Source of the DNA: an uncultured Chloroflexia bacterium
GTDB lineage: Bacteria > Chloroflexota > Chloroflexia > QHBQ01 > JADMIH01
Assembly (NCBI GenBank): GCA_963811305.1
Contig: CAWEQU010000008.1
Coordinates: 68,539-132,538 of the forward strand
Reading direction: 5' to 3'
Length of the DNA stretch: 64,000 nucleotides
Part shown: piece by piece, positions 1 to 64,000 of the stretch
Layout: every line of letters begins with the position of its first letter
Numbering within the stretch: position 1 is the stretch's first letter
The notes under the pieces: generated by a model
Database searches by the model: none
Told to the model about the DNA's origin: nothing
The model's input: only the letters and a program-made list of their open reading frames with translations
Position numbers and translations under genes: made by a program

Positions 1-1474
1 CACGATATCCTTGCAGAAGCGAGGGAGCAGAATCGGCTCAGGCGATATAGGCACGCGCCCGGCCTCTATGCGCGACATCTCCAGCAGGTTCTCCACCAGG
101 TCGGCCAGCTTGTCGCTCTCGTCCGAAATGATAGAGACGAACTCCTGCTTGGTCTCTTCATCCCATTGACCATCTACCGCCAGCAGGGTGCGCGCATATC
201 CCTTGATTGACGCCAGGGGCGTGCGCAGCTCATGCGATACCATCGAGACGAACTCATCCTTGAGACGGTTGGCCTCGCGCAATGCGCGGGTCTCGGCGGT
301 CGCCTTGATAAGGTGAGAGTTCTCGATAGCCACAGCAAGCTGGTCGGCTACTCCCTTGAGTATGGCCGTATCCTCATCATCGAAGGCATTGGGGAAGGCC
401 CCCGTAATATCGAGCAGCCCAAGACGCCTCTCCCCCAGGCCAATAGAGACCAGAAGTGCGGATAGCGCCCCCTTCTCAGCGAGCGAGCGGAGCGCAGGAG
501 CCTTTGCCTGGCGCGTATCGACACACAGGAAAGTATCCGCCTCCCCAAGAAGCGCCATCTTGAGCTCGATGTCCCTGCCTGTCACGGAGAGGTCCTTCAC
601 TTCAGGGGCCTCTGAGAATACCGAGTTCAACGGCGCGCCCGTGCGCTCATCCAGAAGGGCGATGCTCGCCCCGTTATGGGGCACGATGCGGTCAATGCCC
701 CGTAGCGCCGTCCTGAAGACTGCATCAAGGTCCAGGGAAGACTTCGTTGATCGAGCGCGCAAGCTCATTTACCAATTCGAGGCGAGCAGCCTTGCGCTCA
801 CTATCCATAAGAAGCATGGAGTTCTCGTGGCTCTGGCGCAGCAGACGCTGAGAGGCGTTACGCACGATGGTGAAGAGGGATACGTAAAGGAAGAGGAAGC
901 CCGTGCCTATACTCAACCACAAATACTGGTTGGTAAAGCTTATTCGCTCACGCACGTCCTCAACGTCATAGTAACCCTCGAATGCACCCAGGATGTCTCC
1001 ACCACCCGATGAGTAGATTGGGGCGTACACCTCCAACAACTGGCCGTAACCTCTCTCCTCGATGTTTTCGGCTTTCTCTAGAGGCGTGATCTCAGCCGTT
1101 GAAGTACCGTCTAGAGACTCCTGAAGCTCCGGGCTGATAGGATAAGAGCGACCTACCAGGTCAGGCTGATCCGAGTAAACTATCATACCCTCGGGGTTCC
1201 ATATCTTTATACGGACGAGTCCTGAGCCGCCAATGGAAGAAAGAGCGCGCTCTATGGTAGCGTAAGTCTCGGTGTAAGCCCCGTGCGCCAGCACTTCCGA
1301 CGTGATATACGGCCCGATTACGGGCGGCACGAGGTCAGTCACTTCTTGCCTGTGCTGATCAACAGCCTGCTGCTCGAAGTGCGTGGTCAGCCCCCACCCC
1401 AGCAACAGTCCGATCACCACGAACAAAGCGAGGCTAGTCAGCGAGAATTTTGTGAGTAGCGTCAACCTTTTCAT
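1..1474 (-). pseudogene. GAF-domain sensor histidine kinase (3' end outside window; apparent 1-nt frameshift)
   Basis: ORF 725-1474 gives the TM/sensor N-terminus (MKRLTLLTKF...). The downstream minus-strand frame reads SLDLDAVFRT, a GAF-like segment and the H-box MVSHELRTPLASIKGY, and runs off at position 1. The two frames differ by 1 nt near 738-742. Confidence 0.8.
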
Positions 1475-1513
1475 ATTCGTAGTCGGTCGCCGTTCAGTTC
1501 AACCCCAAAAGAA

Positions 1514-1593
1514 TCTCTGCGAACTCTGCTTCTCTGCGGTGAACCAATAAATAACTTGGCGTTCTTAGTCATCTTGGCGTCTTGGCGTTTAGA
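1514..1593. repeat. ~80-bp interspersed element, copy A (CTCTGCG words + GTGAACCAATAAATAAC + CTTGGCG words)
   Basis: Near-identical by eye to 3844-3923. Sits between the response regulator stop and the kinase start on the same strand. Confidence 0.8.
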
Positions 1594-1599
1594 CGGGCA

Positions 1600-2307
1600 T
1601 CAGGAGCCGCGTGGCACCTGGAACCTGTACCCGAAGCCTGGCTCAGAGAGGATGTACTGCGGGTTGGAGGGGTCATTTTCCAGTTTCTGGCGTAGCGAGC
1701 GGATGTATACCCAGAGATAGCCGGTCTCATCACGATATTCAGGTCCCCACACCTTGGTGAGCAAGTCTGCGTGAGGTATCAATTTGCCAGGCTGTTGGGC
1801 AAGCTGCTGCAATAGCTTGTACTCGGTGGGCGTGAGCTTTATTTGCTCGCCCGCGCACTCGACCTTGTGCCTGATGAAATCAATCGTCAGCTCCCCCGCC
1901 TGCAAGATATGCTGCGCTTCGTCCGCCGATGCGGGCTGGCTACGCCTCAAGAGCGCCTTTACCCTTGCTACCAACTCGTCGGGGTCGAACGGCTTGGTCA
2001 TATAGTCGTCCGCGCCTATCTCCAGGCCGTGCACCTTCTGGGACTGCTCGCCCATCGCGGTAAGCATGATTATGGGGATGTTCGACGTTTCTCGTATGCG
2101 CTGCGTCACCGCAAAGCCATCCATCCCAGGCATAGTTATGTCAAGCACCACCGCGTCAGGAGGTTCGGCAGCTACTTGATCGAGAGCAGCGGGGCCACTC
2201 GTCGCGCTGCTGACGGTGAAGCCAGCACGCTCCAGGTTGACCCTCACCAGGCGCAGCAGGCGTGGATCATCATCTACTACCAGTACATTCTGCTTAGGTT
2301 GCATCAT
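1600..2307 (-). CDS. OmpR/PhoB-family response regulator (KdpE-like)
   Basis: REC domain (VLVVDDDPRLL...DITMPGMDG) plus a winged-helix C-terminus (LTPTEYKLLQQL...VWGPEYRDETGYLWVYIRSLRQKLE...GFGYRF). Confidence 0.9.
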   Translation of the reverse strand: MMQPKQNVLVVDDDPRLLRLVRVNLERAGFTVSSATSGPAALDQVAAEPPDAVVLDITMPGMDGFAVTQRIRETSNIPIIMLTAMGEQSQKVHGLEIGADDYMTKPFDPDELVARVKALLRRSQPASADEAQHILQAGELTIDFIRHKVECAGEQIKLTPTEYKLLQQLAQQPGKLIPHADLLTKVWGPEYRDETGYLWVYIRSLRQKLENDPSNPQYILSEPGFGYRFQVPRGS

Positions 2308-2506
2308 TTCGTGAAAAGCCTCGGTTTGGGGTCATCATACCGTGTGCGGAGTCGCAAGGAGTGTGCCGCAGTGAAAAGATGCCAGATATAGGTACGTTAG
2401 GGGGTAACACAACAATTCTTAGCAATTCTTAAGGCGTTCTTAAGGCGTCTTGTCGGGCCTTCAGGAGTTTCTCAGGGGCAGACGGGTAAGATTAGGCCAG
2501 AACGAA

Positions 2507-3160
2507 ATGGCACAACACCTAAATCGCATTCCAGGGGGCACCAAGATGAACGCAATCGCTCTTACAACCCAGAACCTGACGAACGCACCGGCTCGCGGCA
2601 AGGCCCAGGCCAGCGTCACCACCAGCACCATCTCGGTGGCGGACCGCAAGCAGGCACTTCAGGAAGTATACGACAAGTATATCGAGCAGATTTACAAGTT
2701 CGTATATTTCAAGGTCGGGAACCGCGAAGATGCCGAGGATATCGTCTCGCAGGTGTTCATCAAGGCCGCTCGCTCCCTCGACGTAGCCCAGGAAGAGCAA
2801 GTGATGCTCGGCTGGCTCTACCAGGTAGCCCGCACCACTATCACCGACCACTGGCGCAGCTACTACAAAGGCCCCTCTACCAGCCTCGAAGCGATGGAAG
2901 AGGAAAGCAACCTCTACCTGGCAGCCGAACCTGTTTACATCGGCGACGCAGAAGACGCCACAAGCGAGGCCCCTGCTAAGGTGCAGGCTATCCTTGAAGT
3001 GCTCCCTGAGAATTACCGGCGCGTGTTGCAGTTCCGCTTCCTCCAGGGCTGCTCGCTCAAGGAGACCGCCGAGGCGATGGGCATTACCGAAGGCAACGCT
3101 AAAGTCCTCCAGCACCGCGCCCTCCAGAAGGCCGTCAATCTGGGCGCTCAATTTATGTAA
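2507..3160 (+). CDS. ECF-type sigma-70 family sigma factor
   Basis: Region 2 (IYKFVYFKVGNREDAEDIVSQVFIKA) and region 4 (LPENYRRVLQFRFLQGCSLKETAEAMGITEGNAKVLQHRALQKA). Start is uncertain: the ORF opens at 2450 (TTG), with ATGs at 2507 and 2546. Confidence 0.85.
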   Translation: MAQHLNRIPGGTKMNAIALTTQNLTNAPARGKAQASVTTSTISVADRKQALQEVYDKYIEQIYKFVYFKVGNREDAEDIVSQVFIKAARSLDVAQEEQVMLGWLYQVARTTITDHWRSYYKGPSTSLEAMEEESNLYLAAEPVYIGDAEDATSEAPAKVQAILEVLPENYRRVLQFRFLQGCSLKETAEAMGITEGNAKVLQHRALQKAVNLGAQFM

Positions 3161-3178
3161 TCTTCCTTCCCTCCTCCG

Positions 3179-3219
3179 ACGCCAAAATGCCTCGCGTCTA
3201 ACACGAGGCATTTTGGCGT
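3179..3219 (+). terminator. 16-bp stem hairpin after the ECF sigma gene
   Basis: ACGCCAAAATGCCTCG / CGAGGCATTTTGGCGT with a 9-nt loop, about 20 nt after the stop codon. Confidence 0.6.
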
Positions 3220-3424
3220 GCGGCAACCATAAATGTTAGAATACGCGGTATGGCAGATACCGACCAGGATAAGAAGCTACCGGAAGCCCCCACGCCTCGA
3301 AGAGGGCATGTTCGACGCCCCCCACTTGCCGAGATAGAACTCCTGGGAGCGGTGGCAGGCATGGAAGCGTGGGGAGCGCAAGCGCGCTCTACCGTGGTTC
3401 GGGCTTCTGGTAGGGTTCTGCTTC

Positions 3425-3751
3425 GTGCTGGCCGGTATGTACTCGTTCTTTTTCTTCTCGACCAGCCTCACCGGGGACACTATCGCGCAGGTGGGGCTGA
3501 CGCTGGTGTTCGTAGCCTTCATGTTCGCGCTCTGGCGGCGCATCTCGCCCAGGCGTGGGTTCGCCCTGTACGTCGTTGGAGCGATGCTAGGGGTATCGGG
3601 AGGCGCGTTCCTGCTGTGGCTGCTGGCCTACAGGCTGAGCGGCTGGAACCCCTGGGTCGCCATACTCGGCACGCCTCTACTGGGGTTTGTGGGCATCTTC
3701 ATCGGCCTCCCTTCTCTCAATGCCCTGGCGCGGACCGAGCGTGAAACGTGA
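3425..3751 (+). CDS. small multi-pass membrane protein (possible ECF partner)
   Basis: Hydrophobic helices (FFFFSTSL.., LTLVFVAFMFALW, FALYVVGAMLGVSGGAFLLWLLA, VAILGTPLLGFVGIFIGL). It may start at ATG 3250 in another frame (MADTDQDKKLPE...) if a frameshift lies near 3335-3345. Confidence 0.5.
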   Translation: MLAGMYSFFFFSTSLTGDTIAQVGLTLVFVAFMFALWRRISPRRGFALYVVGAMLGVSGGAFLLWLLAYRLSGWNPWVAILGTPLLGFVGIFIGLPSLNALARTERET

Positions 3752-3836
3752 TGAGTGAGGACGGACGACGGACGACGGACGATGAAACGTGATGCGTGAG
3801 ATTAGTGTCTAACTCGTAATTCGTAATTCGTAATTC
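3741..3836. repeat. mosaic heptamer array: (GACGACG)n - GAAACGTGATGCGTGAG - (CGTAATT)3
   Basis: Tandem 7-nt periodicity read directly from the sequence. The array begins at the stop codon of the upstream CDS. Confidence 0.85.
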
Positions 3837-3843
3837 CATAAAA

Positions 3844-3923
3844 CCTCTGCGCACTCTGCGCCTCTGCGGTGAACCAATAAATAACTTGGCGTTCTTTGCT
3901 ATCTTGGCGTCTTGGCGTTTAGA
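3844..3923. repeat. ~80-bp interspersed element, copy B
   Basis: Matches 1514-1593 (CTCTGCGCACTCTGCGCCTCTGCGGTGAACCAATAAATAACTTGGCGTTCTT..ATCTTGGCGTCTTGGCGTTTAGA). Followed by two TTTGAAC units at 3927-3947. Confidence 0.8.
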
Positions 3924-3956
3924 TGGTTTTGAACTTTGAACTTTGGGAGGGGAAAG

Positions 3957-4280
3957 ATGGCTGCTCTCATGAAGAATTGGCCGCGCATAGTGATGTGGGC
4001 GCTGGTGCTTGGGGTCTTGACCAGCCTGATCGCGGACTGGGGAGAGTGGGACCGCATACTGGTCAATTTTCTCTGGCGCGCGCTTATCATAGCCGTGGGA
4101 GGGCTAGTCGGGCTGGTGCTCAACTTCTTCGCATCGGGCTACGTGAGCATGGGCACTAACGTCGTCGAGAGCATGGGGATAGTCCGCTTCAGTGAGGACA
4201 GGGATCAGAAGATAGCAAACGCCTTCATCTTCGTGGGCGCGCTTCTTGGGGCAATCGTCGCACTGATATTCGTGAAGTAA
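3957..4280 (+). CDS. small membrane protein (hypothetical)
   Basis: GGGAGGGGA Shine-Dalgarno before ATG 3957. Three predicted helices (IVMWALVLGVLTSLI, ALIIAVGGLVGLVLNFF, FIFVGALLGAIVALIFV). Confidence 0.55.
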   Translation: MAALMKNWPRIVMWALVLGVLTSLIADWGEWDRILVNFLWRALIIAVGGLVGLVLNFFASGYVSMGTNVVESMGIVRFSEDRDQKIANAFIFVGALLGAIVALIFVK

Positions 4281-4324
4281 GGCAATAGTATATGCGCTTC
4301 AGCACTCAGCGAATACTTCCCCGA

Positions 4325-4840
4325 TTAGAGAGACAGCACTTCCCGCAGGTCTGTAATGTCACTCCCGAAGCGCCGGAACCCCACACCCATTCGCTCGCAC
4401 TGCCCCCTATAAATCTGCGAAGGGTCATCATCTACGAGCAGAACGTCACGTGTATCTATGGCGTATCCATCGCGGCGGGCGGCGGCCAGCATCTTGTCGA
4501 GCATACGATCTTTGTTCGAGTGCCACTCCGCGACTACATAATCTATACTGTCGAGCAGACCGAACGTCTCCAGTATTCGGCATACGTTCACCTCGTGATT
4601 GTAGCTGACGACGCCAACCAGCACACCGAGCGCGCGCAGGGCACCTATTACCTCCCTGGCTTCGGGGCGTAGCGCGAAGAGCGCACCATCATCGCGGCGC
4701 GCTATAAGGGGATTGCCATCTATTGGGTGGTAGGTGAAGCTAGGGTCTCCGAGATCATCGGTGGGGGTGCGGTCAGAGAGGTTGACCCCGCTGAGGGGGG
4801 TCCAGAGGGTATCGTCCCCGTCGAAAGCTACGAGTTTCAT
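4325..4840 (-). CDS. HAD-superfamily phosphatase (magnesium-dependent phosphatase-1-like)
   Basis: Motif I FDGDDTLW, motif II VVSYN, and a later NKD..LLVDDD. The ORF opens at 4924 (GTG); I prefer ATG 4840 (MKLVAFDGDD). Confidence 0.7.
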   Translation of the reverse strand: MKLVAFDGDDTLWTPLSGVNLSDRTPTDDLGDPSFTYHPIDGNPLIARRDDGALFALRPEAREVIGALRALGVLVGVVSYNHEVNVCRILETFGLLDSIDYVVAEWHSNKDRMLDKMLAAARRDGYAIDTRDVLLVDDDPSQIYRGQCERMGVGFRRFGSDITDLREVLSL

Positions 4841-4929
4841 GCCCAAGAGTGGGGTCCTATGAGCGACGATAGGCCAGGCCACACTCCTACGGGAGTGAGG
4901 CAGGGCACAGAGCCGCCGGGGCACGGGCT

Positions 4930-5232
4930 TTACCTGTAGCGGAAGGTGATACGGCCTTTCGACAGGTCGTATGGTGAGAGTTCTACCAGCACGCGGTCAC
5001 CCGGCACTATCCTGATATAGTTAGTGCGCATCTTGCCTGATATGTGGCCCAGAATCCTGTGCCCGTTCTCAAGCTCGATGTTGAACAACGTGTTGGGGAG
5101 CGCGTCCACGACCGTGCCATCCATAGTGATTACGTCATCACGAGTACGGCGTGGGGTCGCTGGGGTCGCTGTTGCTGGATTTGCCGCGGGCTTGTGTACC
5201 TGCGGTCTTTTGTGGAATTGCTTTTTCTTCAT
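4930..5232 (-). CDS. infA: translation initiation factor IF-1 with a basic N-terminal extension
   Basis: C-terminal 70 aa: [73 protein letters not shown] lies upstream of the MKKKQFHK start. Confidence 0.9.
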
Positions 5233-5522
5233 CCGGTAAGCGGTCTCCTCCTTTGGAGATAAGAACGAAATAGCTTTATTGCCTCGCCAAATTGAGGGCA
5301 ATAAAATAGCCGGGGCGTCGTGCCCGGCTCCACCTCTCCCATCCTGGCCCCCTCTTTTGGCCCGGAAAAGGGTGTCAAGAGGCAAGCAGATATTTCGAGA
5401 TAGAGTAGGGACACATTGTTAGCTCCTCTGGGCGTTATGTTGCGCACAACGCCGCTATGCTACACATAGATTATACACCCATCACGTATAAAATACAATA
5501 CCCTGAGTGTCTCCGGATGCGA

Positions 5523-5552
5523 TTGACGGGATGTAACATATGTTTGTATAAT
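5523..5552 (+). promoter_or_regulatory. sigma-70-like promoter (TTGACG-18-TATAAT)
   Basis: Hexamers read directly, about 110 nt upstream of the activator gene. Confidence 0.4.
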
Positions 5553-5663
5553 CTAGTGCGGCGCAAACCTAATCTCTGCATAATCGCCTGCTCTTAGCCT
5601 GGCTGCGGCAGAACCCCTATTCGTGCTACCCTATACCCACACGTCCAGCAGGCAAGGAAATCT

Positions 5664-7177
5664 ATGCCAACCAAGCACAACATCACCACCAAGCCAGATA
5701 TCCACAAACTTGCCCTCAACGGGGAGAATCAGGCTGAAAAGATTACTATGACCGCCATCGAAGCCTCCACCGCAGCCACTGATCCCACGTCCACCGCAGT
5801 AACAGACACAGAACGCCGCATCCTGGTGGCGGACGACGACGCGGATATCCGCATCCTCCTCAAGACCTTCCTCGAAGATGAAGGGTATACGGTCTCAGAA
5901 GCCGCCAACGGGCAAGACGCGCTGGAGGGGGTGAGGAGCGGCGCTTACGACCTCGTGCTGCTCGATATGCGGCTGCCGGGTATGACCGGCATGGACGTGC
6001 TCAAGCAGTTACGGGAGAAGCAAGGCAACGTGCCGGTGATCCTCATCACCGCCTACGGCTCCCCCAATATCGCGATCCAGGCGTCTTCTCTGGGCGCATA
6101 CAGCTATCATCACCAAGCCGTTCGAGCTTGACGACGTACTCCTCACGATAAGCCGCTATTTCGAGCGCCAGCAACTCATGGAGGAGGTTCGCACCCTACG
6201 CTCCCAGATGGAGCCGCGAGACCCCTCGGAGCGCATCATCGGCAACTCCCCTGCCATGCACCAGATTTACATGATGGTCGGGCGCTCCGCTTCCACCGAG
6301 GCGACAGTGCTGATTACGGGCGAGACGGGCACGGGCAAGGAGCTTGTCGCGCACGTCATCCACTCCAACTCCACCTACAGGCACGGCCCACTCATAAAGG
6401 TGAACTGCGCCGCCCTCCCAGAAACGCTGTTGGAGAGCGAGCTATTCGGGCATGAGAAGGGTGCGTTCACGAACGCCCTCACCCAGCGCAAGGGGCGCTT
6501 CGAGATGGCCCACAAGGGTAGCATCTTCCTCGACGAGATCGGCGAGATGACCCTCAGCACCCAGCGCAAGCTGTTGCGCGTATTGCAGGAGCGCGAGTTC
6601 GAGCGCGTAGGCGGCTCCCTCCCCATCAAGGTGGATACGCGCATCATCGCGGCTACCAATAAGAACCTGGAGGCTGAGGTGGACGCTGGGCGCTTCCGCG
6701 AGGACCTCTATTATCGCTTGAACGTGATTCGCATCAACATGCCGCCCCATGCGCGAGCGCTTGGACGACATCCCATTATTGGTGGAGCACTTCCTCGACA
6801 AGCACCGTTACAATCCCAATTCACCCCCGGCGCGCATAAGCGAAGAGGCAATGCAGGTGCTGGTAAAGCATGAGTGGCCGGGCAACGTGCGCGAGCTAGA
6901 GAACACAGTGCAGCGCGCCATCGTCCTGTCGCAGGGCGGCATCATCACGAGCCATCACATCCTCCTATCCAATTTCGGTGATAGGCAGGTAGTGGATATA
7001 GGTCGCCTGGTGCGCGAAGGCACCCCGCTCATGGAGATATTAGAGCAAGTAGAGAAGCAGGCCCTCACCGAGGCGATGCAGTCGTCCAAAGGTGATAGGA
7101 GCGAGGCCGCGAGGTTGCTGGGGCTGGAGCGCCCGGTCTTTTACGAGAAGCTGAAAGAGTTTGGGCTATCTTCCTAG
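5664..7177 (+). pseudogene. sigma-54-dependent Fis-family response regulator (NtrC-type), two apparent frameshifts
   Basis: REC (ILVADDDADIR..LLDMRLPGMTG) in 5664-6131. AAA+ sigma-54 interaction domain ([32 protein letters not shown]) in 6178-6873. C-terminus (WPGNVRELEN..HTH SEAARLLGLERPVFYEKLK) in 6749-7177. Shifts lie near 6105 and at the CCCC run 6745-6748. Confidence 0.88.
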
Positions 7178-7185
7178 CTAAATCT

Positions 7186-7236
7186 ATTATTCTTATCAAA
7201 ATGAGCGCCTGCGGCGCTCATTTTGATAAGAATAAT
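7186..7236. terminator. 24-bp perfect-stem bidirectional terminator hairpin
   Basis: ATTATTCTTATCAAAATGAGCGCC tgc GGCGCTCATTTTGATAAGAATAAT, between convergent genes. The core is shared with 13668-13714. Confidence 0.7.
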
Positions 7237-7252
7237 GTTCTATATTTTCCCT

Positions 7253-8440
7253 TCATCCAGCCCTTGTAGGGCGTGTTCGCGGAGAGTGGGGCCTGTACTT
7301 CTCGATGTTTGCGTCCAGCCAGGCACGTATGTATTTTTGGTAGGCTACAGTGGTCAGCACGATCATAAGGCCGATAAAAGCCAGGGCGATTGGGAAAGCC
7401 GTAGAACCTTCAAATGTCCTGTAAGCCAGGTAGGTCAGATAGCCGTAACAACCAAGGGCGCCAAAGACCAGGAAGACGGGGCGCTGCAACCATACGCTGG
7501 CGACCACAAAGCTTAGATAGATGAGTATGAAGACCAGGCCCAGGATGCCTTCCTTCCGGTAGGTGAGCGTCGAGAGATTTCCAAGAAGTACCAGGTGGCC
7601 GGCGAGATAGAGCCAACGGCTGTAGTCCTCGCGGGTACGGCGTTGCAGGAGGAAGCCGATGAGCAGCATCACTACCCCTACCACAACGCTCACCAGCTGC
7701 TCCCGGTCGTCATACTCCGCGATAGGGGTTTGGGCCACCCAGCGAGCTAGGTCCATTGAAAGATACCAACCCCAGAACGCGATAAGCATGGTAACAAGTG
7801 GGAAGCGAATCAGCCTTATGACGATCAGGGCGGCGAGGATGCTGACTACCTCAAGATAGACCCAGTACGGCCTGATGGTCCGGTGGAAATCGTCATAGCC
7901 GGGGCTGCTGTAGTCTGGCGTTTGGGGCCATATGCCGACCGCTTGCGCGAATGTGTAGGCGACAAGAGGTATTATGCCCGTGCCCGCGAAGATGAGTACG
8001 TTACCGGCCATCGAGAAGGCGCTTCGCTTGAGAAGAGCGCCGATAGTCCAGAGGATGGCAGTCGTAAAAGCGGAAATGAGAAACTGGCCCAGATAGCCGA
8101 TAGATTGCCATTGAAGACCGACGAAGAAGGTGTAGGCCAGCAAGATCATGAAGCCGCCGAAGTAGTAGGCAATCGTAATCATGTCTAGCGCCTTGCGTGG
8201 CTCATGCCCGGCAGGCGCCTCTATAGCAGAAGGCCCCGACTCTTCAACATGACGCCGGATGGCGAGCGATTGCTTCGCCGTAATAAGTCCCTGCTCTACC
8301 CATTTTTCGACGTCAGCCCACGTGAAATGAAGGTTAGTGTTACTGTTTGGCACGATTCTGCCCTCCTCTGTTGGGGTCGCCCCTGCAATACTCTCTGCCA
8401 GATTGATTGTAGCACCCACCTCCAAACTGCGAAACGGCAA
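7253..8440 (-). CDS. polytopic membrane protein (DUF2157-like, tentative)
   Basis: Soluble N-terminus (HFTWADVEKWVEQGLITAKQSLAIRRHVEE) followed by about 10 hydrophobic helices. The family assignment is from memory only. Confidence 0.55.
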   Translation of the reverse strand: MPFRSLEVGATINLAESIAGATPTEEGRIVPNSNTNLHFTWADVEKWVEQGLITAKQSLAIRRHVEESGPSAIEAPAGHEPRKALDMITIAYYFGGFMILLAYTFFVGLQWQSIGYLGQFLISAFTTAILWTIGALLKRSAFSMAGNVLIFAGTGIIPLVAYTFAQAVGIWPQTPDYSSPGYDDFHRTIRPYWVYLEVVSILAALIVIRLIRFPLVTMLIAFWGWYLSMDLARWVAQTPIAEYDDREQLVSVVVGVVMLLIGFLLQRRTREDYSRWLYLAGHLVLLGNLSTLTYRKEGILGLVFILIYLSFVVASVWLQRPVFLVFGALGCYGYLTYLAYRTFEGSTAFPIALAFIGLMIVLTTVAYQKYIRAWLDANIEKYRPHSPRTRPTRAG

Positions 8441-8552
8441 CTTTGCCTAATTTAGGCGTAATGGCGCGCGATCTTAGAGAAAAGCCTAGGCAGTTGTGCC
8501 TAGCGGCTGTGTTCGTCACTCCAAGTAGGTTATGTGTTCAGGAAGATGAATG

Positions 8553-8581
8553 TTGACAAACAAACCCTCTTGTGCTACTTT
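8553..8581 (+). promoter_or_regulatory. sigma-70-like promoter (TTGACA-17-TACTTT) upstream of amt
   Basis: Hexamers read directly. The palindrome GCTACTTTGTAGC (8574-8586) overlaps the -10 element. Confidence 0.4.
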
Positions 8582-8646
8582 GTAGCGCATTCCAGAATAC
8601 GTTCCTGCTGACTGGTAACTTCCTTTAGCTACAAAGGAGTAGAAGC

Positions 8647-9870
8647 ATGGACAAATTAAACGCTGGGGACACCACTTTAGTCCTCATAAGCGCGGCTTTG
8701 GTTGCTCTTATGACGCCGGGACTGGCCTTCTTCTATGGAGGTCTAGTTCGCCGTAAGAACGTCCTGTCGGTCATGATGCAAAGCTTCATTTCCATGGGCG
8801 TAGTAACGATAATCTGGATATTCGTTGGTTTCAGTCTGGCCTTCTCAGGAGATTACCTGGGGCTGATCGGAGGCTTCGATTATGTCGGGTTGCGTGGAGT
8901 GGGATACGCACCCAACCCTACCTATGCGCCGACCATTCCGTTTCTGGTCTACTTCCTCTTCCAGGAGATGTTTGCTGTTATCACCCCGGCTCTCATCACC
9001 GGAGCCTTCGCTGACCGGGTGAACTTCAAGAGCTACTTGAAGTTCCTCGTCTTGTGGAGCTTGTTTGTCTACATACCTTTCGCGCATTGGGTTTGGGGAG
9101 GCGGCTTCCTCGCCCAGTGGGGGGTGAAGGACTTCGCGGGTGGCATAGTGGTCCACCTGAGCGCCGGAATAGCGGCACTCGCCTCTGTATTCGTTGTGGG
9201 CAAGCGAAAGCTCCACCCTGGCGAGAAGCTGCTTCCACACAACATCGCTTTCGTCGCGCTAGGTACGGGGCTGCTCTGGTTCGGCTGGTTCGGCTTCAAC
9301 GGCGGGAGCGCCCTGGCGGCCAATGGCGTCGCCGCTATCGCCTTCGTGAACACCGATATAGCCGCCTCCGTTGCGATGATTACCTGGCTCGCTATATCGT
9401 GGTTCCGTGACACCAGGCCAAGTATGGTGGGTGCTCTGACCGGTGCGGTGGCCGGCTTGGCGACCATTACCCCGGCAGCGGGTTACGTGAAACCCTGGGC
9501 GGCCGGAGTCATCGGCCTGTTAGCGGGCGTTATATGTTACTATGCCGTGCAATTCCGAATAAAACGGGACTGGGACGACGCCCTGGACGTATGGGGAGTA
9601 CACGGCGTGGGTGGTGCTCTGGGTGTAATACTGATGGGCGTCTTCGCCAGCGCGACCGTCAATGGTGTAGCAGGTCTGATAGAGGGCAACGCACAGCAGT
9701 TTGGAGTACAGGTCCTGGCTGTTGCAATCACAGGCGCCTATTCCTTCGGGGTTACATACGCTATCTTGAAGGTACTCAATATCTTCGAGCCGGTGCGGGT
9801 CTCGGAAGAGGCCGAAGCCGAGGGGCTTGATACTTTCCTGCATGGCGAGACGGCTTACGATAGCATGTAA
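8647..9870 (+). CDS. amtB: ammonium transporter (Amt family)
   Basis: 407 aa, 11-12 TM helices, with Amt signatures (AFFYGGLVRRKNV, DFAGGIVVHLSAGIAAL, LGTGLLWFGWFGFNGGSA, DVWGVHGVGGALG). Confidence 0.95.
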   Translation: MDKLNAGDTTLVLISAALVALMTPGLAFFYGGLVRRKNVLSVMMQSFISMGVVTIIWIFVGFSLAFSGDYLGLIGGFDYVGLRGVGYAPNPTYAPTIPFLVYFLFQEMFAVITPALITGAFADRVNFKSYLKFLVLWSLFVYIPFAHWVWGGGFLAQWGVKDFAGGIVVHLSAGIAALASVFVVGKRKLHPGEKLLPHNIAFVALGTGLLWFGWFGFNGGSALAANGVAAIAFVNTDIAASVAMITWLAISWFRDTRPSMVGALTGAVAGLATITPAAGYVKPWAAGVIGLLAGVICYYAVQFRIKRDWDDALDVWGVHGVGGALGVILMGVFASATVNGVAGLIEGNAQQFGVQVLAVAITGAYSFGVTYAILKVLNIFEPVRVSEEAEAEGLDTFLHGETAYDSM

Positions 9871-10032
9871 CCTTACCCACGGCCACGTCTTAGCGATAAC
9901 TTAAAGGCTACTCGTTGTTGGGGGTAGGTTTCGGCCTGCCCCCTTCTATGAGATATAACATGGCCCAACTCTTGCTTACACTAACAGGCAAGACGCGATA
10001 TTTAGCCTTGCCTGATCGCAAAGCCGCAAGCC

Positions 10033-10858
10033 ATGAGCAAAATCCTTATTGTTGACGACGAGCCGACCATTGTAGACCTCCTGGAGGAGCACCTCCAGAG
10101 CGAGGGCTACGATACCGCGCACGCTTTCTCCGGCGAGGAAGCGTTGCAGGTGCTCGATAACGTCACCCCCGACCTGGTTATTCTCGACCTGATGCTCCCA
10201 GGTATGGATGGCTACGAGGTTTGCCGCCTCATGCAGCAGGACCCACGCCTTAACCACATCCCGGTTATCATGGTGACCGCGAGGAGCGCCATACCTAACA
10301 AGGTGATGGGCTACCAGCGAGGGGCGGATGATTACGTGGTCAAGCCGTTTGACCCCGAAGAGCTGAGCGTGAGGGTGCGCGCCCAGCTCCACCACCTGTA
10401 CCACGACACCGTAGCCGAGCTTACCGGCCTACCCGGCCCCCAGGTGATTGAGGAGACCATCCAGCGCCGGACGCAAGACCGTGCTCGCCCTTGGGCTATC
10501 GTCTACGTGGACATAACCAACTTCACAGCCTACAACGAGTTCGTACACCTTCCTGGAAGGGGACGACATGATAAAGGAAGCGGCGCAGGCACTTGATGAT
10601 GCTGTCCAGCAGGCGGGGGAGGGAGACGACTTCGTAGGGCACATGGGGGGCGACAAGTTTGTGGTAATCACCGAGCCGCCACGTGTGGAAGCTATTACCA
10701 CGTGCGCCCAGGAGCTTTTCTCTAAGGGGAGGGACAGCCTCTACTCCCCGGTCGAGCGCGAGCAGGGTTTCGTCGCCACCGTGAACCGCCAGGGCCTCCT
10801 CGCCCATGTAGGGCTGTGTGCGCTCGATTTCGAGGTGGTTACGAGTGAAGAAGAGTAG
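10033..10858 (+). pseudogene. response regulator with degenerate GGDEF domain (GGDKF), one apparent frameshift
   Basis: REC (ILIVDDEPTIVDLL..ILDLMLPGMDG) in 10033-10596. The GGDEF-like part (EGDDMIKEAAQAL...VGHMGGDKFVVI) is in 10568-10858. Shift near 10541-10545. Confidence 0.8.
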
Positions 10859-11214
10859 GGCTAAAGGACGACGGACGACGGACGAACGCAAGTACTCGTT
10901 CCTCGATCACACTTATTACTTATCCACGCACCCACTTAACCATCTTTCGTTTTTCGGCCCCCAAATACCCTCCAAACGACCAATTTTGGACCAATTTGCG
11001 AAAAAGCCCCCAAAAAATGTCCCGTTTTGACCCCGAAATGGGATTAAGTTAATAGAGATGCATTTCCGACCTCGCCAGTCGCAGTCGAGGTCCAACCCCA
11101 AGGGTCCCGCTGGTGTCCCTGTCGTCGAGGGAATTACACTCTCCCTCGATACCCCCCAAAAGGAGGTCTCAGCCTAGAATTTAGAGTACGAAGTAGCGAG
11201 TGCCACCTCGCAAT

Positions 11215-11243
11215 CACTCCGCACTCCGCACTCCGCACTCCAC
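11215..11243. repeat. heptamer array (CACTCCG)x4
   Basis: Direct tandem repeat inside the 670-bp gene-free region. Confidence 0.85.
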
Positions 11244-11531
11244 ATTCGACCCCCGGGCACAGCGCAGGTCAATCCACACCTGGTAGGAGCGCCATGCCCA
11301 TAGCTCACCCCTGGCGGTGTATTGTGTACCACAATTACCAACAACACCCCAGGCACAGAGATAAATGACCAGGAACCAGTTGCGGCACAGGGACACCTGA
11401 CCCTACAACCGACAACCCAACGCGCCCGTAGGGGCATGGCATCGCCGTGCCCCCTACCTCCGCACCCCTTGACTATATCTACTACAGATCAACCATCAAC
11501 TATAGTACATCGTCTTTAGCCCGTCGTCCCT

Positions 11532-12320
11532 CTACCGCCTTGCGGCTTTGAGCCAGGCAGCGAGGACGCTGGCCGACTGCCCTAGCGTGGCCTGGCGGTC
11601 GGGGTGGAAATATGGGTTGCTGTACGGCGGCACGCACGGCTCAGGTGGATTGACGCTGCCGCAATCATACCCTTTCATAATGCCCAACGCGTATACCTGC
11701 TCTACGTATTGCCTGTATGGGTCATCTTGCGGCAGGTCCTGGAAGGAGGGTCTTTCAGGTATCCTCATATCTTTGAAAAGTGCGTAGTCGGCTAGCGATA
11801 TAGCCACGGCCAGTTCCTCTCGCGTTACTGAGGCATCCGGGCGGAAGTATGGCCTGGATGCCAGATCGCAAGGCTCTTTCTCACCTTCGTTGCTAACGGC
11901 TCCGCATGAAAACCCGCTCATAACGCCGTGCAGGGTTACCCTCTCGATCCATGCGTATGCCGGGTGCGACGGCGGCACATCAGCGAAAGTCTGCACAACT
12001 AGCACCTCGCTCCAGCCTTTTGCCTTGCTCACCATCATTGCAAGTTCCTTGCGCGTAAGCGGAAAGCCTACTCGGAAGTAAGGACGGTTGAGATCATCGC
12101 AAGGCTCACCTGGGCCGCCACATGGGTAGCCGGTAGTCACCCCCATCTTCGATAGCTGCTCCACGGCAGGCCAAAAGCTGCTGCCGGTGGGCACGTCAGC
12201 GTAGGTTTGAACCCTGGAGGCAGGGGAGAGCACTGACGAGTTTGCAGCCAGGACCGCGATGAGCATCAAGAGTATGCACACCCAGGCAACAGTGCTTGAT
12301 TTTGAATAGCGTCGCTCCAT
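11532..12320 (-). CDS. secreted SLH-repeat protein
   Basis: Signal-like N-terminus (VAWVCILLMLIAVLAANS) and four repeats of the variant SLH unit (FADVP..H.AYAWIE..GVMSGF.CG...EPCD...RPYFRP...VTREELA). Confidence 0.75.
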   Translation of the reverse strand: MERRYSKSSTVAWVCILLMLIAVLAANSSVLSPASRVQTYADVPTGSSFWPAVEQLSKMGVTTGYPCGGPGEPCDDLNRPYFRVGFPLTRKELAMMVSKAKGWSEVLVVQTFADVPPSHPAYAWIERVTLHGVMSGFSCGAVSNEGEKEPCDLASRPYFRPDASVTREELAVAISLADYALFKDMRIPERPSFQDLPQDDPYRQYVEQVYALGIMKGYDCGSVNPPEPCVPPYSNPYFHPDRQATLGQSASVLAAWLKAARR

Positions 12321-12338
12321 AGCCTACATTACCACCGT

Positions 12339-13634
12339 TCAGAATATCCAATACCATGTAGCGAAGAGCGCGGTGTTGAGTCCCAGGAGGGTCGCACCGG
12401 TAATCACTATTGCCCGGTCCCAGTGCCGGTTCGAGCCTAGCTTGGCTAAGAGCAGGAATATCGGAAAGATAGCTAATGAGTAGCGTGGAAGGGACTGCAT
12501 GGGCCAGTCAGCTACCGTGAACGATAGGAGCGTCCAGGTCGAGACGGTGCAATAGATGGCATAGATACGGGGCAGCGCCCACCACGCAATCACACTCGCT
12601 TCGATAAGGAGGATGGCGTACACCAGGTCCTGGGTGTTCACAATGCGCGACAAAGGGGTGATAGCAATATTGCCCAGGTGCCCAAACTCAATGGCAAGGG
12701 TCTCCCAGGGCCACATGGATGCGCGCCACCAGGGGGATTGGTTGACCGTATGAGATATGGCAAGCAAATCACCTGTGGTCAATACCAGGTATCCGGTCCA
12801 AAGGAGCCAGCCCACAGGGGCAGCCGCTACAGCCAATAAACGTGTAGGGAAGAGAAGTTTGAGGTTCCCACGCGACTGACGCCACGCCTCGTATGCAAGC
12901 GGGAAGACGAGTAACAGCCCCGTTGGACGCGTCAGCCCAGCCAGGAGCGCGGCCAAGCCCGACATACCCCACCTGGCACGCCTCGCGTAATAGAAGGCAG
13001 CAAGACTGGCCGTCAGAAAAAGCGATTTAGCGTACACCGCGAGCATAAATAGAGCCATAGGGTAAACCGCCAGGTAGAGTGCCGCCCGGCCCGCGACCTT
13101 ATCACCGAATTCCAGCGCCGCCAGCTTGAACATGTACACCAGCGCCAGAAAACACATTACGCTCGATATGACAACGCCTGACAAAACGTAATCGTTGCCC
13201 AGAACAGGGGCCGCTACGGCCATCAATAAGGGGTAAAGGGGGAAGAAGGCAGGTAGCTCAGGCCGATAGGAATAGCCGTGCTGGGCTATATTGAGATAGT
13301 GCTCGGAGTCCCAGCGCGCCCATACATCGAGCAGGATATTGCTGCTGGGGTGAAGAGTGTAGTGCAGACCCTCTTGCTCCGGCAGTAAAGCTGCCGCGAG
13401 GAGTGCTACCAGGCTCAATCCGACGCGCAGGCTCAAGAAGAGGAAGAATGCCTGCGTCACCGCAACCCGGTTGCTCTGCCACAACGCCCGTAGAAGAGAG
13501 GCAAACCGGCTCTCCCCCTCCCTATTAGTCGCCTGACTTTCGGTCATGGTTTCAGTCCTCGCCACATCAGACGGCGAAGCTGTCAAGGCATCATTATTTT
13601 GTTCATCCTTCGCAGGTGGGGGCTGTGCAACCAT
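12339..13634 (-). CDS. GT-C type membrane glycosyl/mannosyltransferase (PIG-V-like)
   Basis: Polytopic protein with the motif WARWDSEHYLNIAQHGYSY...PAFFPLYPLLM, typical of PIG-V/GT-C family enzymes (from memory). Confidence 0.65.
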   Translation of the reverse strand: MVAQPPPAKDEQNNDALTASPSDVARTETMTESQATNREGESRFASLLRALWQSNRVAVTQAFFLFLSLRVGLSLVALLAAALLPEQEGLHYTLHPSSNILLDVWARWDSEHYLNIAQHGYSYRPELPAFFPLYPLLMAVAAPVLGNDYVLSGVVISSVMCFLALVYMFKLAALEFGDKVAGRAALYLAVYPMALFMLAVYAKSLFLTASLAAFYYARRARWGMSGLAALLAGLTRPTGLLLVFPLAYEAWRQSRGNLKLLFPTRLLAVAAAPVGWLLWTGYLVLTTGDLLAISHTVNQSPWWRASMWPWETLAIEFGHLGNIAITPLSRIVNTQDLVYAILLIEASVIAWWALPRIYAIYCTVSTWTLLSFTVADWPMQSLPRYSLAIFPIFLLLAKLGSNRHWDRAIVITGATLLGLNTALFATWYWIF

Positions 13635-13667
13635 AAGCGCCTAGCGCCTCCCCATTATGGAGGGGAC

Positions 13668-13714
13668 TTTACTCATGAAAATGAGCGCCTGCGGCGCTCA
13701 TTTTCATGAGTAAA
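13668..13714. terminator. 22-bp perfect-stem hairpin sharing its core with 7186-7236
   Basis: TTTACTCATGAAAATGAGCGCC tgc GGCGCTCATTTTCATGAGTAAA. It lies between the start of the GT-C gene (13634) and the stop of the upstream co-directional ECF sigma gene (13768), i.e. just downstream of that sigma gene on the minus strand. Confidence 0.6.
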
Positions 13715-13767
13715 AGAAATGTTGTTTTGAGCTTTCGCATAGTTGAGTGCGGTTGCCGAAATGGAGC

Positions 13768-14355
13768 CTAGCCCGCAGCGGCATCTACCAAACCCAACCC
13801 GAACTCCAGCTTCTTGACTTCCTCGGCTTCCAAGATGCCGAGCAAACTGCGCAAAGCCCTATATTGGAGGGCGCGTATCGCGCCTTCTTTCTTGTTGAGC
13901 ATTTGAGCGATCTCGGCGTTCTCATACCCCTCAATGAATTTGAGAGAGATAACCTGGCGCTGGTCCTCCGTAAGCTGGCAGATAGCATCCTTCAGCTCGG
14001 CGGCGTCGAGGGTTTGCAGGAGAGCGTCCTGGGGGTCCTCCGGCTCGTAGGAGGTAGCAAGGACTTCGTGAAGGGGCACGGACTCGCGCCGGGTGCGGTA
14101 GTGGTCAACCACCAGGTTGTGCGCCAGCCGGTAGAGCCATGAAGAGAATGGATATCCACACCAGGTGTAGCGGCCAATAGCTTCCCACGCTTTTAGAAAG
14201 ACCTGCTCGCAGAGATCCTCGGCGTCGGATGTATCACCGACTTTATAGAACACATACTTGTAGATCTTGTCTACGTAGGCATTATATAGTTCAGCGAATG
14301 CAGCCTGGTCGTGCTCCGATGCACGTTGGGCAAGTTCGGCCTCGTTGAGTAGCAT
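13768..14355 (-). CDS. ECF-type sigma-70 family sigma factor
   Basis: IYKYVFYKVGDTSDAEDLCEQVFLKAWE (region 2) and LTEDQRQVISLKFIEGYENAEIAQMLNKKEGAIRALQYRALRSL (region 4). Paralogous to 2507-3160. Confidence 0.88.
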   Translation of the reverse strand: MLLNEAELAQRASEHDQAAFAELYNAYVDKIYKYVFYKVGDTSDAEDLCEQVFLKAWEAIGRYTWCGYPFSSWLYRLAHNLVVDHYRTRRESVPLHEVLATSYEPEDPQDALLQTLDAAELKDAICQLTEDQRQVISLKFIEGYENAEIAQMLNKKEGAIRALQYRALRSLLGILEAEEVKKLEFGLGLVDAAAG

Positions 14356-14485
14356 GGCACGTCCTCCCAGTAGTCTCGCGCGCCCACGATCCTGCTATGT
14401 TATTATCGTACTTTTGCAAGAAATATGCCACAGGATGCTCCACCACTTGCGCACGCTAAAAATCGCCGTTATAATGCGAATTGTG

Positions 14486-14610
14486 GTGCGTGAAACGTGA
14501 GGCGTCGTAATAGACGACGGACGACAAACGATGGACGATGGACGATGGACGATGGACGATGGACGATAGGTGCGTAAACTCGTAATTCGTAATTCGTAAT
14601 TCGTAATTCG
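14486..14610. repeat. mosaic heptamer array: GAAACGTGAGG - (GACGRYR)n incl. (GACGATG)x4 - (CGTAATT)x4
   Basis: Fills most of the divergent ECF-sigma/rpoN intergenic region. The 7-nt periodicity was read directly. Confidence 0.85.
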
Positions 14611-14628
14611 AAAGCGGAGGGAGCAGGC

Positions 14629-16089
14629 GTGGACCAGCAGATGCAAACGGTCCAGGAACAGAGCATGAGGGTGTCACCCACCCTCATAATGGTCAACCAG
14701 TTGCTCGCGCTCTCGTCTATCGAGCTTCAGCACATGGTGCGGGCCGAGCTAGAAGAGAACCCCGCGCTGGAAGGGGTAGAGAACACCCCCTGCGCGTCGT
14801 GTGGGGCGGGTACTACCGGGCGCTACTGCCCGGTCTGTATGCAGCCCGTCCACCCGACGCAGGCACAGGGCACTGACCAGGCACGGCAAACTGAAGCGGG
14901 TATGGGCAGTGGCGCGTCTGACGAGTATGATTACGAGTACGAAAGCTACCGAGCGCGCAACTCGGCAGCGGCACCCGAAGAAGAGGAGTTCGACCCGCTC
15001 GGCCTGGTAGCTACCGAAGCGAGCATGACCGAGCAGTTGTTGAGTGACCTGTCCGTCTCCCTCTCCCCCGATGACTACTTTATCGCTGAATACCTGGTGG
15101 GCAATATTAACGAGCAGGGCTTCCTCGGCTGCACGGTTGGGTCGGCGGCGAAGCGGTTAGACGTGCCTGTCGAGAGCGTAGAGCGAATACTGAACACTCT
15201 ACAGAGGATAGGTCCACTGGGTGTCGGTGCGCGAGACCTGCGTGAGTGCCTGCTGATCCAGCTTGAGGATATAGAGGAGCGGGGCGAGCCGGAAGTCGCG
15301 CCGCACGTCAGGACGATTATATCCGAGTACCTGACGGAGCTTGGGGAGCACAAGTATACTATCATCGCGCAGGCGCTGGGCATCCCCTATGAGAGCGTGG
15401 TGTCGGTGCGTGACTTCATCAAGCGGCATATGCAACCCCGCCCACTCCAGGAGTCGCCCTCAGGCAAGGCGTGGAGGTCGCCGTCGCCGACGCGGTTCGT
15501 GGTGCCGGATGTGCTGATCCATTTGCGAGACGGAGAGCTTGAGCCGGAGGTCGTGGAGACGTTCAGGTTCAGCCTCCGCATCAATCCCCTCTACCAGCGA
15601 CTGGCAAGCGACGGGGTACACGCCGACGGTGGCCTATCGGACGGGGAGCGCGACCACATCCGCCGTTACGTGAACCGCTCGAAGCTTTTCATCTCGAATA
15701 TCAACCAACGCCGCGAGACGATGCGCCGCATCACGGCCTGCCTGATAGATTTGCAGGAGAAGTTTATAAGGTACGGCGTGCGCTATTTGAGGCCCCTTAC
15801 TCGCGCCCAGGTGGCGCAATATTTGGGTATTCACGAAAGCACCGTGAGCCGCGCCACCGCGAGCAAGTATGTGATGCTCCCCAGCAAGCAGGTAATCCCT
15901 TTCAGCGATTTCTTCGCTGCCTCCCTCTCCGCGAAAGATTTTATCAAAGAGCTAATCACCAAAGAGTCGGACCCTATGACCGACAAAGAGATAGTGAGCC
16001 ACCTGCGCGAGCAAGGGATACGCGTAGCGAGAAGGACGGTGACAAAGTATAGGAATCAACTGGGGATATTGCCTTCGACGTTTCGGTAA
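14629..16089 (+). CDS. rpoN: RNA polymerase sigma-54 factor with a Cys4 insertion after region I
   Basis: Region I-like (LIMVNQLLALSSIELQHMVRAELEENPALE), an acidic region II, a core-binding part, and a C-terminal HTH/RpoN box (LTRAQVAQYLGIHESTVSRA...ARRTVTKYR). GGAGGGA precedes GTG 14629. Confidence 0.9.
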   Translation: MDQQMQTVQEQSMRVSPTLIMVNQLLALSSIELQHMVRAELEENPALEGVENTPCASCGAGTTGRYCPVCMQPVHPTQAQGTDQARQTEAGMGSGASDEYDYEYESYRARNSAAAPEEEEFDPLGLVATEASMTEQLLSDLSVSLSPDDYFIAEYLVGNINEQGFLGCTVGSAAKRLDVPVESVERILNTLQRIGPLGVGARDLRECLLIQLEDIEERGEPEVAPHVRTIISEYLTELGEHKYTIIAQALGIPYESVVSVRDFIKRHMQPRPLQESPSGKAWRSPSPTRFVVPDVLIHLRDGELEPEVVETFRFSLRINPLYQRLASDGVHADGGLSDGERDHIRRYVNRSKLFISNINQRRETMRRITACLIDLQEKFIRYGVRYLRPLTRAQVAQYLGIHESTVSRATASKYVMLPSKQVIPFSDFFAASLSAKDFIKELITKESDPMTDKEIVSHLREQGIRVARRTVTKYRNQLGILPSTFR

Positions 16090-16165
16090 ACTGATAACCT
16101 ACAGGCGTGTATTAGAACAAGGATGAGGAACTAAGAGTTTCGTATTATGAAGCACGTCTTTACTT

Positions 16166-16244
16166 GTCATTCCGAACGAAGTAAGGAATCTCCAAGCTTG
16201 CCAGGTGGATAGATTTCTAGATTCCTTACTTCGTTCGGAATGAC
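16166..16244. repeat. perfect 25-bp inverted repeat with a 29-nt spacer
   Basis: GTCATTCCGAACGAAGTAAGGAATC ... GATTCCTTACTTCGTTCGGAATGAC, between the rpoN stop and the hicB start. Confidence 0.9.
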
Positions 16245-16277
16245 ACTTTTTATACATTTCTTCTCATATACGCTCTC

Positions 16278-16550
16278 ATGCACAGATACCTTGTAATCAT
16301 TGAACAGGGACCTAATAACTATTCAGCATACAGCCCGGACGTTCCAGGCTGCGTATCTGCGGGTGATACGGTAGAAGAAACGTTAGAACACTTTCGTGAA
16401 GCTCTGGAGATGCACTTAGAGGGGATATTGGAAGATGGAGATCCTATACCGCAGATAAGCAGCGTAGCCGCCCAATTCATGGAAGTGGAAGCGCCACACC
16501 CTGGAACAAAAAATAGGGTCTTAGTACATTCGGAGCAGGTCGTCGTATAG
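16278..16550 (+). CDS. hicB: HicB-family antitoxin-like protein (UPF0150)
   Basis: YLVIIEQGPNNYSAYSPDVPGCVSAGDTVEETLEHFREALEMHLEG is the typical HicB N-terminal fold signature. No HicA-like ORF is adjacent. Confidence 0.7.
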   Translation: MHRYLVIIEQGPNNYSAYSPDVPGCVSAGDTVEETLEHFREALEMHLEGILEDGDPIPQISSVAAQFMEVEAPHPGTKNRVLVHSEQVVV

Positions 16551-16573
16551 GCTTACACTAGAGTTAGCAACGG

Positions 16574-17433
16574 TTACCCTACCCCCTGGCACTGAGGGCA
16601 GTAAAAGGTAATCCTCCCCTTCCCGACCCCCTGACGCGCCTGCTTTATTGGCGTGCCACACACCTTGCACGGGCGGCTTGATTGGCGGAAGACCCAGTGC
16701 TTGTCGCGCCATCTTACTGTTGTGCCTTTCTCCTCGGCTTCGGCCTGCAAGTGCGCCAGCACGTCGTCAGTAACGGTCTGGCCTCTATTGCGCAGGGCGC
16801 GTTGGCCTATATCAGGGATGGTCTCAGCTAGGCATTTTTGCTGCTCAGGGGTGAGGTCGCGCACGAGGGTCCAGGGGTTGATGCGGCACTCGAAAAGGAT
16901 GTCGCTTTTGAGGTAGTTGCCAAGCCCCGCCGCCACGCTCTGATAGAGAAGCACAGGCCCTACCTCCTGGTCGAGGTTGCCAGGGCCATTCAATCTGTGG
17001 AGGAAGAGGGCGCGATCGAATGTGGGGGAGCACATGTCCGGCCCTATCTCCTGGAGCGAGGGTATCTGGCTGAACGGGTCGCCCACGCCGATGTTGAAGA
17101 CCTGGACATTGATCAGCACTGCCTGACGCGCTGTGGTGACGATGAGCGCCCTGGTGGTGCGGTCGTATTCGACGCGATGGCGCAGGGAGTAGGTGCGTAT
17201 CTTGCCGAACATTAGCAAGTGGATGTGGAAGTAGATGTCACCTTCCAGGTTCCACAGGATGTTCTTACCCGCCGGGTATACGCGCCGTACTTCTTTCCCT
17301 TCCACCAATCCGGGGTGCGCCTCCAACCACGCCTTCGCCTTCTTGAGGCGCGAGTTTATAGCGACGATACGGCTCCCCGCGAATTCTTCGTTGACTGCGC
17401 TGAGATGCGATGTACTTCTGGCCCTTCGGACAT
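16574..17433 (-). pseudogene. nei: Fpg/Nei-family DNA glycosylase (endonuclease VIII-like), one apparent frameshift
   Basis: N-terminus MSEGPEVHRISAQ (17433 downward) is in one frame and the remainder (VNEEFAGSRI...H2TH...zinc finger CKVCGTPI...FYCPQC) in ORF 16574-17326. Shift near 17392-17398. Confidence 0.8.
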
Positions 17434-17470
17434 GTTACCGTTTCGCAATGCAAATTCGGGGCCAAGCTTG

Positions 17471-17530
17471 GGACGACGGACGACGGACGATAGACGATGA
17501 AACGTGATGCGTGATGCGTGATGCGTGAGG
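17471..17530. repeat. mosaic heptamer array: (GACGACG)x2-GACGATA-GACGATG-AAAC-(GTGATGC)x3
   Basis: Direct reading. It shows the same word order as 3761-3800. Confidence 0.85.
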
Positions 17531-17626
17531 ATGACGAAGAGTAGGGACCATGACAGTTTATAAGAGGGTTTTCCACGCTGATAGGCTATGTTATACTGGA
17601 ACAAATGTTCATTAAGGAGGGGTTGT

Positions 17627-17824
17627 ATGGGGACTATTACGCAGCCAACGCAGGCGACCATAGATGAGTTTGTGGGGGTGTCGCATGGAGATGCTGCCCG
17701 CGTGAAGGAGAGGCTGGCCGAGTATCCTGGGCTTGCTACTTCTACCGCAAGCTGGGGCGAGACGCCTATAGAGGCGGCTGCTCACTTGACCACAGGGGTC
17801 TCAATTTTGACCTCTTTGTCGTAG
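17627..17824 (+). CDS. short ankyrin-like fragment (doubtful)
   Basis: AAGGAGG precedes ATG 17627. GDAARVKERLAEYPGLA...GETPIEAAAH resembles the start of an ankyrin repeat. Its 3' end overlaps the convergent lipoprotein gene, so it is probably a remnant. Confidence 0.25.
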   Translation: MGTITQPTQATIDEFVGVSHGDAARVKERLAEYPGLATSTASWGETPIEAAAHLTTGVSILTSLS

Positions 17825-18492
17825 TCGCTGATAGTGATTATACGCACTATATTTGACGGCTCACCTTCGATGAGCGCCCCCTGTAAGCGGACGCGCCGCA
17901 ATAGGAAATCACGCCCTCCCACCCAGATAGTAGCTGGGATATTGGTTTTGACATTCACCTCCGGCGTAAGCGCTCTGAGGGAATCGGGGGGTACCTCGCC
18001 TTTTACTCGGTAGGAAGAGACATCCAGTATCTTCTCGTCTCCATCGCTCGACAGGCCTTTGACACTGGCGAGGATATCAGCCGCGCCCTTCGCAGGGTTG
18101 AACAATTGCGACACGTCGAAGTAAGCGGGCATCGGCTCCCATCTGCCGTTGAGGGGGTCTGTCCACCACTGGTTCTTGCCGTCCACAACGACCTCTGCGG
18201 TAAAGGTAAACCCTGATCTGCGCGCGGTCACCTTCCCATGCATCTTGTCCGGCTTCAGCGCATCGCCGTCCGCCTTGGTCAGCCACAAGCCATCTAAGTT
18301 GTGCATATTCTCTGTCGCGAGGGTGAAGTGGAAGGACTTTGGGGCCTGGATAGCCGTGCTGGCCTTCTTTATAACCTCATCAGCAGACACGGCGGGCAGC
18401 TTCTCATCCTCTCCGCACCCCGACAGGCCCATCACCAATAGTGCCATCGCCGTGAATACCGCTAGCTTCTTCAACGTTGAAATTAGATACAT
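17782..18492 (-). CDS. lipoprotein (LppX/LprAFG- or LolA-fold-like, tentative)
   Basis: Lipobox signal (LVMGLSGCGEDEK). The 236-aa size and overall pattern resemble LppX_LprAFG lipoproteins (from memory). Confidence 0.55.
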   Translation of the reverse strand: MYLISTLKKLAVFTAMALLVMGLSGCGEDEKLPAVSADEVIKKASTAIQAPKSFHFTLATENMHNLDGLWLTKADGDALKPDKMHGKVTARRSGFTFTAEVVVDGKNQWWTDPLNGRWEPMPAYFDVSQLFNPAKGAADILASVKGLSSDGDEKILDVSSYRVKGEVPPDSLRALTPEVNVKTNIPATIWVGGRDFLLRRVRLQGALIEGEPSNIVRIITISDYDKEVKIETPVVK

Positions 18493-18676
18493 CGCATGCT
18501 CCCATGACAGGTAATGATAAATCCCTCTTAGAATAACACAACCATGCTATCAGAAGAGGGGAGCTACCGGATGTGGAAAGGTCCTGGCAGAGAATAAGGC
18601 GGTGCTATAATATGCCTCCCGACCGGGATTCAGGCCGTTCCCACGCGCAAGGGCGCACTGGCGAGGTATTACGAAT

Positions 18677-19654
18677 ATGGTACACATGTTAGAAAGGCCG
18701 GAGGTGAGCGCCTCTGATGCCTACGAGAACTCCAACGTCGCGGGCGAGGTGGAGCTACCCACCAACCGCCTGAACAGCACCAACCTGCAAGGCGCACCCA
18801 TAGATGCGGCGCGCTCCTCGGATGATCACCAAGAGGCAGATGAACCTGTCGTAGATTGGGTTCAAAGGCTCTCCAAGGCAAACCCGGTTACCGAGGTGTT
18901 CGTAGACGAGGAGCTGGGGGTGCAACCCGTGCCCTCCGGTATGAGGCATCACGAGACAGGCCCGGCGCGCATGGTCCCGGCGAAGAAATCGCTGGTGCCA
19001 AAGGGCTTGAAGCGGGGGTTGATAACCCTGTTGGTCGTTCTGATAATGGGAGGCTCGGTAGGCGTAGGTGTTTATGCCTTGATAGATAGTGGCTGGCTCG
19101 CTACTCTCTTCGCGCCGCAGGTCGCCACGACAACGACGCCGATAAATGGGCAGCAGCAAGTCCAGCCTCCGGTAAAGCAGGAGCCTACTATCGTACCACA
19201 GCCTGCCCTAACAGAAAGCGCAGAGCAGATGCGCGACAGGGGAATCGAGCAGTACAAACTCGGCAACTTCGAGGAAGCGATCAAGCTATTCGAGGGCGCG
19301 GTCAACGTCGGCACAAACGATGCGCGCACCTATTATCACATGGGCCTCGCGTACCTGGCCGTAGCCGGGCGAGAGCACTCGCTTGATGACGCCGAGCTGG
19401 CCTTCCGTACCGCAACGTCGCTTGAGCCTACCTGGGCCGCCGCTCACAGTATGCTCGCTGAGAGCCTGGTGAGGCGCGGCTATTATTCCGAAGCGATCAC
19501 ACCCGCTCTTGAAGCCACCCGCCTCGATCCAAACTCCGGCGAGGCATGGCTGACCCTCAGCAGGGCATACAAGGGCGCGGGACAGGAAGCCGAAGCTACG
19601 CGCGCATACGCGGAAGCCTCCCGCCGAGCGCCTGCCCCGCCGATGCAGCCGTAG
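18677..19654 (+). CDS. single-pass membrane TPR-repeat protein
   Basis: Central TM helix (LITLLVVLIMGGSVGVGVYALI) and a C-terminal TPR-like region (GNFEEAIKLFEGAV..ARTYYHMGLAYL..AEAWLTLSRAYKGAGQ). Confidence 0.75.
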   Translation: MVHMLERPEVSASDAYENSNVAGEVELPTNRLNSTNLQGAPIDAARSSDDHQEADEPVVDWVQRLSKANPVTEVFVDEELGVQPVPSGMRHHETGPARMVPAKKSLVPKGLKRGLITLLVVLIMGGSVGVGVYALIDSGWLATLFAPQVATTTTPINGQQQVQPPVKQEPTIVPQPALTESAEQMRDRGIEQYKLGNFEEAIKLFEGAVNVGTNDARTYYHMGLAYLAVAGREHSLDDAELAFRTATSLEPTWAAAHSMLAESLVRRGYYSEAITPALEATRLDPNSGEAWLTLSRAYKGAGQEAEATRAYAEASRRAPAPPMQP

Positions 19655-19655
19655 A

Positions 19656-19806
19656 GACGACGGACGACGGATGGCAGATTAAACGCAGAGACGCAAAGAC
19701 GCAGAGGATACACAGAGATTATTAAAGGTGTGCAGTAAACCATAATAATCTCTGTGTTATCTTTGTGCTCTCTGCGTCTCTGTGTTTAAATCGTCGTCTG
19801 TCGTCG
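19656..19806. repeat. ~150-bp imperfect palindrome built from GACGACG and CTCTGCG/CGCAGAG words
   Basis: The left arm (GACGACGGACGACGG..AAACGCAGAGACGCAAAGACGCAGAGGATACACAGAGATTATTA) is mirrored by the right arm ending ..CGTCGTCTGTCGTC. Confidence 0.8.
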
Positions 19807-19929
19807 CAGGTCAACATTCCCCAATTGTGTTATAATACCCCGCTTTTGCGCGGGCGTGTATCTGCCTGTGTTCCGCGCATTATTGATACCTTATTATTAA
19901 GTACGATGAACCGGCACTGGCCGGTAGGC

Positions 19930-20287
19930 ATGACCATGATAGGTCCCACCATCAGGAAGCTGCGACAGGAGCGCGAGCCTGAGCCAGGAGACACTCGCAG
20001 GCTCCGCTCAGGTCAGCAGCGGCTATCTCTCCAAGCTGGAGCGCGGCGTCTACAAGCAGCCCTCCTTTGAGGTCCTCAGCCGCATAGCCACCGCACTGCA
20101 AATACCCGTCGCTGAGCTGTACCGCGCGGCGGGGATCGAGCATTTGCTTGCAGAGGCGGATCCCACGCTTGAGCCTGTCCTGGAAGGGTACGCGAGCAGG
20201 CTGAGTGACCTGCCCAAGCGCGACCGCGACCTCATCATGGGCGAGATACACCGCATTATCCGGGAAGAAAGCGAGCCGCGCTCATGA
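19930..20287 (+). pseudogene. XRE-family HTH regulator, one apparent frameshift
   Basis: MTMIGPTIRKLRQERE, then after a +1 shift near 19978-19981, LSQETLAGSAQVSSGYLSKLERGVYKQPSFEVLSRIATALQIPVAELY. The stop overlaps the next start (ATGA). Confidence 0.75.
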
Positions 20288-20757
20288 GCACGCTATCCGA
20301 CGACATACTCGATACGCTCGATTATTTCATCCACCGCCACAGGCTACACACCCGCGTGCCGGTGGACCTGAGCCCTATACTTGAGCGGTTCGAGATACAT
20401 AAGCACAATTTCACGCCCATGACTATGGGCTTTACATTGATACGCGCCAAGCAGATGCACATCGGCATCAACAAGAACCTCGACCCAACGTGGCAGAGGA
20501 TGGCGCTGGCGCACGAAGCTGCCCACGTGATAGCCAACCAGCCCCACCAGCTATTCGTCTGCAAGACGAGGGACTGGTCGCGCCACCGGGACGAGCGCGA
20601 GGCCCAGCTAATCGCCGCGTGCCTTCTCGTGCCTTTGAGGGTAATAGAGGAGAGCTATAAAGTGGGGGCAGCGCCCCAGATAGGCAAGATGCTCAAGGTA
20701 CCGCCTGACCTGGTGGACCTGCGCTGGTCCTTCGCCCGCGTGCATGGGGACATTTGA
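20284..20757 (+). CDS. ImmA/IrrE-family (COG2856) metallopeptidase
   Basis: HEXXH motif (LAHEAAHVI) with a downstream ...EREAQLIAACLLVP, the typical DUF955 layout. Translationally coupled to the XRE gene. Confidence 0.8.
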   Translation: MSTLSDDILDTLDYFIHRHRLHTRVPVDLSPILERFEIHKHNFTPMTMGFTLIRAKQMHIGINKNLDPTWQRMALAHEAAHVIANQPHQLFVCKTRDWSRHRDEREAQLIAACLLVPLRVIEESYKVGAAPQIGKMLKVPPDLVDLRWSFARVHGDI

Positions 20758-20759
20758 TG

Positions 20760-20801
20760 GACGATAGACGATAGACGATAGACGATAGACGATAGACGAT
20801 A
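20760..20801. repeat. heptamer array (GACGATA)x6
   Basis: Fills the whole gap between the ImmA stop (20755-20757) and the Nudix ATG (20804). Confidence 0.9.
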
Positions 20802-20803
20802 AA

Positions 20804-21235
20804 ATGAGATGGAAGAAGGTTGTTGCCTATATTGTGCGCGAGGTGGAGGGGAAGCGGCAGTTGCTCGTCTTTACGCACAGGGACTACCCGGAGGCGGGAT
20901 TACAAGTCCCGGCTGGTACGGTTGATGAGGGGGAGAAGATAGAAGAGGCTTTGAGGAGGGAAGTCATAGAGGAGACGGGGCTGGGCGATTTCAGGGTTGT
21001 GCGGGAAATCGCCACTTATGAATGGATACATCCGATTTCGGGGAACGTGCATGAGAGGCACGTGTTCCTATTGATTGGCCCCCAGGACGCACCTGAGAGG
21101 TGGGAGTGGATCGAGACGAGCGGAGGCGCGGTTCCAGATCATGAGGGATATGTCTTCTGTTATTACTGGGCCGATCTGGATGGTGAGATAGAGCTTGCGG
21201 GGAACTTCGGAGATTATCTGCACGCCATATGGTAG
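20804..21235 (+). CDS. NUDIX hydrolase
   Basis: Nudix box GLQVPAGTVDEGEKIEEALRREVIEETGL (GX5EX7REUXEEXGU). Confidence 0.88.
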   Translation: MRWKKVVAYIVREVEGKRQLLVFTHRDYPEAGLQVPAGTVDEGEKIEEALRREVIEETGLGDFRVVREIATYEWIHPISGNVHERHVFLLIGPQDAPERWEWIETSGGAVPDHEGYVFCYYWADLDGEIELAGNFGDYLHAIW

Positions 21236-21239
21236 TCAC

Positions 21240-21261
21240 GGGGCACGGCGCGCCGTGCCCC
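21240..21261. terminator. GC-rich perfect palindrome GGGGCACGGCG/CGCCGTGCCCC between convergent genes
   Basis: 11-bp arms read directly, followed by TACAT as at 30672-30699. Confidence 0.6.
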
Positions 21262-21957
21262 TACATCATGTCATCCCCTCCCACAGCTTTCGCCACCGTC
21301 ACAGCGTAGACTTGTGTTGCACCTGCGGATTTCAGCGTGGCAGCGCATTGGGAGAGGGTCGCACCTGTGGTGCAAACGTCGTCCACCAGGAGGATAGGCG
21401 AGTTGACCTCGCCGCCCTCCCACGAGAACGCCTCGGCTACGTTGCGCTGGCGCTCCTCGAGCTGAGAGGCCGACCTGGGGCTGGGTCTCCTTGATGCGTA
21501 CTAAACCAGATTGTATGGGCCAGCCGGTGAGGCGGGAAAGCTCACGGGCGAGCAGGGCGCTCTGGTTGTAGCCGCGTACTCGCTCCTTGTGGCTGTGCAG
21601 AGGCACTGGCATCAGCATGGGCGGGTTGCCGTCGAGGACTGACCAGGGGTCGTCACGTGATAGGGCCTCCGATAAGAGACGGGCAAGTGGCTTGCAGAGG
21701 GGCGTGTCGCTGTAGTACTTTAGCTTGTGGACGGCCTCACGCAGAGGTCCTTTGAATAGCCCTGCGCTGGCAAATGCATCGATACTTTCCACCTGTGCGT
21801 CGAGATAGGGAGATTTTACTCGTGAGTAGCAATCATCGCACAGGAGCGTGCCGCGTCTATCACACCCGCCGCAACGAGGCGGGTACAGCAGGTCGAGCAA
21901 CCGCTCCCACGTAAAGGAAGCAACTCTATGAACTGTACTGGTGGACCTTCTTTCCAT
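21261..21957 (-). pseudogene. comF: ComF-family phosphoribosyltransferase-like protein, one apparent frameshift
   Basis: N-terminal zinc-finger part (LLYPPRCGGCDRRGTLLCDDCYSRV). The PRTase tail (ILLVDDVCTTGATLSQCAATLKSAGATQVYAVTVAKA) is only readable after a shift near 21465-21475. Start is uncertain (21957 or 22026). Confidence 0.72.
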
Positions 21958-23122
21958 CGATATAGACCTGCTCGGCGCGCTGGTAGATGTCGAGAGGATC
22001 TCCGGACCAGACGACGAGGTCAGCATCTTTGCCGGGGGCGATAGAGCCTATGCGGTCGGCTACGCCCATTATCTCGGCAGGGTTGATAGTCACCGTTCGT
22101 AGCGCGACATCGCGCTCCAGCCCTTCCTTCACCGCCATCACGAGGGCCAGGTGGAGATATTGCACGGCTACCACCCAGTGATCAGTGGTGATCGCTACCT
22201 TCACGCCCGCTTTCGTGAGTATACCGGGCGTGACGAGCGAGCGGTTCTTTAGCTCGACTTTGTATTTCGAGCTAAGGGTGGGGCCGACTACTGCCGGGAT
22301 GTTGCGCTTCACAAGCTCGTCCGCGATCAGGTGCGCTTCGGTGGCGTGGTCTAGCACCATGTCGAAGTCGAACTCGTCTCGGATGCGCAGGGCAGTAAGG
22401 ATGTCGTCGCTACGGTGGGCGTGCCATCGCATAGGTATCTCCCGACGCAACACCATACCGATTACCTCCATTTTCAGGTCGCGCTCGAACGGCTTGGTGG
22501 GGTCGTTCGCCAGCTCGTGGGCATCGCGCTTCTGAAGGTAATTGGAGGCTTTTATGAGGTTCTCGCGCATGAGGGCTGCTACACCCATGCGAGTGGTGGG
22601 CATTTTCTTGCTATCGCCGCCTCCCCGCTTGGGGTTCTCGCCCATAGCGGCTTTGAGGCCGGTGGGGTGGCGAACTACCATGTTGTCTATCCGCAAGCCA
22701 TACGTCTTGAGGAGCACGGCCAGCCCGCCTATGACGTTGCCGCTCCCAGGCATGACGTTGACTGCGGTGATACCTGCCGCACGGGCGTCGGCGAAGGCGA
22801 TGTCCTCTGGATACGTGGCGTCAATAGCTCGGACCTGGGGCGTCACAGGGTCGGCGCTCTCGTTTGTGTCGGCACCTTCCCTGCCAACCGCCAGCTCACC
22901 TATACCTACGTGCGTGTGCGCATCTATGAAGCCAGGGGTAATCACCTTGCCGGTGGCGTCTATTATCTCTGCTCCGTCCGGAATCGTGACTTCCGACCCC
23001 GGCCCGGCGGCGCTGATCTTGCCGTCGTCTCCAATCAGGACCGTGCCTCGGTCCCACACAATGTCCCGACCATTGGCGTCAGGTGTCATGGACATTACAC
23101 GTCCACCTTTTATAGCAATCAC
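21926..23122 (-). CDS. amidohydrolase-family metallohydrolase
   Basis: VITPGFIDAHTHVGI (HxH metal motif), 398 aa, with the later HAH and TDH motifs typical of the amidohydrolase superfamily. Confidence 0.85.
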   Translation of the reverse strand: MIAIKGGRVMSMTPDANGRDIVWDRGTVLIGDDGKISAAGPGSEVTIPDGAEIIDATGKVITPGFIDAHTHVGIGELAVGREGADTNESADPVTPQVRAIDATYPEDIAFADARAAGITAVNVMPGSGNVIGGLAVLLKTYGLRIDNMVVRHPTGLKAAMGENPKRGGGDSKKMPTTRMGVAALMRENLIKASNYLQKRDAHELANDPTKPFERDLKMEVIGMVLRREIPMRWHAHRSDDILTALRIRDEFDFDMVLDHATEAHLIADELVKRNIPAVVGPTLSSKYKVELKNRSLVTPGILTKAGVKVAITTDHWVVAVQYLHLALVMAVKEGLERDVALRTVTINPAEIMGVADRIGSIAPGKDADLVVWSGDPLDIYQRAEQVYIDGKKVHQYSS

Positions 23123-23211
23123 TATTTAGCCCCCTTTCGTGCTTGAATAGTGTGTTGTACCACTCTCTTGTGAGCCTGTCAAAGAGCGATTGGGCAGCCA
23201 CAATATTGGAC

Positions 23212-23383
23212 GGAACCGCCAAGACGCCAAGAACGCCAAGTAAACGCCAAGATTTTAAGGGTAGGGCTTAGTAGTGGATTACTAGGGTGCCAGCCACGCA
23301 AGAAGAGGCAGATCATTGGAAAGCCATTTAATCCTTTCTATATCTTGATGGTTTCTTGGCGCTCTTGGCCTCTTAGCGGTTCC
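23212..23383. repeat. MITE-like element with ~45-bp imperfect terminal inverted repeats made of GCCAAGAC octamer words
   Basis: GGAACCGCCAAGACGCCAAGAACGCCAAGTAAACGCCAAGAT ... ATCTTGATGGTTTCTTGGCGCTCTTGGCCTCTTAGCGGTTCC. The left arm recurs at 59356-59393. Confidence 0.75.
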
Positions 23384-23568
23384 GTATAATAACCCACCAG
23401 CCAGGGCACAGGTTATGCTATAGCGAGCATTACGTAAAGTTACCCCCTTCGGGGTATTCATACTAACCAACATACAGGGTATACTCATCCTACCCCGACC
23501 AAAGAGCAAGAGAAGGCTGCGTAGCTCAAGGTCCGACGTCACAGCCCCTGACCAATAGAGGACTTACT

Positions 23569-24957
23569 ATGACTACAACTCAAACTAAGAAAGGCGTGAA
23601 CCATCAACAAGCGCCTTCCCTTCCTGGGGACCCTGTGCTCCGCTCTCTCCATGAAGCTGAAGAGGAATACAAAGAGTTTCGTGCCCTGTGGGATGAGCAA
23701 TCGTCAGAGCTTGAGGCGACGAGCGAAAAGCTGACTCGCGAAGAGGCAGCAGGCAAGCGATTAGCAGCGCAGCTGGAAAGTGCTAAGAAGCACCTGGACG
23801 AGGAGAAGAAACGGGCCGAGAGGGAGCGGAAGCGCACTAAAGAGCTGACCACCTGCCTCAAAGACGTGCACCGCGCGTTGTTCGATGGCAACATCTACAG
23901 CCTCATACTGAAGGCGTGTCTGACGGCCACCGGCGCGACGCGAGGTCTCTATATGACCGCCAGGGGGAGCGCCGATTTTCTCAAGATCAGGGCTGCCGTA
24001 GATATAAACGGCTATCCAGCAGCGCCCCCCTCCGACTTCATCAAGGCGCTCTGCTACAAGGCTCTGGAGGAGAAAGATACGGTGGTGTGCACGCGGGATG
24101 ACCTGTCCGACCTGCCTAACCCTTCCAATCCCAGCGAGCACTTTCAGAACTGCGCGGTCGCGCCCGTCGTACTGATGAAGAATTTCGATGGCATAGTGAT
24201 AGTCGCGGACAAGATAAGCGGCGATTTCAATGAAGAAGATGTAGAGATACTGCTGAGCGTGGGGGACCAGGCGTCGGTAGCCGTCGAGAATGCGCGCCTG
24301 CAACGGGAGCTACAGAGTGCGTATCTCGCCACCGTGAGCATGTTGGCCGACGTGGTAGAGGCTAAGGACCCGTATACGCATGGGCACTGTGAGATGGTGT
24401 CGCGCTACGCACGCCTGACCGCCGAGCAGTTAGCCCTCAAGGACTACGAGAGGAGCCTGGTCTGCTATGGGGCACTATTGCACGACGTTGGCAAAATCTG
24501 CGTGAGCGATGGGGTATTGAATAAGCCCGGCCCGCTCCTGCCCGAAGAGCGCGAGCTAATGCGTGCTCACGTCCGCGTGGGGCACGACTTCCTTGCCAGG
24601 GTTCCCGCCTTACAGACGGTAGCCAACGTCGTGCTGCACCATCACGAATGGTATGACGGCTCAGGCTACCCGGAGGGTCTGAAAGGAGAGGAGATACCCA
24701 TCGCGGCACGCATCGTCTGCGTGGTAGACGCCTACTGCGCCATGATTACCAAGAGGAGCTACAAAGACGCATACAGCGACCAGCGCGCCCGCGACGAGCT
24801 ACACAGGTGCGCCGGTACGCAGTTCGATGCGAAGGTGGTGGAGGCATTCATCAAGGTGCTCGACATGCCGGAAGCCAATGACGAGGATGAGGACTACGAC
24901 GCCGAGTGTGGCGTGCTCCCAGGGTTCGGCCAGTTACGCGAGCTGCAATACGCCTGA
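23569..24957 (+). CDS. HD-GYP domain c-di-GMP phosphodiesterase-like protein with coiled-coil and GAF-like N-terminus
   Basis: HD motif (ALLHDVGKI) and HHEWYDGSGYPEGLKGEEIP (GYP). The N-terminus is charged and coiled-coil (EEKKRAERERKRTKE). Confidence 0.85.
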   Translation: MTTTQTKKGVNHQQAPSLPGDPVLRSLHEAEEEYKEFRALWDEQSSELEATSEKLTREEAAGKRLAAQLESAKKHLDEEKKRAERERKRTKELTTCLKDVHRALFDGNIYSLILKACLTATGATRGLYMTARGSADFLKIRAAVDINGYPAAPPSDFIKALCYKALEEKDTVVCTRDDLSDLPNPSNPSEHFQNCAVAPVVLMKNFDGIVIVADKISGDFNEEDVEILLSVGDQASVAVENARLQRELQSAYLATVSMLADVVEAKDPYTHGHCEMVSRYARLTAEQLALKDYERSLVCYGALLHDVGKICVSDGVLNKPGPLLPEERELMRAHVRVGHDFLARVPALQTVANVVLHHHEWYDGSGYPEGLKGEEIPIAARIVCVVDAYCAMITKRSYKDAYSDQRARDELHRCAGTQFDAKVVEAFIKVLDMPEANDEDEDYDAECGVLPGFGQLRELQYA

Positions 24958-24972
24958 TCAATCAGTGCCTCC

Positions 24973-25009
24973 CATGAAAAATCGGGGCCTAGCGCCCCGA
25001 TTTTTCATG
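24973..25009 (+). terminator. 16-bp stem terminator hairpin
   Basis: CATGAAAAATCGGGGC ctagc GCCCCGATTTTTCATG, directly after the HD-GYP stop codon. Confidence 0.7.
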
Positions 25010-25325
25010 AGAAACGATATCAGGACTTACGCAAGTATACGCATCCATCGAGGAGTGGGCAGCGAACTATCGTCCGGCGTCCATCGTCTATCGTCTGCGC
25101 AAGCCCTTAAATATTAGAATTAGCGGTGTGCTTGAAACTCGATACCCTCCCGCTCATGCCTGAGACTCTTATCAACATCCGCCGTTGAGCATGATATATG
25201 GATATATGTTGGAAAAACCCTTGTGCCAATTCGGACGCACGTGGCACAGCCACCTATAGAATTGTACAAAGTCGAGCTTAGTCAAGCATTAATCGCCACG
25301 TATGTTGGCCTAATTGTATTTCTGA

Positions 25326-26678
25326 TCAAGCGTGCTCCCCTCCTCTGATCTTAGTTATTTGATCCAATAGGCAACGTACGGCAGGTGGGCTGAGCTTTTT
25401 GGGACCATCATACGAGATATGAAAGCAAACGATATTACTTGCCACCCCGCCCAAAGGAAACCAGCCAAAAAAGAATTCCCTCTCGTCAATGACAATGGCT
25501 TTGATCGTAGGCGTGAACTTGTACTTATAAAGAGACACTTTGACGTTCCCGATAGCATGATCAGCGAACTGATCACAAGCTGAATCATAGCGTCTCTTAT
25601 AACTTAACTTCGGCTTCTTTTGCGTGATGCGCGGATCATTTTCTTCCCCTTCAAACACATAACCAGCATCCCTAAGGCGTTGAGCACCAAAGTTCGTACT
25701 AGGATCGAGCATGTATATATCTAATGTGAGGGTGCTCGCTTACATTTACACAGGCATCTCTCACAGGATCGAGTATATCTACCGGATTTGTAACCCAGCT
25801 ATCAATCACTGATATTGAGCGCGTCGCTTTTCTTAGGGCGTCTTGGATTGATGGATCATGCCAATTCTTGTAAACCACAGGATAAGGTCTATTAGGCTTC
25901 TGATCAGGCCTTGACGAATTATACGATAGGTTTTCAAACGTGTTATTGAACCAGTACTGCAATTCAGTTAGCAACTGCCTCTGATACGTACTCTTCTCAC
26001 TTAAAATGTAGAATTGTGAATGATCTGGCACATTGTACGGCTTTTCCCCTTCTAGATGTTGGAATAGGCATAGCAAGCCAGTATGCCCGTTTACTATCAC
26101 AAGAATAAACGGCGGTAAGAAGTCATAATAATGAATCTGATGCTTTTTGATGAATTCATTTCGGGAGATGAGTATTTCCAAGCTCGCCTTGGTCCTATGT
26201 TTTATCCATATTTGGGAGGTGGGATTACGTGGAAATTCGTAGATTAGATTTCTCGTTGGGGTCACGAACCAATAGACGTAAGTCATATATTTGTGTCTTC
26301 AGGTTTCGAATTGCTGTCCCCACAAGTGCTGAGGTAGAGCCAAAAACGTCTAGGGTTAGTATGACTTTCTCACCTTCAAATAATCTACCCAAGGCTTCCT
26401 GCAAGTGATCAAAAGACTGCTTCTGATTATTTGTATCGTGTTGTTGACTAGCTGAGATTGAAGCCACTAGATTACCTATAGCTACGGCAGTTAGTACAGT
26501 AAGTATCGCTTGGTTATATTCTGTCGGATTCGATGTTCACGATACTTCGCACGCCCAAGAGAGCCGCTACGAACAGAGTTACTATTGTGAGCAGGTGCTC
26601 TATTTTGGTAGCACGCCTTAGGAATTCCTTGAGTCCCAACCAAAGTGATTTCCAAAGCGGAGTACCTTTCGAGTTCAT
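25326..26678 (-). pseudogene. decayed hypothetical gene (2 TM helices + two weakly similar domains) in cassette cargo
   Basis: Pieces lie in three frames: a 51-aa ORF from ATG 26678 (LLTIVTLFVAALLGV), then 26225-26467, 25699-26286 and 25326-25712. The last two fuse in frame if a 64-nt segment bounded by the 9-bp direct repeat AGGATCGAG is removed. Confidence 0.5.
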
Positions 26679-27203
26679 TCAAGCCTCCAATCTCAGCCCA
26701 TAGTGATGACCTTGCAATAGATCGAGCTGCTCAGGTTGAGCAGTTGATGCCATGTTGATTATTCCCATCACATCCGCCGGGTTCCTAGACACTGCCCACC
26801 TCCACACGCCGAAGCCGCCATGCCCATTGACGGCGCGCACCCATTCGTCAAGGGACGTGCGCTTAGTTTGGTTCTGTTGGTTATCCTGGCCTTTGACTTC
26901 AAGCACCAGATGGGAGCCGTCGGTAAGGCAGATGATGAAGTCGGGGATGTATTTCTTGATTAGTCCTTTCCAAACATAGATTATCTCGAAGCCTAGATGC
27001 TCATTCTTTACCCAGGCTTCAACATTGGGATTGCGGTCTAGCTCGAAGGCTTCGCTGGCCTCCCAGGTGCTATCGAAGATACAGAAGTTGATATGCGATC
27101 TCTTCGTGTATTCACACGCATCGCCGCTATACCAAGTGGGCATATCGCCTATGAAGCGAATGGGGTGCTCTATGACGAAGATGTAGAGGCGAAGTCTGGG
27201 CAT
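26679..27203 (-). pseudogene. C-terminal PD-(D/E)xK nuclease fragment of a type III Res-like helicase-nuclease
   Basis: HINFCIFDSTWEASEAFELDRNPNVEAWVKNEHLGFEIIYVWKGLIKKYIPDFIICL..LVLEVKG..WVRAVNGHGGFGVWRW matches the conserved tail of restriction-type helicases (from memory). There is no helicase part upstream. Confidence 0.6.
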
Positions 27204-27281
27204 AGACGTATATCCTTAAATGATAGGGAGTAATATGGCAATAGTATATCACAAAATCAGCAAATGTATTATGGTTAGGGC

Positions 27282-28298
27282 TTACGCAAGAAGCATAGTG
27301 ATGGCAGGGTTTCTGAGTTGAGCAACAAGATAGTCATGCAGCAAGCCATGCTTGAGTTGATAGACATTTCGCTTGGTCTGGTAAGTCAAGGTCTTGAGCC
27401 TGCTCCACACCAGCAGAGCACACACTATGTGGTTGCGTTGGATGCGAGCTTTGCGACACTGGCAATCCTCAAGACCCGTCAGTTGCTTGGCTTCTCAGTG
27501 AAACTCTTCAATCTTCCAGCGCAAGGCACTCGCCTCTTGAGCACCCTGCGTAGAGGATTGAGACAGATCGTTGGTCACGACCCATTCCGTGCGGTGGGTG
27601 GACACCTCAACTCGGAACAGTTTCACTTTGAAATCGCCTGGGAACCCTCTGACCTTGACCAGCTTGCCCCTCGCCAACTCCGCTTGGCTCCAACTCAACG
27701 CTTCGATGCGTCGGTACGGCTTCTCTCCACTGCTCTCGTCAACAAGACGGTTGCTCTTCAGGGGGCAGTAGAAAATCTTGCCCATTCCGGCGATTTGCAG
27801 CATAACTTCTTTGACGGCGTACCAAGCGTCCATGAGCACCGTGTGGAAAGGGAGCTTACGATTACGATGCCCTGCCATCGAAAGCATCTCTCGCACATGG
27901 TCCAACTTGCTTTTGCCATCGGTGTTAGGATCGAAGATACGGTAGTCAATCACCCAGAACTGCTCCGTATGAGGGTTGACGTACACGCAAGACACCAACC
28001 CTATCCCTCAGATTACACTCTTTTGGTTGCCGCTCCACTGCCGACGCACCATCTCAATGTGAGGTCCGAAGCTATGCTCCAGCACTGTATCATCAAAGAC
28101 CAGGCAGGCTTGCGGGTCAAGTGCCAACAGCGGCTGCACCTGTTCCTACAACAGGCGAGGCGAAAGCTTCTCTCCAAGCAGGTAACGATTGATGGTGTCA
28201 TGGCTGAAGCTTTGCAAATGCTCGGCCATGTGCGTCAGCATGTAGTTGATCTGACTGCTCAGCAGAAACTGGCAGTAGTCGAGTTTGCTAAGGCTCAT
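27282..28298 (-). pseudogene. IS701/IS4-like DDE transposase with three in-frame stop codons
   Basis: A single frame reads MSLSKLDYCQFLL...CLVFDDTVLEH...VLMDAWY...RWKIEEFH*EAKQLTGLEDCQCRKARIQRNH. Stops are TAG (LL*EQ), TGA (VI*GIG) and TGA (FH*EA). No frameshift is present. Confidence 0.8.
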
Positions 28299-28360
28299 GC
28301 CTTTAGTTTACCATCCGCCCTCCCTTCTGTTGCTGCTGCGTAAGTCCTAGATATAATATT

Positions 28361-29771
28361 TCAGCCAAGCTGGGATACCCGAACAACTTCCGGCGTGCGT
28401 GTGTAGCAATCTTCACCCCTGGACGCTCGCTGGATGGTGGACCAGATGTCGCGGATCCACTCGGGTACGATGACCGGGCGGCCTAGCTCAGACTGGAAAC
28501 GCTCGACAGTCCACTCGTCCAGGGTGCGCACGCCTGTGAAGTCGAACATGCGACGTGGGAGGAAGATGAGGTCGGCAGGCTCCTCTCCCTGAGCAGAGTA
28601 AGGTTGCAGGGCTGCGGTGACCTCCGCGCCGAAAAGTAAGCCGGAGCAGCCGACGTTTCCGCCAAGCGTGGCGTTCTCTACCACTACGAGGCGCACATCC
28701 AGCCCTTCTATATCCCTGAATGGACGAAGGGCGCGCTCCAGGGTGAGCCTGGGCATCTCGCCGCATACCACTACGACCCGTTGGGGGCGCTCGATGCTCG
28801 GTGGGAGGGTGCGGGCGGTGCGCTTCGATTCATCCAGGAGCTGGCGCACGAGGCCGACGCCGTTCTCTAGCTGGGCGTAACCCTCGTATTCCCTGGCGTG
28901 GGGCACGTCCCGGCCCGCCATGATGTACCACTCGTCGGATAAGAAGGCGAAGTTTGTGCCGATCTCATCATGCAAGCGGCGCTGCCACCCCTCGACTTGC
29001 TCAAGCACGGCAGTGCCCTCTTCAGGGCGTATATGCACGAAGGTCGAGCTTGATCTGGTAGTGGTTGTTGCGGCGGAAGCGGGTGAGGCCAATTGGCACG
29101 ACGCCCACCGTCTGCACGTGCGGGTATAGCGCGGCGAGGTCAGATATGGAACGGTCTAGCTGCGCGCCATCGTTCAGGCCGGGGCAGAGGACTAGCTGAG
29201 TGTGGGTCTGGATGCCCATCTCGCCCAGGCGGCGTAGCTGCGGTATCACTTCGGGTGCGCGGGGATTGCCGAGGAGCGCACGGCGCATCTCAGGCTCGGT
29301 GGCGTGGACCGATACGTAGAGGGGCGAGAGACGCTCTTCGTCTATTCGCTGCCAGTCGGCCTCTTTGAGGTTGGTGAGGGTGATGAACCCGCCGTAGAGG
29401 AAGGAATAGCGGTAGTCGTCATCCTTGATGTCGAGGGTGCGGCGCAGGCCGGGCGCGTTCTGGTCGACGAAGCAGAAGGGGCAATGGTTGTTGCACCGCT
29501 TGATGCCGTCGAAGGTGGGGTCTACGAACTCAAGGCCTAGGTCCTGCTGCTCAGGCTTCCTTACCGCGAGCACCAGTGGCGCGCTCAGCCCTTCGCGGGC
29601 TACCTCGATGGTAAGGCGGTTGCTCACCTGGTGGAACTGGTAGCCAACCACATCCTTCACGGGCGTGCCGTTGATAGAGAGGAGCCTGTCGCCCTCCTGC
29701 ACACCAGCGCGAGCCGCCGGGCTGTCCGGCAACACTTTATCTATTCTACCCTGACTCTTATACTGCGCCAT
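28361..29771 (-). pseudogene. PDZ + radical-SAM-like DUF512 protein, one apparent frameshift
   Basis: PDZ (AARAGVQEGDRLLSINGTPV) and Cys cluster CNNHCPFCF in 29022-29771. The DUF512-like tail (FLSDEWYIMAGRDVP..YAQLENGVGLVR) is in 28361-29092. Shift near 29040-29090. Confidence 0.75.
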
Positions 29772-29785
29772 ACTCTAAAATCCAA

Positions 29786-29823
29786 GTTCAAAGTTCAAAG
29801 TTCAAGGTTCAAGGTTCAAAGTT
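29786..29823. repeat. heptamer array (GTTCAAR)x5, single arm
   Basis: Between the PHP gene stop and the DUF512 start, both on the minus strand. Confidence 0.85.
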
Positions 29824-30526
29824 ACTTGAGTTTCTCACCTACCACCGGGATAGCCTTAGCGACGCGCGCCCAGGTGCTGCCGAGGTGGATCAGGCGGCTA
29901 CTGAGCGTGCCATGTACTTTGCCTACACGCAAGCCTGCGAGGAACTCCTGCGGGGTCTCGAATGGGGGTATCTCGGCGTAAGCACGGCCCACTTCAACAA
30001 GCATATGGGCGTCCGAGCCTGCGGACATCGCCAGGTTGTGCTCCTGGGCATATGCCAGGGCGCGCTCGTTGTCTGCGGCGTTCACAGCCCTCGCGTTAAA
30101 CACCTCCAGGATGTCGATAAGCCCGGCCTGCACCAGCCTGTCGAGCGCGGAGGTATCGAGGCGGCTGGCGGTACGCATGGTGTCGAATGGGTGGGGCACG
30201 CATACGAGGCCACCCTGCCCCTTGATGCGGCGCACCGTCTCCTCCGGCGTGAGACCCTTCGGCACAAGCTCGGAGAGGAAGTAGCCTATTATCTCTCCCT
30301 CACTTGACTTCACCTCTTCCGAAGGGATGATCTTGATGGGCAGGTCGTCCATGCGGGCTAGTGCAAGCGCGTTCGCCAGACCGTTATGGTCGGTCACGCA
30401 TAGAGCGCCCAATCCGCGCTCGGCAGCGACGTGCGCCAGCTTTCGCGGGTCGTTGAGCGAATCTTTGCTCAACCGCGTGTGGCAGTGCATATCTACCTTT
30501 ATTAGGTTGCCCTGTGACTGCTTCAT
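29822..30526 (-). CDS. PHP-domain metal-dependent phosphoesterase
   Basis: VDMHCHTRLSKDS...LCVTDHN...VPHPFD...GSDAH: the PHP histidine/aspartate motifs in order. Confidence 0.85.
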   Translation of the reverse strand: MKQSQGNLIKVDMHCHTRLSKDSLNDPRKLAHVAAERGLGALCVTDHNGLANALALARMDDLPIKIIPSEEVKSSEGEIIGYFLSELVPKGLTPEETVRRIKGQGGLVCVPHPFDTMRTASRLDTSALDRLVQAGLIDILEVFNARAVNAADNERALAYAQEHNLAMSAGSDAHMLVEVGRAYAEIPPFETPQEFLAGLRVGKVHGTLSSRLIHLGSTWARVAKAIPVVGEKLK

Positions 30527-30604
30527 AATAAGATGCCTGGATTGCGGCTCAGCCTATAAGTATACCACAAACCTCATATGTAACCCCCAAGAGGGGAAGG
30601 AATT

Positions 30605-30659
30605 CTTCTTTTCTGCCAATTACCCGCCCTTGAAGGGCGGGTAATTGGCAGAAAAGAAG
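30605..30659. repeat. perfect 25-bp stem hairpin in a divergent promoter region
   Basis: CTTCTTTTCTGCCAATTACCCGCCC ttgaa GGGCGGGTAATTGGCAGAAAAGAAG, followed by the GC hairpin GGGGCGTGCC ggc GGCACGCCCC at 30672-30694. Confidence 0.85.
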
Positions 30660-30836
30660 TGAAAGTTTGGCGGGGCGTGCCGGCGGCACGCCCCTACATG
30701 CCGAGTAGCTACGTTGACAATGCACGCTTACACTACGTATAATTTTTGATTGCAAGGTAGGATTCCGGCATCTTCTGGTGCTGAGTAAATGGCAAAGATG
30801 GTTTAGCCTCTCACATGCAAGGAAGGAGTGCGAACT

Positions 30837-32666
30837 ATGGATATGCGCAACCAGGCTTTGAGCTATGAGCAAAGCGCGAGGCGACGTAGCATCGGACCTG
30901 CTATCCTGGTGATGACGGTCATAGGCGCGCTCCTGACACTCACAATCGCGCTGTCGTCAGCTGTTGTGCAGGCGGGGGGCACATACAATGCTGCGAGCAG
31001 GGTCAACTCGCCCAGCACGTTGCGCTGGCAGGAAGCTCCCAGGGTCACGACCCAGACGCTGCACGACGTGGATATGCTATCGAGCACCAGTGGGTGGTCC
31101 GTGGGCGTATCGGGCACGGTGCTGTACTACAACGGCACTGCATGGTCTCCTTTCCCTATCTCCACCACGGGACGGCTCGTGGACGTCCATATGCTCAGCG
31201 CGAATGATGGCTTCATCCTCGATAGGGAGAACAACAGCGTTTACCGTTGGAACGGCACGCAGTGGAGCCTCTTCCATACCGCCCCTCGCAACCTCAACCG
31301 CCTGGACGCGGTTTCAGCCGATAATGTCTGGGTGGTGGGGCTCGGCAAGATATACCACTGCAACCCATGTCCCGCCTCCGGAGGCACCTGGGTAGAGGAA
31401 TACTCAAGCCCCGGTAGCGCCAATATTTTCTCATTACAGATGTTTGTGGGCACCCAGGGAATTGAGGGGTGGGCTACGGGGGCTGGAGTGGCAGGCGAAG
31501 GCGCGTTGGTGGTGCACTATCTAAACGGCGTATGGTCGCAGTACCTGCCCAGCCCTTCATCAAACACCCTGTACGACAGCTTCTTCACAGTGCCCGACGA
31601 TGGTTGGGCGGTCGGCTTCACCAGCACGACTTACGTAATGCGTTATGACGGTATCCAGTGGTACAGGGCCTATACCCTTACCCAGCAGATAGACCGGATG
31701 TATATGTTCTCCCCTAACGAGGGGTGGATGAGCGGGCCGGATAGGGAGATACTGCATTTCCTCAACGGGAGCTTCACATCTGAGTATACCGCGATGAACA
31801 CGGACTTCCTGGCGAGCATCTTCATGGCATCGCCGAGCGACGGTTGGGCAGTCGGCCATTCAGGGATAATGGTGCATTACAGCGACGACGGCACTCCATC
31901 GCCAACGAGTACGGGTGGACCTGCGACGGCAACTCCCACGCGCACGTCCACAGCGACATCTCCTGCGGCAAGCCCCACGACCTCTCCCACTTCGCCAGCG
32001 TCCACCGCGACCTCCGTCGCCACGGCAACGCCATGCAATGTCACCTTCGCGGATGTGCCCAACGACCACACCTTCTACACATTCATTCGATGTCTGGCTT
32101 GTAGAGGTATCATCTCTGGCTATTCTGACGGTACGTTCAAGCCAGGTAATGAAATTACCCGGTCACAGATAGCCAAGATGGTGTCGAATGCTGCCGGGCT
32201 TGATAATGACCCAGGACCACAGATATTCGAAGATGTAGACCCCACGCACACCTTCTATGCCTGGATAAACCGTCTGTCTCAATTGGGCTACATGGGAGGG
32301 TATCCTTGCGGCACTATCCCTGAAGAGCAATGCAACCCGCCTGATAACCGTCCATACTTTAGACCATTCGCCAACGCCACACGCGGGCAGCTAGCCAAGA
32401 TAGTCTCCAATACAGCAGGGATAGGAGGTACGCCGACTGGCCTGTACTTTACGGATGTACCGGAGGACCATCCCTTCTACACATGGATAATGCGACTGAC
32501 CAACCTGGGAGTGATGGGTGGGTATCCTTGCGGAGGGGAAGGTGAACCTTGTGACGATGCGAACAGGCCATACTTCCGACCCTTCTCCAACGTCACAAGA
32601 GGGCAGGCATCCAAGATTGTGGCTAACACCTTCTTCCCTGGCTGCGAGACGCCAGCGCAACGGTAA
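30837..32666 (+). CDS. secreted beta-propeller-like protein with Pro/Thr linker and four C-terminal SLH repeats
   Basis: TM/signal segment (ILVMTVIGALLTLTIALSSAVVQA). Repeated (L..V.M.S..DGW.VG) blades. Linker PSPTSTGGPATATPTRTSTATSPAASPTTSPTSPAST. One canonical SLH (FADVPNDHTFYTFIRCLACRGIISGYSDGTFKPGNEITRSQIAKMV) plus variant units. Confidence 0.8.
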   Translation: MDMRNQALSYEQSARRRSIGPAILVMTVIGALLTLTIALSSAVVQAGGTYNAASRVNSPSTLRWQEAPRVTTQTLHDVDMLSSTSGWSVGVSGTVLYYNGTAWSPFPISTTGRLVDVHMLSANDGFILDRENNSVYRWNGTQWSLFHTAPRNLNRLDAVSADNVWVVGLGKIYHCNPCPASGGTWVEEYSSPGSANIFSLQMFVGTQGIEGWATGAGVAGEGALVVHYLNGVWSQYLPSPSSNTLYDSFFTVPDDGWAVGFTSTTYVMRYDGIQWYRAYTLTQQIDRMYMFSPNEGWMSGPDREILHFLNGSFTSEYTAMNTDFLASIFMASPSDGWAVGHSGIMVHYSDDGTPSPTSTGGPATATPTRTSTATSPAASPTTSPTSPASTATSVATATPCNVTFADVPNDHTFYTFIRCLACRGIISGYSDGTFKPGNEITRSQIAKMVSNAAGLDNDPGPQIFEDVDPTHTFYAWINRLSQLGYMGGYPCGTIPEEQCNPPDNRPYFRPFANATRGQLAKIVSNTAGIGGTPTGLYFTDVPEDHPFYTWIMRLTNLGVMGGYPCGGEGEPCDDANRPYFRPFSNVTRGQASKIVANTFFPGCETPAQR

Positions 32667-32714
32667 TCTCTACGTCGCCAGTAAAGATAGCGGAGAAATG
32701 GGGCGCGATTTCTC

Positions 32715-32743
32715 TTGACTTCCTGGTGCACCTCTGTTAGAAT
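32715..32743 (+). promoter_or_regulatory. sigma-70-like promoter (TTGACT-17-TAGAAT) with ~280-nt leader
   Basis: Hexamers read directly. The leader contains a nested hairpin (CTATCACT..CGTGAT...ATCACG.AGTGATAG) around 32917-32975. Confidence 0.4.
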
Positions 32744-33028
32744 AAGGGTTGCCTGGGTCCAGGTTAGCCTACTACTGAGTACGGGCGCGCCTCTTAACCT
32801 TTACCATCCATTACTGCTATTTCGTCGGGTTCTGCTACGCAGTAATGTTCCTGCTGAAAGAGAAAGATGGGCCAATAAGGTTAGGAGATTTCGTGTTTAC
32901 CCAGGTGCGAATTCACTCTATCACTAAACCGCGTGATGACAGGGGCAGAAAATCACGAGTGATAGCGGTTGAGTTCGCCGTAACGTAGTTAAGAGGAAGA
33001 GGAAGAGGAATTGGAAGGAGCATAAGTT

Positions 33029-36000
33029 ATGAGTTCAGACCCAGAGACTAAGAGCAGACTACGGCCTATGGTGATCCTGCTCGCCCTATTCTTGGGCGCA
33101 GTACTTACCGGGAGCGTCGCACTGGCAGGACTTCCTACCGCAGCGCCGGCGCAGGATAGCCAGTCCGGCAGTACACTGGTACTCAGCGGCCATGTCTCGC
33201 CGGTGGGCCAGGATACGGGGCAAAAAGCAACGCTTTCGCCCGTTACCGACCTTGTCGTGCATGACATAGACATGGGCGCGCTGGGCATTCGCCCATACGA
33301 GGAAAAGCCGCCTGAATATGACACTGGCGCGATTGGCATTGGCAATGCCTACATGGTAGCCAGCCCTGACGTAGTCAGCCAGTCTACCGCCAGCGCATTA
33401 GGCACACTCCTATCCGGCTTCACCCCTGCCGAAAATGTTGATTATTATCTCAACGGCACCCTGGCAGGCACATTCGCAGCCAACGCCAACGGCGTAGTGG
33501 CCGTCGGTATCACTACGGGGGCCGGCCTCGGCTATATCACATTCGAAGGAAGAGGCCAGACCAGCCTCAAGCGTGCGGGCACCGTGGCCCAGGTGCTGGA
33601 TAACGCACCCTACGTGCCTGGCTTCGCTCACGCGCCTCACGCCATCAACACGACGGCAGGCGCAAGCTTCTATGCTTACGGCTTCCGCTGGATCCCCAAC
33701 TCTCCCACCGCGGTGACCCTGTATCGCAACGGGGTGTCGCTGGGATCGGCAGCCACGAGCGCCGCTGGCCGCTTCTTTACGCTGATCACCCCCGCCAATA
33801 ACGGCGACACCTCAGCTATCTACACGGCCATCTCGACCACCGTCCCCTCCATGTCCGGCTCGAGCGTCGAAGAGCGAGCTGACGCAGGCACGCCGCCGAG
33901 TGGTGACATGAACCTGGCTCGCGTCTTTGTAGACAGACCCGTCTACTCCTCCACTCTCGGTGCCTCGATCGGCTTCGTCGGTGAAGGGTTCCAGCCAGGG
34001 GAGACAGTGACCATCTCCGGTTGCGCGTCGGGCAGTGCGCCCGCCGACTCGAACGGTGCGCTTGGCGCCACTGTCACTTTCCCTCCCGGCGCGGGCGTCG
34101 CGCAGTGTATCTTTACCGGGGGCACCAGTGGGCGTGTAGGCCGGGGCAGCGTCGAGGGGAACGTGAACGCTAAGAACGCGCCCTCCGCTATCAATGTCCC
34201 GTCGAACATCAGCACGACCGCTACAAGCTTCGCCATACTATTCAACAGACTGCTGCCCAATCAGAGCGGCACTATCTACATAGATGGTGTGGCCGGACCT
34301 GCGGCCAGCACTAACGCCAGCGGGTATGGGTCGGCATTGCTCACATCACCCGGCACATTGGGCCTGCACGAGGTGGCCTTTATCGGCTCATCAGGGCAGG
34401 TTGCCATAGCCCCACTGTGGATAGTAGCACCGTCAGGCGCTACCTCCACACCCACCAGCGTTCCGGCCACGGCTACCAATACGACAGTAGCAGCGAGCGC
34501 GACAGCGACGGTATGCGTGCCTGGCGCACCTATCCAGGAGACAGAGCCTAACAACACCATCGCTCTCGCCAACCCTATCGGCACGAACGGGGCTGAGGTG
34601 CGAGGGGGGATTACCCCTGCTGGTGATTTAGACTACTTCTCCTTCTCAGCTAATGCTGGAGATAGAATTTGGACGTACATCAACACCTCCAATGCCGCTC
34701 CTTCTACAGACTCTATCCTTACACTCTTCAACGCAGTTAGCACTACCATCCAGCTAGACGATGACAACGGCTTCCAGTCCACATTGTCGTCAGCTATAGC
34801 AGGTGGGGTCATCACCCAGACGGGGACCCATGCCATCCAGGTGAGGCAGTTCGGTGGGGCTACCATCATGTCCCCTTACTCTCTGTACGTTGACAAGACC
34901 ACTAGCAGCACCGTACCAGAGATAGAGCCTAACGACGTTATCACCCAGGCCAATGCATACAGCTTCGGCACGGTGGTGACAGGCTCCATACCTATCTCGA
35001 CCGACCTCGACTACTACACCTTCCCACTAGCCCAGAACGAGAGGGTAGTAATCCAGGTAGACGGAGACCCAGACCGTAACGGTACCAACCTGAGTCGTGT
35101 CAACCAGTTCAACCCCAACTTTGACCTCCTCGCTGCCGATGGCTCGCTGATCACCGCGGTAGACAGCGACAGCCAGGGAGGGAACGGAGGGCTGTTGTCA
35201 GAGGCGCTGGTGTTCACCAACACCTCAGCCATCTCAACGACGTTCGCCATTCGTATCAAGTTCGACCCCTCGACCCCGGTTGAGGACGACCTGGGTATCT
35301 ACAACCTCCACATGTTCAAGTTGGGCGGTGGGGCCTGCGGTCCGACCGGCACACCTACCAACACTGTAGTTGTACCTACCGCTACCGCAACCAACACTGC
35401 TGGCGCAGCGACGGCCACACCGACCATCTGCACCACCAACTACACGTATACCGCTTCAGCGGGTGCGACAATCGTACCTGGTACGGTGGATATAGGTAAT
35501 CATGGCGACGACGTCATCACCTCGGTGACATTGCCATTCCCATACACCGTGTACGACTTGAGCTTCACCACGGTGAACGTCAGCTCCAACGGCAACTTGC
35601 AGTTCAACAGCGCCATCACGGGGCTGAATGACTACATCAATGCCTGTCTGCCTGTCACCGACAGGGCGTACAGCTACACCATCTACGCCTTCTGGGATGA
35701 CCAGATAACTGCTCCCGCTGGCAAGGGTGTCTTTAGCTCTGTGAGTGGAGTAGCGCCTAACCGCATATTCAACCTGGAGTTCCGCACCTGCGGCTTCAGC
35801 ACCGCTACCACCTGTGCGGCAGGCACTGACACCAACTACGAGGTCAGGCTGTACGAGGGTCAGACCAGGTTCGACCTCATCTACGCAGTGATGGGCCTGA
35901 CAGGTTCCAGTGCCACTACAGGTATCCAGAAGAACACCACCACCTACAGCCAGAACACCTGCAACACCGCCATACCTGCTGGGACCATGGTGATGGGCGT

Positions 36001-39000
36001 GCTAGGTGCGTGCGCTACCCCCACCCCTGGTGGAGCGACAGCAACCGCTACCCCCACAGGCCAGGTAGTTACAGCCACGCCTACATCGTGTGCTGGAGGA
36101 CCGCTCGTCTTCAACGGAGCGATAGCGGCGGGTGATCCTACGCAGACCAATCGCCTCTTTAGAGATGACCCACAGAGCACCTGTGCCGTGCCTCAGACCT
36201 GTGCCCAGTCTACCGGTACCTTCCGCTACGATACCTACACACTGACCAACTCTTCCGCTTCTGCTGTGTGTGTATCGATCACGCTAGACCCACAGAGCTG
36301 CACAGGCACATCGTACATTCAGAGTGTAGCCTATCTAGGCACCTTCAACCCAGCCAGCATCTGCGCTAACTACCTCGGTGACATCGGAGTAAGCCCAGAG
36401 GTTGGTGCACCACGCACCTACGAAGTGACAGTGCCCGCTGGGGCTACCTTCGTGATCGTGGTCAACGAGTTGTTCACAGCAGGCTGCCCTGCCTACACAC
36501 TCACCGTGAGTGGGCTACCGAGTGGAGGAGGGTGTCCTACACCCACCGCTGGCACTCCTGTAGCTACCGCTACTACAGCGCAAGCCACACCGACATGCCC
36601 GGCAGGTGGACCCACCGTGTTCACAGGCTCCATCGACGGGAGCGAGCCTACCCACAACAGCGTGCTCGGTGCAGTCTCATCGTGTGGCTCGACCACACCT
36701 TGCCCTGGCGAGCTTGCTGGCACGTTCCACTATGACACATACCAGCTCGTGAACAACACAGGCTCTGCGGTCTGTGTGACGGTAGACCTCAGTGATGCAG
36801 CCTGCGTCTACTCAGAGGTATACTCGGCAGTCCCAGACCCCGGTAATGCCTGCACCGCTTACGTGGCAGACTCAAACCTGGGTGCCAGCTATCAGTCTGA
36901 CAATCCCGGCGAACACCACATACTACTTAGTGGTGGAAGAGTTCACCGAGAACGCAGGGTGTCCATCGTACACAGTCACGGTAACAGGCTTGCCTGGTGG
37001 TGGTGGAGGGTGTGCCACACCCGCACCGAGCAGCACTCCCGTATCGACAGCACCACCGACAGCCACAGTCTGCCCGCCCACAGCCCCAACCAAGCCACAC
37101 GTAGTGGGTCTTGGCGGAGAGAAGGGCACTCCCAACGTCGTCAAGCAAGGGACAGGCTCCGGCAAGCTGAGAGCTGGCTCCTCTACTCGTAGCGGAGGCC
37201 CAAGCACTGGCGACAACACATCACCAATCAACCCGAGGACAAGCTGGAGAGCGACAGCACCGATCAGCTTCATACTCGATGATGGAGCACAGGAAGATAG
37301 CGTGGGCTGGACCAACCAGACGGTCAACTACCCTGCCATCTGGCTCAACCGCTTCTCCCCTGTCGATGGCGACTTCCCCATCCAGGTCAACCAGATCAGC
37401 GTCCAGTTCCCAGGACCCACCTCCGCTGGACGGTCACTGGTAGGGTTAGCAATCAACCTGTTGGTGTACGTAGATGCAGACCGCAACAACGACCCCTCCA
37501 ACGCGGTGAAGATAGCCCAACTCCCTGCTACCGTCACAGCATCTGATGGAGTGACATTCTCCAACTACGCAGTATCGGTACTAGCCAGCACACCAGGGGA
37601 CCTGTACATCGGCTTCTCAGACACGTACAACAGTGGCGGAGTAAGCCCCATAAGCTTCCCATCCCCGCTGGACACGACAGCGTCACAGGTCCGCAGTTGG
37701 GTAGCTGGACAGAGCGCGAACATCGACCCAGACTACGACAACCTTGGGAACAACGACACGCTAGGCACAATCGACAGCTTCGGTCTCCCGGGTAACTGGG
37801 TAATCCGAGCGAGTGGTGACACTCAAGCAGGTGGCGGTGGCTGTCCTACACCTACTGCTGGTGCTAGTGCAACACCTACCTCCTGCGTCGTGAGTGCATG
37901 GACCGACCGCGCACTGATACCTGAGGCACGCGGACGAGCAGCCGGCGCGACCATGGGTAGCAACATCTACGTCTTCGGCGGCAGACCCGCAAGCACCACG
38001 TACACGAACACGATCTACCGTTACGACATCAACGGCAATACGTGGACGCTGATGACGGAGACGCTACCAGACGACCGGACATCGAACATGGCAGCAGGGG
38101 TACTGACCTTCCCAGAGGGAGATCGCATCTTCATCGCGGGTGGATCAGGACCTTCTAGTGCCGTGATAAGCCGGACGCTGGCGTACAACCCGTCAGACGG
38201 CACGCTTACCCCGAAGGCAGACTGGCCCGCAGCCCCCACGCGCATACCTGGTGGGTGGGCGGTAGCCAACAACAAGTTCTACATCTTCGGTGGCTACAAC
38301 CCTGCCGTACCTGAGGTGCTCGCGGACATCTGGGAGTACAACCCGACGACCAATGCGTGGACTGAGATAACCGCAGACCTGAGCCTGGCACGTGGGTACA
38401 TAGCGACCGAAACGCTGCCAGATGGCATGATCTACCTGGCGGGTGGGTTCGACGAACTCGCTGGCGGACACCTTCGCCTTCGACATCTTCAACCCCGGCA
38501 CAGGTGCCATAACGGCAGGACCAGACCTACCGCAGGCGAAGAGCAACAACCACGGTTACAACATCGGCGGTAAGTTCGTGATGCCGAGCGGCGGCATAGA
38601 CGACGTGAACCACGACACGAACACGTGGGTGTACGACCCTGTAGCGGGCACATGGAGCGCCGGAGTACCGACGCTGCATGCGACACGTAACTATGCCAAG
38701 GGATACGGCACAAACGGGACGATCTACGTGATCGGAGGAGCAGACTCGCTAGGTTCTACCTTCTACGACTTCACGCAGCAGTTTAGCACCTCAGGTGGTC
38801 CATGCCCGACCGCTACTGTAGAGCCACCAACCTCTACAGCTACATCCGAGGCGACGGCCACAACGCCACCTGCTACGGTAGTGCCATCCTCTACGGCTAC
38901 GGTAGGCCCAACAGCCTGCCCGATCCAGTACGTGGACGTACCGCCAGGCAGCGAGTTCTATCCCTTCATCAGGTGTATAGCCTGCCGCAAGATAGCCAAC

Positions 39001-39613
39001 GGCTACGCTTGTGGTGGACCGGGAGAACCGTGCGATCCTAACAACACAGGCTACTTCCGACCGTTCATGCCTATCACACGTGGGCAGATAGCCAAGATGG
39101 TCTCGAACGCTGCTGGCTTCGGAGAGGATCCAGGTCCTCAGATCTTTGAGGACGTGCCTCCTAGCCATCCGTTCTACCAGTTCATCAACAGGCTTACAAT
39201 GCGTGGGCACATGGGTGGATATCCATGCGGGACCAACGCAGCGGAGCCATGCATACCTCCTGGCAACCGTCCATACTTCAGATCCTGGTGCAAACGCGAC
39301 TAGGGGACAAGTCTCCAAGATAGTTGCCAATGCAGCAGGCATCACTACACCTGTACCGGCTGGTACTCAGACGTACGAGGACGTACCATCATCCAACCCA
39401 TTCTGGGTATACATCGAGCGGCTAACCGCGCTCGGAGTGATGAGTGGGTATCCGTGTGGAGGAGTTGGAGAGCCGTGCGTACCTCCGGGCAACAGGCCAT
39501 ACTTCAGGCCGTTCGCGCAGATCACGAGAGCACAAACCTCCAAGATAGTAGCCAACACCTTCTATCCTAACTGCCAGACCCCTGTCAGAGCACCAAACGG
39601 TGGGACTGACTAG
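33029..39613 (+). pseudogene. giant (~2,190 aa) modular cell-surface protein, three apparent frameshifts
   Basis: Four ORF pieces: 33029-37192, 36792-38573, 38443-39303 and 39146-39613. Order of parts: signal peptide, beta-sandwich-like repeats, two pre-peptidase-C-terminal-like domains (EPNNTIALANPIG..GDLDYFSF; EPNDVITQANAY..TDLDYYTF), two tandem Cys-rich ~150-aa modules, a Kelch-like region (IYVFGG, FYIFGG, IYVIGG), and C-terminal SLH repeats. Shifts lie near 36890, 38450 and 39280. Confidence 0.8.
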
Positions 39614-39640
39614 GCTCTAGCAGCACCGGAAGAATAAGAG

Positions 39641-39676
39641 AAAGGGAGAGCGGGCCACGTGGCCCGCTCTCCCTTT
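39641..39676. terminator. 18-bp arm palindromic bidirectional terminator
   Basis: AAAGGGAGAGCGGGCCAC/GTGGCCCGCTCTCCCTTT between convergent genes. Confidence 0.7.
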
Positions 39677-39706
39677 TATGTTTCAATTTTTCCTTACGCC
39701 TGAGAG

Positions 39707-41399
39707 CTATTCCCTGGCAAGCTCCACCGGGAGCGTAATAGAAAAGCGCGTCTCGCCTGGCCTGGACGCGACGCTTATCTGGCCGTGGTGCTTGTCAACT
39801 ATTATGTTGTAGGCGATATGTAGCCCCAGGCCCGTGCCAACGCCAACAGCTTTCGTGGTGAAGAAAGGCTGGAAGATGCGCCCCTGCACCTCTTCGGGCA
39901 TACCCGGCCCGTTATCCGTTATCTCTATGACCACCGCATCGCGCCCCTTCAGATGGGTATGTAACGTGATCTCACCTCGCCCCTCCATGGCGTCTATGGC
40001 GTTGTCTATGATATTGGTCCACACCTGGTTTAGCTCGCTTGCGTACGCCTCGATGCGCGGCAGATCAGGCGCGTAATCTCGCGTCACGGTGACGCCCGCC
40101 TTGAGCTTGTGCTTGAGTATGATCAGGGTATTCTCCAGGCCCTCATGCACGTCAATCTGCTGCACGGCCGCCTGGTCCAGGTACGAATAAGTCTTCACCG
40201 CCTTCACTATCTGCGAAATGTGCGCCGCGCTGGTGCTGACCTCATTCAATAAGGCATAAGCTGAACAGCCGGTCGCTAACCAGGGGACGATTACAGGGAG
40301 TCGCTCATCCGAGAAGGGTGCCGTCAAGCTCTCCAACCCCTCTACATCCCAACCGAACGACACCAACACGGGAGCTACTTCCCACGCATCCTCTACACCC
40401 CGGTCCTCAAGCCAGTCTTGCAGGTCGCTCTCCCGGTCACTCCGGTCGAGGGGGTCCAGCACCAGGGGCTTGCTCGACCGCGCCTCCATCTCGCCCCGCA
40501 GCACGTTAAGCTCGTCCGCCTGCTCCTGGGTGAATGTAAGGGTGTCCAGTTGCACGGCGAGGCGCTGCCACTGGGCGAATACATCGCGTAACTGGTCAGA
40601 GCTGCGACGTATGGCTGCCGCCGGGTTGTTCAGCTCGTGAGCCAGCCCCGCGGATAGCCTGCCTAGCCCCGCCAGCTTCTCCTGCTGGGCCAATAATGCC
40701 TGGGTGCTTTCGAGGCGAGCAGCCATCGTGCGTAGCACCGACAATGCGGCAGCGGGGCTACAGGCCAACAGTTGCTCGAAGGCGTTCTGGCTGATGACGA
40801 GGACGCGGCTGTCGCTGAGGGCGCGCACCGACGCCGAGCGCGGGGCCTTTATGATGAGCGACTGCTCCCCCACAACGTCTCCAGGACCGCGCCTCGATAG
40901 CACGACTTCGCCCTGCGCCGACTGCTTCGTAACCTCGAACTCTCCCTCAAGCACCACGTAAACGGCGTCGCCCATGTCGCCCTTCTCGCATGAGGAGTTG
41001 CCCTTCCGCGATCTGGGCGGGGCGGGCCATGCCGTAGATACGGGTAAGGTCCTCCTCCGAGAGGTCCGCGAAGAGGGGCAGGCGGCGGAGGAACTCCGGG
41101 GTCGCCGCGGTATCGTAGCCCCCAGGCGCGCTTCGCTCCGGGAACATGACGATGCGGTCCTCATAGCACCAGACCCAGTCCTCGTCCGGCTCAAAAGAGC
41201 ACATGACCGGGTGGGTGGTCTCGTGGAAATGGGCGGTGGCGTGGCGGTTCTTCGACTTATCGCAGCACCCGATGTGCCCGCATACGAGGCACATCCGAAG
41301 GTGTACCCACTCATCGCCGGATTGGAGGCACTCCTCGCACCCCTCAGCGCCAGGCGTTACTTCCCGTATCTGCCCAAGATGAGTGCATTCGTCAGGCAT
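39707..41399 (-). pseudogene. ZnF-UBP + cNMP-binding + HisKA/HATPase histidine kinase, one apparent frameshift
   Basis: The 150-aa ORF 40947-41399 reads CEECLQSGDEWVHLRMCLVCGHIGCCDKSKNRHATAHFHETTHP (UBP-type zinc finger) then FLRRLPLFADLSEEDL. It continues after a shift near 40980-40990 as GDMGDAVYVVLEGEFEV...RSASVRAL, the H-box LSAGLAHELNNP, and the ATPase motifs DNAIDAM, DNGPGM, GTGLGL. Confidence 0.82.
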
Positions 41400-41496
41400 T
41401 GGTGGCCTCAGTTGTTGGTCGGCGGATGACGGACGATAGACGACGGACGACGGAGTACCAAATCCTATTTATCGACCATCTGTAGCCAGCTACTAA

Positions 41497-43161
41497 TTAC
41501 AAGGTAGAGAGATACTGGTGGATGAATTGAACAGCCATCGAACCTTCACCTACGGCGGTTGCCATGCGCTTTACCGATTTATGGCGGACGTCGCCTGCTA
41601 CGAAGATGCCGGGGACGCTCGTCTCTAGCCAGAAGGGGGTGCGTTTTAGGGGCCATCCCTTCGGCGGCTTCCCATCCCTTATGAGGTCAGGCCCAGACAT
41701 GATGAAACCCATCTCGTCGCGCTCCAGCAGGTCTGCCACCCACTCGGTGCGGGGTTTAGCCCCTATGAAGACGAAGACCGCGCTTGTTGGCACTCGCTCT
41801 ACCTCGCCTGTATCGGCGTGTGCAATGCAAATCGACTCCAGCTTCCCCTCGCCCGACACTTCGCTCACGCTGCTGTTGAGCACCACTTCTATGTTCGGCG
41901 TTGCCTCTATCTGGTCGATCAGGTACTGCGACATGCTCTTCGACAGCGAGTCCCCTCGTACCAGCATAGTCACTTTATTGGCGGCGTATTTGGCGAAGTG
42001 CATGGCCGCCTGCCCCGCGGAGTTCGCCCCGCCGACGAGGTACACGTCCTCTCCCTTGTAATTGATCGCTTCGGACTGGGAAGCGCCGTAGTATATACCC
42101 GCGCCCGTCAATGCCTCGGCACCCGGCACGGCTAGCTTGCGGTAGCTGACGCCCGTCGAGATGAGGAGGGCATGGCAGCTCAATTCGGTGCCGTCTCCCA
42201 GCTTGATGTAGCGATAGGGGCCTTCCACGCGCACACTCTCCACCTGCTGCGGCGTGAGGATTTCGGCTCCGAGGCGGGTAGCCTGGGCCACCGCACGGCG
42301 CGCGAGGTCGCCACCACTCAACCCGGAAGGGAAGCCCAGGTAGTTCTCGATGCGCGAGCTTGTGCCTGCCTGCCCACCGGGAGCCACGCGCTCCACCAGG
42401 AGGGTCTTCAGCCCTTCGGATGCGCCATAAACCGCCGCCGCCAGGCCCGCGGGTCCCGCTCCTATGATAATCAGGTCGTAAAATGGGAGGGTAGCATGTA
42501 TCCGCCGCCCCACCTTCTCCGCTACCTGGGAGTTGGTCGGCTGCACCAGGTACGACCCATCCGTGAAGAGCACCACAGGGAGCTTCAGTGGGTCGAGCCC
42601 CGCGGTCTCCAGCAAGCGACGTGGCTCTTCCCCCATCTCTACGTCGAGCCAGTGATAGGGCACTTGGTTCCTGGCGAGGAAGTCTTTCACCCCATGGGTC
42701 TGCGGCGACCACCTGTGGCCTATCACGCGCATCCCCTCGAAGGGCGGCTGGTACGACGCCGCCCAGTCATTGAGGAGGTCGTCGAGGACAGGATAGAGGT
42801 TATCTTCGGGTGGGTCCCAGGGCTTCATCAGGTAATGGTCGAGGCGCACTTCGTTGATGGCGCGTATGGCGGCCTCGGTGTCGGCGTAGGCAGTGAGGAG
42901 GGCACGCTTGGCGTCGGGGAAGATAGTTATCGCCTCCGTCAGAAACTCCACGCCCGACATCTGGGGCATCCTCTGGTCAACCAGGAAGAGGGCCACAGGA
43001 TCATCACGCACCTTCAATTGCCGGAGCGCGTCCAGGGCGGCGCTGCCCGAATCGGAGCGCACGACCCTGTAGTCCTTTCCGTACTTCCGCCGCAAGTCGC
43101 GCTCAACAGCGCCAAGTACGGCAGACTCGTCGTCTACGGCAACGATAACTGGCTTTGCCAT
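41497..43161 (-). CDS. fused response regulator / Cys-less Grx-like / thioredoxin-reductase-like flavoprotein
   Basis: REC (VIVAVDDESAVL..FLVDQRMPQMSG..LMKPW). FAD motif DLIIIGAGPAGLAAAVYGASEG and NAD motif VYLVGGANSAGQAA. There is no CxxC anywhere (GASQSE sits where TrxR has CATC). Confidence 0.88.
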   Translation of the reverse strand: MAKPVIVAVDDESAVLGAVERDLRRKYGKDYRVVRSDSGSAALDALRQLKVRDDPVALFLVDQRMPQMSGVEFLTEAITIFPDAKRALLTAYADTEAAIRAINEVRLDHYLMKPWDPPEDNLYPVLDDLLNDWAASYQPPFEGMRVIGHRWSPQTHGVKDFLARNQVPYHWLDVEMGEEPRRLLETAGLDPLKLPVVLFTDGSYLVQPTNSQVAEKVGRRIHATLPFYDLIIIGAGPAGLAAAVYGASEGLKTLLVERVAPGGQAGTSSRIENYLGFPSGLSGGDLARRAVAQATRLGAEILTPQQVESVRVEGPYRYIKLGDGTELSCHALLISTGVSYRKLAVPGAEALTGAGIYYGASQSEAINYKGEDVYLVGGANSAGQAAMHFAKYAANKVTMLVRGDSLSKSMSQYLIDQIEATPNIEVVLNSSVSEVSGEGKLESICIAHADTGEVERVPTSAVFVFIGAKPRTEWVADLLERDEMGFIMSGPDLIRDGKPPKGWPLKRTPFWLETSVPGIFVAGDVRHKSVKRMATAVGEGSMAVQFIHQYLSTL

Positions 43162-43213
43162 AAGATTGTCCCTTTCTGGTGATGAGGAGTTGATAGACGT
43201 TAATGATTATACT

Positions 43214-46200
43214 CTACTGGCTGCCAGCGCCTACTGCCGGTTGCAGGCTACCTATCTTTGCCCTGGCGCTCTCCAGGTACAGCTCCCGATAGCTCTCGGT
43301 CTTGAAGAGAGAGGCAATTTCTTCGGCTGCGGCATGAGCTTCATCGAGCTTCATTTGTGCCTCGCCGTGGCGACCCATTGCTGAAAGCACTAGTGCTGCG
43401 CCGGTACGCGCTTCAAGGACGGCAGGGCGAATACCGATCTCGGTAGCTATAGACTCGGCGCGCCTGTAGTGCTCAAGCGCTCCAGGCAGGTCACCACAAG
43501 CGGTTTTCACATCTCCGCCCGCAAGCTCGACCATCGGGTAGTATTGTTTCATCTTGCGCTCTTGCACGTATTCGTGCGCCTCCCCCACCAGCCTGGTTGC
43601 TTCCTCTATCTGGCCGCGCGCTAGCGCGACCAGGACCACGCCTATCATCGAGCGCGGGCGGTGCAGGTACATCAACATGGAGGGCATGTTGAGACCGTTC
43701 TGGAAGTACTCGCCTGCCTTATCAACGTCTCCGAGGGCCAGGGCCGAAAAGCCCAGGTCCGGCCAGGCTGTCCCACCACCTACCGACCCCTCCGGCGTAG
43801 AGAGGATGGCAAGGGCTTCAGCGCTATGCTCGGCCACCTTGCCCGCCAGCTTCGCGCTCACCTCTATGTGCGCCCACGTCAGCCCGGCAAGCTCCATCGC
43901 TACTGCAAATGCCAGCATTGCCTGTATAGGCCGCGCCGTTGCCACTCCGCGCTCGAACCACTCTATCGCCTGCTCGTAATCCCCCAGCATCTGGTATATC
44001 GTGCCGAGTATGTAAGCGCCTGTAGGGGGAGGGATCGGAGCTCCAATTCTCATACCAAGCCAATAGCCTTCCTCTCCAATCCTCCTCGCCTCATCAAAAT
44101 TACCAATTCGCATGAGGTAGAGAGGCATAGCCTCAACCATAATATCAGCCTTATGGTGCAGGTCGCCCACTTCTTCCGCGAAGCGCAGCCCCTCCTGCGC
44201 CGTCTCCCAGCTCTTCTCGTACTCTGTCATCAACATGAGGGTATTCGATTTGTGGGCCAGTCCGAAGGCGACTACGGGGGTCGCACCGAGATTACGCCCC
44301 ATGCGTACCGCCTCGCTCAAGTACATCTCAGCCTGGCTGAAGTCGGCGACCATAGTACATATGCCGCAACGCATCGTAAACATCTCGGCCAGCCCGGCAT
44401 TATCCTCATGCTCGTGCGCCATGCGCTCCGAGGTATCCAGTTGCTCCTTGGCGAGGTCTAGCTGCCCCAGCATGAAGGCGTTGACGTAAGATGACTTGTT
44501 GAGAGCAGATATCTGCATCTGCACGTCGCCTTGCTCCTCCGCGTATCGCCGCATCTCCTCATAAGTTTGCAGCGCACCCGGCACGTCCATAGCAAACTCG
44601 AGCGCCTTGCCCAAACCTTCGTATGCGCGCCGTGCCATCTCCAGGTTGGCTGCGCTTCGCGCTATGTCGAGCGCCTTGCGATAATAGCCGATGGCCTCAT
44701 CCCTCGAACCGGCTCGCGCAGCACGGTCCCCGGCTTCCACCAGGAAGGGAAGAGCACGCGTTTCCTCTCGTGCTTCAATGAAGTGGCGCGCCAGGTCGTT
44801 CACGCGCTCTGGCTCGCGCCTTTCAAGGCATTCTCCCACCCGCAGGTGTAGCTCGCGCCTCTTGCTGAGGAGCACCGAAGCGTAAGCGGTCTCCTGGGTG
44901 AGGACGTGCTTGAAGAGGTAGACGCGGCTAGGTATATGGCTCTTCTCGCGCACAAGCTCGCGCCTCTGCAAGCTGGACATGGAACTGCCGAGCACCTGGG
45001 GCATCTCATATACGTCACCCAGGACGTCGTACCCGAACTCGCGCCCAATCACGGAGGCGGTCTGAGCGACGTGCTTGGCTTCATCATCGAGGCGGTCGAG
45101 GCGGGCCGTGATGACCCCGGCCAGGGTGTCGGGCACGGCGATATTCTCGATCTCGCGGGTGGCCCGCCAGTGATCCCCTTCGCGTATCACCAGCTTCGCG
45201 TCGAGGAGCGAGCGGATTACTTCTTCCACGAAGAAGGGGTTGCCTTCTGCCTTCCTCAGTATCAGGGCGCGCACCTTCTCAGGCAGGTCTTCTATCTCAA
45301 GGAGGTTAGCGACAAGCTCGCGTGATTTGGTTTCGTCCAGAGGCTCAAGGGCGACCTGCGTGTAGCGGTGGGAGTAGTCCCGCGAGGCTATCTCATGGAA
45401 GCGCCACGACGGCTCCTGGGCCTGCGGGCGGAAAAGGGCCACAGTATCAGCATCCCCTTGTCGGTGAGAGGGAGCAGTTGCTCGATAAGCTCAAGGGAGG
45501 TGGGGTCGACCCAGTGCAGGTCCTCGAACATCAACACCAGCGGCTCGCGGCTCGACATCGCCTCTATGAGCGCGCCAACAGCGTGGAACGTGCGCCCGCG
45601 CAGGGAAGGTGGCTCAAGGTACTTGACGCTCTCATCAGCGTCACCGGTCAACTTGATGCCGGATGAGCGTCGCGATAAAAGGTGCTATTTCGTGCTCGCG
45701 CCCAGGCATCGCTGCGGCGATGCCTGCCAATATCTTCTCGTACTTCTGAGCGTCCGTATCGTCGCCCCGCAAACCGAACATCCCTTCAAACAGATCAATG
45801 AAGGGAGCATATGGGGTGCTAGAACTCATACGAGAGGGAACGACCTTCATGCCACCGGACGGGTGTAGAACTCCGCCAACTTTCGCAGCTCAGCAACCAA
45901 GCGCGATTTCCCAGCCCTGCCTCGCCTGTAAGCGACACTATCTGCCCATGTCCGCGCTATCAGCTCCTCAATGCGGGAGCGCAACGTTGCTAGTTCGCGC
46001 TCGCGCCCGACCAGGGGAGAGGTGAGGCCCTCGATGCCGCGAGTGGGGACCGCGCCCTCGCGAACGGCCAACACTCTGTAGGCGTCAACAGGCTCGGCCT
46101 TTCCCTTGACCTCGATGCCGCCAAGCTATTCGAACTCGAAGAGGTTCGACACCGACTTGTAGGTGTTAGCCGGAAATCTGCACCGTGCCGGGCTGGGCGG

Positions 46201-46931
46201 TTTGCTCCATACGCGAGGCGAGGTTTACCGCGTCGCCCATGGCGGTGTATTCCACCCGCAGGTCGGAGCCAACCTCGCCTACGACTACCAGGCCGGTATT
46301 GATGCCTACCCGCACGTCGAAATCGAAGCCGCGCTCGCGCTTTATCTTCTCGCGGTAGGGGCGTATGCCCTCCAGGATGCCGAGCCCGGCCAGCACCGCG
46401 CGCTGCGGGTCGTCTTCGTGGGCGATGGGCGCGCCGAAGAAGGCCAGGATGGCGTCGCCCATGAGGCGGGCCAGCGTGCCCTCGTAGCGGTAGACGGGCT
46501 CGATGAGGTGCTCGAAGGCGCCGTTCATGATCTCGGTCCATTCCTCCGGGTCGAGCTGCTCGGCAATGGCGGTAGAGCCTTTCACGTCGCAGAAAAGAAC
46601 CGTTACGATGCGGCGCTCTCCCGCCATGCTGCGGTTGGCGCGCTGCCGCCTGGAGCTTACCGAGCAACTCCTTGGGGATGTACTGTTGGAGGCGCGCATC
46701 TGCGAGTGGTGGAGGGGGGTCGGGGGTCGGGGGTTGGGGGCTGGTAGCGATAGGTTGCGGCGGAGGGGTCGCCGCGACTCCTGCTACCGGGTGGCCGCAG
46801 TCGGAGCAGAACCTGGCACCGGGCGCAAGTGAAGCGCCGCAGTTCGCGCACGCTATGGGCATTGCGCTACCGCAGTTGAAGCAGAACTTCGCACCCTGGG
46901 GGTTATCTGTCTGGCAATTGGCACATTTCAT
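43214..46931 (-). pseudogene. double-zinc-ribbon + class III adenylate/guanylate cyclase + AAA ATPase + TPR protein, multiply interrupted
   Basis: N-terminus MKCANCQTDNPQGAKFCFNCG..CANCGASL..FCSDCG. Cyclase domain (RRIVTVLFCDVKGSTAIAE..GDAILAFFGAP..VRVGINTG..YTAMGDAVNLASRME). Walker A GEAGLGKSRL is restored only by two compensating shifts at ~45905-45960. In-frame TAG at 46126-46128. Long TPR tail in 43214-45442. At least 5 frame breaks. Confidence 0.8.
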
Positions 46932-47114
46932 AACTCAAACCTCTACTCTTAGTAATGACAACAAGACGCTATTGGAGCACTTATACTATGCACCACGTAG
47001 ATAGTCATAATCCAGGCCGAAAAGTATCCATTTGATGCTCATTTTGCGGAACGGAAGTTGCTCAGCAATATCTCCATACTGCAAGAACCGTACAAAACAG
47101 GAGGAACTTAGCAG

Positions 47115-47430
47115 ATGGGTTTTGACCAATACCACGAGCCGCCTGAACGAGTTGCCTGCAGGAGACCCGTACCTTCGCACGCATGATCCTTTCCTTGATT
47201 GAAGAGGCCGAAGCGATAGATTGGTACGAGCAACGTCTCGCGGTCGAAAAGGACCGCGAAGCTAAAGCTATTATGAGAAACGCTCAGATGGAAGAGTTCA
47301 AGCATTTCGGTATGAACCTGGAGTTTCTACTGCGCCGCACCCCGAAGTGGCGAGCTATACTCAAGGATATTTTATTCAAGGAGGGCGATATTGTCGAGCA
47401 TGGGAGGAGGCCGAGGAAGAAGCAGGCTAA
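47115..47430 (+). pseudogene. encapsulin-associated-ferritin-like (EncFtn/ferritin-like) gene, 2-3 apparent frameshifts
   Basis: AGGAGG precedes ATG 47115. The pieces read MGFDQYHEPP / LNELP / QETRTFARMILSLIEEAEAIDWYEQRLAVEKDREAKAIMRNAQMEEFKHFGMNLEFLLRRTPKWRAILKDILF. This pattern (HEP..EE.EA.DWY.QR..EE..H..LE.L.RR) matches EncFtn from memory. Confidence 0.6.
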
Positions 47431-48194
47431 CTCGCGCCCGCCGTCCCGCGAGACCGCAAGTGCGCGCCCGCTTTATTATAACGCACGGCCACTATCTCAG
47501 ACATAATCGCCAGCGCAATCTCCGCCGGGGTCCGCGCCCCGATATCGAGGCCGACAGGGGCGTAGATGCGGGCAATCTGCTCATCGCTAACTCCCTGCTC
47601 GCGTAGTGCCCTCTTGCGTTCGGCGTTGGTGGTGCGGCTCCCTATCGCGCCTACGTAACGCGCCCCCGATTGCACCGCTACCAGCAGGGCCGGTATATCG
47701 AACTTCGGGTCATGCGTCAATACCACTACCGAAGCTCCCCTGTCGAGGCTCGCATTGTTCAAAGCATCGTCAGGCCATTCGACCACTATTATATCCGCCA
47801 TGGGAAAGCGCTCTCTGTTAGCCAACGCTCCACGCGCATCTATCACCGTCACATGGTAGCCAAGCATCTTCGCCAGCCGGTGCAGCGGTATTGCGACGTG
47901 TACAGCGCCTACTATGAAGAGCCGCTGCGGCGGGGGGAAGACCTCGATAAAGACCTCGATTTGCTCGCCCTGTAGGTCATAGCTTCGGGTCTCATTCCGC
48001 TCGGTATTCAGCAATTCCAGCGCGTCAGCCACTATCTGTGCGTCAATGGTTGGGTGGATACCGCCAACCAAGTCATCGCCGGATACGACCAGCTTTGCCC
48101 CAATCACGCCGCCTGATAGCGCCGTCGCCAGGGCAGCAGGCTTATTTTGCGTAATAAGCTCAGCCAGAAGCGAATAAGCTCCCGACACTCTCAC
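47427..48194 (-). CDS. XdhC/CoxI-family accessory protein (N-domain + Rossmann domain)
   Basis: ALATALSGGVIGAKLVV... and RLFIVGAVHVAIPLHRLAKMLGYHVTVIDAR...VVLTHDPKFD...YVGAIGSR. Confidence 0.8.
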   Translation of the reverse strand: MRVSGAYSLLAELITQNKPAALATALSGGVIGAKLVVSGDDLVGGIHPTIDAQIVADALELLNTERNETRSYDLQGEQIEVFIEVFPPPQRLFIVGAVHVAIPLHRLAKMLGYHVTVIDARGALANRERFPMADIIVVEWPDDALNNASLDRGASVVVLTHDPKFDIPALLVAVQSGARYVGAIGSRTTNAERKRALREQGVSDEQIARIYAPVGLDIGARTPAEIALAIMSEIVAVRYNKAGAHLRSRGTAGAS

Positions 48195-48205
48195 CTCTCT
48201 TTCTG

Positions 48206-48272
48206 GTCCAAAGTCTAATGTCTAAAGTCCAAAGTCACGCAAAACTCTCACGCATCACGCATCACGTTTCAC
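48206..48272. repeat. heptamer arrays (TCYAAWG)x4 + reverse-complement (GTGATGC) word block
   Basis: GTCCAAAGTCTAATGTCTAAAGTCCAAAGTC and CTCACGCATCACGCATCACGTTTCACC, between the two XdhC genes. Confidence 0.85.
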
Positions 48273-48601
48273 CAGTCTAATGGCTCTACGTACACGCTGA
48301 TTGTGCCGCCGCATGATAGGCCGACGTCGGTGAGCATGTCGGCGGTGATGCCATATTGGAGTAGCGCGGGCTGACCGGAGCGTAGCACCCTCAGCGCCTC
48401 CTCGACTACCGCGCCCTCTACACAGCCACCACTCACCGATCCCGCGATTTCGCCGCTCTCCGACACGGCCAGCTTCGCCCCTTCGCGCCTGGGGGCAGTA
48501 CCGACTACGCGCACCACAGTGGCAATCGCCACGCGCTCACCCATGCCACGCCAACGCTCAATCGCAGGCAGAAGGTCGTTCTTGAAGGTATCAGTCTCCA
48601 T
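48269..48601 (-). CDS. XdhC N-terminal-domain protein
   Basis: VAIATVVRVVGTAPRREGAKLAVSESGEIAGSVSGGCVEGAVVEEA is the XdhC_CoxI N-domain signature. Confidence 0.8.
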   Translation of the reverse strand: METDTFKNDLLPAIERWRGMGERVAIATVVRVVGTAPRREGAKLAVSESGEIAGSVSGGCVEGAVVEEALRVLRSGQPALLQYGITADMLTDVGLSCGGTISVYVEPLDW

Positions 48602-48724
48602 AGCTATATCCTAAAATCGCCTGGTACTCCTCTACGTTTCAAGTACAGTTTACATCCTGGAGTAGAGAACTGCAATGGATTGGCAGATAACGAGGGGTAA
48701 GCCAAGAGCAAATTTCGGCAGACG

Positions 48725-50119
48725 CTACACTATCTTGCCGGGATTGAGCAGACCTTCCGGGTCGAAGAGCGACTTGATGCGACGCATCCAATCTACAGCG
48801 ATGCCATGCTCTTCAGCCATATACGGACGCTTGATAAGGCCGATGCCGTGCTCACCAGAAGCCGTACCTCCGACCGAGAGCGCCCACCTTACAAGTTGCT
48901 CCGAGAAGGCATGAGCACGTTCATACTCTTCGGGTCTCGTCGCTATAATAGTATGGAAGTTTCCATCGCCTACATGCCCCACAATGCTGCCCTCAAGGCC
49001 CGTTTCGCGTAAGCACTGCTTGGCGTACGCTATGCTTGCAGATAGGTGGCCAAGGGGCACGGCTGTATCGGTGATTGTGTAGGTATGGCCAGGATGGGCA
49101 TTGACCAGCGCCCAATAGACCTGGTGTCGTGCCGCCCACTGCGCTGTTCGCTCCTCCTGGGTGCGCGCTACGTCGATGTTGGTAGCACCCGCATCACGCA
49201 CCACTTCTTCCACCAACGCAACCTCACTCTCAATAGAGGCCGCAGTGGACGAGTGGAACTCGATGAAGAGTGCTGGAGCTTCCTGGTAATCATGCCCCAG
49301 GTAGCGATTGATGCTGCTTATGCTCAACTCATCGAGTAGTTCCAGGCGAGCAACCGGCAGTGCGCTGCCTATGATTGCGAAGGCCGCTTCTGCCGCCGCT
49401 TCGATAGAAGGGAAGAATACCCGTAATGCATAAATATGCTCGGCAACCGGGTGCAGACGTACAGATAATTCAGTTATCACTCCCAGAGTTCCCGACGAGC
49501 CAATGAACAGGTCTTTCAGGTCGTAACCACTGCTCGTCTTGTGGACAGGGCGTCCGAGTTGCAGCACATCACCGTTAGCCAGCACCACCTGGAGAGCGAG
49601 CGTATTCTGCCTCATGCCTCCATAGCGGACTGTGGTAGTGCCACTGGCATTGGTGGCCGCCATACCGCCAAGCGAAGCATCTGCGCCTGGGTCAACCGGG
49701 AAGAAAAGGCCAGTAGGGCGCAAAGCCTTGTTTAGAGCGGTGCGCGTGACGCCAGGTTGCACAACCGCAACGTAATTCTCAGGTTGAATACTGATGATGT
49801 TGTTCATCTTGGAGAGATCAAGACTGAGCATTGCAACAGAGGGATCGGCGGGCACCAATGCCCCCTCCAGGCTGGTGCCTGCCCCGAATGGGATCAGAGG
49901 TACACGGTACTGACGGCACCATGCCAATACCGTCTGCACGTCTCTAACCTCTTCAGCATAGGCCACCGCGAGGGGTAAACGCACCTCCGGGAAGTTTTCA
50001 TCCCGACCATGCGAGCTGAGAACGTAGGGGTTAGTGCTTACTTTATCTGCACCAAGTAGGGCATACAACTGCTCAAGGGCAGTGTCGATATACTCCGACA
50101 TTGTTGTTACCGACCTCAA
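48725..50119 (-). CDS. FAD-linked oxidase (GlcD / D-lactate dehydrogenase-like)
   Basis: FAD-binding PCMH-type domain (VPLIPFGAGTSLEGALVP..) and C-terminal GGTASGEHGIGLIKRPYM. An alternative start at ATG 50101 is possible. Confidence 0.85.
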   Translation of the reverse strand: MRSVTTMSEYIDTALEQLYALLGADKVSTNPYVLSSHGRDENFPEVRLPLAVAYAEEVRDVQTVLAWCRQYRVPLIPFGAGTSLEGALVPADPSVAMLSLDLSKMNNIISIQPENYVAVVQPGVTRTALNKALRPTGLFFPVDPGADASLGGMAATNASGTTTVRYGGMRQNTLALQVVLANGDVLQLGRPVHKTSSGYDLKDLFIGSSGTLGVITELSVRLHPVAEHIYALRVFFPSIEAAAEAAFAIIGSALPVARLELLDELSISSINRYLGHDYQEAPALFIEFHSSTAASIESEVALVEEVVRDAGATNIDVARTQEERTAQWAARHQVYWALVNAHPGHTYTITDTAVPLGHLSASIAYAKQCLRETGLEGSIVGHVGDGNFHTIIATRPEEYERAHAFSEQLVRWALSVGGTASGEHGIGLIKRPYMAEEHGIAVDWMRRIKSLFDPEGLLNPGKIV

Positions 50120-50375
50120 AGTCGTTACTCCCTTTGATGAGCTTGCGAACTCTTACTTTAGCTTCGTCCCCGACAATGAGATGGGAGCGTCTAGCCAGTA
50201 TACCCTCGATGTTGCTGCCGAGATAGTGATCCGGGAAAAGCTGCGGGTGATTACAATAACCAGAACCAGCAGAGAGCCTAGACTGAAAAGGAGTTGTCCT
50301 AGCTACTTCTGGATACGAGAACTGGAGTGCTAGGATTATATCAGATAATCTAAGCACTTATTTTGCCTCAACCTA

Positions 50376-50429
50376 TTGACAAACGCTTATTTCGGTGATA
50401 AACTTTGTTAGTTCAGTGGACTAACAAAG
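50376..50429 (+). promoter_or_regulatory. promoter (TTGACA-17-TAAACT) overlapped by 10-bp inverted repeat CTTTGTTAGT-N7-ACTAACAAAG
   Basis: Read directly. The inverted repeat at 50403-50429 overlaps the -10 element, upstream of the ROK regulator gene. Confidence 0.5.
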
Positions 50430-50447
50430 CAATAGCGGGGTTAGCAG

Positions 50448-51653
50448 ATGACCAGCCTGCAAAAGGCCACCCAGCAACAAACCAAAACACACAACAGTCG
50501 TCTGGTCCTCAAAGCCATTTATGACCAGAGACAGATTAGTCGCGCGGATATTTCGCGCCTCACCAGCCTTACCAAAACTACCGTCTCGGACCTGGTCACC
50601 GAGCTACAGGGCAAAGGGCTGGTAGAAGAGATCGGCTACGGCGAGTTGAGGGGGGGACGCTCCCCTATCTTATTGAGCGTTATTGACGATGCGCGCCACC
50701 TGATCGGCATCGATCTCGAAAACGACGAGCTACGCGGGGCCGTGGTCAATCTCCGCAACGAGATAATAAGCACCGTCAGCCAGCCGCTCCGTAGCCGCGA
50801 AGGTGACGAAGCGTTGATGCTCGTTTATGAGCTGGTGGACAAGCTGATCGCAACTACGAACAAGCCGCTGTTGGGCATTGGTGTTGGGACCCCCGGCCTG
50901 GTAGATGCCAGCAACAAGGTTGTGCTACGAGCCGTCAATCTCAACTGGCGAGGTATGCCGCTGGGCAACCTGCTCCAGGAGCGTTATGGCCTGCCTGTGT
51001 ACATCGCCAACGACAGCCAGCTGGCCGCCCTGGCCCAGTACATGTTCGGTGGGAGCAAATACGAAAGCAATCTGGTTGTAGTGAAGGTGGGAACCGGCAT
51101 AGGTGCCGGGCTGATACTTGATGGCCGCCTGTTCCATGGAGACGGGTTCGGAGCGGGAGAAATCGGGCATATCAGCGTGGTAGAGAATGGGCAGCAGTGT
51201 CGTTGCGGTAACGTGGGCTGCCTGGAGACGGTTGCCAGTACGCCCGCCATCATCAAGAGTGTAAACGCATTCGCCCGGTTAGCGTCTAGCTCAGTGTCGA
51301 ATAGCCCTGAGCAGGCTTCCCAGGAGCTAACCCTTAATGCAGTTTACGAGTTTTTTGCCGCCGGGCACCCAGCGGCCACGCAGGCCGTGCTTGAAGCAGG
51401 GCGTTATCTCGGTATTGCTGCTGCCAATCTGGTAGGGACTCTCAACGTCCATCGCATTGTCTTTCTTAGCCCGCTTGCCCGGTTTGGGACGCCTCTTCTG
51501 GATGCCATCCGGCAGGAAATGACCAGGAGGGTGTTACCTACCCTCGCTCAAGATACCGAGATTGAATTGATAGACCTCAGGCCCGAAATGGTCATCCTTG
51601 GGGCTTCAGCACTTTTGATGAGCCAGGAACTGGGTCTTAGACTGGCCGCCTAG
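50448..51653 (+). CDS. ROK-family transcriptional regulator (NagC/XylR-like)
   Basis: N-terminal wHTH (NSRLVLKAIYDQRQISRADISRLTSLTKTTVSDLVTELQGKG) and a ROK sugar-kinase fold with the zinc motif GHISVVENGQQCRCGNVGCLE. Confidence 0.88.
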   Translation: MTSLQKATQQQTKTHNSRLVLKAIYDQRQISRADISRLTSLTKTTVSDLVTELQGKGLVEEIGYGELRGGRSPILLSVIDDARHLIGIDLENDELRGAVVNLRNEIISTVSQPLRSREGDEALMLVYELVDKLIATTNKPLLGIGVGTPGLVDASNKVVLRAVNLNWRGMPLGNLLQERYGLPVYIANDSQLAALAQYMFGGSKYESNLVVVKVGTGIGAGLILDGRLFHGDGFGAGEIGHISVVENGQQCRCGNVGCLETVASTPAIIKSVNAFARLASSSVSNSPEQASQELTLNAVYEFFAAGHPAATQAVLEAGRYLGIAAANLVGTLNVHRIVFLSPLARFGTPLLDAIRQEMTRRVLPTLAQDTEIELIDLRPEMVILGASALLMSQELGLRLAA

Positions 51654-51657
51654 CCTA

Positions 51658-51699
51658 TTGACAAAGCAAGATTCATGTGATATTATGGGAGCGCTCCCA
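51658..51699 (+). promoter_or_regulatory. promoter (TTGACA-17-TATTAT) immediately followed by a perfect CebR/CelR-type box TGGGAGCGCTCCCA
   Basis: -35 at 51658-51663, -10 at 51681-51686, and the 14-bp palindrome at 51686-51699. Confidence 0.7.
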
Positions 51700-51769
51700 T
51701 AGGTCGGTGGGGATGGCACTCATTCATGCTCAGAATAATCTATTGTAGTGCTTCACATGGAGCATTCTA

Positions 51770-51783
51770 TAGGAGCGCTCCCA
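51770..51783 (+). promoter_or_regulatory. second CebR/CelR-type box (TAGGAGCGCTCCCA, 13/14)
   Basis: Lies between the promoter and the preferred LacI start at 51811. Confidence 0.6.
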
Positions 51784-51810
51784 AAACAGCGTAACGGAGT
51801 CGTCTACTTT

Positions 51811-52876
51811 ATGCCCTCTACATTGGAAGAAATCGCTAAACACGCCGGTGTCTCACGCTCGACCGTTTCGCGGGTGATGAACGACCACCCTAGCGTGGAC
51901 GATGAGACAAGGGCGCGGGTGCTGTCAGTAGCAGAGCGCCTCAACTACCAGCCCAATATGGCGGCGCGGAGCCTGGCTGCCGGGCGCACCCGTATACTCG
52001 GACTTGTTATCCCTATGGGCGTCTCTGCCCTCTTCACGGATCCTTACTTTCCCCTCCTTATTCAAGGTATCTCTTCCGCCTGTAGCGCTAATAATCACTC
52101 GGTAATGCTCTGGATCGCGGAGCCAGAATATGAGCGCCGCACGATTCGCCAGGCGTTGCAGGGTGGCATGATTGACGGCGTCATCCTTGCCTCCGCGCTG
52201 ATGGACGATCCGATGCTGGAAGCATTGCGAAAGCGCGGCCTCCCCTTCATCCTGGTGGGACGTCATCCAACCGACGACAATCTGAGCTATGTCGACGTGG
52301 ATAACAGGAGCGCCGCACGCGACATGGTTTCCTACCTGATACGCCTGGGCTACGAGCGCATAGCGACCATTACCGGCCCCAAGAATATGATCGCGGGCGC
52401 AGACCGGTTGCAAGGCTATCTCAACGCCCTGCGGGAGCGAAGAGTAGCTCACGATGCCGATCTGATTGTTGAAGCAGATTTCACCGAAGAAGGTGGATAT
52501 GCCGCAATGCAGCGTCTTCTCCCTTTTGCGCCCGACGCCGTCTTTGCCGCAAGTGATGCAATGGCGGTGGGCGCGCTGCGCGCACTGCGTGATGCAGGCA
52601 AGCGAGTTCCCGGACGACATTGCGGTTACGGGATTCGATGACGTGCCCTTTGCCGCCCGTACGGACCCACCCCTGACCACAGTCAGGCAGCCCATTCAGC
52701 CTATGGGGGCTGTCGCTGCTGAAACGCTAATTAACATGATAAGTCACCCCGATGGGCAGCCGCACCGCGTACTCTTGCCCACGGAATTGATTATTCGAGC
52801 ATCATGCGGCTCCAATCTAGGGAAGGGACCGGCACCTAAGGGAATGGCGTATACAGACAAACGTCCGGCTTTATAA
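51811..52876 (+). pseudogene. LacI-family repressor (CebR/CelR-like), one apparent frameshift
   Basis: HTH MPSTLEEIAKHAGVSRSTVSRVMN. The periplasmic-binding-fold body continues after a shift near 52608-52612 as DDIAVTGFDDVPFAARTDPPLTTVRQP. Confidence 0.82.
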
Positions 52877-53053
52877 GCCACTACATCTTTTCTATAACCA
52901 CATAGCGCACCTGGCATAGAGATAATTGCACAGCGTCCTAGTACGAACCAGAAATCCGGCGTCAAAGGAGGTGGTCACACTGCCAAGTTAGACCTAAGAT
53001 ACTGTGGGTAATGGTAACCCCCAATTGCTCTAACTCAAAGGAGGATACTCAAA

Positions 53054-54595
53054 ATGGCAAAGTTGAAACCTCGTAAAGTTTATCTGGCTGTCCTGGCGCT
53101 AATACTGATGCCCTTGCTGGCAGCCTGTGGAACGGCCTCTTCGCCGGCTGTCGTTGCCCCGACCGGAACCGCCGTCGTGGCGGCTCCTACCGACACAACA
53201 CTCGTTGCGGCCCCAACAGATACCGCTGCTGTAGCGGCTGCTACCGAAACAGCTCCCGCGGTATCGCTTACACCGACCGTCCCACCTACGGTTCAGGCGG
53301 GGGGCGAAGGGTGCGCCAGTGGAGCCACCAAAATAACATGGTACGTCGGCCTGGGCGCGGGTGGCGACGCGAACGTGATCCCCAAGGAAGTGGCCTGGGT
53401 AGACAATTTCAACAAATCGCAGACTGAGGCCTGTGTAACTCTACAGGTCGTGCATAACCCCGAGTCATATGACACCCTCAAGGCCCAGCTTGCCGCCGGA
53501 CAAGGCCCCGACATCGTTGGCCCCGTCGGTAAGGCCGGACGCGCCAGCTTCCAGGGTAGCTGGGCGGACGTGAGCGCGCTGGCGGCAGAAGCCAACGTTG
53601 ACCTGAGCAAGTATGACCCGGCCCTGCTGGAATTCACCAAGGATGAGGGCGTGCTGGTCGGCATCCCGTTCGCCCTCTTCCCAAGCTTCATATACTACAA
53701 CAAAGCCCTCTTCGACGAGGCCAAGCTCCCCTACCCACCTCATAAGCTGGGTGAGAAGTACGACGGCAAGGACTGGAACCTCGATACACTCGCCGAGCTT
53801 GCCAAGAAGCTCACGGTAGACGCGGGCGGCAACGACGCGACTGCCTCTAACTTCGATGCCAAGAACATCAAGCAGTTCGGTTTCTACGAGTCGAACACTG
53901 ACGCTCGTGGTATAGCAACCCTCTTTGGAGGTGGCCTCCCTTACGATGCTGCCGATACCAAGACAGCCAAAATCCCCGATCACTGGCGAGCCGCCTGGAA
54001 GTGGTACTATGACAGCATGTGGACCCAGCACTACGCGCCGAACTACGATTACCAGCAGAGCGACCTGCTCGGCAAAGGCAACCCCTTCTCGTCCGGTAAC
54101 ACCGCCATGGCGCACTCTCATAGCTGGTTCACCTGCTGCTTCGACATCCAGAAGCTGAACTGGGATATAGCTGTGATGCCAACTATAAACGGCCAGGTTA
54201 CTGCTAAGCTCCACGGCGATACTTTCGCTATCTTGAAGCAGAGCAAGAACCAGAAGGTCGCGTTCAATGTTATGGCCAAGATGGTCGTGGACCCGGAGCT
54301 TTACCAGATATACGGCGGCATGCCTGCCAAGCCGGAAGACCGCGCCGCGTTCTTCACAGCGTTCGATGCTCGGGTAGCGCCGAACAAAGTCGACTGGACC
54401 GTGGCCGAGGAGATGGTCAAGCACCCGGACCTGCCGAATCACGAGTCCTGGCTGCCCAACCTGATCAAAGCCAACGACCTCTTTGGCAAGTTCCGCACGC
54501 TGATGGATCAGACGCCCGGCCTGGACATGGAAAGTGAAATCAACAAGTTCGAGTCCCAGCTTACGGACGTGTTCAAAACAGCCCCTACCCCGTAA
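53054..54595 (+). CDS. ABC sugar transporter substrate-binding lipoprotein
   Basis: Lipobox LLAACG, an Ala/Thr/Pro linker with internal repeats (VVAAPTDTTLVAAPTDTAAVAAATE), then a family-1 SBP-like body. Confidence 0.85.
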   Translation: MAKLKPRKVYLAVLALILMPLLAACGTASSPAVVAPTGTAVVAAPTDTTLVAAPTDTAAVAAATETAPAVSLTPTVPPTVQAGGEGCASGATKITWYVGLGAGGDANVIPKEVAWVDNFNKSQTEACVTLQVVHNPESYDTLKAQLAAGQGPDIVGPVGKAGRASFQGSWADVSALAAEANVDLSKYDPALLEFTKDEGVLVGIPFALFPSFIYYNKALFDEAKLPYPPHKLGEKYDGKDWNLDTLAELAKKLTVDAGGNDATASNFDAKNIKQFGFYESNTDARGIATLFGGGLPYDAADTKTAKIPDHWRAAWKWYYDSMWTQHYAPNYDYQQSDLLGKGNPFSSGNTAMAHSHSWFTCCFDIQKLNWDIAVMPTINGQVTAKLHGDTFAILKQSKNQKVAFNVMAKMVVDPELYQIYGGMPAKPEDRAAFFTAFDARVAPNKVDWTVAEEMVKHPDLPNHESWLPNLIKANDLFGKFRTLMDQTPGLDMESEINKFESQLTDVFKTAPTP

Positions 54596-54599
54596 AGTA

Positions 54600-54662
54600 G
54601 TTCAAGGTTCAAGGTTCAAAGTTCAAGGATTTTCTTTGAACTTTGAACCTTGAACCTTGAAC
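54600..54662 (+). repeat. intercistronic hairpin: (GTTCAAR)x4 / (YTTTGAAC-type)x4
   Basis: 29-nt arms, 28/29 complementary, 5 nt after the SBP stop codon. Confidence 0.9.
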
Positions 54663-54681
54663 AACGTAGGAGATATAGGTA

Positions 54682-55644
54682 ATGGCAACTGCGGATTTAG
54701 CCTCGCATCGAACATCCCAACCCAAGCGCCGGGTTTCGGTAGTGGAGCGCAAACGCGCCCGCTGGGGGCTGTTATTCCTGGCGCCCTGGTTCATTGGGTT
54801 ACTGGCGTTCCAGCTCTTGCCAATCGTGTCGACCGCATTCTTGTCGTTCACCGATTACAGTGCCACCAAAGAATTCGCGCCCGGCAATTTCAATATGGTC
54901 GGCTTTGACAATTATGGCCGCCTCTTCACCGACCCCCAACTCCTCCAATCTGTAGGCGTAACCGTAAAATTCGCTCTCATCGCCGTGCCTCTCGGGTTGG
55001 TGATCCCTCTCTGCTTTGCGCTGCTCGTCAACTCGAAGCACCTGATGGCTCCTAACGTTTTTAGGACCCTCTATTTTCTACCCACGGTTATCCCAATCGT
55101 CGCCGGGGTGATGGTCTTTCAGGGAGTGCTGAACGCGCAGTCCGGCTGGATCAATATGTCACTCAAAGCTATCGGGATCGAAGGGCCGCGCTGGTTGAGC
55201 GACCCTAACTGGGCAGTGCCCGCGCTCAACCTGTTGAGCCTGTGGGCCGTGGGCAACGCCATGATAATCCTGCTCGCGGGCTTGCAGGGCGTTCCTACGG
55301 AGATCCTGGAGGCGGCGACGGTAGACGGCGCTAACGGCGTGCAGCGCTTCTTCCGCATTACAGTCCCGATGATATCGCCCGTCATTTTCTACAATATCAC
55401 CCTCGGAGTTATCGGCGCTTTCCAATATTTCGTCGCGGCCCTGCTCATCGGCGGGCGCAATGGCGACCCCCAGGGGGCCACGCTCTTCTATAACCTGCAC
55501 TTCTACCGCCAGGCTTTTGTTTTCAACGATATGGGTTACGGTTCGGCACTGGCTCTGGTGATGTTTATTACGTTGGTGATCCTGACTTCGATCATGTTTT
55601 CTGTCGGGCAGAAGGCAGTTTACTACGCAGGCGGCGAGGCGTAA
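54682..55644 (+). CDS. ABC sugar transporter permease (MalF/CebF-like)
   Basis: Six TM helices and an EAA-like loop (EILEAATVDGANGVQRFFRITVPMISP). Confidence 0.88.
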   Translation: MATADLASHRTSQPKRRVSVVERKRARWGLLFLAPWFIGLLAFQLLPIVSTAFLSFTDYSATKEFAPGNFNMVGFDNYGRLFTDPQLLQSVGVTVKFALIAVPLGLVIPLCFALLVNSKHLMAPNVFRTLYFLPTVIPIVAGVMVFQGVLNAQSGWINMSLKAIGIEGPRWLSDPNWAVPALNLLSLWAVGNAMIILLAGLQGVPTEILEAATVDGANGVQRFFRITVPMISPVIFYNITLGVIGAFQYFVAALLIGGRNGDPQGATLFYNLHFYRQAFVFNDMGYGSALALVMFITLVILTSIMFSVGQKAVYYAGGEA

Positions 55645-55646
55645 AT

Positions 55647-55707
55647 GAGTTACGAATTACGAATTGAGAAGAACACTTAAGAACTCGTAATTCGTAATTC
55701 GTAACTC
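55647..55707 (+). repeat. intercistronic hairpin built from CGTAATT words
   Basis: GAGTTACGAATTACGAATTGAG ... CTCGTAATTCGTAATTCGTAACTC. Confidence 0.85.
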
Positions 55708-55730
55708 GTAATTAGAAGAGTGAGGGATAG

Positions 55731-56817
55731 ATGGCAACCTTGACCCGAGAAGAAAATAGACGTCTAGCGACATCCGAACGCCGGACCAGGTGGGGACCGC
55801 GCCGTCTTTCCGCACGGGTGTTTGTCACCCTTGTTGGGTTGGTAGTCATGCTGATCTTCCTGATGCCGCTGGGCTATATGTTCATGACTGCGTTCAAGAA
55901 CGATTCTCAGCTTTCCGCTCAGCACGCACCTCTGTGGCCCGCCGAAGCCTCCACCTACAACTACCAGGGCAAGGAGCTGCCACTTTACGAGGTGCCAACA
56001 AGCGAAGGGACCAAGCAGTGGGCTTTGGTCAAGGGCTTCCGTGAAGATCAGCGACTTTGTTGACCCCGCCCATCCTGAGCAGGGCGTATTCAATTGGATA
56101 GGGAGATACCGGACGCTTGACCCGGTTTACCACTTCGCGCCGACCTTCGACAACTTTGTCATGGCCTGGAACCAGGTGAACTTCACCACTCTGTTCAAGA
56201 ATACCTTCTTGATCGCCATCATCAGCACGGTGGGCACGTTGATTTCGTGCATCCTCGTGGCCTATGGGTTTGCACGCTTTCGTATTCCCGGCAAGAATAT
56301 CCTTTTCATCATCCTGATCTCGACGATAATCCTGCCGCCACAGGCGACTATCATACCGCTCTACATATTGTTCGCCAAACTGGGGTGGACGGGGACGTGG
56401 CTGCCGCTACTCGTGCCCGCCTTCTTCGCCAACGCATATAATGTCTTCTTGCTGCGCCAGTATTTTATGAGCATCCCCAAGGAAATGGACGAGGCCGCGA
56501 TGCTCGATGGGGCCAGCCCGTTGCGGACGCTTATATCGGTTATACTTCCCCAGTCCATCCCGGCAATCACGGCGGTCGCCATCTTCCACTTCTTCTTTAC
56601 CTGGAACGACTATTTCGCGCCCCTGGTTTACCTGGTAGGCAAAGAGGACCTGTACCCGATCTCGGTAGGCATAGCCAAGTTTGTAGGTACATTCAGTATC
56701 TACCCGGGGCGAGCAATGGCAACGGCGGTGATGACTCTCATTCTCCCTGCGGTGATATTCTTCTTCGCCCAGCGCCAGTTCATGCAGGGTGTGGTAGTTA
56801 CGGGTGTAGATAAGTAG
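55731..56817 (+). pseudogene. ABC sugar transporter permease (MalG/CebG-like), one apparent frameshift
   Basis: N-terminal TM helix in 55731-56063; the remainder, with the EAA loop (DEAAMLDGASPLRTLISVILPQS), in 56041-56817. Shift near 56035-56041. Confidence 0.85.
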
Positions 56818-56821
56818 CATT

Positions 56822-56868
56822 AGGATTTTGGATTTTGGATTGGATAATAGCCTCCAAAATCTAAAATT
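56822..56868 (+). repeat. intercistronic hairpin built from GGATTTT words
   Basis: AGGATTTTGGATTTTGGATTGG ... CCTCCAAAATCTAAAATT. Confidence 0.75.
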
Positions 56869-56912
56869 GAGTAGGGAGACCAATATTCCATGCAAGTAGA
56901 GGACAATCAAGA

Positions 56913-58264
56913 ATGATAACCCCGGAAATCCGAAATCCGAAATCCGAAATCCGAAATTGGCCGGTTGATTTTGCCTGGGGTGCTGCCACGGCTGCTTACC
57001 AGATCGAGGGCGCGTTCAACGAGGATGGCAAGGGAGAGTCGATATGGGACCGCTTCAGCCACACGCCGGGTAAGGTACATAACGGCGATACGGGCGACGT
57101 GGCGTGCGACCATTACCATCGCTACCGCGAAGATATCGCTTTGATGAAGCAGATAGGTCTGAAGGCATATCGCTTTTCGATCTCCTGGCCCAGGGTCGTC
57201 CCAAACGGGCGCGGCGCGGCCAATCCCCCCGGGCTGGATTTCTATGATAGGCTCGTGGATGAATTGCTGGAGGCGAATATTCAACCATTCCCGACCCTTT
57301 ACCACTGGGACCTGCCACAGGCTCTGCAAGATATAGGCGGCTGGGGAAACCGCGACACCTGCGGCTATTTCGCTGATTACGCCGCACTCATGGCGAGACG
57401 CCTCGCCGACCGGGTTAGCCACTGGACTACCTTCAATGAGCCGTGGGTTTCGGCTTTTATCGGTAATTATGAAGGCAGACACGCTCCAGGCTTGACCTAT
57501 ATGAAGCTGGCGATGCACGTAACGCATCATCTGCTGGTCGCGCACGGGCTTGCGACACAAGCAATCCGCACTGTAGCCCCTCAAGTCAAGATAGGCATCG
57601 TACTGGACTTCGCACCCCCTGAGCCAGCCAACGATACCGAGGCGAACCGTGCCGCCGTAGAAGTCAATGTGGCAGCGGGGTGGAGCGCTCTTCTTAGACC
57701 CACTTTTCCGTGGACACTATCCACCCGCCGTCCAACCAGCGGTTGAAAAATACGAGGTGCCGGTGCAGTCGGGAGACCATGACCTGATCGCGCAACCTCT
57801 CGACTTTGTAGGCATCAACTTCTACCGGCGCATGGTGTTTGACGAGAAAGGCAACCTGAAGCGCGTTCCAGGGGCTGAGTACACCGAAATGGACTGGGAA
57901 GTCCACGCACCCGCGTTCAAGCGTCTGCTGCTTCACCTTTAACAGCGAGTACAGCCTACCGCCCATCTATATTACCGAGAACGGGGCTGCGTTCACAGAT
58001 AATGTCAGCCATGACGGCGAGGTCCACGATGAGCGCCGCGTGAATTATCTTCGGGAGCATCTTGGCGCGGTGCGTGAGGCCATGTCGGAAGGCGCGGATA
58101 TACGCGGTTATTTTGCCTGGTCGCTGCTCGACAACTTTGAGTGGGCAGAGGGCTATTCCAAGCGCTTCGGACTCGTATATATCGATTATCCGACTCAGCA
58201 GCGCATCCTCAAAGATAGCGGGAAATGGTACGCGCAGGTCATAGCGCAGAACAGAATTGACTAG
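56913..58264 (+). pseudogene. bglB: GH1 beta-glucosidase, two apparent frameshifts
   Basis: [15 protein letters not shown], the acid/base motif TFNEPWV and the nucleophile motif YITENGAAF, with the tail WSLLDNFEWAEGYSKRFGLVYID. Pieces are 56913-57746, 57667-57942 and ~57940-58264. Confidence 0.88.
56925..56957 (+). repeat. heptamer array (GAAATCC)x4.7 inside the 5' end of the bglB reading frame
   Basis: Encodes [12 protein letters not shown] between the only in-frame ATG (56913) and the conserved GH1 N-terminus. Confidence 0.85.
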
Positions 58265-58265
58265 A

Positions 58266-58322
58266 GTTCAAAGTTCAAAGTTCAAGGAGATTACTTTGAA
58301 CCTTGAACTTTGAACCTTGAAC
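58266..58322 (+). repeat. intercistronic hairpin of GTTCAAR words
   Basis: GTTCAAAGTTCAAAGTTCAAGG ... CTTTGAACCTTGAACTTTGAACCTTGAAC, right after the bglB stop codon. Confidence 0.9.
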
Positions 58323-58342
58323 CGCCCCGAGGAAGCAATTTG

Positions 58343-59356
58343 ATGAAGAGTGGGAGCCAACGGCGAGACCTGCTGGTGGGAGTTGACGTAGGCGGGACCA
58401 AGGTCGCCGTGCTGGTGGTAGATAGAAGCTACAACGTACTCAGCCAGACCATTCTACCGACCATCCTGGACAGTCCCCAGGCCACTTTAGCCTCGATCAC
58501 ACAAGCTGTACGGCAAAGCGTTGAGCAGGCCGAAGCAACTTTGGACCGCGTAGCCGCAGTAGGCGTGGGCGTTCCGGGGCGCGTAGATACCGCAACGGGG
58601 CTAGTGCGCCGTGCGGTGAACCTCGGTTGGGAAGAACTGCCCGTGGGCCAACTCCTCTCGGCTCATCTCGGCGTGCCGTGCTTGCTGGAGAACGATGTGA
58701 CGCTGGCGGCTACGGGTGCGCAGCACTATATGGGTGGCCTAGCCAGCCGTAATATGGCTTATGTCAGCGTAGGCACTGGTATTGCTGCCGGACTTGTCCT
58801 CGATGGCCGCATCTATCGAGGCGCGCACGGTATGGCAGGTGAAATCGGCCACATGATCATCGCCGTTGATGGGCCTCGCTGCCAATGTGGTGCGTATGGC
58901 TGCCTGGAGGCAGTAGCGGCAGGCCCGGCGATTGCACGCCTGGGAGAGGAAGCTGCTTTATCCTCCGGCGATACGCTGTTGCGCCGGTACAGGACTGTGA
59001 CCGCAGAGGCCGTATACCAGGCAGCACGAGAGGGGGACGCTGCCGCTACTGCTATTATCTGCAAAGTGAGCGGGCACCTCGCTCTGGCTCTCCAGCAGTT
59101 GATCGTAGCCTACGACGTGGAATGTATCGTATTTGGCGGGGGTGTCTCGCGTGAGGGAGATACTTTCCTTCAGCCAATACTTGTCGAATTAGCGCGCCTG
59201 CGCGAGCACTCTGTACTGACCAGCGAAATGCTAGAACCGGGCATGATTTGCATCTTGCCGCCTGACTACGATGCGGGCGCTTGGGGAGCGGTGCTTCTGG
59301 CGGACGAAGGCATAGCAGGCAGAAGGCATGAAGCAGAAAGCAGTACTAACGTTTAA
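58343..59356 (+). CDS. ROK-family sugar kinase (glucokinase/N-acetylglucosamine kinase-like)
   Basis: LLVGVDVGGTKVAV (ATP motif), and GEIGHMIIAVDGPRCQCGAYGCLE (ROK zinc motif). No HTH is present. GAGGAAG precedes ATG 58343; the ORF opens at 58310, inside the hairpin. Confidence 0.85.
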   Translation: MKSGSQRRDLLVGVDVGGTKVAVLVVDRSYNVLSQTILPTILDSPQATLASITQAVRQSVEQAEATLDRVAAVGVGVPGRVDTATGLVRRAVNLGWEELPVGQLLSAHLGVPCLLENDVTLAATGAQHYMGGLASRNMAYVSVGTGIAAGLVLDGRIYRGAHGMAGEIGHMIIAVDGPRCQCGAYGCLEAVAAGPAIARLGEEAALSSGDTLLRRYRTVTAEAVYQAAREGDAAATAIICKVSGHLALALQQLIVAYDVECIVFGGGVSREGDTFLQPILVELARLREHSVLTSEMLEPGMICILPPDYDAGAWGAVLLADEGIAGRRHEAESSTNV

Positions 59357-59393
59357 CCGCCAAGACGCCAAGACGCCAAGTAAACGCCAAGAT
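59356..59393 (+). repeat. octamer word block ACCGCCAAGACGCCAAGACGCCAAGTAAACGCCAAGAT
   Basis: Near-identical to the left arm of the element at 23212-23383. Single arm only. Confidence 0.85.
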
Positions 59394-59446
59394 TTTTATG
59401 GGTTTGCTGCCTACCGCTTTCTGCCTACTGACAAGGGAGTGACGGG

Positions 59447-61051
59447 ATGACAAAGACAAATACAGAACTCGTAGGAACGATGCTTACCCTTGAGCAAGCC
59501 GTCGGCCAGAAGTTGCTAGCAGCTTTCCAGGGTTACCAGGTACCCACGGAGTTAGCAGATTTACTGGGGCGCACGCAGATCGGTGGGGTAACACTGTTCC
59601 GCTCATTGAATGTGCAGGACCCTTCTCAGGTACGCGAACTGACCAGTTCCTTGCAAGCGGCAGCAGCCATAGCCGGGCAGCCTCCACTTTTGATTTGCGC
59701 GGACCAGGAGGGCGGCCAGTTGTTGGCTATGGCCGGTACTACACCCTTCCCAGGCAACATGGCACTGGGGGCTACGCACTCACCCGCGCTCAGTCGCCGC
59801 ACGGGCCTCGCAATAGGGCGCGAGCTTGCCGCTATGGGTATAAACGTCAACTACGCCCCGGTCTGCGATGTGAACGTCAACCCGCAAAACCCGGTAATAG
59901 GCACCCGCTCTTTCGGCGAGGACCCTGCCGAGGTGGGGCGGCTTGGCGCGGCAATGATCGAGGGGCTACAGGCAGCAGGGGTGGCAGCCACCGCCAAACA
60001 CTTCCCAGGTCACGGCGATACGGCCACCGACTCGCACTATGGCACGCCCGTGCTACCCTTCGGCGAAGAGCGTTTGCGCAGGGTCGAGTTGCCCCCGTTT
60101 AGCGCCGCGATTGAGGCGGGCGTCAAGCTGATGATGACCGCACATATTGCCCTTCCGGGTCTCACAGGCGGCCTCGAAGTGCCTGCCACCCTTTCCCCAG
60201 CGATCATGCGGAAGCTTTTGCGCGACGATCTCGGCTTTGAGGGGATAGTAGTCAGCGACGCGATGGACATGGGCGCTATTCAGAGAGGGCTGGGTTTGGT
60301 AATTGACTGTATCGCTGCATCGGCGGCTGGGGTAGATTTGCTGTTGCTCGCCGACTGCGGCGATGGCTTCGAGGCTGTATATGCAGCTCTGCTGCAAGCA
60401 GCTAAAAGAGGTCTGCTTGCACACGGCGAAATCTTGGCATCAGCCCAGAGAGTGCTAGAACTGAAAGCATGGCTCAGCAAGCAGGAACAACCCGGCCTGG
60501 AGGTCATACAGTGCGACGAGCATCGCGCCCTCGCCTACGAGATAGCTGCCCATTCAGTTACTCTCGTGCGCGATGAGGAGGGGTGCCTGCCGCTAAGTCT
60601 CGAGGACGATGCCAGGATAGCGCTTATCCTGCCTCGTACAGCAAACCTCACGCCCGCCGACACCTCTTCTTACGATAGGCCGGTCCTGGCGGAGATGCTG
60701 CGCAGATACCATCCCGCTGTTGACCAGATAGATGTGCCCACCAACCCCACTTCGTCCGATATTGGCGATGTGCTGCAACAGGTAAAAGGTTACGACCTTG
60801 TGATAGCGGGTACTATCAACGCCTTCCAGCATTCGGGGCAGGCCGCCCTGGTCAATTCGCTCCTTGAGACTGACAGCAAGGTAATAGCTGTGGCGCTTCG
60901 TCTACCATATGACCTATCGGCATATCCTGGTGCGCCTACATATATCTGCACGTATAATCTTCAGCCGCCGTCAATGGAAGCCCTGGCCGACGCCCTGTGG
61001 GGGCGAATCCCCTTCCTGGGACGATCACCTGTGACGGTGGCCCTCGGCTAG
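59447..61051 (+). CDS. GH3 glycosidase (NagZ-type beta-N-acetylhexosaminidase-like)
   Basis: ADQEGGQL..., NVNYAPVCDVN..NPVIGTRSFG, and KHFPGHGDTATDSH (the Asp-His dyad region typical of NagZ-type GH3). Confidence 0.82.
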   Translation: MTKTNTELVGTMLTLEQAVGQKLLAAFQGYQVPTELADLLGRTQIGGVTLFRSLNVQDPSQVRELTSSLQAAAAIAGQPPLLICADQEGGQLLAMAGTTPFPGNMALGATHSPALSRRTGLAIGRELAAMGINVNYAPVCDVNVNPQNPVIGTRSFGEDPAEVGRLGAAMIEGLQAAGVAATAKHFPGHGDTATDSHYGTPVLPFGEERLRRVELPPFSAAIEAGVKLMMTAHIALPGLTGGLEVPATLSPAIMRKLLRDDLGFEGIVVSDAMDMGAIQRGLGLVIDCIAASAAGVDLLLLADCGDGFEAVYAALLQAAKRGLLAHGEILASAQRVLELKAWLSKQEQPGLEVIQCDEHRALAYEIAAHSVTLVRDEEGCLPLSLEDDARIALILPRTANLTPADTSSYDRPVLAEMLRRYHPAVDQIDVPTNPTSSDIGDVLQQVKGYDLVIAGTINAFQHSGQAALVNSLLETDSKVIAVALRLPYDLSAYPGAPTYICTYNLQPPSMEALADALWGRIPFLGRSPVTVALG

Positions 61052-61114
61052 TTCAAAGTTCAAGGTTCAAAGTTCAAAGTAACCTCTTTGAACTTTGAAC
61101 CTTGAACTTTGAAC
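61051..61114 (+). repeat. intercistronic hairpin, perfect 29-bp stem of GTTCAAR words
   Basis: GTTCAAAGTTCAAGGTTCAAAGTTCAAAG taacct CTTTGAACTTTGAACCTTGAACTTTGAAC. It starts at the last base of the GH3 stop codon. Confidence 0.92.
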
Positions 61115-61135
61115 CGTAAAAGGAGGTAGGCGCTG

Positions 61136-62293
61136 ATGTTCTATGTTGAGCCTGGGGCTATAGTGACGCCTGAGGGCTTACTGGAGGATCGCGCGGTGCT
61201 TGTGGATGAGGAGCGCATCGGTGCCGTTGATTATACTTCCCGGTTATCATGCCCGGCGGGAGCGCGCCGAGTGCAAGCTGCCGGTCTGTTGCTCGCTCCG
61301 GGGTTTATTGACCTCCAGATAAATGGGGCCTTCGGCAATGATTTCACAAACGAGCCAGGCACTATCTGGGAGGTCGCCTCCCAGCTGCCCAGGTATGGTG
61401 TAACTTCATTTCTCCCGACGATTGTTAGCTCGCCGCGTGAGATGGTGGTCATGGCCCAGGATGTCATCTGCGAAGGGGCACCCCCAGGGTTCAAGGGTGC
61501 TACTCCGCTTGGGCTTCACCTCGAAGGGCCGTTTCTCAACCCGGCAAAGCGCGGTGCGCACAATCCGACGCACCTGCGCCTGCCTGATACGACAGAGGCT
61601 CAAAGCTGGAGGCTGGATAGAGGTATTCGTCTGGTGACGCTGGCCCCTGAATTACCCGGCGCACATGAGATGATTGAAATGCTGGTAGCGCAGGGTATAG
61701 TCGTCAGCGCGGGCCATTCGCTAGCCAGTTATGAGGAGGGGGTCGCCGGTATAAATGCGGGTATCACATATGGCACTCACTTGTTCAATGCCATGCCTGC
61801 ATTGGACCACAGGGAACCAGGACTGGTGGGTGCGCTGCTTGGTCATAGCCAGGTAACCGTTGGAATAATAGCCGACGGCATCCACCTGCACCCCAGCCTG
61901 GTGGCGCTGGCCTGGAAAGCTAAAGGCCACCTCCGGGTAAGCCTGGTGACGGACGCCATGGCGGCGCTCGGCATGCCTGCGGGCACCTACACGCTGGGGG
62001 ACCAGGACGTGATCGTGGAGGATGAGGCGGCGCGCCTGGCAGATGGCAGGTTGGCGGGAAGCGTGCTGACTCTGGACCAGGCGGTACGCAACCTGGTCAA
62101 TTTTGCAGGTTGTCGTCCATACGAGGCCATCTCGATGGTAACCGCCGTACCTGCATCGATACTCAGAATGGCGGACTCACGTGGCCGGATTGCGCCTGGC
62201 TTCCTGGCCGACATGGTCTTGCTGGATAGCGATCTGCGAGTTGTGGAGACGTTGGTAGCAGGTGAGGTCGTTTATTCAACCCGGGCCGGATAG
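61136..62293 (+). CDS. nagA: N-acetylglucosamine-6-phosphate deacetylase
   Basis: PGFIDLQINGAFG, HLEGPFLNP.KRGAH, SAGHS, THLFNAM.. motifs in NagA order. Confidence 0.88.
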   Translation: MFYVEPGAIVTPEGLLEDRAVLVDEERIGAVDYTSRLSCPAGARRVQAAGLLLAPGFIDLQINGAFGNDFTNEPGTIWEVASQLPRYGVTSFLPTIVSSPREMVVMAQDVICEGAPPGFKGATPLGLHLEGPFLNPAKRGAHNPTHLRLPDTTEAQSWRLDRGIRLVTLAPELPGAHEMIEMLVAQGIVVSAGHSLASYEEGVAGINAGITYGTHLFNAMPALDHREPGLVGALLGHSQVTVGIIADGIHLHPSLVALAWKAKGHLRVSLVTDAMAALGMPAGTYTLGDQDVIVEDEAARLADGRLAGSVLTLDQAVRNLVNFAGCRPYEAISMVTAVPASILRMADSRGRIAPGFLADMVLLDSDLRVVETLVAGEVVYSTRAG

Positions 62294-62295
62294 GA

Positions 62296-62444
62296 GTTCA
62301 AAGTTCAAGGTTCAAAGTTCAAAGTAGTTGCGTAATTACATTGAACATTGAACATTGAACTTTGAACTTTGAACCTTGAACTTTGAACTTTGAACTTTGA
62401 ACCTTGAACCTTGAACCTTGAACCTTGAACCTTGAACTTTGAAC
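62296..62444 (+). repeat. asymmetric inverted heptamer arrays: (GTTCAAR)x4 versus 15 units of (CATTGAA x3, CYTTGAA x12)
   Basis: The left 29-mer is identical to 61051-61079. The right array is 106 nt with a 7-nt period, counted directly. Confidence 0.92.
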
Positions 62445-62502
62445 TACAAAGAAGGAGAAAGCGTGGGGACTCAGAGACGAGATACTGGAGCAGCCGGGTG
62501 TT

Positions 62503-63504
62503 TTGCGTGGCTGGATAGAGACGCAGATGCAAACGGTATCCAGCATAGCCGAGGCTATTCTTTCGCGCGACGTGCAGTTCATCTTCCTGGCGGCGAGGGG
62601 CAGTTCAGACCATGCAGGGGTGTATGCGCAGTACCTTTTTGGCTCGCGGAATCGCCTGGCGGTGGCGCTGGCAGCTCCATCGCTGTTCACGATGTACCCT
62701 CAGTCGCCGAAGCTGCATAACTCACTAGTGATCGGAATATCGCAGTCCGGGCAGTCTCCCGACATAGTGAGGGTTATCGAGGAAGGGAGACGCCAGGGCG
62801 CTATTACGCTGGCTATCACCAACGACCCTGATTCTCCGTTGGCGCTGGCTGCGGAGCTTATTCTAGGCGTGCGTGCCGGGCCGGAGAGAGCTGTGGCTGC
62901 CACCAAGACTTACACGGCACAGCTGTTAGCGCTGGCTGCGCTCTCTGTTGCCCTGGCAGGGAACAAGGAGGCTGACCTGGCAGATTTGGCCACCGTGCCA
63001 GGGGCCGTACAGTCAGTGCTGGAGCTGGAGTCGGAAGCCGAACGTATCGCCGGAAGGTACGCTTCAATGGACCATTGTGTGGTGCTGGGCCGGGGTTACA
63101 ACTATGCCACGGCCCAGGAATGGGCGCTGAAGCTCAAGGAGCTTGCATATGTATTTACGGACGTTTATTCGACAGCAGATTTCCAGCACGGACCGATAGC
63201 TATCGTTGAGCCGGGGTTCCCGGTGCTGGCTGTAGCTCCTGAAGGGCCGGTCCTAGCGGACCAGCTAGCCTTGCTCTCAAGGCTGCGTGACGAGTACCGG
63301 GCTGAACTGGTACTCATCTCAGACAGCGCCCAGGTTCTGTCCCTAGGGGATGGGAAGTTACGTCTGCCATCGGGGGTGCCCGAGTGGCTGACCCCGATAG
63401 TTGGCATTGTGCCGGCGCAGTTATTCTGCTACCATCTCACCCGCGCCAAGGGTTACGATACGGAAAATCCCCGCACGCTGCACAAGATAACTCTGACCGA
63501 ATAG
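62503..63504 (+). CDS. tandem-SIS-domain sugar-phosphate isomerase/deaminase (GlmS-C/AgaS/NagB-II-like)
   Basis: FIFLAARGSSDHAGVYAQYLF, VIGISQSGQSPD, and second SIS VVLGRGYNYATAQEWALKLKE..DFQHGP. The frame stays open upstream (WGLRDEILEQPGVL). The likely GTG start at 62463 is out of frame by 1 nt. Confidence 0.75.
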   Translation: MRGWIETQMQTVSSIAEAILSRDVQFIFLAARGSSDHAGVYAQYLFGSRNRLAVALAAPSLFTMYPQSPKLHNSLVIGISQSGQSPDIVRVIEEGRRQGAITLAITNDPDSPLALAAELILGVRAGPERAVAATKTYTAQLLALAALSVALAGNKEADLADLATVPGAVQSVLELESEAERIAGRYASMDHCVVLGRGYNYATAQEWALKLKELAYVFTDVYSTADFQHGPIAIVEPGFPVLAVAPEGPVLADQLALLSRLRDEYRAELVLISDSAQVLSLGDGKLRLPSGVPEWLTPIVGIVPAQLFCYHLTRAKGYDTENPRTLHKITLTE

Positions 63505-63575
63505 TTGCCCAAATGCTAGGCTGGTAGTGTGCTGACTTTCACACTATACGTTCAAGTATATCAAGGAAGCAGCGC

Positions 63576-64000
63576 TCAACTGATCGGCAGAAGAAACCAG
63601 ACAGCCAGCATGAGTGCCCCGACGAAGATATGGAGTGTGGGGGGGCGGAAAGAGCGAAACTCCAACGCACCGAGCACAGTTCCCCCCAGCATAGCTATAA
63701 GGTTGTGACCCGTGACGGCGCAGGCCAGCATCAAAAAGCCACAGGTGGCTATGCAGGACGCTCCGACGATGAGGCTAAATCGCAGACAGTCTCGATCCGC
63801 AGCCCAGCCCGAAGGCGCGAGAGGTATCCTCAGGTGGCAGAAAACCAGCGCCTGCCTCCGTACAGGGATCAGCACCCAGAGCGCCGCCAGAGCGAATAGC
63901 CCAGATGCCAGGAGAGGGTTATGGCCCCAGTCGAGGGCCGGTAGCCATGCTACCACGACACCAACCGACATCCACGGGAGGAGAAAGCCAATAAGGAAGA
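63576..64000 (-). CDS. integral membrane protein, 5' end outside window
   Basis: Continuous hydrophobic ORF (FLIGFLLPWMSVGVVVAWLPAL...). The frame remains open to the window edge. Confidence 0.55.
   Translation of the reverse strand, partial: FLIGFLLPWMSVGVVVAWLPALDWGHNPLLASGLFALAALWVLIPVRRQALVFCHLRIPLAPSGWAADRDCLRFSLIVGASCIATCGFLMLACAVTGHNLIAMLGGTVLGALEFRSFRPPTLHIFVGALMLAVWFLLPIS

Follow-up and report, generated by a model that had tools for sequence, protein, structure and literature searches.

Heptamer repeat arrays between the genes of a Chloroflexia bacterium and the hairpins of their inverted pairs

Several bacterial systems combine short repeats with intergenic positions. The STRR heptamers of heterocystous cyanobacteria, reportedly described by Mazel et al. 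in 1990, are said to comprise several families dispersed through intergenic, often transcribed DNA. REP/BIME elements form intercistronic stem-loops that set relative expression in the malEFG operon of E. coli, and REP was reportedly found by Newbury et al. in 1987 to stabilise malE mRNA. Among the long simple-sequence repeats of prokaryotes, heptamers are reported to be the most frequent (Mrazek 2007, summarised in PMC4679880). They include GGGNATC in Xanthomonas and Nostoc (Rehm et al. 2015, PMC4692102), the published (GATAGRA)n satellites of Chloroflexus aurantiacus (Subirana and Messeguer 2019, PMC6749651), and TAACTGA, which is found in marine Beggiatoaceae, cyanobacteria and Bacteroidetes with no apparent route of transfer (MacGregor 2015, PMC4679880). 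Contiguous 7-bp heptads (WATCACW), 7-10 per array in direct and inverted orientation, are also bound by the protein omega (PMC9499535).

Heptamer arrays between genes were noted earlier in a 64,000-nt stretch of DNA from an uncultured Chloroflexia bacterium (the window), and were likened to STRR heptamers and REP/BIME mosaics. That comparison is sound. The arrays belong to several families and are built in modules. As in STRR, several tandem heptanucleotide families occupy intergenic, often transcribed DNA, but the host is a Chloroflexia bacterium encoding sigma-54, unlike the STRR cyanobacteria, and the STRR1-3 words are never tandem in the window; hairpin pairing and a polarity rule are documented for the Chloroflexia arrays, the comparison with STRR covering words only. 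With the REP/BIME and REPIN sequences of enterobacteria and pseudomonads the arrays share an extragenic, transcribed position at gene 3′ ends or between cistrons and rarity between divergent genes, as well as hairpin formation, combination with other motifs into mosaics and many dispersed copies. REP in the malEFG ABC operon is the classic case of upstream mRNA stabilisation, and its position matches that of a hairpin found here after the solute-binding-protein (SBP) gene. A REP, however, is an imperfect palindrome of ~35 nt with a fixed consensus and without 7-nt periodicity, whereas the stems here are built of slippage-prone repeats, and stem length therefore changes quickly.

The GGGNATC repeats follow the same positional rules as the arrays here: they have a 7-nt unit, are strongly enriched in non-coding DNA, vary in length and sequence among close relatives and include inverted copies (PMC4692102). 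They represent one family against ~10 here, though, and the words of the window lack the GGG tracts of these published G4-forming repeats, while the Chloroflexia arrays, unlike GGGNATC, systematically form long perfect hairpins and mosaics. TAACTGA likewise forms intergenic tandem arrays that often abut a coding-region boundary, and its word is common to distant phyla, but there one word is concerned, which is nearly always direct and forward and stops 1 nt short of the start codon (PMC4679880), whereas the Chloroflexia arrays comprise many words, lie mainly after stop codons and include many inverted pairs. The (GATAGRA)n satellites are heptamer-derived and dispersed in the genome of a member of the same class, with 56.7% G+C against ~57% here; only one word is reported, with no hairpin or mosaic organisation described (PMC6749651), and GATAGGA and GATAGAA are never tandem in the window.

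The window has 24 perfect runs with a 7-nt period and a length of 17 nt or more, against 0.1 expected from Markov-1 shuffles, and each other period from 4 to 12 gives 0-2 perfect runs. Arrays cover 1009 of the 6672 non-coding nt (15%) against 79 of the 57328 coding nt (0.14%), at a density of ~1 per 3 kb of chromosome. TRF found an array at all coordinates listed earlier, namely 3741-3836, 10867-10887, 11215-11243, 14486-14610, 17471-17530, 20760-20801, 25066-25098, 29786-29823, 41424-41455 and 48206-48272, the weakest being 25066-25098 (75% matches). The claim that arrays fill most intergenic gaps was overstated, as they occur in 19 of the 39 gaps of at least 30 nt; TRF also finds arrays in the sugar operon, in 7 of its 9 gaps rather than in every one. 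Orthologous arrays are present in the independent assemblies L120, L264, L121 and L265, which argues against the assembly artefact considered as a possibility in the earlier note, and the heptamer arrays between genes of the window are confirmed as real.

The unit is mostly 7 nt, in some arrays 8 nt (GCCAAGAC) or 8-9 nt (CTCTGCG), and the words fall into ~10 modular families. Some words listed separately earlier belong to one family: GGATTTY and GAAATCC are reverse complements of each other, GTGATGC and a 17-mer both fall within the CGTGAWR family, and TCYAAWG differs from YTTGAAC by one base. A preferred word order had also been proposed. Its first step, (GACGRYR)n followed by GAAACGTGATGCGTGAG, recurs at 3757-3800, at 17471-17530 and in the relatives L065, L116 and L118, but (CGTAATT)n comes next only at 3810-3836 and at 4806-4927 of L115, where a CGTGATG array precedes and no GACGRYR array is present.

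Modules recur as wholes. An 85-nt composite module (family D9), (CTCTGCGN)3 - GTGAACCAATAAATAA - (CTTGGCGT)3, lies between two minus-strand genes at 1512-1596, where TRF reports a period-8 array (1555-1588), and again at 3842-3926, with 91% identity between the copies. On the plus strand at 3739-3800, a mosaic joins CGTGAAA-CGTGATG-AGTGAGG, (GACGGAC)3.3 and GAAACGTGATGCGTGAG, and the stop TGA (3742-3744) of ORF 3250-3744 sits within its first array. The linker ATTAGTGTCTAACT and (CGTAATT)3.9 occupy 3801-3836 (plus strand), a combination also found at a non-orthologous site of L115, another Chloroflexia MAG, with which an 87-nt mosaic segment shares 88% identity at a non-orthologous site; (TTTGAAC)2.6 at 3928-3945 (plus strand) is followed directly by GGGAGGGG and an ATG at 3957.

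Other plus-strand arrays are (GGACGAC)2.9 at 10866-10885, solo and 7 nt past the stop of ORF 10568-10858; (CACTCCG)3.9 at 11215-11241, solo in a convergent gap, its word also arrayed in L115; (GGACGAC)2.9, GATAGACGAT and GAAA(CGTGATG)3.7 at 17471-17530, antisense to the minus-strand flanking genes; (GACGACG)2.3 and then (ACGCAAAG)2.6 at 19655-19703, beginning at the stop of a TPR gene; (GACGATA)6.6 at 20756-20801, occupying the entire 46-nt gap between two plus-strand genes; the solo arm (AAGTTCA)5.7 at 29784-29823, which fills a 50-nt gap between two minus-strand genes and overlaps the stop of gene 29822-30526; and (CGGACGA)4.6 at 41417-41458, between minus-strand histidine kinase and response-regulator oxidoreductase genes. 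Read on the minus strand, (GGACGAT)3.9 at 25069-25095 lies in a convergent gap past an ordinary terminator hairpin, and at 48206-48268, where the minus strand is the sense strand, (CGTGATG)2.7 followed by (CTTTGGA/CTTTAGA)4.4 extends from the stop of an XdhC N-domain ORF to the ribosome-binding site of an XdhC C-domain ORF; the first of these two arrays, which directly follows the stop, is conserved in L265. On folding, the solo mosaics showed no structure (z about 0).

Being unstructured, solo mosaics would be accessible to protein, and a sequence-specific protein covering 7 nt might use the arrays as a platform, one protein or dimer per unit. Candidates would be a dsDNA-binding ribbon-helix-helix protein like omega (ParB) of pSM19035 or an ssRNA-binding cold-shock-domain protein, the latter class having been proposed for the TAACTGA heptamers (PMC4679880). 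Omega operators resemble the arrays in being a contiguous 7-bp repeat, direct and inverted, with a 5-bp core and variable flanks; CATCACG, the reverse complement of CGTGATG, includes the ATCAC core, and inside arrays of the CGTGA and GACGA families unit positions 6-7 vary 2-3 times as much as positions 1-5, which fits a 5-bp core plus spacer. The same words also recur across phyla: heptamer arrays, especially of CGTGAWR, occur in Anaerolineae, Verrucomicrobiota, Acidobacteriota, Desulfococcaceae and virus-labelled (IMG/VR) contigs. The 5+2 pattern, however, is absent in the GGCAG family and different in the GTTCA family, and ~10 words would each require their own cognate protein. Omega sites comprise 7-10 heptads at three promoters of one plasmid, are bound by the product of a ribbon-helix-helix gene nearby, and are contiguous, whereas hairpin arms here are separated by loops and the arrays, spread over the chromosome, avoid the divergent promoter regions where operator arrays would be expected; no ribbon-helix-helix gene adjoins them, and no gene family recurs among the 211 ORFs that flank arrays. 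We regard a protein platform, with either candidate, as quite unlikely.

A mosaic of CGTGAAA/CGTGAGG, (GACGAYR)~8 and (CGTAATT)4.4 at 14488-14610 (plus strand; unstructured, z -0.10) starts just past a TATAAT box and ends 18 nt before the GTG of rpoN, the sigma-54 gene of the window, and is therefore the probable rpoN leader. Within coding sequence, (GAAATCC)4.7 lies inside the N-terminal region of GH1 (56925-56957, plus strand), is complementary to an upstream GGATTTY arm, and is present in the window and L120 but absent in L121. Such leaders and coding ends, together with copy numbers that vary between relatives, might point to contingency (phase-variation) loci in which copy-number change switches the expression of a neighbouring gene. 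The neighbours, however, are ordinary metabolic and regulatory genes rather than surface or host-interaction genes, and most arrays lie past stop codons, where their length has no effect on reading frame; for GGGNATC this reading was likewise rejected (PMC4692102), and we give it hardly any weight here.

With respect to gene orientation, a hand tally of the window found arrays in 15 of the 24 gaps between co-directional genes, in 2 of the 6 convergent gaps and in 2 of the 9 divergent ones (Fisher p=0.057), and across all loci of five word families convergent gaps outnumbered divergent ones by 61 to 28 (p=0.0006). These statistics depend on crude ORF predictions and on loci chosen for containing the words. 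Arrays are depleted between divergent genes. The earlier observation that they start at stop codons is borne out, at least 12 beginning 0-7 nt past a stop, and some unstructured mosaics span the whole spacer between a stop codon and the ribosome-binding site that follows. In places arrays intrude into the ends of genes, as at the 3742-3744 stop, in GH1 and at 11614-11696 of L120. Orientation follows a rule as well: paired arrays run CGTGANN...NNTCACG rather than the reverse in a ratio of 46:0, the arm with G>C lies 5′ in 14 word families and the reverse holds in 2 (p=0.004), and between co-directional genes solo arrays favour the sense orientation (CGTGANN 36:16, GGCAGNN 27:8).

Many arrays form inverted pairs that fold into near-perfect hairpins of 20-37 bp (-18 to -58 kcal/mol). 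The earlier account included neither hairpin pairing nor polarity. Those of the sugar operon of the window range from -18 to -49 kcal/mol (z -4 to -13): (GTTCAAR)4 - loop - (YTTGAAC)4 between the SBP gene and permease 1 (54598-54664; -49.4 kcal/mol, z -13.0), (TTACGAA)2.3 - loop - (TCGTAAT)4.1 between permeases 1 and 2 (55650-55713; -30.2 kcal/mol, z -7.6), (GGATTTT)2.7 - loop - CCAAAATCTAAAAT between permease 2 and GH1 (56820-56866; -17.8 kcal/mol, z -4.1), and (GTTCAAR)3 - loop - (YTTGAAC)4 between GH1 and a ROK kinase gene (58263-58325; -28.0 on the plus and -33.9 on the minus strand). At 61048-61116, (GTTCAAR)4.4 - loop - (YTTGAAC)4.1 forms a 29-bp perfect stem (-45.6 kcal/mol, z -13.2) that begins at the final G of TAG, the stop codon of GH3, and between the NagA and SIS genes (62295-62447) the arms (GTTCAAR)4.4 and (NTTGAAC)15 are unbalanced. 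The plus-strand array at 59358-59430 consists of (CGCCAAGA)2.9, TAAACGCCAAGATTTT and then CTGCCTAC/CTGCCTAC units. Reverse-complementing CTGCCTA gives a rotation of GGCAGTA, and GGCAGTA is widespread among contigs labelled as viral (IMG/VR). Elsewhere, two arrays of 8-9-nt units in inverted orientation, (ACGCCAAG)n (23217-23252) and (TCTTGGCGC)n (23354-23378), form a long-range hairpin (23217-23378; -81.4 kcal/mol, z -8.3), and near-identical hairpins recur at several sites (D1, I1). The operon hairpins are equally stable on both strands, so that selection at the RNA level and at the DNA level (cruciform) are not separable. Promoter-like sites in the operon scan occur only upstream, at 50376 and 51658, and none of its terminator-like matches coincides with an array.

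The GlcNAc/ABC sugar operon was compared in four genomes (the window, L120, L264 and L121). All four have a strong hairpin between the SBP gene and permease 1 and another between permease 2 and GH1, and three of them have one between the permeases, where that of L121 is weaker (-13.5 kcal/mol). The words vary, with GTTCAAR or a non-repeat hairpin after the SBP gene, CGTAATT or AATTTTG between the permeases and GGATTTT or TGCGTAC before GH1, and both arms change together. Later gaps differ in presence and copy number (15 copies in a 3′ arm of the window against 6 in L120), and the hairpins of the last three gaps, absent in L121 and partly in L120, are dispensable. Rapid gain, loss and replacement of this kind between genomes whose GH3 proteins are 82-91% identical would be expected if arrays were neutral or selfish by-products of slippage and template switching that accumulate where selection allows, their hairpins being functionless. 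So would arrays that extend precisely over the space left free between stop codon and ribosome-binding site and intrude into gene ends, very unequal arms (4.4 vs 15 copies), solo mosaics without structure, and the lack of a recurrent neighbouring gene family. The three junctions, however, keep a hairpin in four genomes despite word turnover, in one case as an ordinary non-repeat hairpin, and in L265 a non-orthologous ABC operon has a hairpin after its binding-protein gene too, a 37-bp stem (-58 kcal/mol) that occupies the whole gap to the permease gene. The first array of the XdhC spacer is kept in the window and L265 at a GH3 identity of only 68%, and the polarity and sense-strand biases need selection or a strongly directional mechanism. 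We therefore consider purely neutral filler tentative and rather unlikely.

The reading we prefer, at about an even chance, is that the arrays are STRR/LSSR-type slippage repeats, dispersed as modules and tolerated in transcribed spacers, which when paired would act as REP/BIME-like intercistronic RNA stem-loops. Units would grow and shrink by slipped-strand mispairing, and recombination or template switching would copy modules and whole hairpins between sites, giving the mosaics common to non-orthologous sites and different genomes. Slippage alone fails to explain the same few words across phyla, or the 7-nt unit. The shared modules, near-identical hairpins at several sites, presence/absence polymorphisms, words found in IMG/VR contigs and a polarity uniform within each family, as from a founder element, would also suit non-autonomous mobile elements of REPIN or MITE type, with a transposase elsewhere and possibly carried by phage (REPIN concept, PMC3116915). 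REPINs are tied to RAYT transposases, but no transposase was found in the window or among the array-flanking ORFs, and copy number and word order vary in every copy, which slippage fits better than cut-and-paste. Filled and empty sites show neither target-site duplication nor fixed ends, although REPINs and IS200/IS605 elements insert without target duplications. The polarity rule spans unrelated word families and is therefore not just a founder effect; mobility of this type appears improbable.

Under the preferred slippage and stem-loop reading, selection would restrict arrays to transcribed spacers, starting at a stop codon and ending just short of the following ribosome-binding site, and they are placed in transcribed-type spacers, rarely between divergent genes and occasionally into gene ends. 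The G-rich strand tends to lie 5′, possibly avoiding unpaired C-rich nascent RNA for Rho loading. An array and its inverted copy would fold into a 20-37 bp hairpin in polycistronic mRNA, and at some junctions, most clearly after the SBP gene of ABC operons, selection may have kept it as a barrier to 3′ exonucleases or an RNase III site that sets relative cistron expression; transcription, processing and stabilisation of the hairpin RNA are predicted from the DNA. Joint change of both arms could also arise by quasi-palindrome template switching without selection, and solo mosaics, left unexplained by the hairpin model, would be mostly tolerated filler or half-elements. Intercistronic stem-loops have been reported to control operon stoichiometry (PMC4423207, PMC10311766).

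The earlier impression that such a system had not been described stands in part: no published heptamer word that was checked is arrayed in the window, and the literature searched holds no printed instance of these arrays in a bacterial context, but heptamer repeats are known from Xanthomonas, Nostoc and Chloroflexus. Multi-family arrays with hairpin pairs look like a rich, largely undescribed variant of these known heptamer repeats.

The tandem arrays of the window are real and lie far above chance, as follows from their excess at period 7 and their coverage of non-coding DNA. Tandem Repeats Finder returned 59 rows for the window, mostly of period 7; perfect period-7 runs numbered 24, against 0.1 in Markov-1 shuffles, and every other period between 4 and 12 gave zero to two perfect runs. 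On a gene map in which obviously frameshifted ORFs had been merged before gaps and coverage were counted, arrays occupied 1009 of 6672 non-coding bases (15%) versus 79 of 57,328 coding bases (0.14%). Each of the coordinates at which the earlier note had placed an array does hold one, but its statements that arrays occur in most gaps, and in every gap of the sugar (GlcNAc/ABC) operon, were too strong, the counts being 19 of the 39 gaps between genes that measure 30 nt or more and seven of the nine operon gaps. The same note had proposed ten or more families of "words", the short repeat units, and several of these collapse: GGATTTY and GAAATCC are reverse complements and form one family, the CGTGAWR family takes in both GTGATGC and a 17-mer, and TCYAAWG is one base apart from YTTGAAC. 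The number of families nevertheless stays at about ten, since a CTGCCTW array (59405-59430) had been overlooked. An unbiased count supported a unit structure of a 5-nt core plus two variable positions in the CGTGA and GACGA families only.

The window has a G+C content of about 57% and encodes sigma-54, SLH-domain proteins and two-component regulators, while the proteins nearest to its GH3 come from uncultured Chloroflexia; a search of a plasmid database gave no match for a window gene. Arrays are found at orthologous positions in four loci of relatives from other metagenome assemblies (L120, L264, L121 and L265), and with orthologous arrays thus present in five independent assemblies an assembly artefact is excluded. 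A CRISPR was likewise rejected, as the period is 7 nt and spacers are absent. Several window genes are broken up into ORFs that overlap or adjoin: a LacI-type repressor (51748-52900), permease 2 (55731-56817), GH1 (56913-58263), an NtrC-like activator (5664-7177) and a giant PPC/Kelch/SLH protein (33029-39640). The first three are intact in L120, L264 and L121; the last two had no counterpart among the loci compared. Such breaks have the appearance of indel errors from long reads, or otherwise of recent pseudogenisation; indel errors would leave untouched the 7-nt repeats that independent assemblies confirm. At about 24000-28400 the G+C content falls to 0.48-0.52, and the ORFs at 25326-28343 gave no Pfam match except a weak one to DUF1064; the region is possibly an island gained by horizontal transfer, or what is left of a prophage.

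Folding separates the arrays into two kinds, hairpin-type elements and unstructured arrays that stand solo (with no inverted partner) or in mosaics. In the operon, arrays are paired inversely as (GTTCAAR)n-loop-(YTTGAAC)n, (TTACGAA)n-loop-(TCGTAAT)n and (GGATTTT)n-loop-(AAAATCY)n, with folding energies of -18 to -49 kcal/mol (z -4 to -13); the stems are near-perfect and, when energies were compared for G-U wobble asymmetry, about equally stable on either strand, as selection on either RNA or DNA would allow. The gap between the solute-binding protein (SBP) gene and the first permease gene in L265 is filled by a 37-bp perfect stem (-58 kcal/mol), and two arrays of 8-9-nt units, at 23217-23252 and 23354-23378, pair over a long range into a hairpin of -81 kcal/mol (z -8.3). 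In contrast, the mosaics at 3739-3960 (z +0.5) and 14485-14640 (z -0.1) were no more structured than their shuffles. Neither kind of array matched an Rfam 15 family at gathering score; below that threshold the long hairpins gave only spurious microRNA-precursor matches, and none of the terminator-like matches coincided with an array hairpin. [quoted passage not shown] Intercistronic stem-loops have reportedly been found to control operon stoichiometry (PMC4423207 and PMC10311766). Ordinary A/T-flanked terminator-like hairpins occur elsewhere in the window, at 7192-7235 and 13672-13715 (AAAATGAGCGCCTGCGGCGCTCATTTT); they are 86% identical to each other, so that non-heptamer hairpins too occur as dispersed copies.

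The sugar operon was also present in three other metagenome assemblies, represented by L120, L264 and L121 (GH3 91, 82 and 87% identical, respectively), while L265 carries a related operon (GH3 68% identical to that of the window). Between the SBP and permease 1 genes a hairpin is found in all four genomes sharing the operon, built of GTTCAAR in three of them and of an ordinary, non-repeat sequence in L121. Between the two permease genes the hairpin is strong in three genomes and weaker in L121 (-13.5 kcal/mol); the words are CGTAATT-type in three and AATTTTG in L120, in which both arms have been switched together. Between permease 2 and GH1 all four genomes again show a hairpin, GGATTTT-type in three and TGCGTAC-type in L264. 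The inverted pairs thus form very stable hairpins that persist at particular operon junctions despite the replacement of their words, which argues that the paired form matters as structure and not as sequence. At the last three junctions of the operon the genomes differ, showing a hairpin, a solo array, one MITE-like insertion or nothing. That the arrays are pure filler, a reading to be weighed with both the retained hairpins and these variable junctions in mind, we consider rather unlikely.

Both the copy number and the sequence of the arrays vary among these close relatives; the 3' arm between NagA and SIS, for instance, has 15 copies in the window versus six in L120, and the empty site in L121 retains one GTTCAAAG unit. 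Phase variation would be another way to read variable copy number, and it seems to us highly improbable. Exact-protein look-ups for GH3, the XdhC N-domain protein and permease 1 found no identical protein, hence no near-identical strain in which copy number could be compared. Comparison of filled and empty sites in the four genomes revealed neither target-site duplications nor fixed ends, unlike a MITE, which has terminal inverted repeats with a target-site duplication. Taken together, the comparisons show arrays that turn over fast and expand until a constraint is met, the hairpin as such being maintained at some junctions. The gap between ROK2 and GH3 holds arrays in the window, nothing in L120, and in L121 (9672-10000) an element of about 300 nt that has long inverted repeats at its ends (-167 kcal/mol). 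Upstream of the operon lie two strong promoter-like sites, TTGACA-17-TATTAT at 51654-51700 and TTGACA-17-TAAACT at 50372-50404, the first of which is followed by the palindrome TGGGAGCGCTCCCA; this palindrome, duplicated in L121 (2007-2170), is the probable operator of the operon's ROK or LacI-type repressor.

Arrays also reach into genes. They start 0-7 nt past stop codons, and one contains the stop codon at 3742-3744. An array of (GAAATCC)4.7 encodes nine extra N-terminal residues of GH1 in the window and in L120, which are absent in L121, and in L120 the GH3 protein is extended at its C-terminus by residues that one hairpin arm encodes. Upstream of GH1, the GGATTTT arm and (GAAATCC)4.7 (together at 56823-56957) could form an alternative pairing; this candidate pairing would loop out the ribosome-binding site and start codon and could possibly serve as a translational switch. 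XdhC is encoded as two ORFs, one for the N-domain and one for the C-domain, both in the window (47427-48601) and in L265 (335-1503), and the 74-nt spacer between them is built of arrays and supplies the stop codon. This spacer opens with (CGTGATG)n right at the stop codon in the window and likewise in L265, a more distant relative, while its second array is related but different in the two. From sequence comparison, this arrangement points to a repeat-associated fission of the gene. A second heptamer array inside a gene, (GGGGGTC)3.7 at 46715-46740, lies within the minus-strand coding region 45990-46931, which encodes a zinc-ribbon protein.

Several arrays are assembled into larger modules. 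An 85-nt composite called module D9, (CTCTGCGN)3-GTGAACCAATAAATAA-(CTTGGCGT)3, is present at 1512-1596 and 3842-3926 (91% identity), with partial reverse copies at 23233-23261 and 59373-59401; this module, like the linkers ATTAGTGTCTAACT and GTGAACCAATAAATAA, is common to different sites and genomes. Positions 3788-3873 are 88% identical to a non-orthologous site (L115) in the Chloroflexia metagenome-assembled genome (MAG) SMAG_U8985; beyond the shared part, the two copies run on with different arrays. In loci of SMAG_U8985, CGTGAWR and CTGCCTW arrays are enclosed by GACGAYR arms. Such nested and shared modules are mosaic behaviour in the BIME sense. That these dispersed modules are REPIN-like mobile elements is improbable; a transposase, such as the RAYT (Y1 transposase) cognate to a REPIN, was absent from the ORFs scanned in the 64 kb of the window, and no gene family was recurrent among the 211 ORFs flanking CGTGAWR arrays. 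At 16153-16246, adjoining the gene of a HicB antitoxin (16278-16550), lies a palindromic element of about 94 nt whose non-orthologous copies in SMAG_U8985 (L116 3001-3094 and L118 1147-1230) match it at 87-89% identity; lacking 7-nt periodicity, it stands apart from the arrays as a dispersed, MITE-like repeat of its own.

An exact scan of species-representative genomes for the 16-mer GAAACGTGATGCGTGA returned at least 119 loci, the majority of the matches listed being from Chloroflexota and others from complete Poribacteria chromosomes, Verrucomicrobiota, Acidobacteriota and the Desulfococcaceae member HSG8. As about 280 matches to a 16-mer are expected by chance in this collection, it is the context that decides whether a match is real. 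Among the matches listed, 76 of the 119 loci carried a further in-register CGTGA unit (fewer than one expected by chance, by our own estimate), 39 of 119 had an inverted array within 110 nt, and period-7 runs were dominant in every taxon group except Poribacteria. In the Poribacteria chromosomes (L002, L016, L020, L038, L071, L086 and L089) the 16-mer sits within a different conserved element, CGTGAAACGTGATGCGTGAAACGTGAA ... TTCATT ... CCGACCTACG, which recurs at numerous sites, long heptamer arrays being almost absent from its surroundings. A metagenome scan with the rpoN region found one locus, at 71% identity and without wider synteny, which has arrays of its own upstream of rpoN. Among IMG/VR contigs, three-unit arrays were found for CGTGATG (16), GTTCAAG (45) and GACGATG (16), compared with 2 and 6 loci for two shuffled-word controls and 56 for a third (GGCAGTA), a control set too small to prove the vocabulary special. 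GGCAGTA is, after rotation, the reverse complement of CTGCCTA, a word present in the window; its 56 loci thus reflect that it belongs to the vocabulary.

The arrays are restricted to non-coding sequence, modular, fast-changing and common to several lineages, and they are under rules of position and polarity. In counts that are indicative only, since they rest on crude ORF calls and on loci selected by the words themselves, CGTGANN formed the 5' arm in 46 of 46 CGTGANN inverted pairs; across 21 word families the 5' arm was the one with more G than C in 14 and the one with less in two (p=0.004); solo arrays in co-directional gaps were biased to the sense strand for CGTGANN (36:16, p=0.008) and GGCAGNN (27:8, p=0.002), with no significant bias for GACGANN and GTTCAAN; and five families had 61 arrays in convergent versus 28 in divergent gaps (p=0.0006). 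A hand tally of the window found arrays in 15 of 24 co-directional, two of six convergent and two of nine divergent gaps (Fisher p=0.057). Contiguous 7-bp heptads are bound by the Omega protein (PMC9499535), and the arrays might likewise be platforms on which a protein binds heptads. Omega-type ribbon-helix-helix operators, which are contiguous heptads in promoter regions beside the gene of their binding protein, do not fit the arrays, given the depletion in divergent gaps and the lack of an adjacent ribbon-helix-helix gene, and we hold heptad platforms in general to be quite unlikely. We also regard as unlikely, though worth stating, that an unrecognised cross-phylum system is at work, in which the heptad vocabulary would be small and shared, the G-rich arm would always come first, and a conserved trans-acting factor would do the writing or reading, in place of generic polymerase slippage. 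Its vocabulary could comprise CGTGAWR, GGCAGTA/CTGCCTA, GTTCAAR and GACGAYR, in Chloroflexota, Verrucomicrobiota, Acidobacteriota, Desulfococcaceae and IMG/VR contigs; the candidate factor could be a protein that covers 7 nt and polymerises along the arrays, or else an enzyme dedicated to adding repeats or copying hairpins.

Bacterial heptamer repeats have been known since 1990, and we know of no accepted function or origin for them. Heptanucleotides are reportedly the commonest long simple-sequence repeats (LSSRs) in prokaryotes, for which polymerase slippage has been proposed (Mrazek 2007, as summarised in PMC4679880). Reported cases include (GATAGRA)n satellites in Chloroflexus aurantiacus (PMC6749651); GGGNATC heptamers of Xanthomonas and Nostoc, favoured between aligned ORFs, depleted between divergent ones and of unknown function (PMC4692102); and TAACTGA repeats of Beggiatoaceae, also found in cyanobacteria and Bacteroidetes, which lie just 5' of start codons (PMC4679880). 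With the LSSR class the present arrays share a 7-nt tandem unit, longer and more numerous than expected by chance, over-representation in non-coding DNA, under-representation between divergent ORFs, their placement and orientation relative to genes, and a copy number and sequence that differ among close relatives. None of the published heptamer words checked was tandem in the window. The STRR units of heterocystous cyanobacteria are CCCCAGT (STRR1), TTGGTCA (STRR2) and CAACAGT (STRR3), and none of them occurs even twice in tandem here; cyanobacteria, to our knowledge, lack sigma-54, whereas the window host encodes it and has its closest proteins in Chloroflexia MAGs. With REP/BIME elements the arrays share the formation of stem-loops, an extragenic location at the 3' ends of genes, where they are presumably transcribed, and mosaics with other short motifs (module D9 and the linkers). 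REP elements have a conserved palindromic-unit consensus of about 35 nt, whereas the stems here consist of 7-nt repeats of several unrelated words without such a consensus. In the literature searched, these arrays were not found printed in a bacterial context. On present evidence they truly belong to a known, poorly understood class, of which they are an unusually rich example, and are not a categorically new system; they are new within that class because of their many word families, their hairpin and mosaic organisation, and a new vocabulary with cross-phylum reach.

To the reading that combines these features, namely slippage repeats dispersed by recombination or template switching, with paired hairpins acting as RNA elements, we give about an even chance. 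Arrays would grow by slippage, recombination or template switching would both disperse them and homogenise their arms, and the hairpins, by analogy with REP in malEFG, may act as stability or processing elements at the RNA level; the polarity might perhaps reflect Rho avoidance.

The polarity rule (G-rich arm first, sense-biased, divergent promoters avoided) extends across many unrelated words and phyla and constrains any mechanism. That several phyla and virus-labelled (IMG/VR) contigs have a vocabulary in common prompts one to ask whether it was transferred or has a common reader. In practical terms, arrays split genes such as that of XdhC, lengthen coding ends or intrude into them, and can mislead gene callers and assemblers in Chloroflexota MAGs. 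A dedicated heptad reader or writer, if found, would make the case much more interesting.

Follow-up and report, generated by a model that had tools for sequence, protein, structure and literature searches.

The DNA studied here, hereafter the window, is a stretch of 64,000 nucleotides from the genome of an uncultured Chloroflexia bacterium. This genome (G000) is a MAG of 4.6 Mb in 21 contigs, 71% complete and error-prone, with indel errors. At the locus of interest two convergent genes were assigned by Pfam, an HD-GYP gene on the + strand (23569-24957) and a DUF512 gene on the - strand (28361-29771, stop codon 28361-28363). Both genes share a bidirectional terminator hairpin at 24973-25009. 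It folds at -28.5 kcal/mol (z-score -7.4) when read on the + strand and at -38.5 kcal/mol (z-score -8.9) on the - strand. The hairpin was also found in the related genome G004 and is a landmark of the locus as it was before insertion.

The DNA from 25021 to 28349 is enclosed by two copies of GATAT, at 25016-25020 and 28350-28354, which can be read directly as a 5-bp target-site duplication. The outer left end, CAGGACTTACGCAAG, starts at 25021, directly after the first GATAT, and the outer right end, GCTGCGTAAGTCCTA, is inverted and stops at 28349, directly before the second. An internal end, TAGGGCTTACGCAAG, lies at 27276 in forward orientation. An earlier analysis made from the letters of the window alone (the sequence-only reading) had listed these three ends, and an exact 13-mer search of the window with 0 mismatches returned the same three sites and no other. 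That reading had further stated that only the outermost pair is flanked by a direct repeat, which agrees with the inner flank of the insertion sequence (IS) being ATGGT, with no match to GATAT. The landing site was also correctly described: the hairpin ends at 25009, 6 nt before the duplication, and the DUF512 stop codon is 11 nt from the IS end, where about 10 nt had been given.

A count across all 4.6 Mb of the genome gave 10 exact occurrences of the 12-mer AGGRCTTACGCA. Eight occurrences are the ends of four IS copies, one is the outer left end described above and one is a stray (C3:81347). A chance match of the ends was ruled out by these counts in the window and the genome; the probability of finding by chance a correctly oriented end within a few kb, together with a matching 5-bp flank, was estimated by us to be well under 1e-5. 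The G+C content was 40-48% over most of 25000-26800, against 57% for the genome.

Insertion sequence and miniature element

The IS comprises 1074 bp on the - strand (27276-28349), with an inner end TAGGGCTTACGCAAG at 27276-27290 and an inverted outer end TAGGACTTACGCAGC at 28335-28349; 13 of the 15 terminal bases agree between both ends. Its transposase is a pseudogene running from 28298 to 27282. The TAG, TGA and TGA codons noticed earlier were confirmed at 28146-28148, 28008-28010 and 27495-27497, in a reading frame that is otherwise single and intact. When these stops were read through, the product matched Pfam DDE_Tnp_1 and DDE_5. Three intact copies of 1086 bp, as had been proposed to be sought, were found elsewhere in G000, one of them with a 342-aa transposase at C3:163501-164586, and are flanked by the 5-bp duplications CTATA, TCCTA and ACATA. 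Each element carries a single ORF, of 338 aa in the 1074-bp element and 342 aa in the 1086-bp one. The assignment as IS701-like was borne out by an intact sister copy (L003), which scored 396.5 bits on the NCBIfam IS701 model NF049921 (cut-off 250 bits). Outside the genus, the closest relatives of the transposase were found in Rubrobacterales (69% aa identity) and in many cyanobacteria (about 60%); nothing that bears a name exceeds about 60-69% aa identity. Weaker DNA matches were detected on Moraxella plasmids, and a search of a plasmid collection gave distant transposase matches only.

The window copy is only 82% identical to the other copies. Over the outermost 30 nt on the right it does not differ from the intact copies, which makes mobilisation in trans plausible. 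The ancestral codons at the three stop positions were TGG and CGA, and the genes neighbouring the unit end on ordinary stops, which gives no reason to assume an alternative genetic code. The nonsense codons are real in the assembly, as had been argued; the neighbouring DUF512 gene is indeed broken in a different manner, by a 1-bp indel in a G run. The three stop codons arose late. A deaminase-like hypermutation was considered as their origin and rejected, since the window copy and the intact lineages have similar substitution spectra: among lineage-specific changes, C>T or G>A accounted for 38 of 86 in the former, and for 23 of 59 and 38 of 102 in the latter.

The left edge of the unit had been taken as a solo IS end. 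Instead, 25021-25109 (+ strand) is a whole MITE of the IS701-like family, 89 bp long, as established by end-to-end alignment with the MITE consensus of the sister genome G024. Besides its outer end CAGGACTTACGCAAG (25021-25035) it has its own degenerate inner end CTGCGCAAGCCCTTA at 25095-25109, and for this reason it was recognised as complete. The earlier count of three ends thus stands for exact sites, and a fourth, degenerate one had been overlooked. The outer end matches the left terminal repeat (IRL) of the IS at 14 of 15 terminal bases, differing at the tip alone (C for T), while one substitution and one extra base separate the inner end from the IRR-type end. The element carries the CAGG tip that usually marks the MITEs and not the IS. 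The MITE contains no ORF, and shares with the IS no IS-internal sequence beyond the 15 nt. Insertion of the cargo into a plain IS, with a 15-bp "duplication" of the left end, was also considered; it was discarded because the left segment is a complete MITE with an inner end and the CAGG tip.

The interior of the MITE is composed of heptamer words (CGTCYRT). Intergenic spacers throughout the host genome are filled with these same 7-nt words; the number of heptamers per MITE varies from 2 to about 17. Exact-ended copies were counted in G024 (22), G020 (4), G005 (3) and in G001, G016 and G041 (one each), and only 2 recognisable copies are present in G000. Perfect 5-bp duplications, AT-rich, were found at 20 of the 29 MITEs examined (G024, G020, G005, G016 and G041), the usual targets of the family being AT-rich pentamers such as AATAT, TATAT and ATATA. 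The target duplication is 4 bp in the IS701 group and 5 bp in the ISAba11 group. The sequence-only reading would have been refuted by duplications of another length at intact IS copies; all were of 5 bp, as they were at the 20 MITEs and at both composites described here.

Adjacent to the MITE lies a partial copy of a second element, MITE-B (25110-25281, + strand), recognised by alignment with copies in G000 (C5:23753, C6:66177 and C7:443556), G005 and G016. The full element measures about 181 bp, has the terminal repeat CTNAGCTCGACTTTGTACAAT and is restricted to the genus. The copy in the unit lacks the left ~20 nt, homology starting at the first base after the 89-bp MITE; a terminal-repeat scan of G000 gave no solo MITE-B left tip. 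The truncation of MITE-B exactly at this edge suggests that the unit was cut at the MITE outer end in a donor where the MITE lay inside MITE-B. The MITE has GATAT on its outer and AATAT (25110-25114) on its inner flank, and these match at 4 of 5 positions. This resemblance is explained by MITE-B homology: AATAT aligns with MITE-B sequence (AATTC in the other copies), and so belongs to the donor context and not to the present target. It would be the surviving donor-site duplication of the 89-bp MITE. The donor DNA probably came from a genome of the same genus. A same or closely related source had already been proposed from GACGATA words at 25066-25098; these belong to the MITE interior and not to the cargo, and the proposal holds through the genus-restricted MITE-B.

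Cargo and unoccupied sites

The cargo contains remnants of genes on the - strand. A 174-aa ORF (26679-27203) is what remains of a type III-like restriction endonuclease of the BPTD_3080 family, namely its C-terminal PD-(D/E)xK nuclease. It covers positions 828-967 of the 970 in NCBIfam NF046055 (E = 1e-46), and its helicase part has been lost. At the DNA level the fragment is 75% identical to the 3' end of a 942-aa gene in G024 (C28), where the full enzyme is preceded by a truncated methylase that directly adjoins an IS end. This layout suggested that an IS-mediated adjacent deletion had truncated the restriction gene; the idea found no support, as the homology does not reach the IS but ends at 27164, 111 nt before it.

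Next to it, a gene for a two-helix membrane protein of an uncharacterised family (25699-26678) is split into three ORFs (26514-26678, 26225-26467 and 25699-26286) by at least two frameshifts in the assembly. An exhaustive HMMER search for this protein yielded only three distant relatives (P0002-P0004; 233-279 aa, E = 2.6e-15 to 9e-4). In their N-terminal halves they are similar to the upstream ORFs of the split gene. These three proteins are unannotated and contain no Pfam domain, and a word-indexed search for relatives of the cargo proteins returned the query itself only. The remaining ORF (25326-25712, 128 aa) is an orphan that possibly is not a gene; it is one of the four cargo ORFs, out of five, that had no match in Pfam, NCBIfam or PADLOC. 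No Rfam RNA family was detected anywhere in the unit. Consisting of orphan ORFs, a disrupted gene for a membrane protein and the tail of a restriction enzyme, the cargo appears to be passenger junk.

The occupancy of the locus was evaluated in relatives, where an empty site had been suggested as a check. In three genomes of the same genus (G004, G011 and G020) the HD-GYP and DUF512 genes are adjacent, with neither cargo nor IS ends between them; none of the three carries the cargo at this locus without the ends, an arrangement that would have refuted the sequence-only reading. The nearest relative with an unoccupied site, G004, is a different species from the window genome, so that closer strains may hold intermediate stages. 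Its flanks are 88% identical, and the DUF512 stop codon directly follows the terminator, at a spacing of about 20 nt. The cargo is single-copy in G000. In the other 25 genomes of the genus it was not found, apart from the 75%-identical restriction-gene fragment in G024 and the MITE-B repeats in G005 and G016. Neither a second copy of the composite nor a donor locus was found in G000, in these 25 genomes or in one exact junction scan of metagenome contigs, which gave 0 hits.

Discussion

The region 25021-28349 is very probably (about 0.85) a composite transposon, in which the 89-bp MITE, the cargo and the IS701-family element moved as a block. It has two IS-derived arms whose outward-facing ends are inverted and enclose unrelated DNA, and the target duplication surrounds the whole unit and neither arm singly. 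The earlier proposal that the IS travelled together with AT-richer cargo is supported by this outer-only duplication and by the empty sites, and the higher AT content of the cargo was confirmed (40-48% G+C over most of 25000-26800). In the donor, the IS701-derived MITE and the full IS would have lain about 2.2 kb apart, with the IRL-type end of the MITE and the IRR of the IS facing outwards. The family transposase would then have used these two outer ends and not the IS's own pair. It may have been supplied by the window IS before its decay or by a sister copy in trans, and we infer a single event. The block would thereby have entered an AT-rich pentamer 6 nt beyond the terminator hairpin, duplicating GATAT.

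A similar structure occurs in G004 (C70), where a MITE / 551-aa gene / MITE unit is flanked by ACTAT, and contig C9 of G000 carries the exact empty site with a single ACTAT. This second composite, from the same MITE family and the same genus, is an independent precedent.

Alternatively, the unit could have been built stepwise in place: the MITE inserted alone, its right GATAT drifted to AATAT, and the cargo and the IS came separately by one-ended transposition, by insertion targeted at the MITE end or by recombination. The 4/5 agreement of the MITE flanks fits this course, and insertion into their own ends is known from some IS families. The resemblance is cheap, however, since AT-rich pentamers are the usual targets of the family, and AATAT aligns with MITE-B (AATTC in other copies), that is, with donor context. 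Moreover, a 3.24-kb segment without a left end would have had to enter exactly between the MITE terminus and its duplication, making no duplication of its own and yet leaving an intact GATAT after the IS. Stepwise assembly is considered quite unlikely.

It is very unlikely that a larger island or an ordinary two-IS composite stood here first, of which the unit is what was left after the left IS had been reduced in place to an 89-bp stub. Internal deletion of IS copies is the generally assumed origin of MITEs (PMC9771954), and the outer ends and duplication would look identical. The stub, however, is not a deletion derivative of the neighbouring IS, with which it has no common internal sequence beyond 15 nt, and in its CAGG tip and heptamer core it agrees with a MITE family that already existed and of which sister genomes contain dozens of copies. 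The chances are slimmer still that IS and MITE repeats misled the assembler into stitching unrelated DNA between the two genes. Such an artefact is the kind of error that a 21-contig MAG of 71% completeness with indel errors might contain, but relatives have the target only once, and a misjoin would not produce an exact 5-bp duplication of it. The window IS, at 82% identity to other copies, is too divergent for repeat collapse.

The composite transposon proposed here resembles Tn5-type composites in having two end-bearing IS-derived arms around passenger DNA, in the use of the outer ends, in the duplication of the IS's own length around the whole and in one arm that cannot make transposase. 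In Tn5 the IS50L arm carries a nonsense mutation (PMC10969869), whereas the defective arm of the window unit is an 89-bp MITE without coding remnant. In further contrast to Tn5, the transposase of the full arm is now also broken, which leaves the unit dependent on sister copies acting in trans, and no selectable gene is evident in the cargo.

An integron-MITE structure of Enterobacter cloacae is known as the 'integron mobilization unit'. According to PMC9771954 its transposition was shown, and it is similar to the 439-bp MITE pairs around class 1 integrons in Acinetobacter (PMC3934969, PMC9771954). Composites of Tn3-derived MITEs have been termed TIME-COMPs (PMC4133298, PMC13367494). As in these MITE-bounded composites, non-autonomous miniature elements provide the mobilising ends, with a duplication around the whole; the G004 unit has exactly this architecture. 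The window unit differs as a hybrid of one MITE and one full IS. Its parent family is IS701, neither Tn3 nor the family behind the Acinetobacter MITEs, its host is an environmental member of the Chloroflexia, and its cargo has no resistance gene.

ISAba11 is about 1.1 kb long and generates a 5-bp duplication. ISAba11-like elements belong to the IS701 family (PMC9771954), and the present IS is like them: it encodes one DDE transposase of about 340 aa, measures about 1.07-1.09 kb, is bounded by short terminal inverted repeats and duplicates 5 bp of its AT-rich target sites. An ISAba11-like subgroup is its candidate placement. As in a Porphyromonas gingivalis MITE with an internal minisatellite (PMC4596501), the interior of the Chloroflexia MITEs is a variable-number tandem repeat; here, in contrast, the units are 7 nt long and identical to host intergenic-spacer words.

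Apart from their two ends, the MITEs contain hardly more than an expandable array of intergenic-spacer words. This raises the speculative and rather improbable idea that their transposition is one way to seed heptamer arrays at new loci, with MITE/IS composites as a recurrent route of accessory-gene import in this genus. IS701-family elements are abundant in heterocystous cyanobacteria, which are known for STRR heptamers.

The unit neatly exemplifies a mobile element of a known kind and is not a new kind; it reveals no new mechanism, and its cargo has no evident function. To our knowledge, the mobile elements of uncultured Chloroflexia have hardly been described. The findings indicate that in these bacteria neighbouring DNA travels in composites formed by an IS701-family element and its MITEs, in both cases with a documented empty site. 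They also provide a rule for annotation in this genus, namely to look for YAGGRCTTACGCA ends, for an AT-rich duplication of 5 bp and for MITEs that measure 48-145 bp and have a heptamer core, and they indicate that an apparent "solo end" beside cargo may be a whole MITE.

Ends of the unit

Reading of the sequence from 25011 gave GAAAC-GATAT-CAGGACTTACGCAAG, the IS end at 27276 was TAGGGCTTACGCAAG, and the right junction (~28335-28360) was found to be GCTGCGTAAGTCCTA-GATAT-AATATT. A motif search of the 64-kb window for YAGGRCTTACGCA revealed only three sites with a perfect match, namely at 25021, at 27276 and ending at 28349. The exact 12-mer of the end occurs 10 times in the whole 4.6-Mb genome (G000, in which the window is C8:68539-132538): four IS copies account for eight occurrences with their termini, the outer left end of the unit for one, and the last is a stray. 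This stray is a solitary exact end, TGCGTAAGCCCTTA, with no partner nearby (C3:81347-81358); it may have arisen by chance or be a degraded MITE. From 25000 to 26800 the G+C content is mostly 40-48%, against a genome mean of 57%. Based on the reading of the junctions, the end counts and this drop in G+C, the coordinates, the GATAT duplication and the third, internal end stand as they had been described. The sequence-only reading, a cassette moved as one unit by IS ends, is supported and can be refined: the unit consists of MITE, cargo and IS.

When sister genomes were searched for the 12-mer, G024 proved to have 67 ends and G020 13, mostly as inverted pairs 46-70 bp apart, some up to 145 bp. 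The commonest form of these MITEs is CAGGACTTACGCAAAATATACAT-(CGTCYRT)n-CTCTGCGTAAGCCCTA, in which one end resembles the IRL of the IS (…ACGCAA) and the other the IRR (…ACGCAG). A perfect 5-bp duplication was found in 20 of the 29 copies examined, and several more match at 4/5 positions; the duplicated sequences are AT-rich, with A or T at both the first and the last base. The segment 25021-25109 aligns with the MITE consensus across both termini and the heptamer core. Its outer end has CAGG at the tip, a feature specific to the MITEs that accounts for the “Y” previously written into the end sequence; its inner end, CTGCGCAAGCCCTTA (25095-25109), departs from the consensus at two points, a substitution and an additional T. 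Since the MITE has its own inner end, the unit possesses four ends. The left boundary is therefore a real IS-type end sequence, but it belongs to a whole MITE and is not a solo end; likewise, the GACGATA words that had been taken for host-type sequence in the cargo are the MITE interior. Only one other recognisable MITE copy was detected in G000 (C7:384440-384514).

The MITE interiors hold from 2 to ~17 tandem CGTCYRT heptamers (locus L036, G024:C35:15340-15690; other extracted loci L034-L047 and L134-L153). The same words also make up 293 arrays across G000, and since recognisable IS ends occur at only ~2 of them, most of these arrays are not MITE-borne. In at least five places in G000 (C3:84257, C5:227868, C6:274348, C7:468534 and C7:86325) such arrays have the motif AGGATTCACGCAT or AGGATTTACGCAT no more than 60 nt away, and this motif may mark the edge of a further repeat family.

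The insertion sequence

The IS (27276-28349, 1074 bp) carries on its minus strand one 338-codon frame, broken solely by TAG 28146-28148, TGA 28008-28010 and TGA 27495-27497, so that the earlier account of three nonsense codons in an otherwise intact frame was borne out. Three other copies, all of 1086 bp, were found in G000 (C8:425887, C3:163501 and C21:146375). They each share 82% identity with the window copy, all length differences from it are multiples of 3, and every one contains an intact 342-codon ORF. The 342-codon transposase matched the NCBIfam model NF049921, “IS701 family transposase”, at 396.5 bits (cut-off 250 bits), and the window copy showed Pfam matches to DDE_Tnp_1 and DDE_5. 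The intact copies are flanked by the pentamers CTATA, TCCTA and ACATA, which indicates that the family duplicates 5 bp. The best transposase match (84% aa) was in a Chloroflexia bacterium MAG, apparently the sister genome G024. Outside the genus, Rubrobacterales come first (69% aa), followed by many cyanobacteria (~60% aa), and weaker DNA matches were seen to Moraxella and Paraburkholderia plasmids.

Comparison with two intact lineages gave TGG, CGA and CGA as the ancestral codons at the three stops. For the window copy against an intact copy, dN/dS was 0.10; for the two intact lineages against each other it was 0.106. Counting changes unique to each lineage, the window copy has 39 synonymous codon changes, 11 non-synonymous and 3 nonsense; the intact sister copy L003 has 28, 9 and 0, and that of G024 has 38, 12 and 0, respectively. 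The non-synonymous/synonymous ratio of the window copy equals that of the intact copies, with no missense excess. This similarity indicates that the transposase was under purifying selection for nearly its whole history and that its inactivation was a late event. With no missense excess visible, three stops are somewhat more than neutral drift predicts (P ~0.05 or less, as a rough estimate). Hypermutation was considered as their source, and no such signature was detected in the substitution spectrum.

Cargo genes

On the minus strand, 26679-27203 encodes the C-terminal ~150 residues of a type III-like restriction enzyme of the BPTD_3080 family, corresponding to its PD-(D/E)xK nuclease domain (NF046055 positions 828-967 of 970, E = 1e-46). 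Database proteins near the size of this ORF are mostly contig-end pieces of type III enzymes, ≤77% identical. A full-length, intact homologue of 942 aa was found in G024:C28 (locus L027, 1-4264); the gene before it codes for an N6/N4 methylase, lacks its 5' part and directly adjoins an IS end at the contig start. The enzyme there is of the same family and orientation as the fragment beside the window IS; this like arrangement could be coincidence or shared ancestry. Truncation of the restriction gene by an IS-adjacent deletion was not demonstrated, as the homology stops at 27164, short of the IS edge.

The gene of a two-helix membrane protein (25699-26678, minus strand) is divided into three ORFs with at least two frameshifts between them, and only three relatives are detectable, all unannotated (233-279 aa). 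These frameshifts may be assembly errors, because in the neighbouring DUF512 gene one surplus G, relative to the sister genome G004, interrupts the reading frame. That base lies in a G run at ~29025 and yields ORFs of 243 and 249 aa, while the G004 counterpart is intact (470 aa); the difference has the character of a long-read homopolymer error, and frameshifts in the G000 assembly need not be real. The cargo also contains a 128-aa orphan ORF (25326-25712). No cargo ORF matched defence-system profiles, save for a weak REase_III (type III restriction enzyme) match of the nuclease fragment, and no Rfam family was found across the whole unit.

Arrival of the unit

The start of the cargo, 25110-25281, is homologous to MITE-B, a second miniature repeat of ~181 bp whose terminal repeat is CTNAGCTCGACTTTGTACAAT. 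It recurs elsewhere in G000 (C5:23753-23933, C6:66177-66359 and C7:443556-443736) and in G005, G016, G011 and G013; none of the searched genomes from other genera contained a copy. The homology starts at the first base 3' of the MITE (25110), and the left ~20 nt of MITE-B are absent. In the simplest reading, the IS701-type MITE had landed within a MITE-B copy in the donor, AATAT at 25110-25114 would be the remaining copy of the duplication made there, and composite transposition would have cut at the outer end of the MITE, leaving the MITE-B tip behind. A terminal-repeat scan found no solo MITE-B tip in G000 and the cargo is single-copy there, so that the donor was either another genome or located in the unassembled 29% of G000.

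G000 contains three copies (C12:193022-194533, C4:17560-19078 and C9:412430-413922) of a 1.5-kb IS whose terminal repeat is CTNAGCTCGACTTTGTACAAA; at least one of their ORFs looks interrupted. This IS appears to be the parent of MITE-B.

At the target, G004 (flanks 88% identical) has the HD-GYP gene, the same hairpin and, ~20 nt on, the DUF512 stop codon. In G011 and G020 the two genes are also adjacent, separated by ~100-170 nt of heptamer arrays with no IS end between them. The comparison with relatives suggested earlier thus yields adjacent genes without the insert in all three genomes. The hairpin (24973-25009), strongly palindromic on either strand, presumably served as terminator for both convergent genes before the insertion. 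The DUF512 transcript would now have to traverse the IS, sense to the transposase, before reaching it.

Related composite elements

A second composite was found in G004:C70 between rpsU and its neighbour (locus L048, 11565-13469). In it, a 61-bp MITE precedes a 551-aa gene and an inverted MITE of 50 bp follows; CAGGACTTACGCAA forms the outer end on each side, and ACTAT is present on both flanks. In G000:C9 (~97147-97156) the matching CATGCTATACTATTATATGTTTCACC with a single ACTAT represents the exact empty site. The 551-aa gene has no Pfam domain and, among 26 genus genomes, occurs in G004 only. Like the inner MITE end of the window, the two inner ends of this composite carry mutations at the tip or close to it; speculatively, such mutations may favour the use of the outer ends.

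A limited literature search turned up no account of MITEs or composites of the IS701 family from Chloroflexia. For the heptamer-filled MITE, a Porphyromonas gingivalis MITE with a variable tandem repeat inside is a precedent (PMC4596501). The architecture of the unit is like that of Tn5, a composite transposon with one defective arm (PMC10969869). With one arm being a MITE, it is also comparable to the MITE-bounded units that surround class 1 integrons (PMC3934969, PMC9771954), of which the Enterobacter cloacae integron-MITE structure was reported to transpose (PMC9771954), and the likewise MITE-bounded TIME-COMPs (PMC4133298, PMC13367494). The unit belongs to an already known kind of mobile element.

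Follow-up and report, generated by a model that had tools for sequence, protein, structure and literature searches.

Response regulators in which an N-terminal receiver (REC) domain is fused to an enzyme include CheB, PleD/WspR, and RpfG, and to our knowledge the enzyme is the output in all characterised cases (CheB, PleD, and RpfG). We know of no response regulator for which a flavin oxidoreductase has been characterised as the output. Multidomain STAND-type class III cyclases are found in mycobacteria (Rv0386, Rv1358, and Rv2488c), and a class III-type cyclase encoded beside a cyclic-nucleotide-binding (CNB) reader is known from Xanthomonas, where cGMP acts on a CNB-GGDEF protein (XC_0250/XC_0249), and from Pycsar, which are defence systems. 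The combination of REC with a thioredoxin reductase (TrxR)-like module has an entry in Galperin's censuses of response regulators; the accessible parts of this census literature do not describe a partner kinase, a link to a cyclase, or the loss of the CxxC motif. A literature search found no experimental paper on any member of the cassette analysed here, in agreement with the original prediction, which knew of no experimental description of the pathway.

In the window (the whole stretch of 64 kb that was analysed), ORF calls place the genes of a class III cyclase, a REC-flavoprotein, and a histidine kinase on the minus strand in that order. The cyclase stop codon (43214) is followed after 52 nt by the REC-flavoprotein start (43161), and the REC-flavoprotein stop (41497) after 97 nt by the kinase start (41399), so the predicted spacing is correct, and neither gap holds a terminator-like site. 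A strong intrinsic terminator on the same strand (39641-39676), whose 16-bp stem includes 11 G-C pairs and whose tail is T-rich, lies 30 nt past the kinase stop codon; the related locus L001 has it too, and its palindrome was also recovered as a self-match. The domain architectures proposed originally for the three genes were upheld by Pfam, intact orthologues, and AF2 models. We consider it somewhat more probable than not that the three genes form one operon encoding a second-messenger-to-two-component pathway with an enzyme as output.

The cyclase gene (43214-46931, minus strand) encodes a double zinc ribbon, a Pro-rich linker, a class III cyclase, a STAND-type NTPase (AAA_16), and TPR repeats. 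It is split into several ORFs as assembled, and the intact orthologues (L001, L082, L084, L085, and L086) measure 1157-1250 aa; the AAA_16 assignment is taken from the precomputed annotation of these orthologues and not from the window fragments. Pfam matches were obtained for DZR/Zn_Ribbon, Guanylate_cyc (E = 1.8e-22), and TPR. The double zinc ribbon, with two CxxC...CxxC motifs, forms the N-terminus (46785-46931, minus strand; DZR E = 2.8e-12, Zn_Ribbon_1 E = 1.1e-12). The catalytic domain (46066-46642, minus strand), delimited by Guanylate_cyc, orthologue alignment, tblastn, and alignment to CyaB (3r5g) and Cya2 (2w01), keeps both metal Asp residues, the Asn, and the Arg in these alignments and shares 96% protein identity with L001. 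The positions that specify the substrate are occupied by Arg and Thr, a signature common to the linked cyclases, which constitute one orthologous group, and missing from two non-linked CHDs. A conserved Arg stands in place of the Lys that specifies the purine, a change for which we know of no characterised precedent and which keeps any assignment of the product tentative. The remainder (43217-46065, minus strand; tblastn, Pfam TPR_12 and TPR_MalT) comprises the STAND NTPase, whose Walker A reads GEAGLGKS in the orthologues, and a MalT-like TPR sensor region; the final 742 codons are a single intact ORF. Additional STAND/cyclase genes were observed near the L082 and L085 loci.

The mycobacterial cyclases have the same order of class III domain, AAA/NB-ARC NTPase, and TPR. 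However, the window cyclase adds the N-terminal double zinc ribbon, lacks the C-terminal LuxR helix-turn-helix, carries the pair Arg/Thr instead of Lys/Asp or Gln/Asn, and appears to be operonic with a CNB kinase. The likeness to XC_0250/XC_0249 and Pycsar lies in the adjacency of a cyclase and a CNB reader, and the cyclase and CNB domains gave domain-level matches to PycC and Pycsar effector models. Nevertheless, the effector here is not a diguanylate cyclase, a TIR protein, or a membrane toxin, but a histidine kinase that would feed a receiver-flavoprotein. No sign of a defence island was found at the locus, and the REC-flavoprotein had no PADLOC match.

The REC-flavoprotein gene (41497-43161, minus strand) is intact, encodes 554 aa, and is 100% identical to a public protein (P0001), with Pfam matches to Response_reg, Pyr_redox_2 (E = 4.8e-37), and related families. 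In its receiver domain (42757-43161, minus strand; Response_reg), D10, D11, D62 (the phospho-acceptor), T90, Y110, and K113 do not vary among 41 homologues, so it keeps all the phospho-acceptor residues, as in CheB, PleD/WspR, and RpfG; RpfG/HD-type receivers are the closest (PDB 2rjn; NosR-family model). Unlike those proteins, its output module is a flavin oxidoreductase. The receiver is followed by a glutaredoxin (Grx)-like domain (42496-42756, minus strand) for which PF00462 stays below threshold with the window protein (E = 0.056) and exceeds it with a homologue of 70% identity (25.8 bits versus a cutoff of 22.9). Its AF2 model has the beta-alpha-beta-alpha-beta-beta-alpha topology of Grx, it contains no Cys, with RWSPQTH at the CPYC position (family pattern RWSPxxH), and W151 and H156 are invariant in the homologue alignment; the claim of a Cys-less Grx-like domain was thus borne out. 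At E <= 1e-10, matches to this domain come from 413 clusters formed at 50% identity.

The remaining TrxR-like FAD/NAD(P)H domain pair (41500-42495, minus strand) was assigned by PDB alignments, TIGR01292, and Foldseek, which matched this region to AhpF and TrxRs. It has the two-Rossmann fold of TrxB/AhpF, with 28-33% identity to solved TrxRs, and the thioredoxin-fold domain precedes the TrxR module as in AhpF, the top full-length Foldseek hit. The GxGxxG and GGxNSA motifs are kept, the FAD and NAD(P)H motifs are invariant, and the acid residue is retained as an invariant Glu364. However, G-A-S-Q-S replaces the CxxC of the NAD(P)H domain, the Trx-fold domain has no Cys, the protein falls below the AhpF and TIGR01292 cutoffs (238 bits versus 343 for the latter), and it adds the N-terminal receiver and a conserved 19-aa insertion with the motif PKGW. 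Since every redox cysteine has been lost, the flavoprotein is not a disulfide reductase: the known disulfide-reducing mechanism is impossible for it, and the annotation as thioredoxin-disulfide reductase is excluded.

The soluble histidine kinase gene (39707-41399, minus strand) encodes about 563 aa after correction of its single frame break, a +1 insertion at about 40984, and matches zf-UBP (E = 5e-13), cNMP_binding (E = 1.9e-20), and HATPase_c (E = 2.4e-26). Its zf-UBP finger (41115-41399, minus strand; Pfam) is strongly similar (E = 1.9e-32 over about 82 residues) to PDB 2IDA, a bacterial stand-alone zf-UBP whose deposition labels it hypothetical, whereas in the window the finger is fused to the kinase. 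In relatives, a small gene of its own can encode it, next to that of the kinase, flavoprotein, or cyclase, and it would serve as a second, accessory input module of the kinase. In HDAC6, an Arg holds the ubiquitin C-terminal carboxylate; the corresponding position is Lys in the window finger and Glu or Asp in relatives. The CNB domain (40724-41114, minus strand), predicted from Pfam and the cassette motif, contains the canonical phosphate-binding cassette GEQSLIIKAPRSAS, in which G177, E178, R187, and A189 are invariant among 38 clade members. The kinase core (39710-40723, minus strand) presents an H-box (AHELNNP) and N, G1, F, and G2 boxes, all invariant, and its DHp hairpin is interrupted by four family-specific inserted helices (roughly 80-105 aa) with the motif LDPLxRSDRExxLxxWLE. 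The AF2 model shows a continuous helix from CNB to DHp (residues 215-285; pLDDT mostly 80-90, about 55 around 231-250).

Regarding conservation, a REC-flavoprotein is encoded no more than 3 kb from a kinase of this subfamily in 66 of 80 species loci; among the 57 loci flanked by 2.5 kb or more on each side, the figure is 49. These loci belong to Chloroflexota, Cyanobacteria, Gemmatimonadota, Verrucomicrobiota, Acidobacteriota, Myxococcota, Actinomycetota, and Proteobacteria, the spacing is often 15-90 nt, and in L082 the stop and start codons share a base. No further conserved gene family and no DNA-binding regulator was found among the neighbours of the pair. Most adjacent kinases (53/63) have Pfam cNMP_binding, and those with another sensor (PAS or REC) retain the core and the DHp insertion. 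The proposed pairing of kinase and receiver gains support from this near-obligate neighbourhood and from the invariant catalytic and phospho-acceptor residues.

The whole triad also recurs, as the neighbourhood comparison suggested originally has now revealed. It is intact in L001, L082/083, L084, L085, and L086 (the last located via its kinase), where the REC-TrxR proteins are 97-76% identical to that of the window where measured; the flanks of the L084, L085, and L086 triads are unrelated, and the genes stand in a different order in L003, L062 (Devosia), L063 (Sphaerobacter), and L072. Because the arrangement recurs in many genomes, it is far from chance. The canonical cassette (GE...PRxA[ST]) is limited to the kinase sub-clade that contains the window, and the cNMP-contacting Arg survives only there, being lost in most of the wider family. 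Among the canonical-cassette loci, 4 of 9 have a neighbouring cyclase with the CHD-NTPase-TPR architecture of the window gene, versus 1 of 57 loci elsewhere (Fisher p = 8e-4, a value that overstates independence because the loci are phylogenetically related). Since the wider family mostly lacks both the Arg and an adjacent cyclase, cNMP gating would be a clade-specific input and not the core of the system, and the conserved core would be able to work without an adjacent cyclase. The predicted link from cyclase to kinase is favoured in the clade with the canonical cassette and not in most of the family.

These data also bear on other readings of the locus. The kinase and REC-flavoprotein could be a genuine pair and the cyclase only a frequent neighbour, with the CNB-type domain sensing something besides the cyclase product, like many CAP-family domains. 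The loss of the Arg and the absence of the cyclase in most family kinases point in this direction, as do the 5/9 canonical-cassette loci without a cyclase within 10 kb and the abundance of CHD-STAND-TPR proteins in Chloroflexota, with the extra genes near L082 and L085. Nevertheless, adjacency is concentrated in the clade that keeps the cNMP-binding residues, involves a single orthologous group of cyclases with the common Arg/Thr signature, and outlasts both the permutation of gene order and the transfer to Devosia and Sphaerobacter; it also persists in L088, where the flavoprotein is missing from its place between the two genes and the zf-UBP-cNMP kinase is the immediate neighbour of the cyclase. 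This explanation is considered improbable. Much the same weight is given to the flavoprotein being a redox or NAD(P)H sensor and not a catalytic output, which seems quite unlikely to us. The flavin/pyridine-nucleotide state would then tune the gain or loss of the REC phosphate or the binding of the kinase, the protein would act via protein-protein contacts, and the pair would integrate redox state with the nucleotide signal. The retention of fold and cofactor motifs after the loss of all redox cysteines, the extreme conservation (67-70% identity between Chloroflexota and cyanobacteria), the lack of any conserved neighbour suggesting a substrate or acceptor gene, and the four-helix kinase insertion, which could dock the flavoprotein, are in its favour. 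However, a downstream partner is likewise not visible for a sensor, the invariant Glu364, the FAD/NAD(P)H motifs, and the PKGW insertion resemble an active site under selection, and the characterised N-terminal REC-enzyme fusions mentioned above are all outputs.

Another explanation arises from the state of the genes, since the cassette could be a real, recently inactivated pseudogene cluster whose REC-flavoprotein is orphaned or uses another kinase. The in-frame TAG at 46126-46128 noticed originally is present in the assembled sequence, and both cyclase and kinase are broken as described, but the lesions counted in the cyclase were too few. When compared by blastn with L001 and L082, between which there is no disagreement, one stretch of the cyclase gene (45443-46644, minus strand) contains eight uncompensated 1-nt indels, with insertions at about 46644, 46169, 45955, 45870, 45824, and 45664 and deletions at about 45910 and 45443. 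The catalytic domain itself harbours the insertion at about 46169 and the TAG, where both relatives read TCG (Ser). The kinase insertion lies inside the CNB domain, and the kinase is split identically in the deposited public assembly (calls of 150 and 422 aa), which fits inactivation as well as assembly error. Inactivation is suggested by the nine cyclase lesions being window-specific and concentrated in the catalytic and NTPase part, by one of them being a substitution, and by tblastn finding no paralogous CHD or CNB domain elsewhere in the window; moreover, 8 of the 11 indels across 10.8 kb fall within 1.2 kb of the cyclase, a clustering unusual for random error and consistent with targeted inactivation. 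On the other hand, codon changes of the window lineage in this stretch are 45 synonymous versus 10 nonsynonymous, and neutral decay is disfavoured because eight indels should bring many more nonsynonymous changes; the catalytic domain keeps its high identity to L001. Similar 1-nt insertions occur in unrelated neighbours (Kelch/SLH at 38456 and 39283, and a DUF512 gene), and a similar ENA long-contig assembly with a matching contig-name style (L087) has the highly conserved REC-TrxR split in two. Intact relatives and the low nonsynonymous rate indicate assembly error or very recent damage. The frame breaks most likely stem from an assembly prone to indel errors and not from gene death, and the pseudogene cluster is unlikely.

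Under the preferred reading of one signalling pathway, the architecture suggests that the large cyclase would be a STAND-type switch whose TPR/NTPase module, perhaps with the zinc ribbons, reads a cue, and the resulting oligomerisation would bring two class III catalytic domains together. The cyclic nucleotide made could most likely be cAMP, with unusual Arg/Thr specificity residues, and it would bind the canonical cassette of the kinase CNB, whose last helix continues, in the AF2 prediction, without a break into DHp helix 1, the bearer of the phospho-His. The kinase would autophosphorylate and pass the phosphoryl group to Asp62 of the flavoprotein REC, as gene linkage suggests, and phosphorylation may alter the activity of the AhpF-like FAD/NAD(P)H enzyme, whose electrons could go to some acceptor other than a disulfide. 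The cNMP-to-redox pathway predicted for this locus is supported in part: gene linkage and motifs favour each of the links that sequence comparison can address, and the case is weakened by the broken frames, the lost CxxC, the Lys-to-Arg change, and the clade-specific gating. Judging from the sequence comparisons, an enzyme that makes a cyclic nucleotide probably switches on a sensor kinase which controls a flavin enzyme and not a gene regulator. The cassette represents a widely conserved bacterial signalling system, a hitherto uncharacterised form of two-component signalling whose output would be a redox enzyme.

The three genes of the cassette follow one another on the minus strand. The cyclase gene (46931-43214) encodes two zinc ribbons, a proline-rich linker, a class III cyclase homology domain (CHD; Pfam Guanylate_cyc, E = 1.8e-22), an NTPase region that is recognized as AAA_16 in the intact orthologues, and a 742-codon TPR tail. 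After a gap of 52 nt comes the REC-flavoprotein gene (43161-41497), an intact ORF of 554 codons with a receiver (Response_reg, E = 3.3e-12), a short middle domain, and a thioredoxin reductase (TrxR)-type oxidoreductase (Pyr_redox_2, E = 4.8e-37). The kinase gene (41399-39707) begins 97 nt further on and combines a zf-UBP finger (PF02148, E = 5e-13), a cyclic-nucleotide-binding (CNB) domain (E = 1.9e-20), and an HATPase_c core (E = 2.4e-26). A T-tailed terminator with a 16-bp stem is found 30 nt past the kinase stop codon, and no terminator-like sites were detected inside the two intergenic gaps. ORF analysis, Pfam searches, and translation reproduced all the coordinates, spacings, and domain calls of the original prediction, and the kinase, described there as soluble, has no apparent membrane segments in its sequence or model. 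No specific NCBIfam model was found for any of the three proteins, every match being below its cutoff, and scanning the window with Rfam and for tRNAs returned no RNA features.

Elsewhere in the window, the stretch from 24000 to 28000 has a low GC content (0.48-0.52 versus about 0.57 in the rest), contains only small ORFs, and is probably a foreign island. By eye, we take the ORF at 27495-27998 to be transposase-like and that at 26679-27203 to be endonuclease-like. The ORF at 23569-24957 is presumably HD-GYP-like, judged by eye from its HHEWYDGSGYP motif.

Homologues of the REC-flavoprotein (REC-TrxR) form at least 8000 protein clusters, and at least 599 copies were confirmed in species-representative genomes. 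For the survey of loci, one genome per species was scanned and 80 loci were kept, among them loci from Chloroflexota, Cyanobacteria, Gemmatimonadota, Verrucomicrobiota, Acidobacteriota, Nitrospirota, Myxococcota, Actinomycetota, Planctomycetota, and Proteobacteria. The Chloroflexota and cyanobacterial proteins share 67-70% identity over their full length. A kinase of the same subfamily (core identity 39-65%) lies within 3 kb of the REC-flavoprotein in 66 of these 80 loci, so that the two genes, which the original prediction had assigned to one module, are co-conserved in many phyla. Where both flanks reach 2.5 kb or more (57 loci), the kinase is found at this distance in 49. It is usually on the same strand, separated from the REC-flavoprotein by 15-90 nt or by one sensor domain. 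All-against-all clustering of the ORFs within 6 kb showed no other neighbour conserved in more than 5 of the 80 loci, no DNA-binding regulator appeared among the families recurring there, and two small neighbour clusters were discarded as antisense artefacts. Regarding this gene linkage and the residue conservation of both proteins, the kinase very probably transfers its phosphoryl group to the receiver.

Some less frequent neighbours were also observed. An LtrA-family membrane protein is often encoded 3' of the kinase in cyanobacterial loci (five cases: L004, L030, L035, L068, and L077), and a glyoxalase-fold protein lies within 6 kb of the REC-flavoprotein in L014, L015, L017, and L077, directly upstream in at least three of them.

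In the receiver, D10, D11, D62, T90, Y110, and K113 show no variation across 41 sequences. The C-terminal 330 residues present 28-33% identity to solved TrxRs, with Foldseek TM-scores (by target) of 0.72-0.80, and the motifs for FAD (GxGxxG and GD) and NAD(P)H (GGxNSA) are invariant. The CxxC of TrxR is aligned with Gly-Ala-Ser-Gln-Ser ('YCAI-CDG' versus 'YYGASQSEA'), while the acid residue beside the lost motif is kept as the invariant Glu364. The sole conserved cysteine of the REC-flavoprotein is C329, whose aligned position is presumably that of a non-catalytic cysteine in E. coli TrxR. VRG stands in place of HRR, the motif that in TrxR serves as the NADPH 2'-phosphate site, and a conserved 19-residue insertion with PKGW is present in the TrxR-like part. 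Moreover, the middle domain matches PF00462 weakly in the window (E = 0.056) and above the cutoff in the homologue P0053 (25.8 bits versus 22.9); its AF2 topology fits the glutaredoxin (Grx) fold. It carries RWSPQTH (RWSPxxH) in place of the dithiol, and there is no cysteine in this domain in any of the 41 homologues.

The best full-length Foldseek match was AhpF (4o5q), in which a thioredoxin-fold domain is also followed by a TrxR module; however, the REC-flavoprotein has neither of its dithiols. Taken together, the cofactor motifs, the AhpF-like order, and the loss of the redox cysteines indicate an AhpF-like scaffold devoid of them and placed under a receiver domain. The residues present exclude disulfide reduction through the known mechanism. 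The database label of thioredoxin-disulfide reductase is therefore misleading, since the protein cannot be such an enzyme: its CxxC is gone and its score with TIGR01292 is 238.1 bits, below the cutoff of 343.45. The score with the AhpF model is also below the cutoff (168 versus 503 bits). The simplest expectation would be that the protein uses a different acceptor in an NAD(P)H-dependent flavin reaction, and no neighbouring gene names this acceptor.

A GlcD-like FAD-linked oxidase is encoded at 48725-50119 (minus strand), 1.8 kb upstream of the cyclase and on the same strand. Oxidases of the same family are located directly upstream of the REC-flavoprotein in one Actinomycetota and one Acidobacteriaceae locus, and near it in two Anaerolineae (L024, 8392-9861; L057, 8597-9943; L064; L081). 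This proximity may be due to chance or may hint at a redox partner.

Concerning the kinase, the H-box reads 'AGLAHELNNP', whose His254 is invariant in the 38 clade members and reaches a conservation of at least 90% across 63 kinases. In the N, G1, F, and G2 boxes, N462, N466, D498, G500, G502, G524, G526, and G528 are invariant in the same 38 members. The DHp hairpin, which bears the phosphorylatable histidine, contains an insertion of about 105 aa according to the alignment with CckA, where only about 6 residues are found. This insertion (roughly 40190-40540, minus strand) is modelled by AF2 as four confident helices (m618350e46289, residues 291-359), and the motif LDPLxRSDRExxLxxWLE within it shows at least 90% conservation across the 63 kinases adjacent to REC-TrxR, whichever sensor domain they carry. 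A Foldseek search with the kinase model retrieved ordinary kinases only, and no solved kinase covers the insertion. Variations in kinase number were also seen: a tandem cNMP-HK-cNMP-HK kinase of about 960 aa occurs in many Verrucomicrobiota and other genomes (L036, 11656-14568; proteins P0150 to P0228), and many cyanobacteria have two separate kinase paralogues beside the REC-flavoprotein.

The zf-UBP finger matches the solved bacterial protein 2IDA (E = 1.9e-32) and has the zinc-binding Cys and His residues as well as the zf-UBP fold. In HDAC6, R1155 is presumably the arginine that binds the free Gly-Gly carboxylate of the ubiquitin C-terminus. At this position ('CGRY' in 5g0f versus 'CDKS' in the kinase) there is a lysine in the window, a glutamate in the close relative L001 and in the clade consensus, and an aspartate in 2IDA. 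As this arginine is replaced, canonical Gly-Gly binding by the finger seems unlikely. In the relatives, zf-UBP is either fused to the kinase or specified by a small gene of its own next to that of the kinase, flavoprotein, or cyclase. An apparent zf-UBP-cyclase fusion in L072 was discarded, the finger being a separate 123-aa ORF 39 nt upstream.

A cNMP-binding domain was scored in 53 of the 63 flanking kinases, a few of which carry PAS or REC instead. The phosphate-binding cassette of the window is VGEQSLIIKAPRSASV, and its residues G177, E178, R187, and A189 do not vary among the 38 clade members. A column-by-column comparison showed that the canonical cassette (Gly-Glu ... Pro-Arg-x-Ala-Ser/Thr) occurs in only one sub-clade, formed by the window, its Chloroflexia relatives, several Anaerolineae, Sphaerobacter, an Acidimicrobiia MAG, and Devosia. 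The arginine that contacts the nucleotide is lost in the cyanobacterial and most other members of the wider family. Of the 66 loci counted as independent and having an adjacent kinase, 9 are canonical and 57 non-canonical. A cyclase with the CHD-NTPase-TPR architecture of the window is adjacent in 4 of the former versus 1 of the latter, and zf-UBP in 5 versus 8 (Fisher p = 8e-4 for the cyclase and 0.011 for zf-UBP, both ignoring phylogenetic relatedness).

The intact triad was found in L082/083, L084, L085, and L086, with cyclases of 1157-1250 aa, flavoproteins of 553-554 aa, and zf-UBP-cNMP kinases of 562-570 aa. The identity of their REC-TrxR to that of the window is 96% in L082/083, 86% in L084, and 76% in L085; the triad of L086 was located through its kinase (61% identity to that of L001). 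The flanking genes are wholly different in L084, L085, and L086, and the order of the cassette genes is permuted in L003, L062, L063, and L072. The flavoprotein is missing between the other two genes in L088, where 32 nt separate a CHD-NB-ARC-TPR cyclase from the zf-UBP-cNMP kinase that follows it. Furthermore, the linked cyclases constitute a single group, with a common signature that is absent from two unlinked CHDs. The recurrence of the triad, its permuted order, the adjacency in L088, and the common signature are what a functional link from cyclase to kinase predicts, and the corresponding step, whose chemistry we infer, appears rather probable. The co-conservation of all three genes expected by the original prediction holds for the intact triads, but does not extend to the non-canonical loci, where the cyclase is adjacent only once in 57. 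Judging from these alignments and neighbourhoods, the cyclic-nucleotide link is clade-specific.

The cyclase domain aligned best with Pseudomonas CyaB (3r5g) and Synechocystis Cya2 (2w01). The two metal aspartates and the transition-state asparagine and arginine are present ('FCDVKGST', 'MGDA', and 'NLASR') and conserved in the orthologues. The substrate pair was compared with Lys/Asp or Lys/Thr for ATP and Glu/Cys, Glu/Ser, or Glu/Gly for GTP, and it is non-canonical in all linked orthologues, with Arg ('ARLMGD') followed by Thr. At the first purine-specifying position CyaB has Lys, Cya2 has Glu, the two unlinked CHDs have Lys, and the window-type cyclases a conserved Arg; the Thr at the second is as in class IIIb enzymes. 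The conserved Arg could indicate a non-standard product.

Other possible components or functions were considered. A PPOX-class (FMN/F420) PNPOx_N gene lies between cyclase and flavoprotein in L001, a 97% relative (9399-9920), where the gap in the window and L082 is 52 nt. PNPOx was rejected as a cassette gene, being found at this place only in L001 and absent from it in L082, L084-L086, and the window. L082, a 96% relative, encodes a second class III cyclase (DUF5939 + Guanylate_cyc, 628-2472) upstream of an XdhC pair, at a position occupied in the window by the FAD-linked oxidase. A Pycsar anti-phage system was also rejected, since the matches were at domain level only and the effector is a kinase, not a TIR or transmembrane killer protein; PADLOC gave no match for the REC-flavoprotein.

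The window's own copies of the cyclase and kinase genes are interrupted, as the original prediction had noted. The breaks were mapped by three-frame translation and alignment to L001 and L082 (87-91% nucleotide identity), both of which are intact in the cyclase from zinc ribbon to stop and in the kinase from zinc finger to stop. The kinase has a single +1 insertion at about 40984, giving ORFs of 150 and 535 aa (annotated as separate genes of 150 and 422 aa in the public assembly). In the cyclase, eight single-base indels that do not compensate one another are found from about 45443 to 46644, and TCG is changed to TAG at the predicted site, 46126-46128. These lesions could represent a real and very recent inactivation, as suggested by the packing of the eight cyclase indels into 1.2 kb and by the nonsense substitution among the lesions. 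Nevertheless, the broken stretch shows no excess of nonsynonymous change: 45 synonymous and 10 nonsynonymous codon changes have accumulated there in the window lineage, versus 59 and 9 in the intact TPR part of the cyclase, 49 and 3 in the flavoprotein, and 40 and 4 in the kinase. Eight indels acquired by long drift should be accompanied by mostly nonsynonymous change, which is not the case in the cyclase, and its catalytic domain still shares 96% protein identity with that of L001.

Unrelated genes of the window carry similar lesions, which also argues against inactivation. A giant Kelch/SLH-type surface protein (33029-39613, plus strand) is spread over four overlapping ORFs, with 1-nt insertions at 38456 and 39283 relative to L001, lesions of the type seen in the cyclase and kinase genes, to which this gene is unrelated. 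On the minus strand, a split gene (28361-29771) encodes PDZ and Radical_SAM_2 domains (29022-29771) and DUF512 (28361-29092) in overlapping, different frames; these domains are normally found in one protein, and hence the split looks like a further assembly frameshift. REC-TrxR itself is split in L087, which comes from another ENA assembly whose contigs are named in the same style. The low nonsynonymous rate, the split neighbours, the divided kinase of the public assembly, and the case of L087 favour assembly error, which is more likely than gene death; real inactivation is improbable. No paralogous cyclase was found within the 64-kb window, whose own copy of the cassette suffers from the condition of this assembly.

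In the mechanism that we favour, some cue would activate the STAND-type cyclase, which would produce a cyclic nucleotide. This would bind the CNB domain of the kinase, whose last helix is predicted by the model to continue into the His-bearing DHp helix. The kinase would then phosphorylate Asp62 of the flavoprotein, and the activity of the flavoenzyme would be altered. As a whole, the chain is moderately plausible; gene linkage and residue conservation are observed, and its chemical steps are all inferred. A more tentative proposal is that the REC-Grx-like-TrxR-like protein is a flavoenzyme switched by phosphorylation, whose chemistry would be new to signalling, and that it is run by a dedicated kinase family with the unique four-helix insertion. 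In that case, the kinase would be a cyclic-nucleotide-gated histidine kinase in the Chloroflexota clade. Such a flavoenzyme could, for instance, act as a regulated NAD(P)H oxidase or electron valve and thereby set the cellular redox poise or generate a reactive signal.

The REC-TrxR fusion is already catalogued as 'Mycobacterium-like' in Galperin's census (PMC5847659). It also has an NCBI product name. The literature search returned no experimental work on this fusion, histidine kinases gated by cNMP, or zf-UBP domains of bacteria, and likewise found no experimental description of the pathway, in agreement with the original prediction. To our knowledge, there is no characterised example of a cyclic-nucleotide-gated histidine kinase. 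The system is a two-component pathway, a known kind and not a categorically new one. Its unusual features are the output through an uncharacterised redox enzyme, the family-specific insertion of the kinase, and the second-messenger input in this clade. The intact orthologues in L082, L084, L085, and L086 are ready constructs for biochemistry. The REC-flavoprotein is of importance because it is very common and very strongly conserved. If the proposed chain is true, the misleading label of this protein would be corrected, two-component signalling would gain a direct redox-enzyme output, and cyclic nucleotides would have a concrete role in Chloroflexota.

Follow-up and report, generated by a model that had tools for sequence, protein, structure and literature searches.

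The hairpins between the genes of an amino-sugar operon in an uncultured Chloroflexia bacterium are real, but they are local representatives of a class of heptamer (occasionally octamer) tandem repeats that is spread over the whole genome and has been described before. The explanation that we consider probable combines heptamer insertions across the whole genome, mostly tolerated, with a single recruited stem-loop slot directly after the gene for the solute-binding protein (SBP). Comparison with orthologous operons makes the hairpin in that slot look like a selected mRNA element, the sole one in the operon. The hairpins at the other junctions look like tolerated insertions on the same comparison, and probably have incidental effects at most. 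Positions are counted from the first nucleotide of the window, which is the whole stretch of 64 000 nt that was analyzed.

The operon and its genes

All genes of the operon lie on the + strand. The transport block begins with a solute-binding lipoprotein (53054–54595), for which a Pfam search gave no match; it was identified through phmmer matches in the PDB (the sugar-binding lipoprotein UspC, E 3.5e-9, and also MalE-type proteins) and through the position of its orthologues, which sit upstream of the first permease gene in 27 operons. It is followed by ABC permease 1 (perm1, 54682–55644) and ABC permease 2 (perm2, 55731–56817, comprising ORFs 55731–56063 and 56041–56817), both matching the Pfam family BPD_transp_1. 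The remaining genes, also assigned with Pfam, encode a GH1 beta-glycosidase present as ORF fragments (56913–58264; Glyco_hydro_1, E 2e-102), a ROK-family sugar kinase (58343–59356; ROK, E 2e-59), a GH3 beta-N-acetylglucosaminidase-like protein (59447–61051; Glyco_hydro_3, E 2e-84, with NagA_C below its cut-off), a nagA-like amidohydrolase (61136–62293; Amidohydro_1) and a SIS-domain sugar isomerase/deaminase (62463–63504; SIS, E 6e-34) with a GTG start at 62463. The gene identities given in the initial annotation of this DNA are upheld by these matches, the SBP being UspC/MalE-like.

Several genes are frameshifted relative to their counterparts in the closest relative, G011. A +1 insertion at 56049 splits perm2, GH1 carries two (at 57661 and 57941), and the SIS gene has an extra base after its GTG (GTGGGGA versus GTGGCA) that shifts the frame, the overall rate being about five +1 frameshifts per 13 kb. 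Since permease genes are also split elsewhere, which points to a similar rate across the genome, these are probably assembly indels, and we rejected operon-specific decay as the cause of the repeat build-up on the same ground. Gene order and gaps of 78–169 nt suggest a single mRNA for the whole operon, in which case every palindrome has to form a stem of -29 to -49 kcal/mol.

Structures at the gene junctions

Array coordinates were obtained by direct reading of the sequence and with Tandem Repeats Finder, folds were computed with RNAfold, and z-scores compare the minimum free energy (MFE) with that of dinucleotide shuffles. All three approaches confirmed the previously annotated arrays. A hairpin had been claimed for each gene boundary between 54596 and 62462, and this holds for six of the seven; the exception is ROK|GH3, which the initial annotation had itself described as one-armed. 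Folding each gap, as had been suggested, showed great stability at five of the junctions, with energies of -29 to -49 kcal/mol and z-scores of -6 to -11.

At the first junction, SBP|perm1, the hairpin (54598–54666) consists of four GTTCAAR units (54600–54628) facing four YTTGAAC units (54636–54662), with 7 nt between the arrays as called by Tandem Repeats Finder and a predicted apical loop of 3 nt. The gap (54596–54681) folds at -49.4 kcal/mol (z -11.3), and the hairpin begins 2 nt past the stop codon and ends right before an AGGAG Shine-Dalgarno sequence, ~15 nt before the start codon. The perm1|perm2 hairpin (55645–55713) is built from AATTACG/CGTAATT words, called as 2.3 units of TTACGAA (55650–55665) and 4.1 units of the CGTAATT type (55685–55713), and its gap (55645–55730) folds at -30.2 kcal/mol (z -7.0). 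GTTCAAR words recur at GH1|ROK (58265–58323), where three units face four YTTGAAC units with one A-C mismatch (fold of 58265–58343, -29.0 kcal/mol, z -6.1), and at GH3|nagA (61051–61114), where direct reading bears out a perfect 29-bp stem of 4+4 units with the 6-nt loop TAACCT (-43.9 kcal/mol, z -8.7), the hairpin sharing one base with the TAG stop. At nagA|SIS (62295–62445), described earlier as a 4-versus-15-unit structure, Tandem Repeats Finder gave 4.4 GTTCAAR units (62295–62325) facing 15.0 YTTGAAC units (62341–62445). Many pairing registers are possible for the short arm, and the predicted fold (62294–62445, -47 kcal/mol, z -7.4) has an MFE frequency of 0.03.

The other two junctions are less simple. 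ROK|GH3 holds a single arm of a dispersed CGCCAAGA octamer block (59357–59393) and forms no hairpin (z +0.8). At perm2|GH1 (56823–56868), the GGATTTT array that had been annotated as a hairpin at 56822–56868 is present (2.7 units, 56823–56841), but with its weak local partner CCAAAATCTAAAATT (56853–56868) it scores poorly alone (z -2.5). A better partner is an array of 4.7 GAAATCC units (56925–56957; both arrays called by Tandem Repeats Finder) that lies in frame at the N-terminus of GH1. When 56815–56965 is folded (-40.8 kcal/mol, z -3.0), the two are paired in both the MFE and the centroid structure, a predicted pairing that encloses the Shine-Dalgarno sequence and AUG of GH1.

This enclosed start codon, and the precise placement of hairpins between a stop codon and an intact Shine-Dalgarno sequence, are what would be expected if every junction hairpin were selected, as a cascade of stabilizers, RNase III sites or attenuators that adjusts all cistron ratios of the operon and for which the repeat class serves as a regulatory toolkit. 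We think this unlikely, and the pairing itself provides one argument. A/G variation within units had been proposed to keep stems intact in RNA through G-U pairs, but this is not the rule: A/G variants are mostly mirrored by T/C to give perfect Watson-Crick pairs, and the four GTTCAAR hairpins of the operon contain one G-U and one A-C mismatch in total. Genome-wide, mismatches in array-built hairpins number 49 G-U versus 62 A-C, so there is no bias toward stems that pair better on the sense strand.

No intrinsic terminator was found on the + strand at any junction, and no U-tract follows any hairpin. The stems are A/U-rich rather than GC-rich and are followed by Shine-Dalgarno sequences, which rules out their identity as Rho-independent terminators. 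Internal promoters at the junctions are not above chance. A search of Rfam 15 returned nothing at gathering score, and the sub-threshold matches, on both strands, were to eukaryotic miRNA-precursor hairpin models only.

A genome-wide class of heptamer arrays

The metagenome-assembled genome contains 775 arrays of period 7 with at least three exact copies, while every other period from 4 to 12 accounts for 0–54. The complete set comprises 987 heptamer arrays in ~25 recurrent word families, the most abundant being GACGATA/GATAGAC. By crude gene calls, 620 of them (63%) are at most 20% coding, against a non-coding share of 21% for the genome. Arrays occupy 19% of co-directional gaps versus 12–14% of convergent and divergent ones, an enrichment that would suit selection at all junctions, whereas the finding that one-armed arrays are as common as hairpins would not. 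The GTTCAAR hairpins, 21 in the genome, mostly have four units per arm (the 5' arm has four in 13), with loops of 6–60 nt that are unique and unrelated. They are not MITEs, since they have arms alone in common and no common core. Nor are G-quadruplexes an option, because most words lack a run of three Gs; GTTCAAR, CGTAATT, GGATTTT and GCCAAGAC contain no GGG, and their arrays thus fall short of the at least four G3 tracts that such a structure takes.

Arm order is fixed within each family, with 108 same-word pairs and no exception. The same polarity is seen in neighboring arrays of different words, which are unable to pair (38 with the 5' type before the 3' type, 0 in reverse), and in the octamer family, which has ~130 copies in the genome and 28 forward-then-reverse pairs against 0 opposite. 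A rule that also governs arrays unable to pair is a further argument against selection of all hairpins. For isolated arrays of the G-rich form, the median distance to the stop codon of a + strand gene on the left is -1 nt, and 83 of 104 G-rich-form arrays are nearer to their 5' neighbor. On inspection, GTTCAAR is free of stop codons on the 5'-arm strand and AAAGGAT is not, and stop-codon content was accordingly discarded as the cause of the polarity.

The polarity could also be read at the level of DNA. The hairpins might act as cruciform or slipped structures, or as oriented sites for a nucleoid or repair protein, and we consider this very improbable; that the polarity records how a protein or repeat-adding enzyme engages the two flanks seems to us just as improbable. 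Such readings fit a polarity that is strand-symmetric, independent of transcription direction and shared by non-complementary neighboring arrays, and they fit the presence of arrays in convergent and divergent gaps. However, no candidate protein or enzyme was found, ~25 words would need many readers or a sequence-independent one, and the anchoring of arrays to stop and start codons is a feature of expression.

In general, neighboring sites share words no more often than expected (36 pairs versus 33.7), and the four GTTCAAR hairpins of the operon are an outlier to this absence of local spread: 4 of the genome's 21 lie here within 8 kb. The operon also has seven array-bearing junctions in a row, where the longest run elsewhere in the genome is five by the same crude gene calls, and a run of seven was reached in 0.1% of shuffles (P about 0.001). 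Full occupancy this rare would be expected if all hairpins were selected. Because both figures exceed the neutral model, some selection or local copying may be at work in this operon.

Comparison with relatives

G011 is fully syntenic with the operon at 82–93% amino-acid identity, and the perm1|perm2 hairpin is the only one that the two have in common. A hairpin of the same word is also found in G020, so that three close species in all keep it, with different unit numbers and with A/G variants mirrored, in line with selection. Six other congeners lack it, however, and their perm1|perm2 junctions fold at -7.5 to -14.4 kcal/mol.

This genome alone has hairpins at GH3|nagA and nagA|SIS; the 6 to 8 relatives that were compared at these junctions have none. 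GH3|nagA in relatives is a junction of 3–28 nt without a hairpin, and nagA|SIS in eight relatives is an unstructured gap of 29–100 nt (z 0.2 to 1.9). At GH1|ROK, G011 carries AATCTAA words and G020 just two CTTGAAC units; the GAAATCC array at the 5' end of GH1 is absent from G020, with a net difference of +27 nt. Of the 25 congeners searched, G011 and 19 others lack the GTTCAAR word itself. The word is present in G004, G005 and G101, and it is abundant in G004 and in a genome from another family. The metagenomes searched for same-species strains, as a source of unit-number polymorphism, yielded none closer than 67% identity.

If all hairpins were selected, tight or unstructured junctions in so many relatives would be hard to account for, although G011 does have some structure at five of its seven junctions. 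The use of distinct words at successive junctions had been left unexplained in the initial annotation; separate colonization of each junction explains it, and relatives carry other words there.

A conserved slot after the SBP gene

The junction after the SBP gene behaves differently. A strong stem-loop follows the SBP stop in 20 of 27 orthologous Chloroflexota operons and follows perm1 in 4 of the 27, and every operon scores at least 9 at the post-SBP slot, although the 27 are mutually related and hence not 27 independent trials. The median MFE is about -54 kcal/mol for the 123 nt after the SBP stop versus about -29 kcal/mol at perm1|perm2. The stem-loop is kept in operons down to 45% perm1 identity, and the slot is filled by at least 10 unrelated sequences, which in two species are heptamer palindromes in place of ordinary hairpins. 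A selected RNA stem-loop would be expected to keep its structure while its sequence turns over, and this pattern supports such an element at this slot.

Within this genome (G000), seven junctions that precede a first ABC permease gene were folded, and five have strong hairpins, three of them built from heptamers; the upstream gene is an SBP by Pfam in two of the five and by PDB similarity in a third. Arrays are not enriched at ABC-permease junctions generally (8 of 35 versus 19% genome-wide).

It is quite unlikely, in our assessment, that all the hairpins are neutral or selfish DNA, the post-SBP one included, with the spacer after SBP acting as a permissive hotspot for palindromes. Sequence turnover at the slot is indeed fast, with three unrelated hairpins in three species at 89–91% perm1 identity, and no function has been demonstrated for the class in any organism (PMC4692102, PMC2670836). 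Covariation in the GC-rich post-SBP hairpin shared by six congeners is modest and weakly significant, its score being reached by 19 of 500 shuffles and its number of double changes by 76 of 500. Even so, neutrality does not predict compensatory changes in that hairpin, and a hotspot does not predict a stable stem-loop in essentially every orthologue, from several families, beside an adjacent junction that is unstructured.

The initial annotation had proposed, by analogy with REP elements, a role in mRNA stability, processing or partial termination at every junction. Comparison supports the REP analogy at SBP|perm1, the exact equivalent of malE-malF, and argues against a general role through the GH3|nagA and nagA|SIS hairpins, which relatives lack, the missing G-U bias and U-tracts, the polarity of non-pairing arrays and the ordinary frequency of arrays at ABC-permease junctions. 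An RNase III gene is present in the genome.

How the junctions may have been filled

Arrays adjoin the genes on either side of a gap and face inwards, with the G-rich word strand starting 0–4 nt after the stop codon and the complementary form ending ~20 nt before the next start, so placed that the Shine-Dalgarno sequence is left free. The same word on both sides gives a palindrome of ~4+4 units, whose unit number would then drift by slippage, as the 4-versus-15 case suggests. In the explanation that we favor, each junction would have been colonized independently from the pool of ~25 word families, and words would differ between junctions for that reason. Most hairpins would have arrived recently in individual lineages, taking up the stretch from stop codon to Shine-Dalgarno sequence, which is the only space that can be spared.

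The GTTCAAR palindrome after SBP would most likely serve as an ordinary intercistronic stem-loop, that is, as an mRNA stabilizer or processing site, to judge from the conserved slot. It may protect the SBP message from 3'-to-5' decay or mark a processing site, and the outcome would be an SBP made in excess of the permeases, like the effect of the REP element between malE and malF.

A more far-reaching proposal, which we put forward as rather improbable, is that heptamer palindromes form an evolvable supply of intercistronic stem-loops. Two-sided polar writing would start at each flank of the gap and add the G-rich strand inwards, as would happen if one and the same word were added to both 3' ends at a break. 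Some palindromes would then be selected into conserved mRNA-stabilizer slots, and unit slippage would tune stem strength, providing a rheostat for cistron ratios.

Relation to known repeats

Newbury et al. are said to have found in 1987 that a REP/BIME element between malE and malF of Escherichia coli stabilizes the upstream mRNA segment. REPs are conserved imperfect palindromes of ~35 nt mobilized by RAYT transposases. The post-SBP hairpin resembles the malE-malF element in that a stable stem-loop lacking a U-tract comes immediately behind the SBP gene in an ABC sugar operon. Unlike REP/BIME, this hairpin is, as are the others here, a palindrome of tandem words with a unique loop. Mobilization by a RAYT was discarded: the Y1_Tnp gene of the genome (C8:381825-382166) has inverted repeats on either side that are GC-rich and REP-like, and no heptamer arrays flank it.

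The closest match is with the heptameric SSRs of Xanthomonas (GGGAATC) and Nostoc PCC 7120 (GGGGAYT) described by Rehm et al. 2015, following the long SSRs of Mrazek et al. 2007 (PMC4692102). Those repeats form convergent pairs of ~4 units within 50 bp of a stop codon, at positions not common to species (PMC4692102). The arrays described here likewise show an excess at 7 nt, are mostly intergenic with ~4 units in convergent inverted pairs, have the G-rich strand right after a stop or its complement shortly before a gene, and lie at positions not conserved between species. They differ in that ~25 families co-exist rather than one word, most words lack a three-G run, the polarity extends to neighboring arrays of different words, and one hairpin lies in a slot structurally conserved across operon orthologues.

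Cyanobacterial STRR heptamers include a hairpin between hupS and hupL, for which a role in 'transcript stability or translational coupling' was advanced as a hypothesis (PMC2670836, PMC2661322), a published idea akin to selection of all the hairpins (PMC2670836). As in that case, hairpins of 7-bp repeats lie here between genes that appear to be co-transcribed; the phylum and the words are different, and here comparative evidence separates constrained from unconstrained junctions. Within the Chloroflexia, Subirana and Messeguer 2019 described (GATAGRA)n heptamer satellites in Chloroflexus aurantiacus, dispersed and of one word (PMC6749651). They belong to the same class, and GACGATA/GATAGAC is a near-identical word, but hairpins, polarity and operon context are not described in that paper. 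The TAACTGA direct repeats of Beggiatoaceae and cyanobacteria (MacGregor 2015, PMC4679880) are also intergenic heptamers, oriented in one fixed way toward the start codon that follows and distributed patchily over the phylogeny; unlike the arrays here, they are almost only direct (one inverted case), use one word and end 1 nt before the start.

Implications for the repeat class

Heptamer repeats (STRR and relatives) have been known since 1990, and to our knowledge they still have no function. The operon amounts to a natural experiment, with one conserved stem-loop slot next to junctions where copies from this repeat class are recent and not conserved, and it poses the question of whether a heptamer palindrome can replace a conventional mRNA-stabilizing stem-loop. 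If it cannot, what was found here is one more ordinary instance of repeats already known. If such palindromes do form an evolvable supply of stem-loops, this would account for how the STRR/heptamer class arises and for what it does.

The sugar operon

Eight genes make up the operon (53054-63504, + strand). The first encodes a lipoprotein solute-binding protein (SBP) and the next two the ABC permeases perm1 and perm2; genes for a GH1 glycosidase, a ROK kinase, a GH3 enzyme, a NagA-like protein and a SIS-domain protein follow in that order. Assignments are from Pfam, with the SBP recognized by its similarity to UspC/MalE. The GH3 product is N-acetylglucosaminidase-like, the nagA-like product is an amidohydrolase, and Pfam identifies a ROK/MarR regulator and a LacI-type regulator upstream. 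The operon serves the uptake and catabolism of an amino sugar or chitooligosaccharide.

Compared with the closest relative species (G011), the source genome (G000) carries +1 insertions at 56049 (perm2), 57661 and 57941 (GH1) and 62466-62469 (past the SIS start, GTGGGGA versus GTGGCA), and an apparent one in the LacI gene at ~52641; all these genes are intact in G011. Two further BPD_transp_1 genes of G000, outside the operon, are likewise split. The frameshifts are probably assembly indels rather than decay of the operon, a reading consistent with an assembly (4.6 Mb) that is 71% complete in only 21 contigs.

Hairpins at the gene junctions

The initial annotation had described inverted arrays of distinct word families, most of them hairpins, at the junctions of this operon. 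Tandem Repeats Finder lists all of the arrays concerned, and we obtained their folds, minimum free energies (MFE) and z-scores with RNAfold. GTTCAAR hairpins are found at SBP-perm1 (54600-54662, 4+4 units, MFE -49.4 kcal/mol, z -11.3), GH1-ROK (58266-58322, 3+4 units, -29.0 kcal/mol, z -6.1), GH3-nagA (61051-61114, a perfect 29-bp palindrome, -43.9 kcal/mol, z -8.7) and nagA-SIS (62296-62444, 4.4 versus 15 units, -47 kcal/mol, z -7.4), and an AATTACG/CGTAATT hairpin at perm1-perm2 (55647-55707, -30.2 kcal/mol, z -7.0). The ROK-GH3 junction holds a one-armed CGCCAAGA octamer block, one of ~130 dispersed copies of its family, and is not a hairpin (z +0.8).

At perm2-GH1 (56822-56868) the GGATTTT array is present, but the hairpin claimed for it is weak when folded alone (z -2.5). 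Its better partner is GAAATCC x4.7 at 56925-56957, which lies in frame within the first GH1 codons and is translated at the N-terminus; the predicted pairing encloses the ribosome-binding site and AUG of GH1. The GH1 gene of G020, the next closest species, lacks the GAAATCC array, with a net difference of +27 nt. A comparable case occurs in G011, where ATTCCGC x4 lies within the first GH3 codons (sequence L013, ~9365).

One further proposal did not hold. G-U pairs are not, as a rule, what keeps the stems intact: A/G variants are mostly matched by T/C in the opposite arm, and the mispairs across four GTTCAAR stems amount to one G-U and one A-C. Intrinsic terminators were also rejected, as none of the junctions has a terminator-like site on the + strand. 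Rfam yielded nothing beyond generic miRNA-precursor hairpin models, all matched below threshold.

A genome-wide class of heptamer repeats

The junction hairpins are members of a genome-wide class and not a device of this operon. G000 contains 775 period-7 arrays with at least three exact copies, compared with 0-54 for each of the remaining periods between 4 and 12. The count rises to 987 when mismatches are tolerated, and these arrays fall into ~25 recurrent word families led by GACGATA, GGATTTT, GACGATG, GACGACG, GATGCGT, CGTAATT and GTTCAAR. Non-coding DNA, as defined by crude gene calls, is 21% of the genome and holds 63% of the arrays, which occupy 19% of co-directional, 12% of convergent and 14% of divergent gaps. 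The CGCCAAGA block, within 59357-59446, is half of a stereotyped composite element made of CTCTGCG repeats, an AT-rich linker and CTTGGCGT repeats, seen in the opposite orientation at 1513-1600, 3844-3918 and 23217-23378.

The class follows strict rules of polarity. Inverted pairs of the same word keep a fixed arm order in each family, without exception in 108 pairs (e.g. AAAGGAT 27:0, GTTCAAA 17:0, AATTACG 17:0, ACGAGTT 10:0), and G is nearly always at least as frequent as C in the 5' arm. When neighboring arrays of different, non-complementary words were each labeled with the arm type of their own family, the order was 5'-then-3' in 38 cases, 5'-then-5' in 11, 3'-then-3' in 15 and 3'-then-5' in none. 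Since this order holds for words that are non-complementary, the ability to pair does not organize the sites. Many gaps genome-wide are serial mosaics of several words (e.g. 3759-3945, 14513-14610 and 17471-17528), likewise with 5'-type words first and 3'-type last. Isolated arrays adjoin the gene on their 5' side, at a median of -1 nt from the stop codon if on the same strand. Arms of ~4 units are typical of the 21 GTTCAAR hairpins, whose loops (6-60 nt) are unrelated to one another. Speculatively, the convergent polarity and stop-codon placement could be accounted for if the G-rich strand were added to a gap from its two sides.

The feature is real and orderly, and adds a new member, from Chloroflexia, to a repeat class already known. 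The GGGAATC repeats of Xanthomonas and GGGGAYT repeats of Nostoc form convergent pairs with four units preferred, lie within 50 bp of a stop codon, and are transcribed, with unknown function; their positions differ between Xcc and Xac (PMC4692102). The G000 arrays share the convergent pairs, the ~4 units and the proximity to stop codons. Heptamer satellites, (GATAGRA)n, are also known in Chloroflexus aurantiacus (PMC6749651).

We considered whether the arrays might be REP/RAYT elements and rejected this, as a Y1-transposase gene of G000 is flanked by GC-rich REP-like repeats and no heptamers. This Y1_Tnp (IS200/RAYT-like) gene (contig C8:381825-382166, outside the window; see also C9:309330-309572) has inverted flanking sequences in which GTAGGGGCG/CGCCCCTAC occurs. 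The ROK-GH3 junction of G011 is filled by a palindrome like these (-84 kcal/mol). Such palindromes are a second repeat system that does not depend on the heptamer arrays. Separately, a gap of 424 nt preceding an ABC permease gene (C9:555904-556327, outside the window) begins with a perfect stem and T-run, terminator-like; the GC-rich leader that follows is long and highly structured, and is a possible riboswitch.

Density and turnover

The operon is an outlier in array density. Its seven occupied junctions in series, counted by manual curation because frameshifts split the genes and the automatic count missed the operon, compare with a longest run of five elsewhere in our own gene calls, and a run of seven arose in 0.1% of occupancy shuffles. 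Four of the 21 GTTCAAR hairpins of the genome fall within these 8 kb (~4e-4 in an approximate Poisson calculation that allows for scanning every position). Over the whole genome, neighboring sites share words no more than expected by chance (36 versus 33.7).

Here G011 is fully syntenic, with proteins 82-93% identical, and G020 is similar. The GH3-nagA junction spans 3-28 nt without a hairpin in six relatives; the G000 palindrome is an insertion that brings a new stop codon and then a new Shine-Dalgarno sequence. In eight relatives the nagA-SIS gaps are 29-100 nt long (z 0.2 to 1.9). At GH1-ROK and perm2-GH1 the relatives have different words or no array. The AATTACG hairpin at perm1-perm2 is common to G000, G011 and G020, in which its unit numbers differ and its A/G variants are mirrored; six other congeners lack it, and their junctions fold at -7.5 to -14.4 kcal/mol. 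As relatives lack the same hairpins at most junctions, most are recent and lineage-specific.

GTTCAAR was not found in G011 and 19 more of the 25 congeners searched, while matches number in the hundreds in G000 and in G004, and one genome from a different family has 151. Its occurrence is patchy (G004, G005, G020, G001 and G101 versus G011), and word repertoires do not track phylogeny.

A conserved stem-loop after the SBP gene

Three results speak against the class as a whole having a selected role in RNA: mismatches show no sense-strand preference for G-U (49 G-U versus 62 A-C), non-pairing neighbors obey the same polarity, and ABC-permease junctions overall are not enriched in arrays. The REP-like role suggested initially for all seven junctions finds comparative support at one of them, after the SBP gene.

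Every congener has a strong hairpin in this slot, built from different sequences: GTTCAAR in G000, GGATTTT in G020, an unrelated 21-bp stem in G011 and a GC-rich stem in six others, in which three pairs are changed on both sides (modest covariation support). G009 has a structured 270-nt spacer instead, and in seven genomes from two further families the slot is occupied by yet different stems (14-20 bp). A survey then took in 27 operons orthologous to SBP-perm1-perm2 (perm1 45-89% identical), in which we scored ungapped inverted repeats within 120 nt past the stop codon, taking at least 12 as strong. The closer loci duplicate ones checked before; at the 15 more distant ones we verified the SBP gene upstream (by tblastn) and perm2 downstream of perm1. 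After the SBP stop, 20 of 27 operons score at least 12 and all 27 at least 9 (median MFE ~-54 kcal/mol), compared with four of 27 scoring at least 12 after the perm1 stop (~-29 kcal/mol), two of these being heptamer-built, in G011 and G020. Within G000, seven junctions that precede a first ABC permease gene were folded, and five have a strong hairpin, three of them heptamer-built; the gene upstream of those five was identified as an SBP gene twice by Pfam and a third time by PDB similarity.

For the STRR hairpins between hupS and hupL, a role in stability or coupling has been hypothesized (PMC2670836), the kind of role suggested for the junction hairpins of G000. The operon would be a single transcript within which the palindromes would fold. 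In malE-malF, a REP sequence protects the upstream message; as there, the stem-loop of G000 directly follows the SBP gene, has no U-tract and has the next Shine-Dalgarno sequence immediately 3'. G000 has an RNase III gene. By blocking 3' exonucleases or marking a processing site, the post-SBP stem-loop may lift the SBP message relative to that of the permeases.
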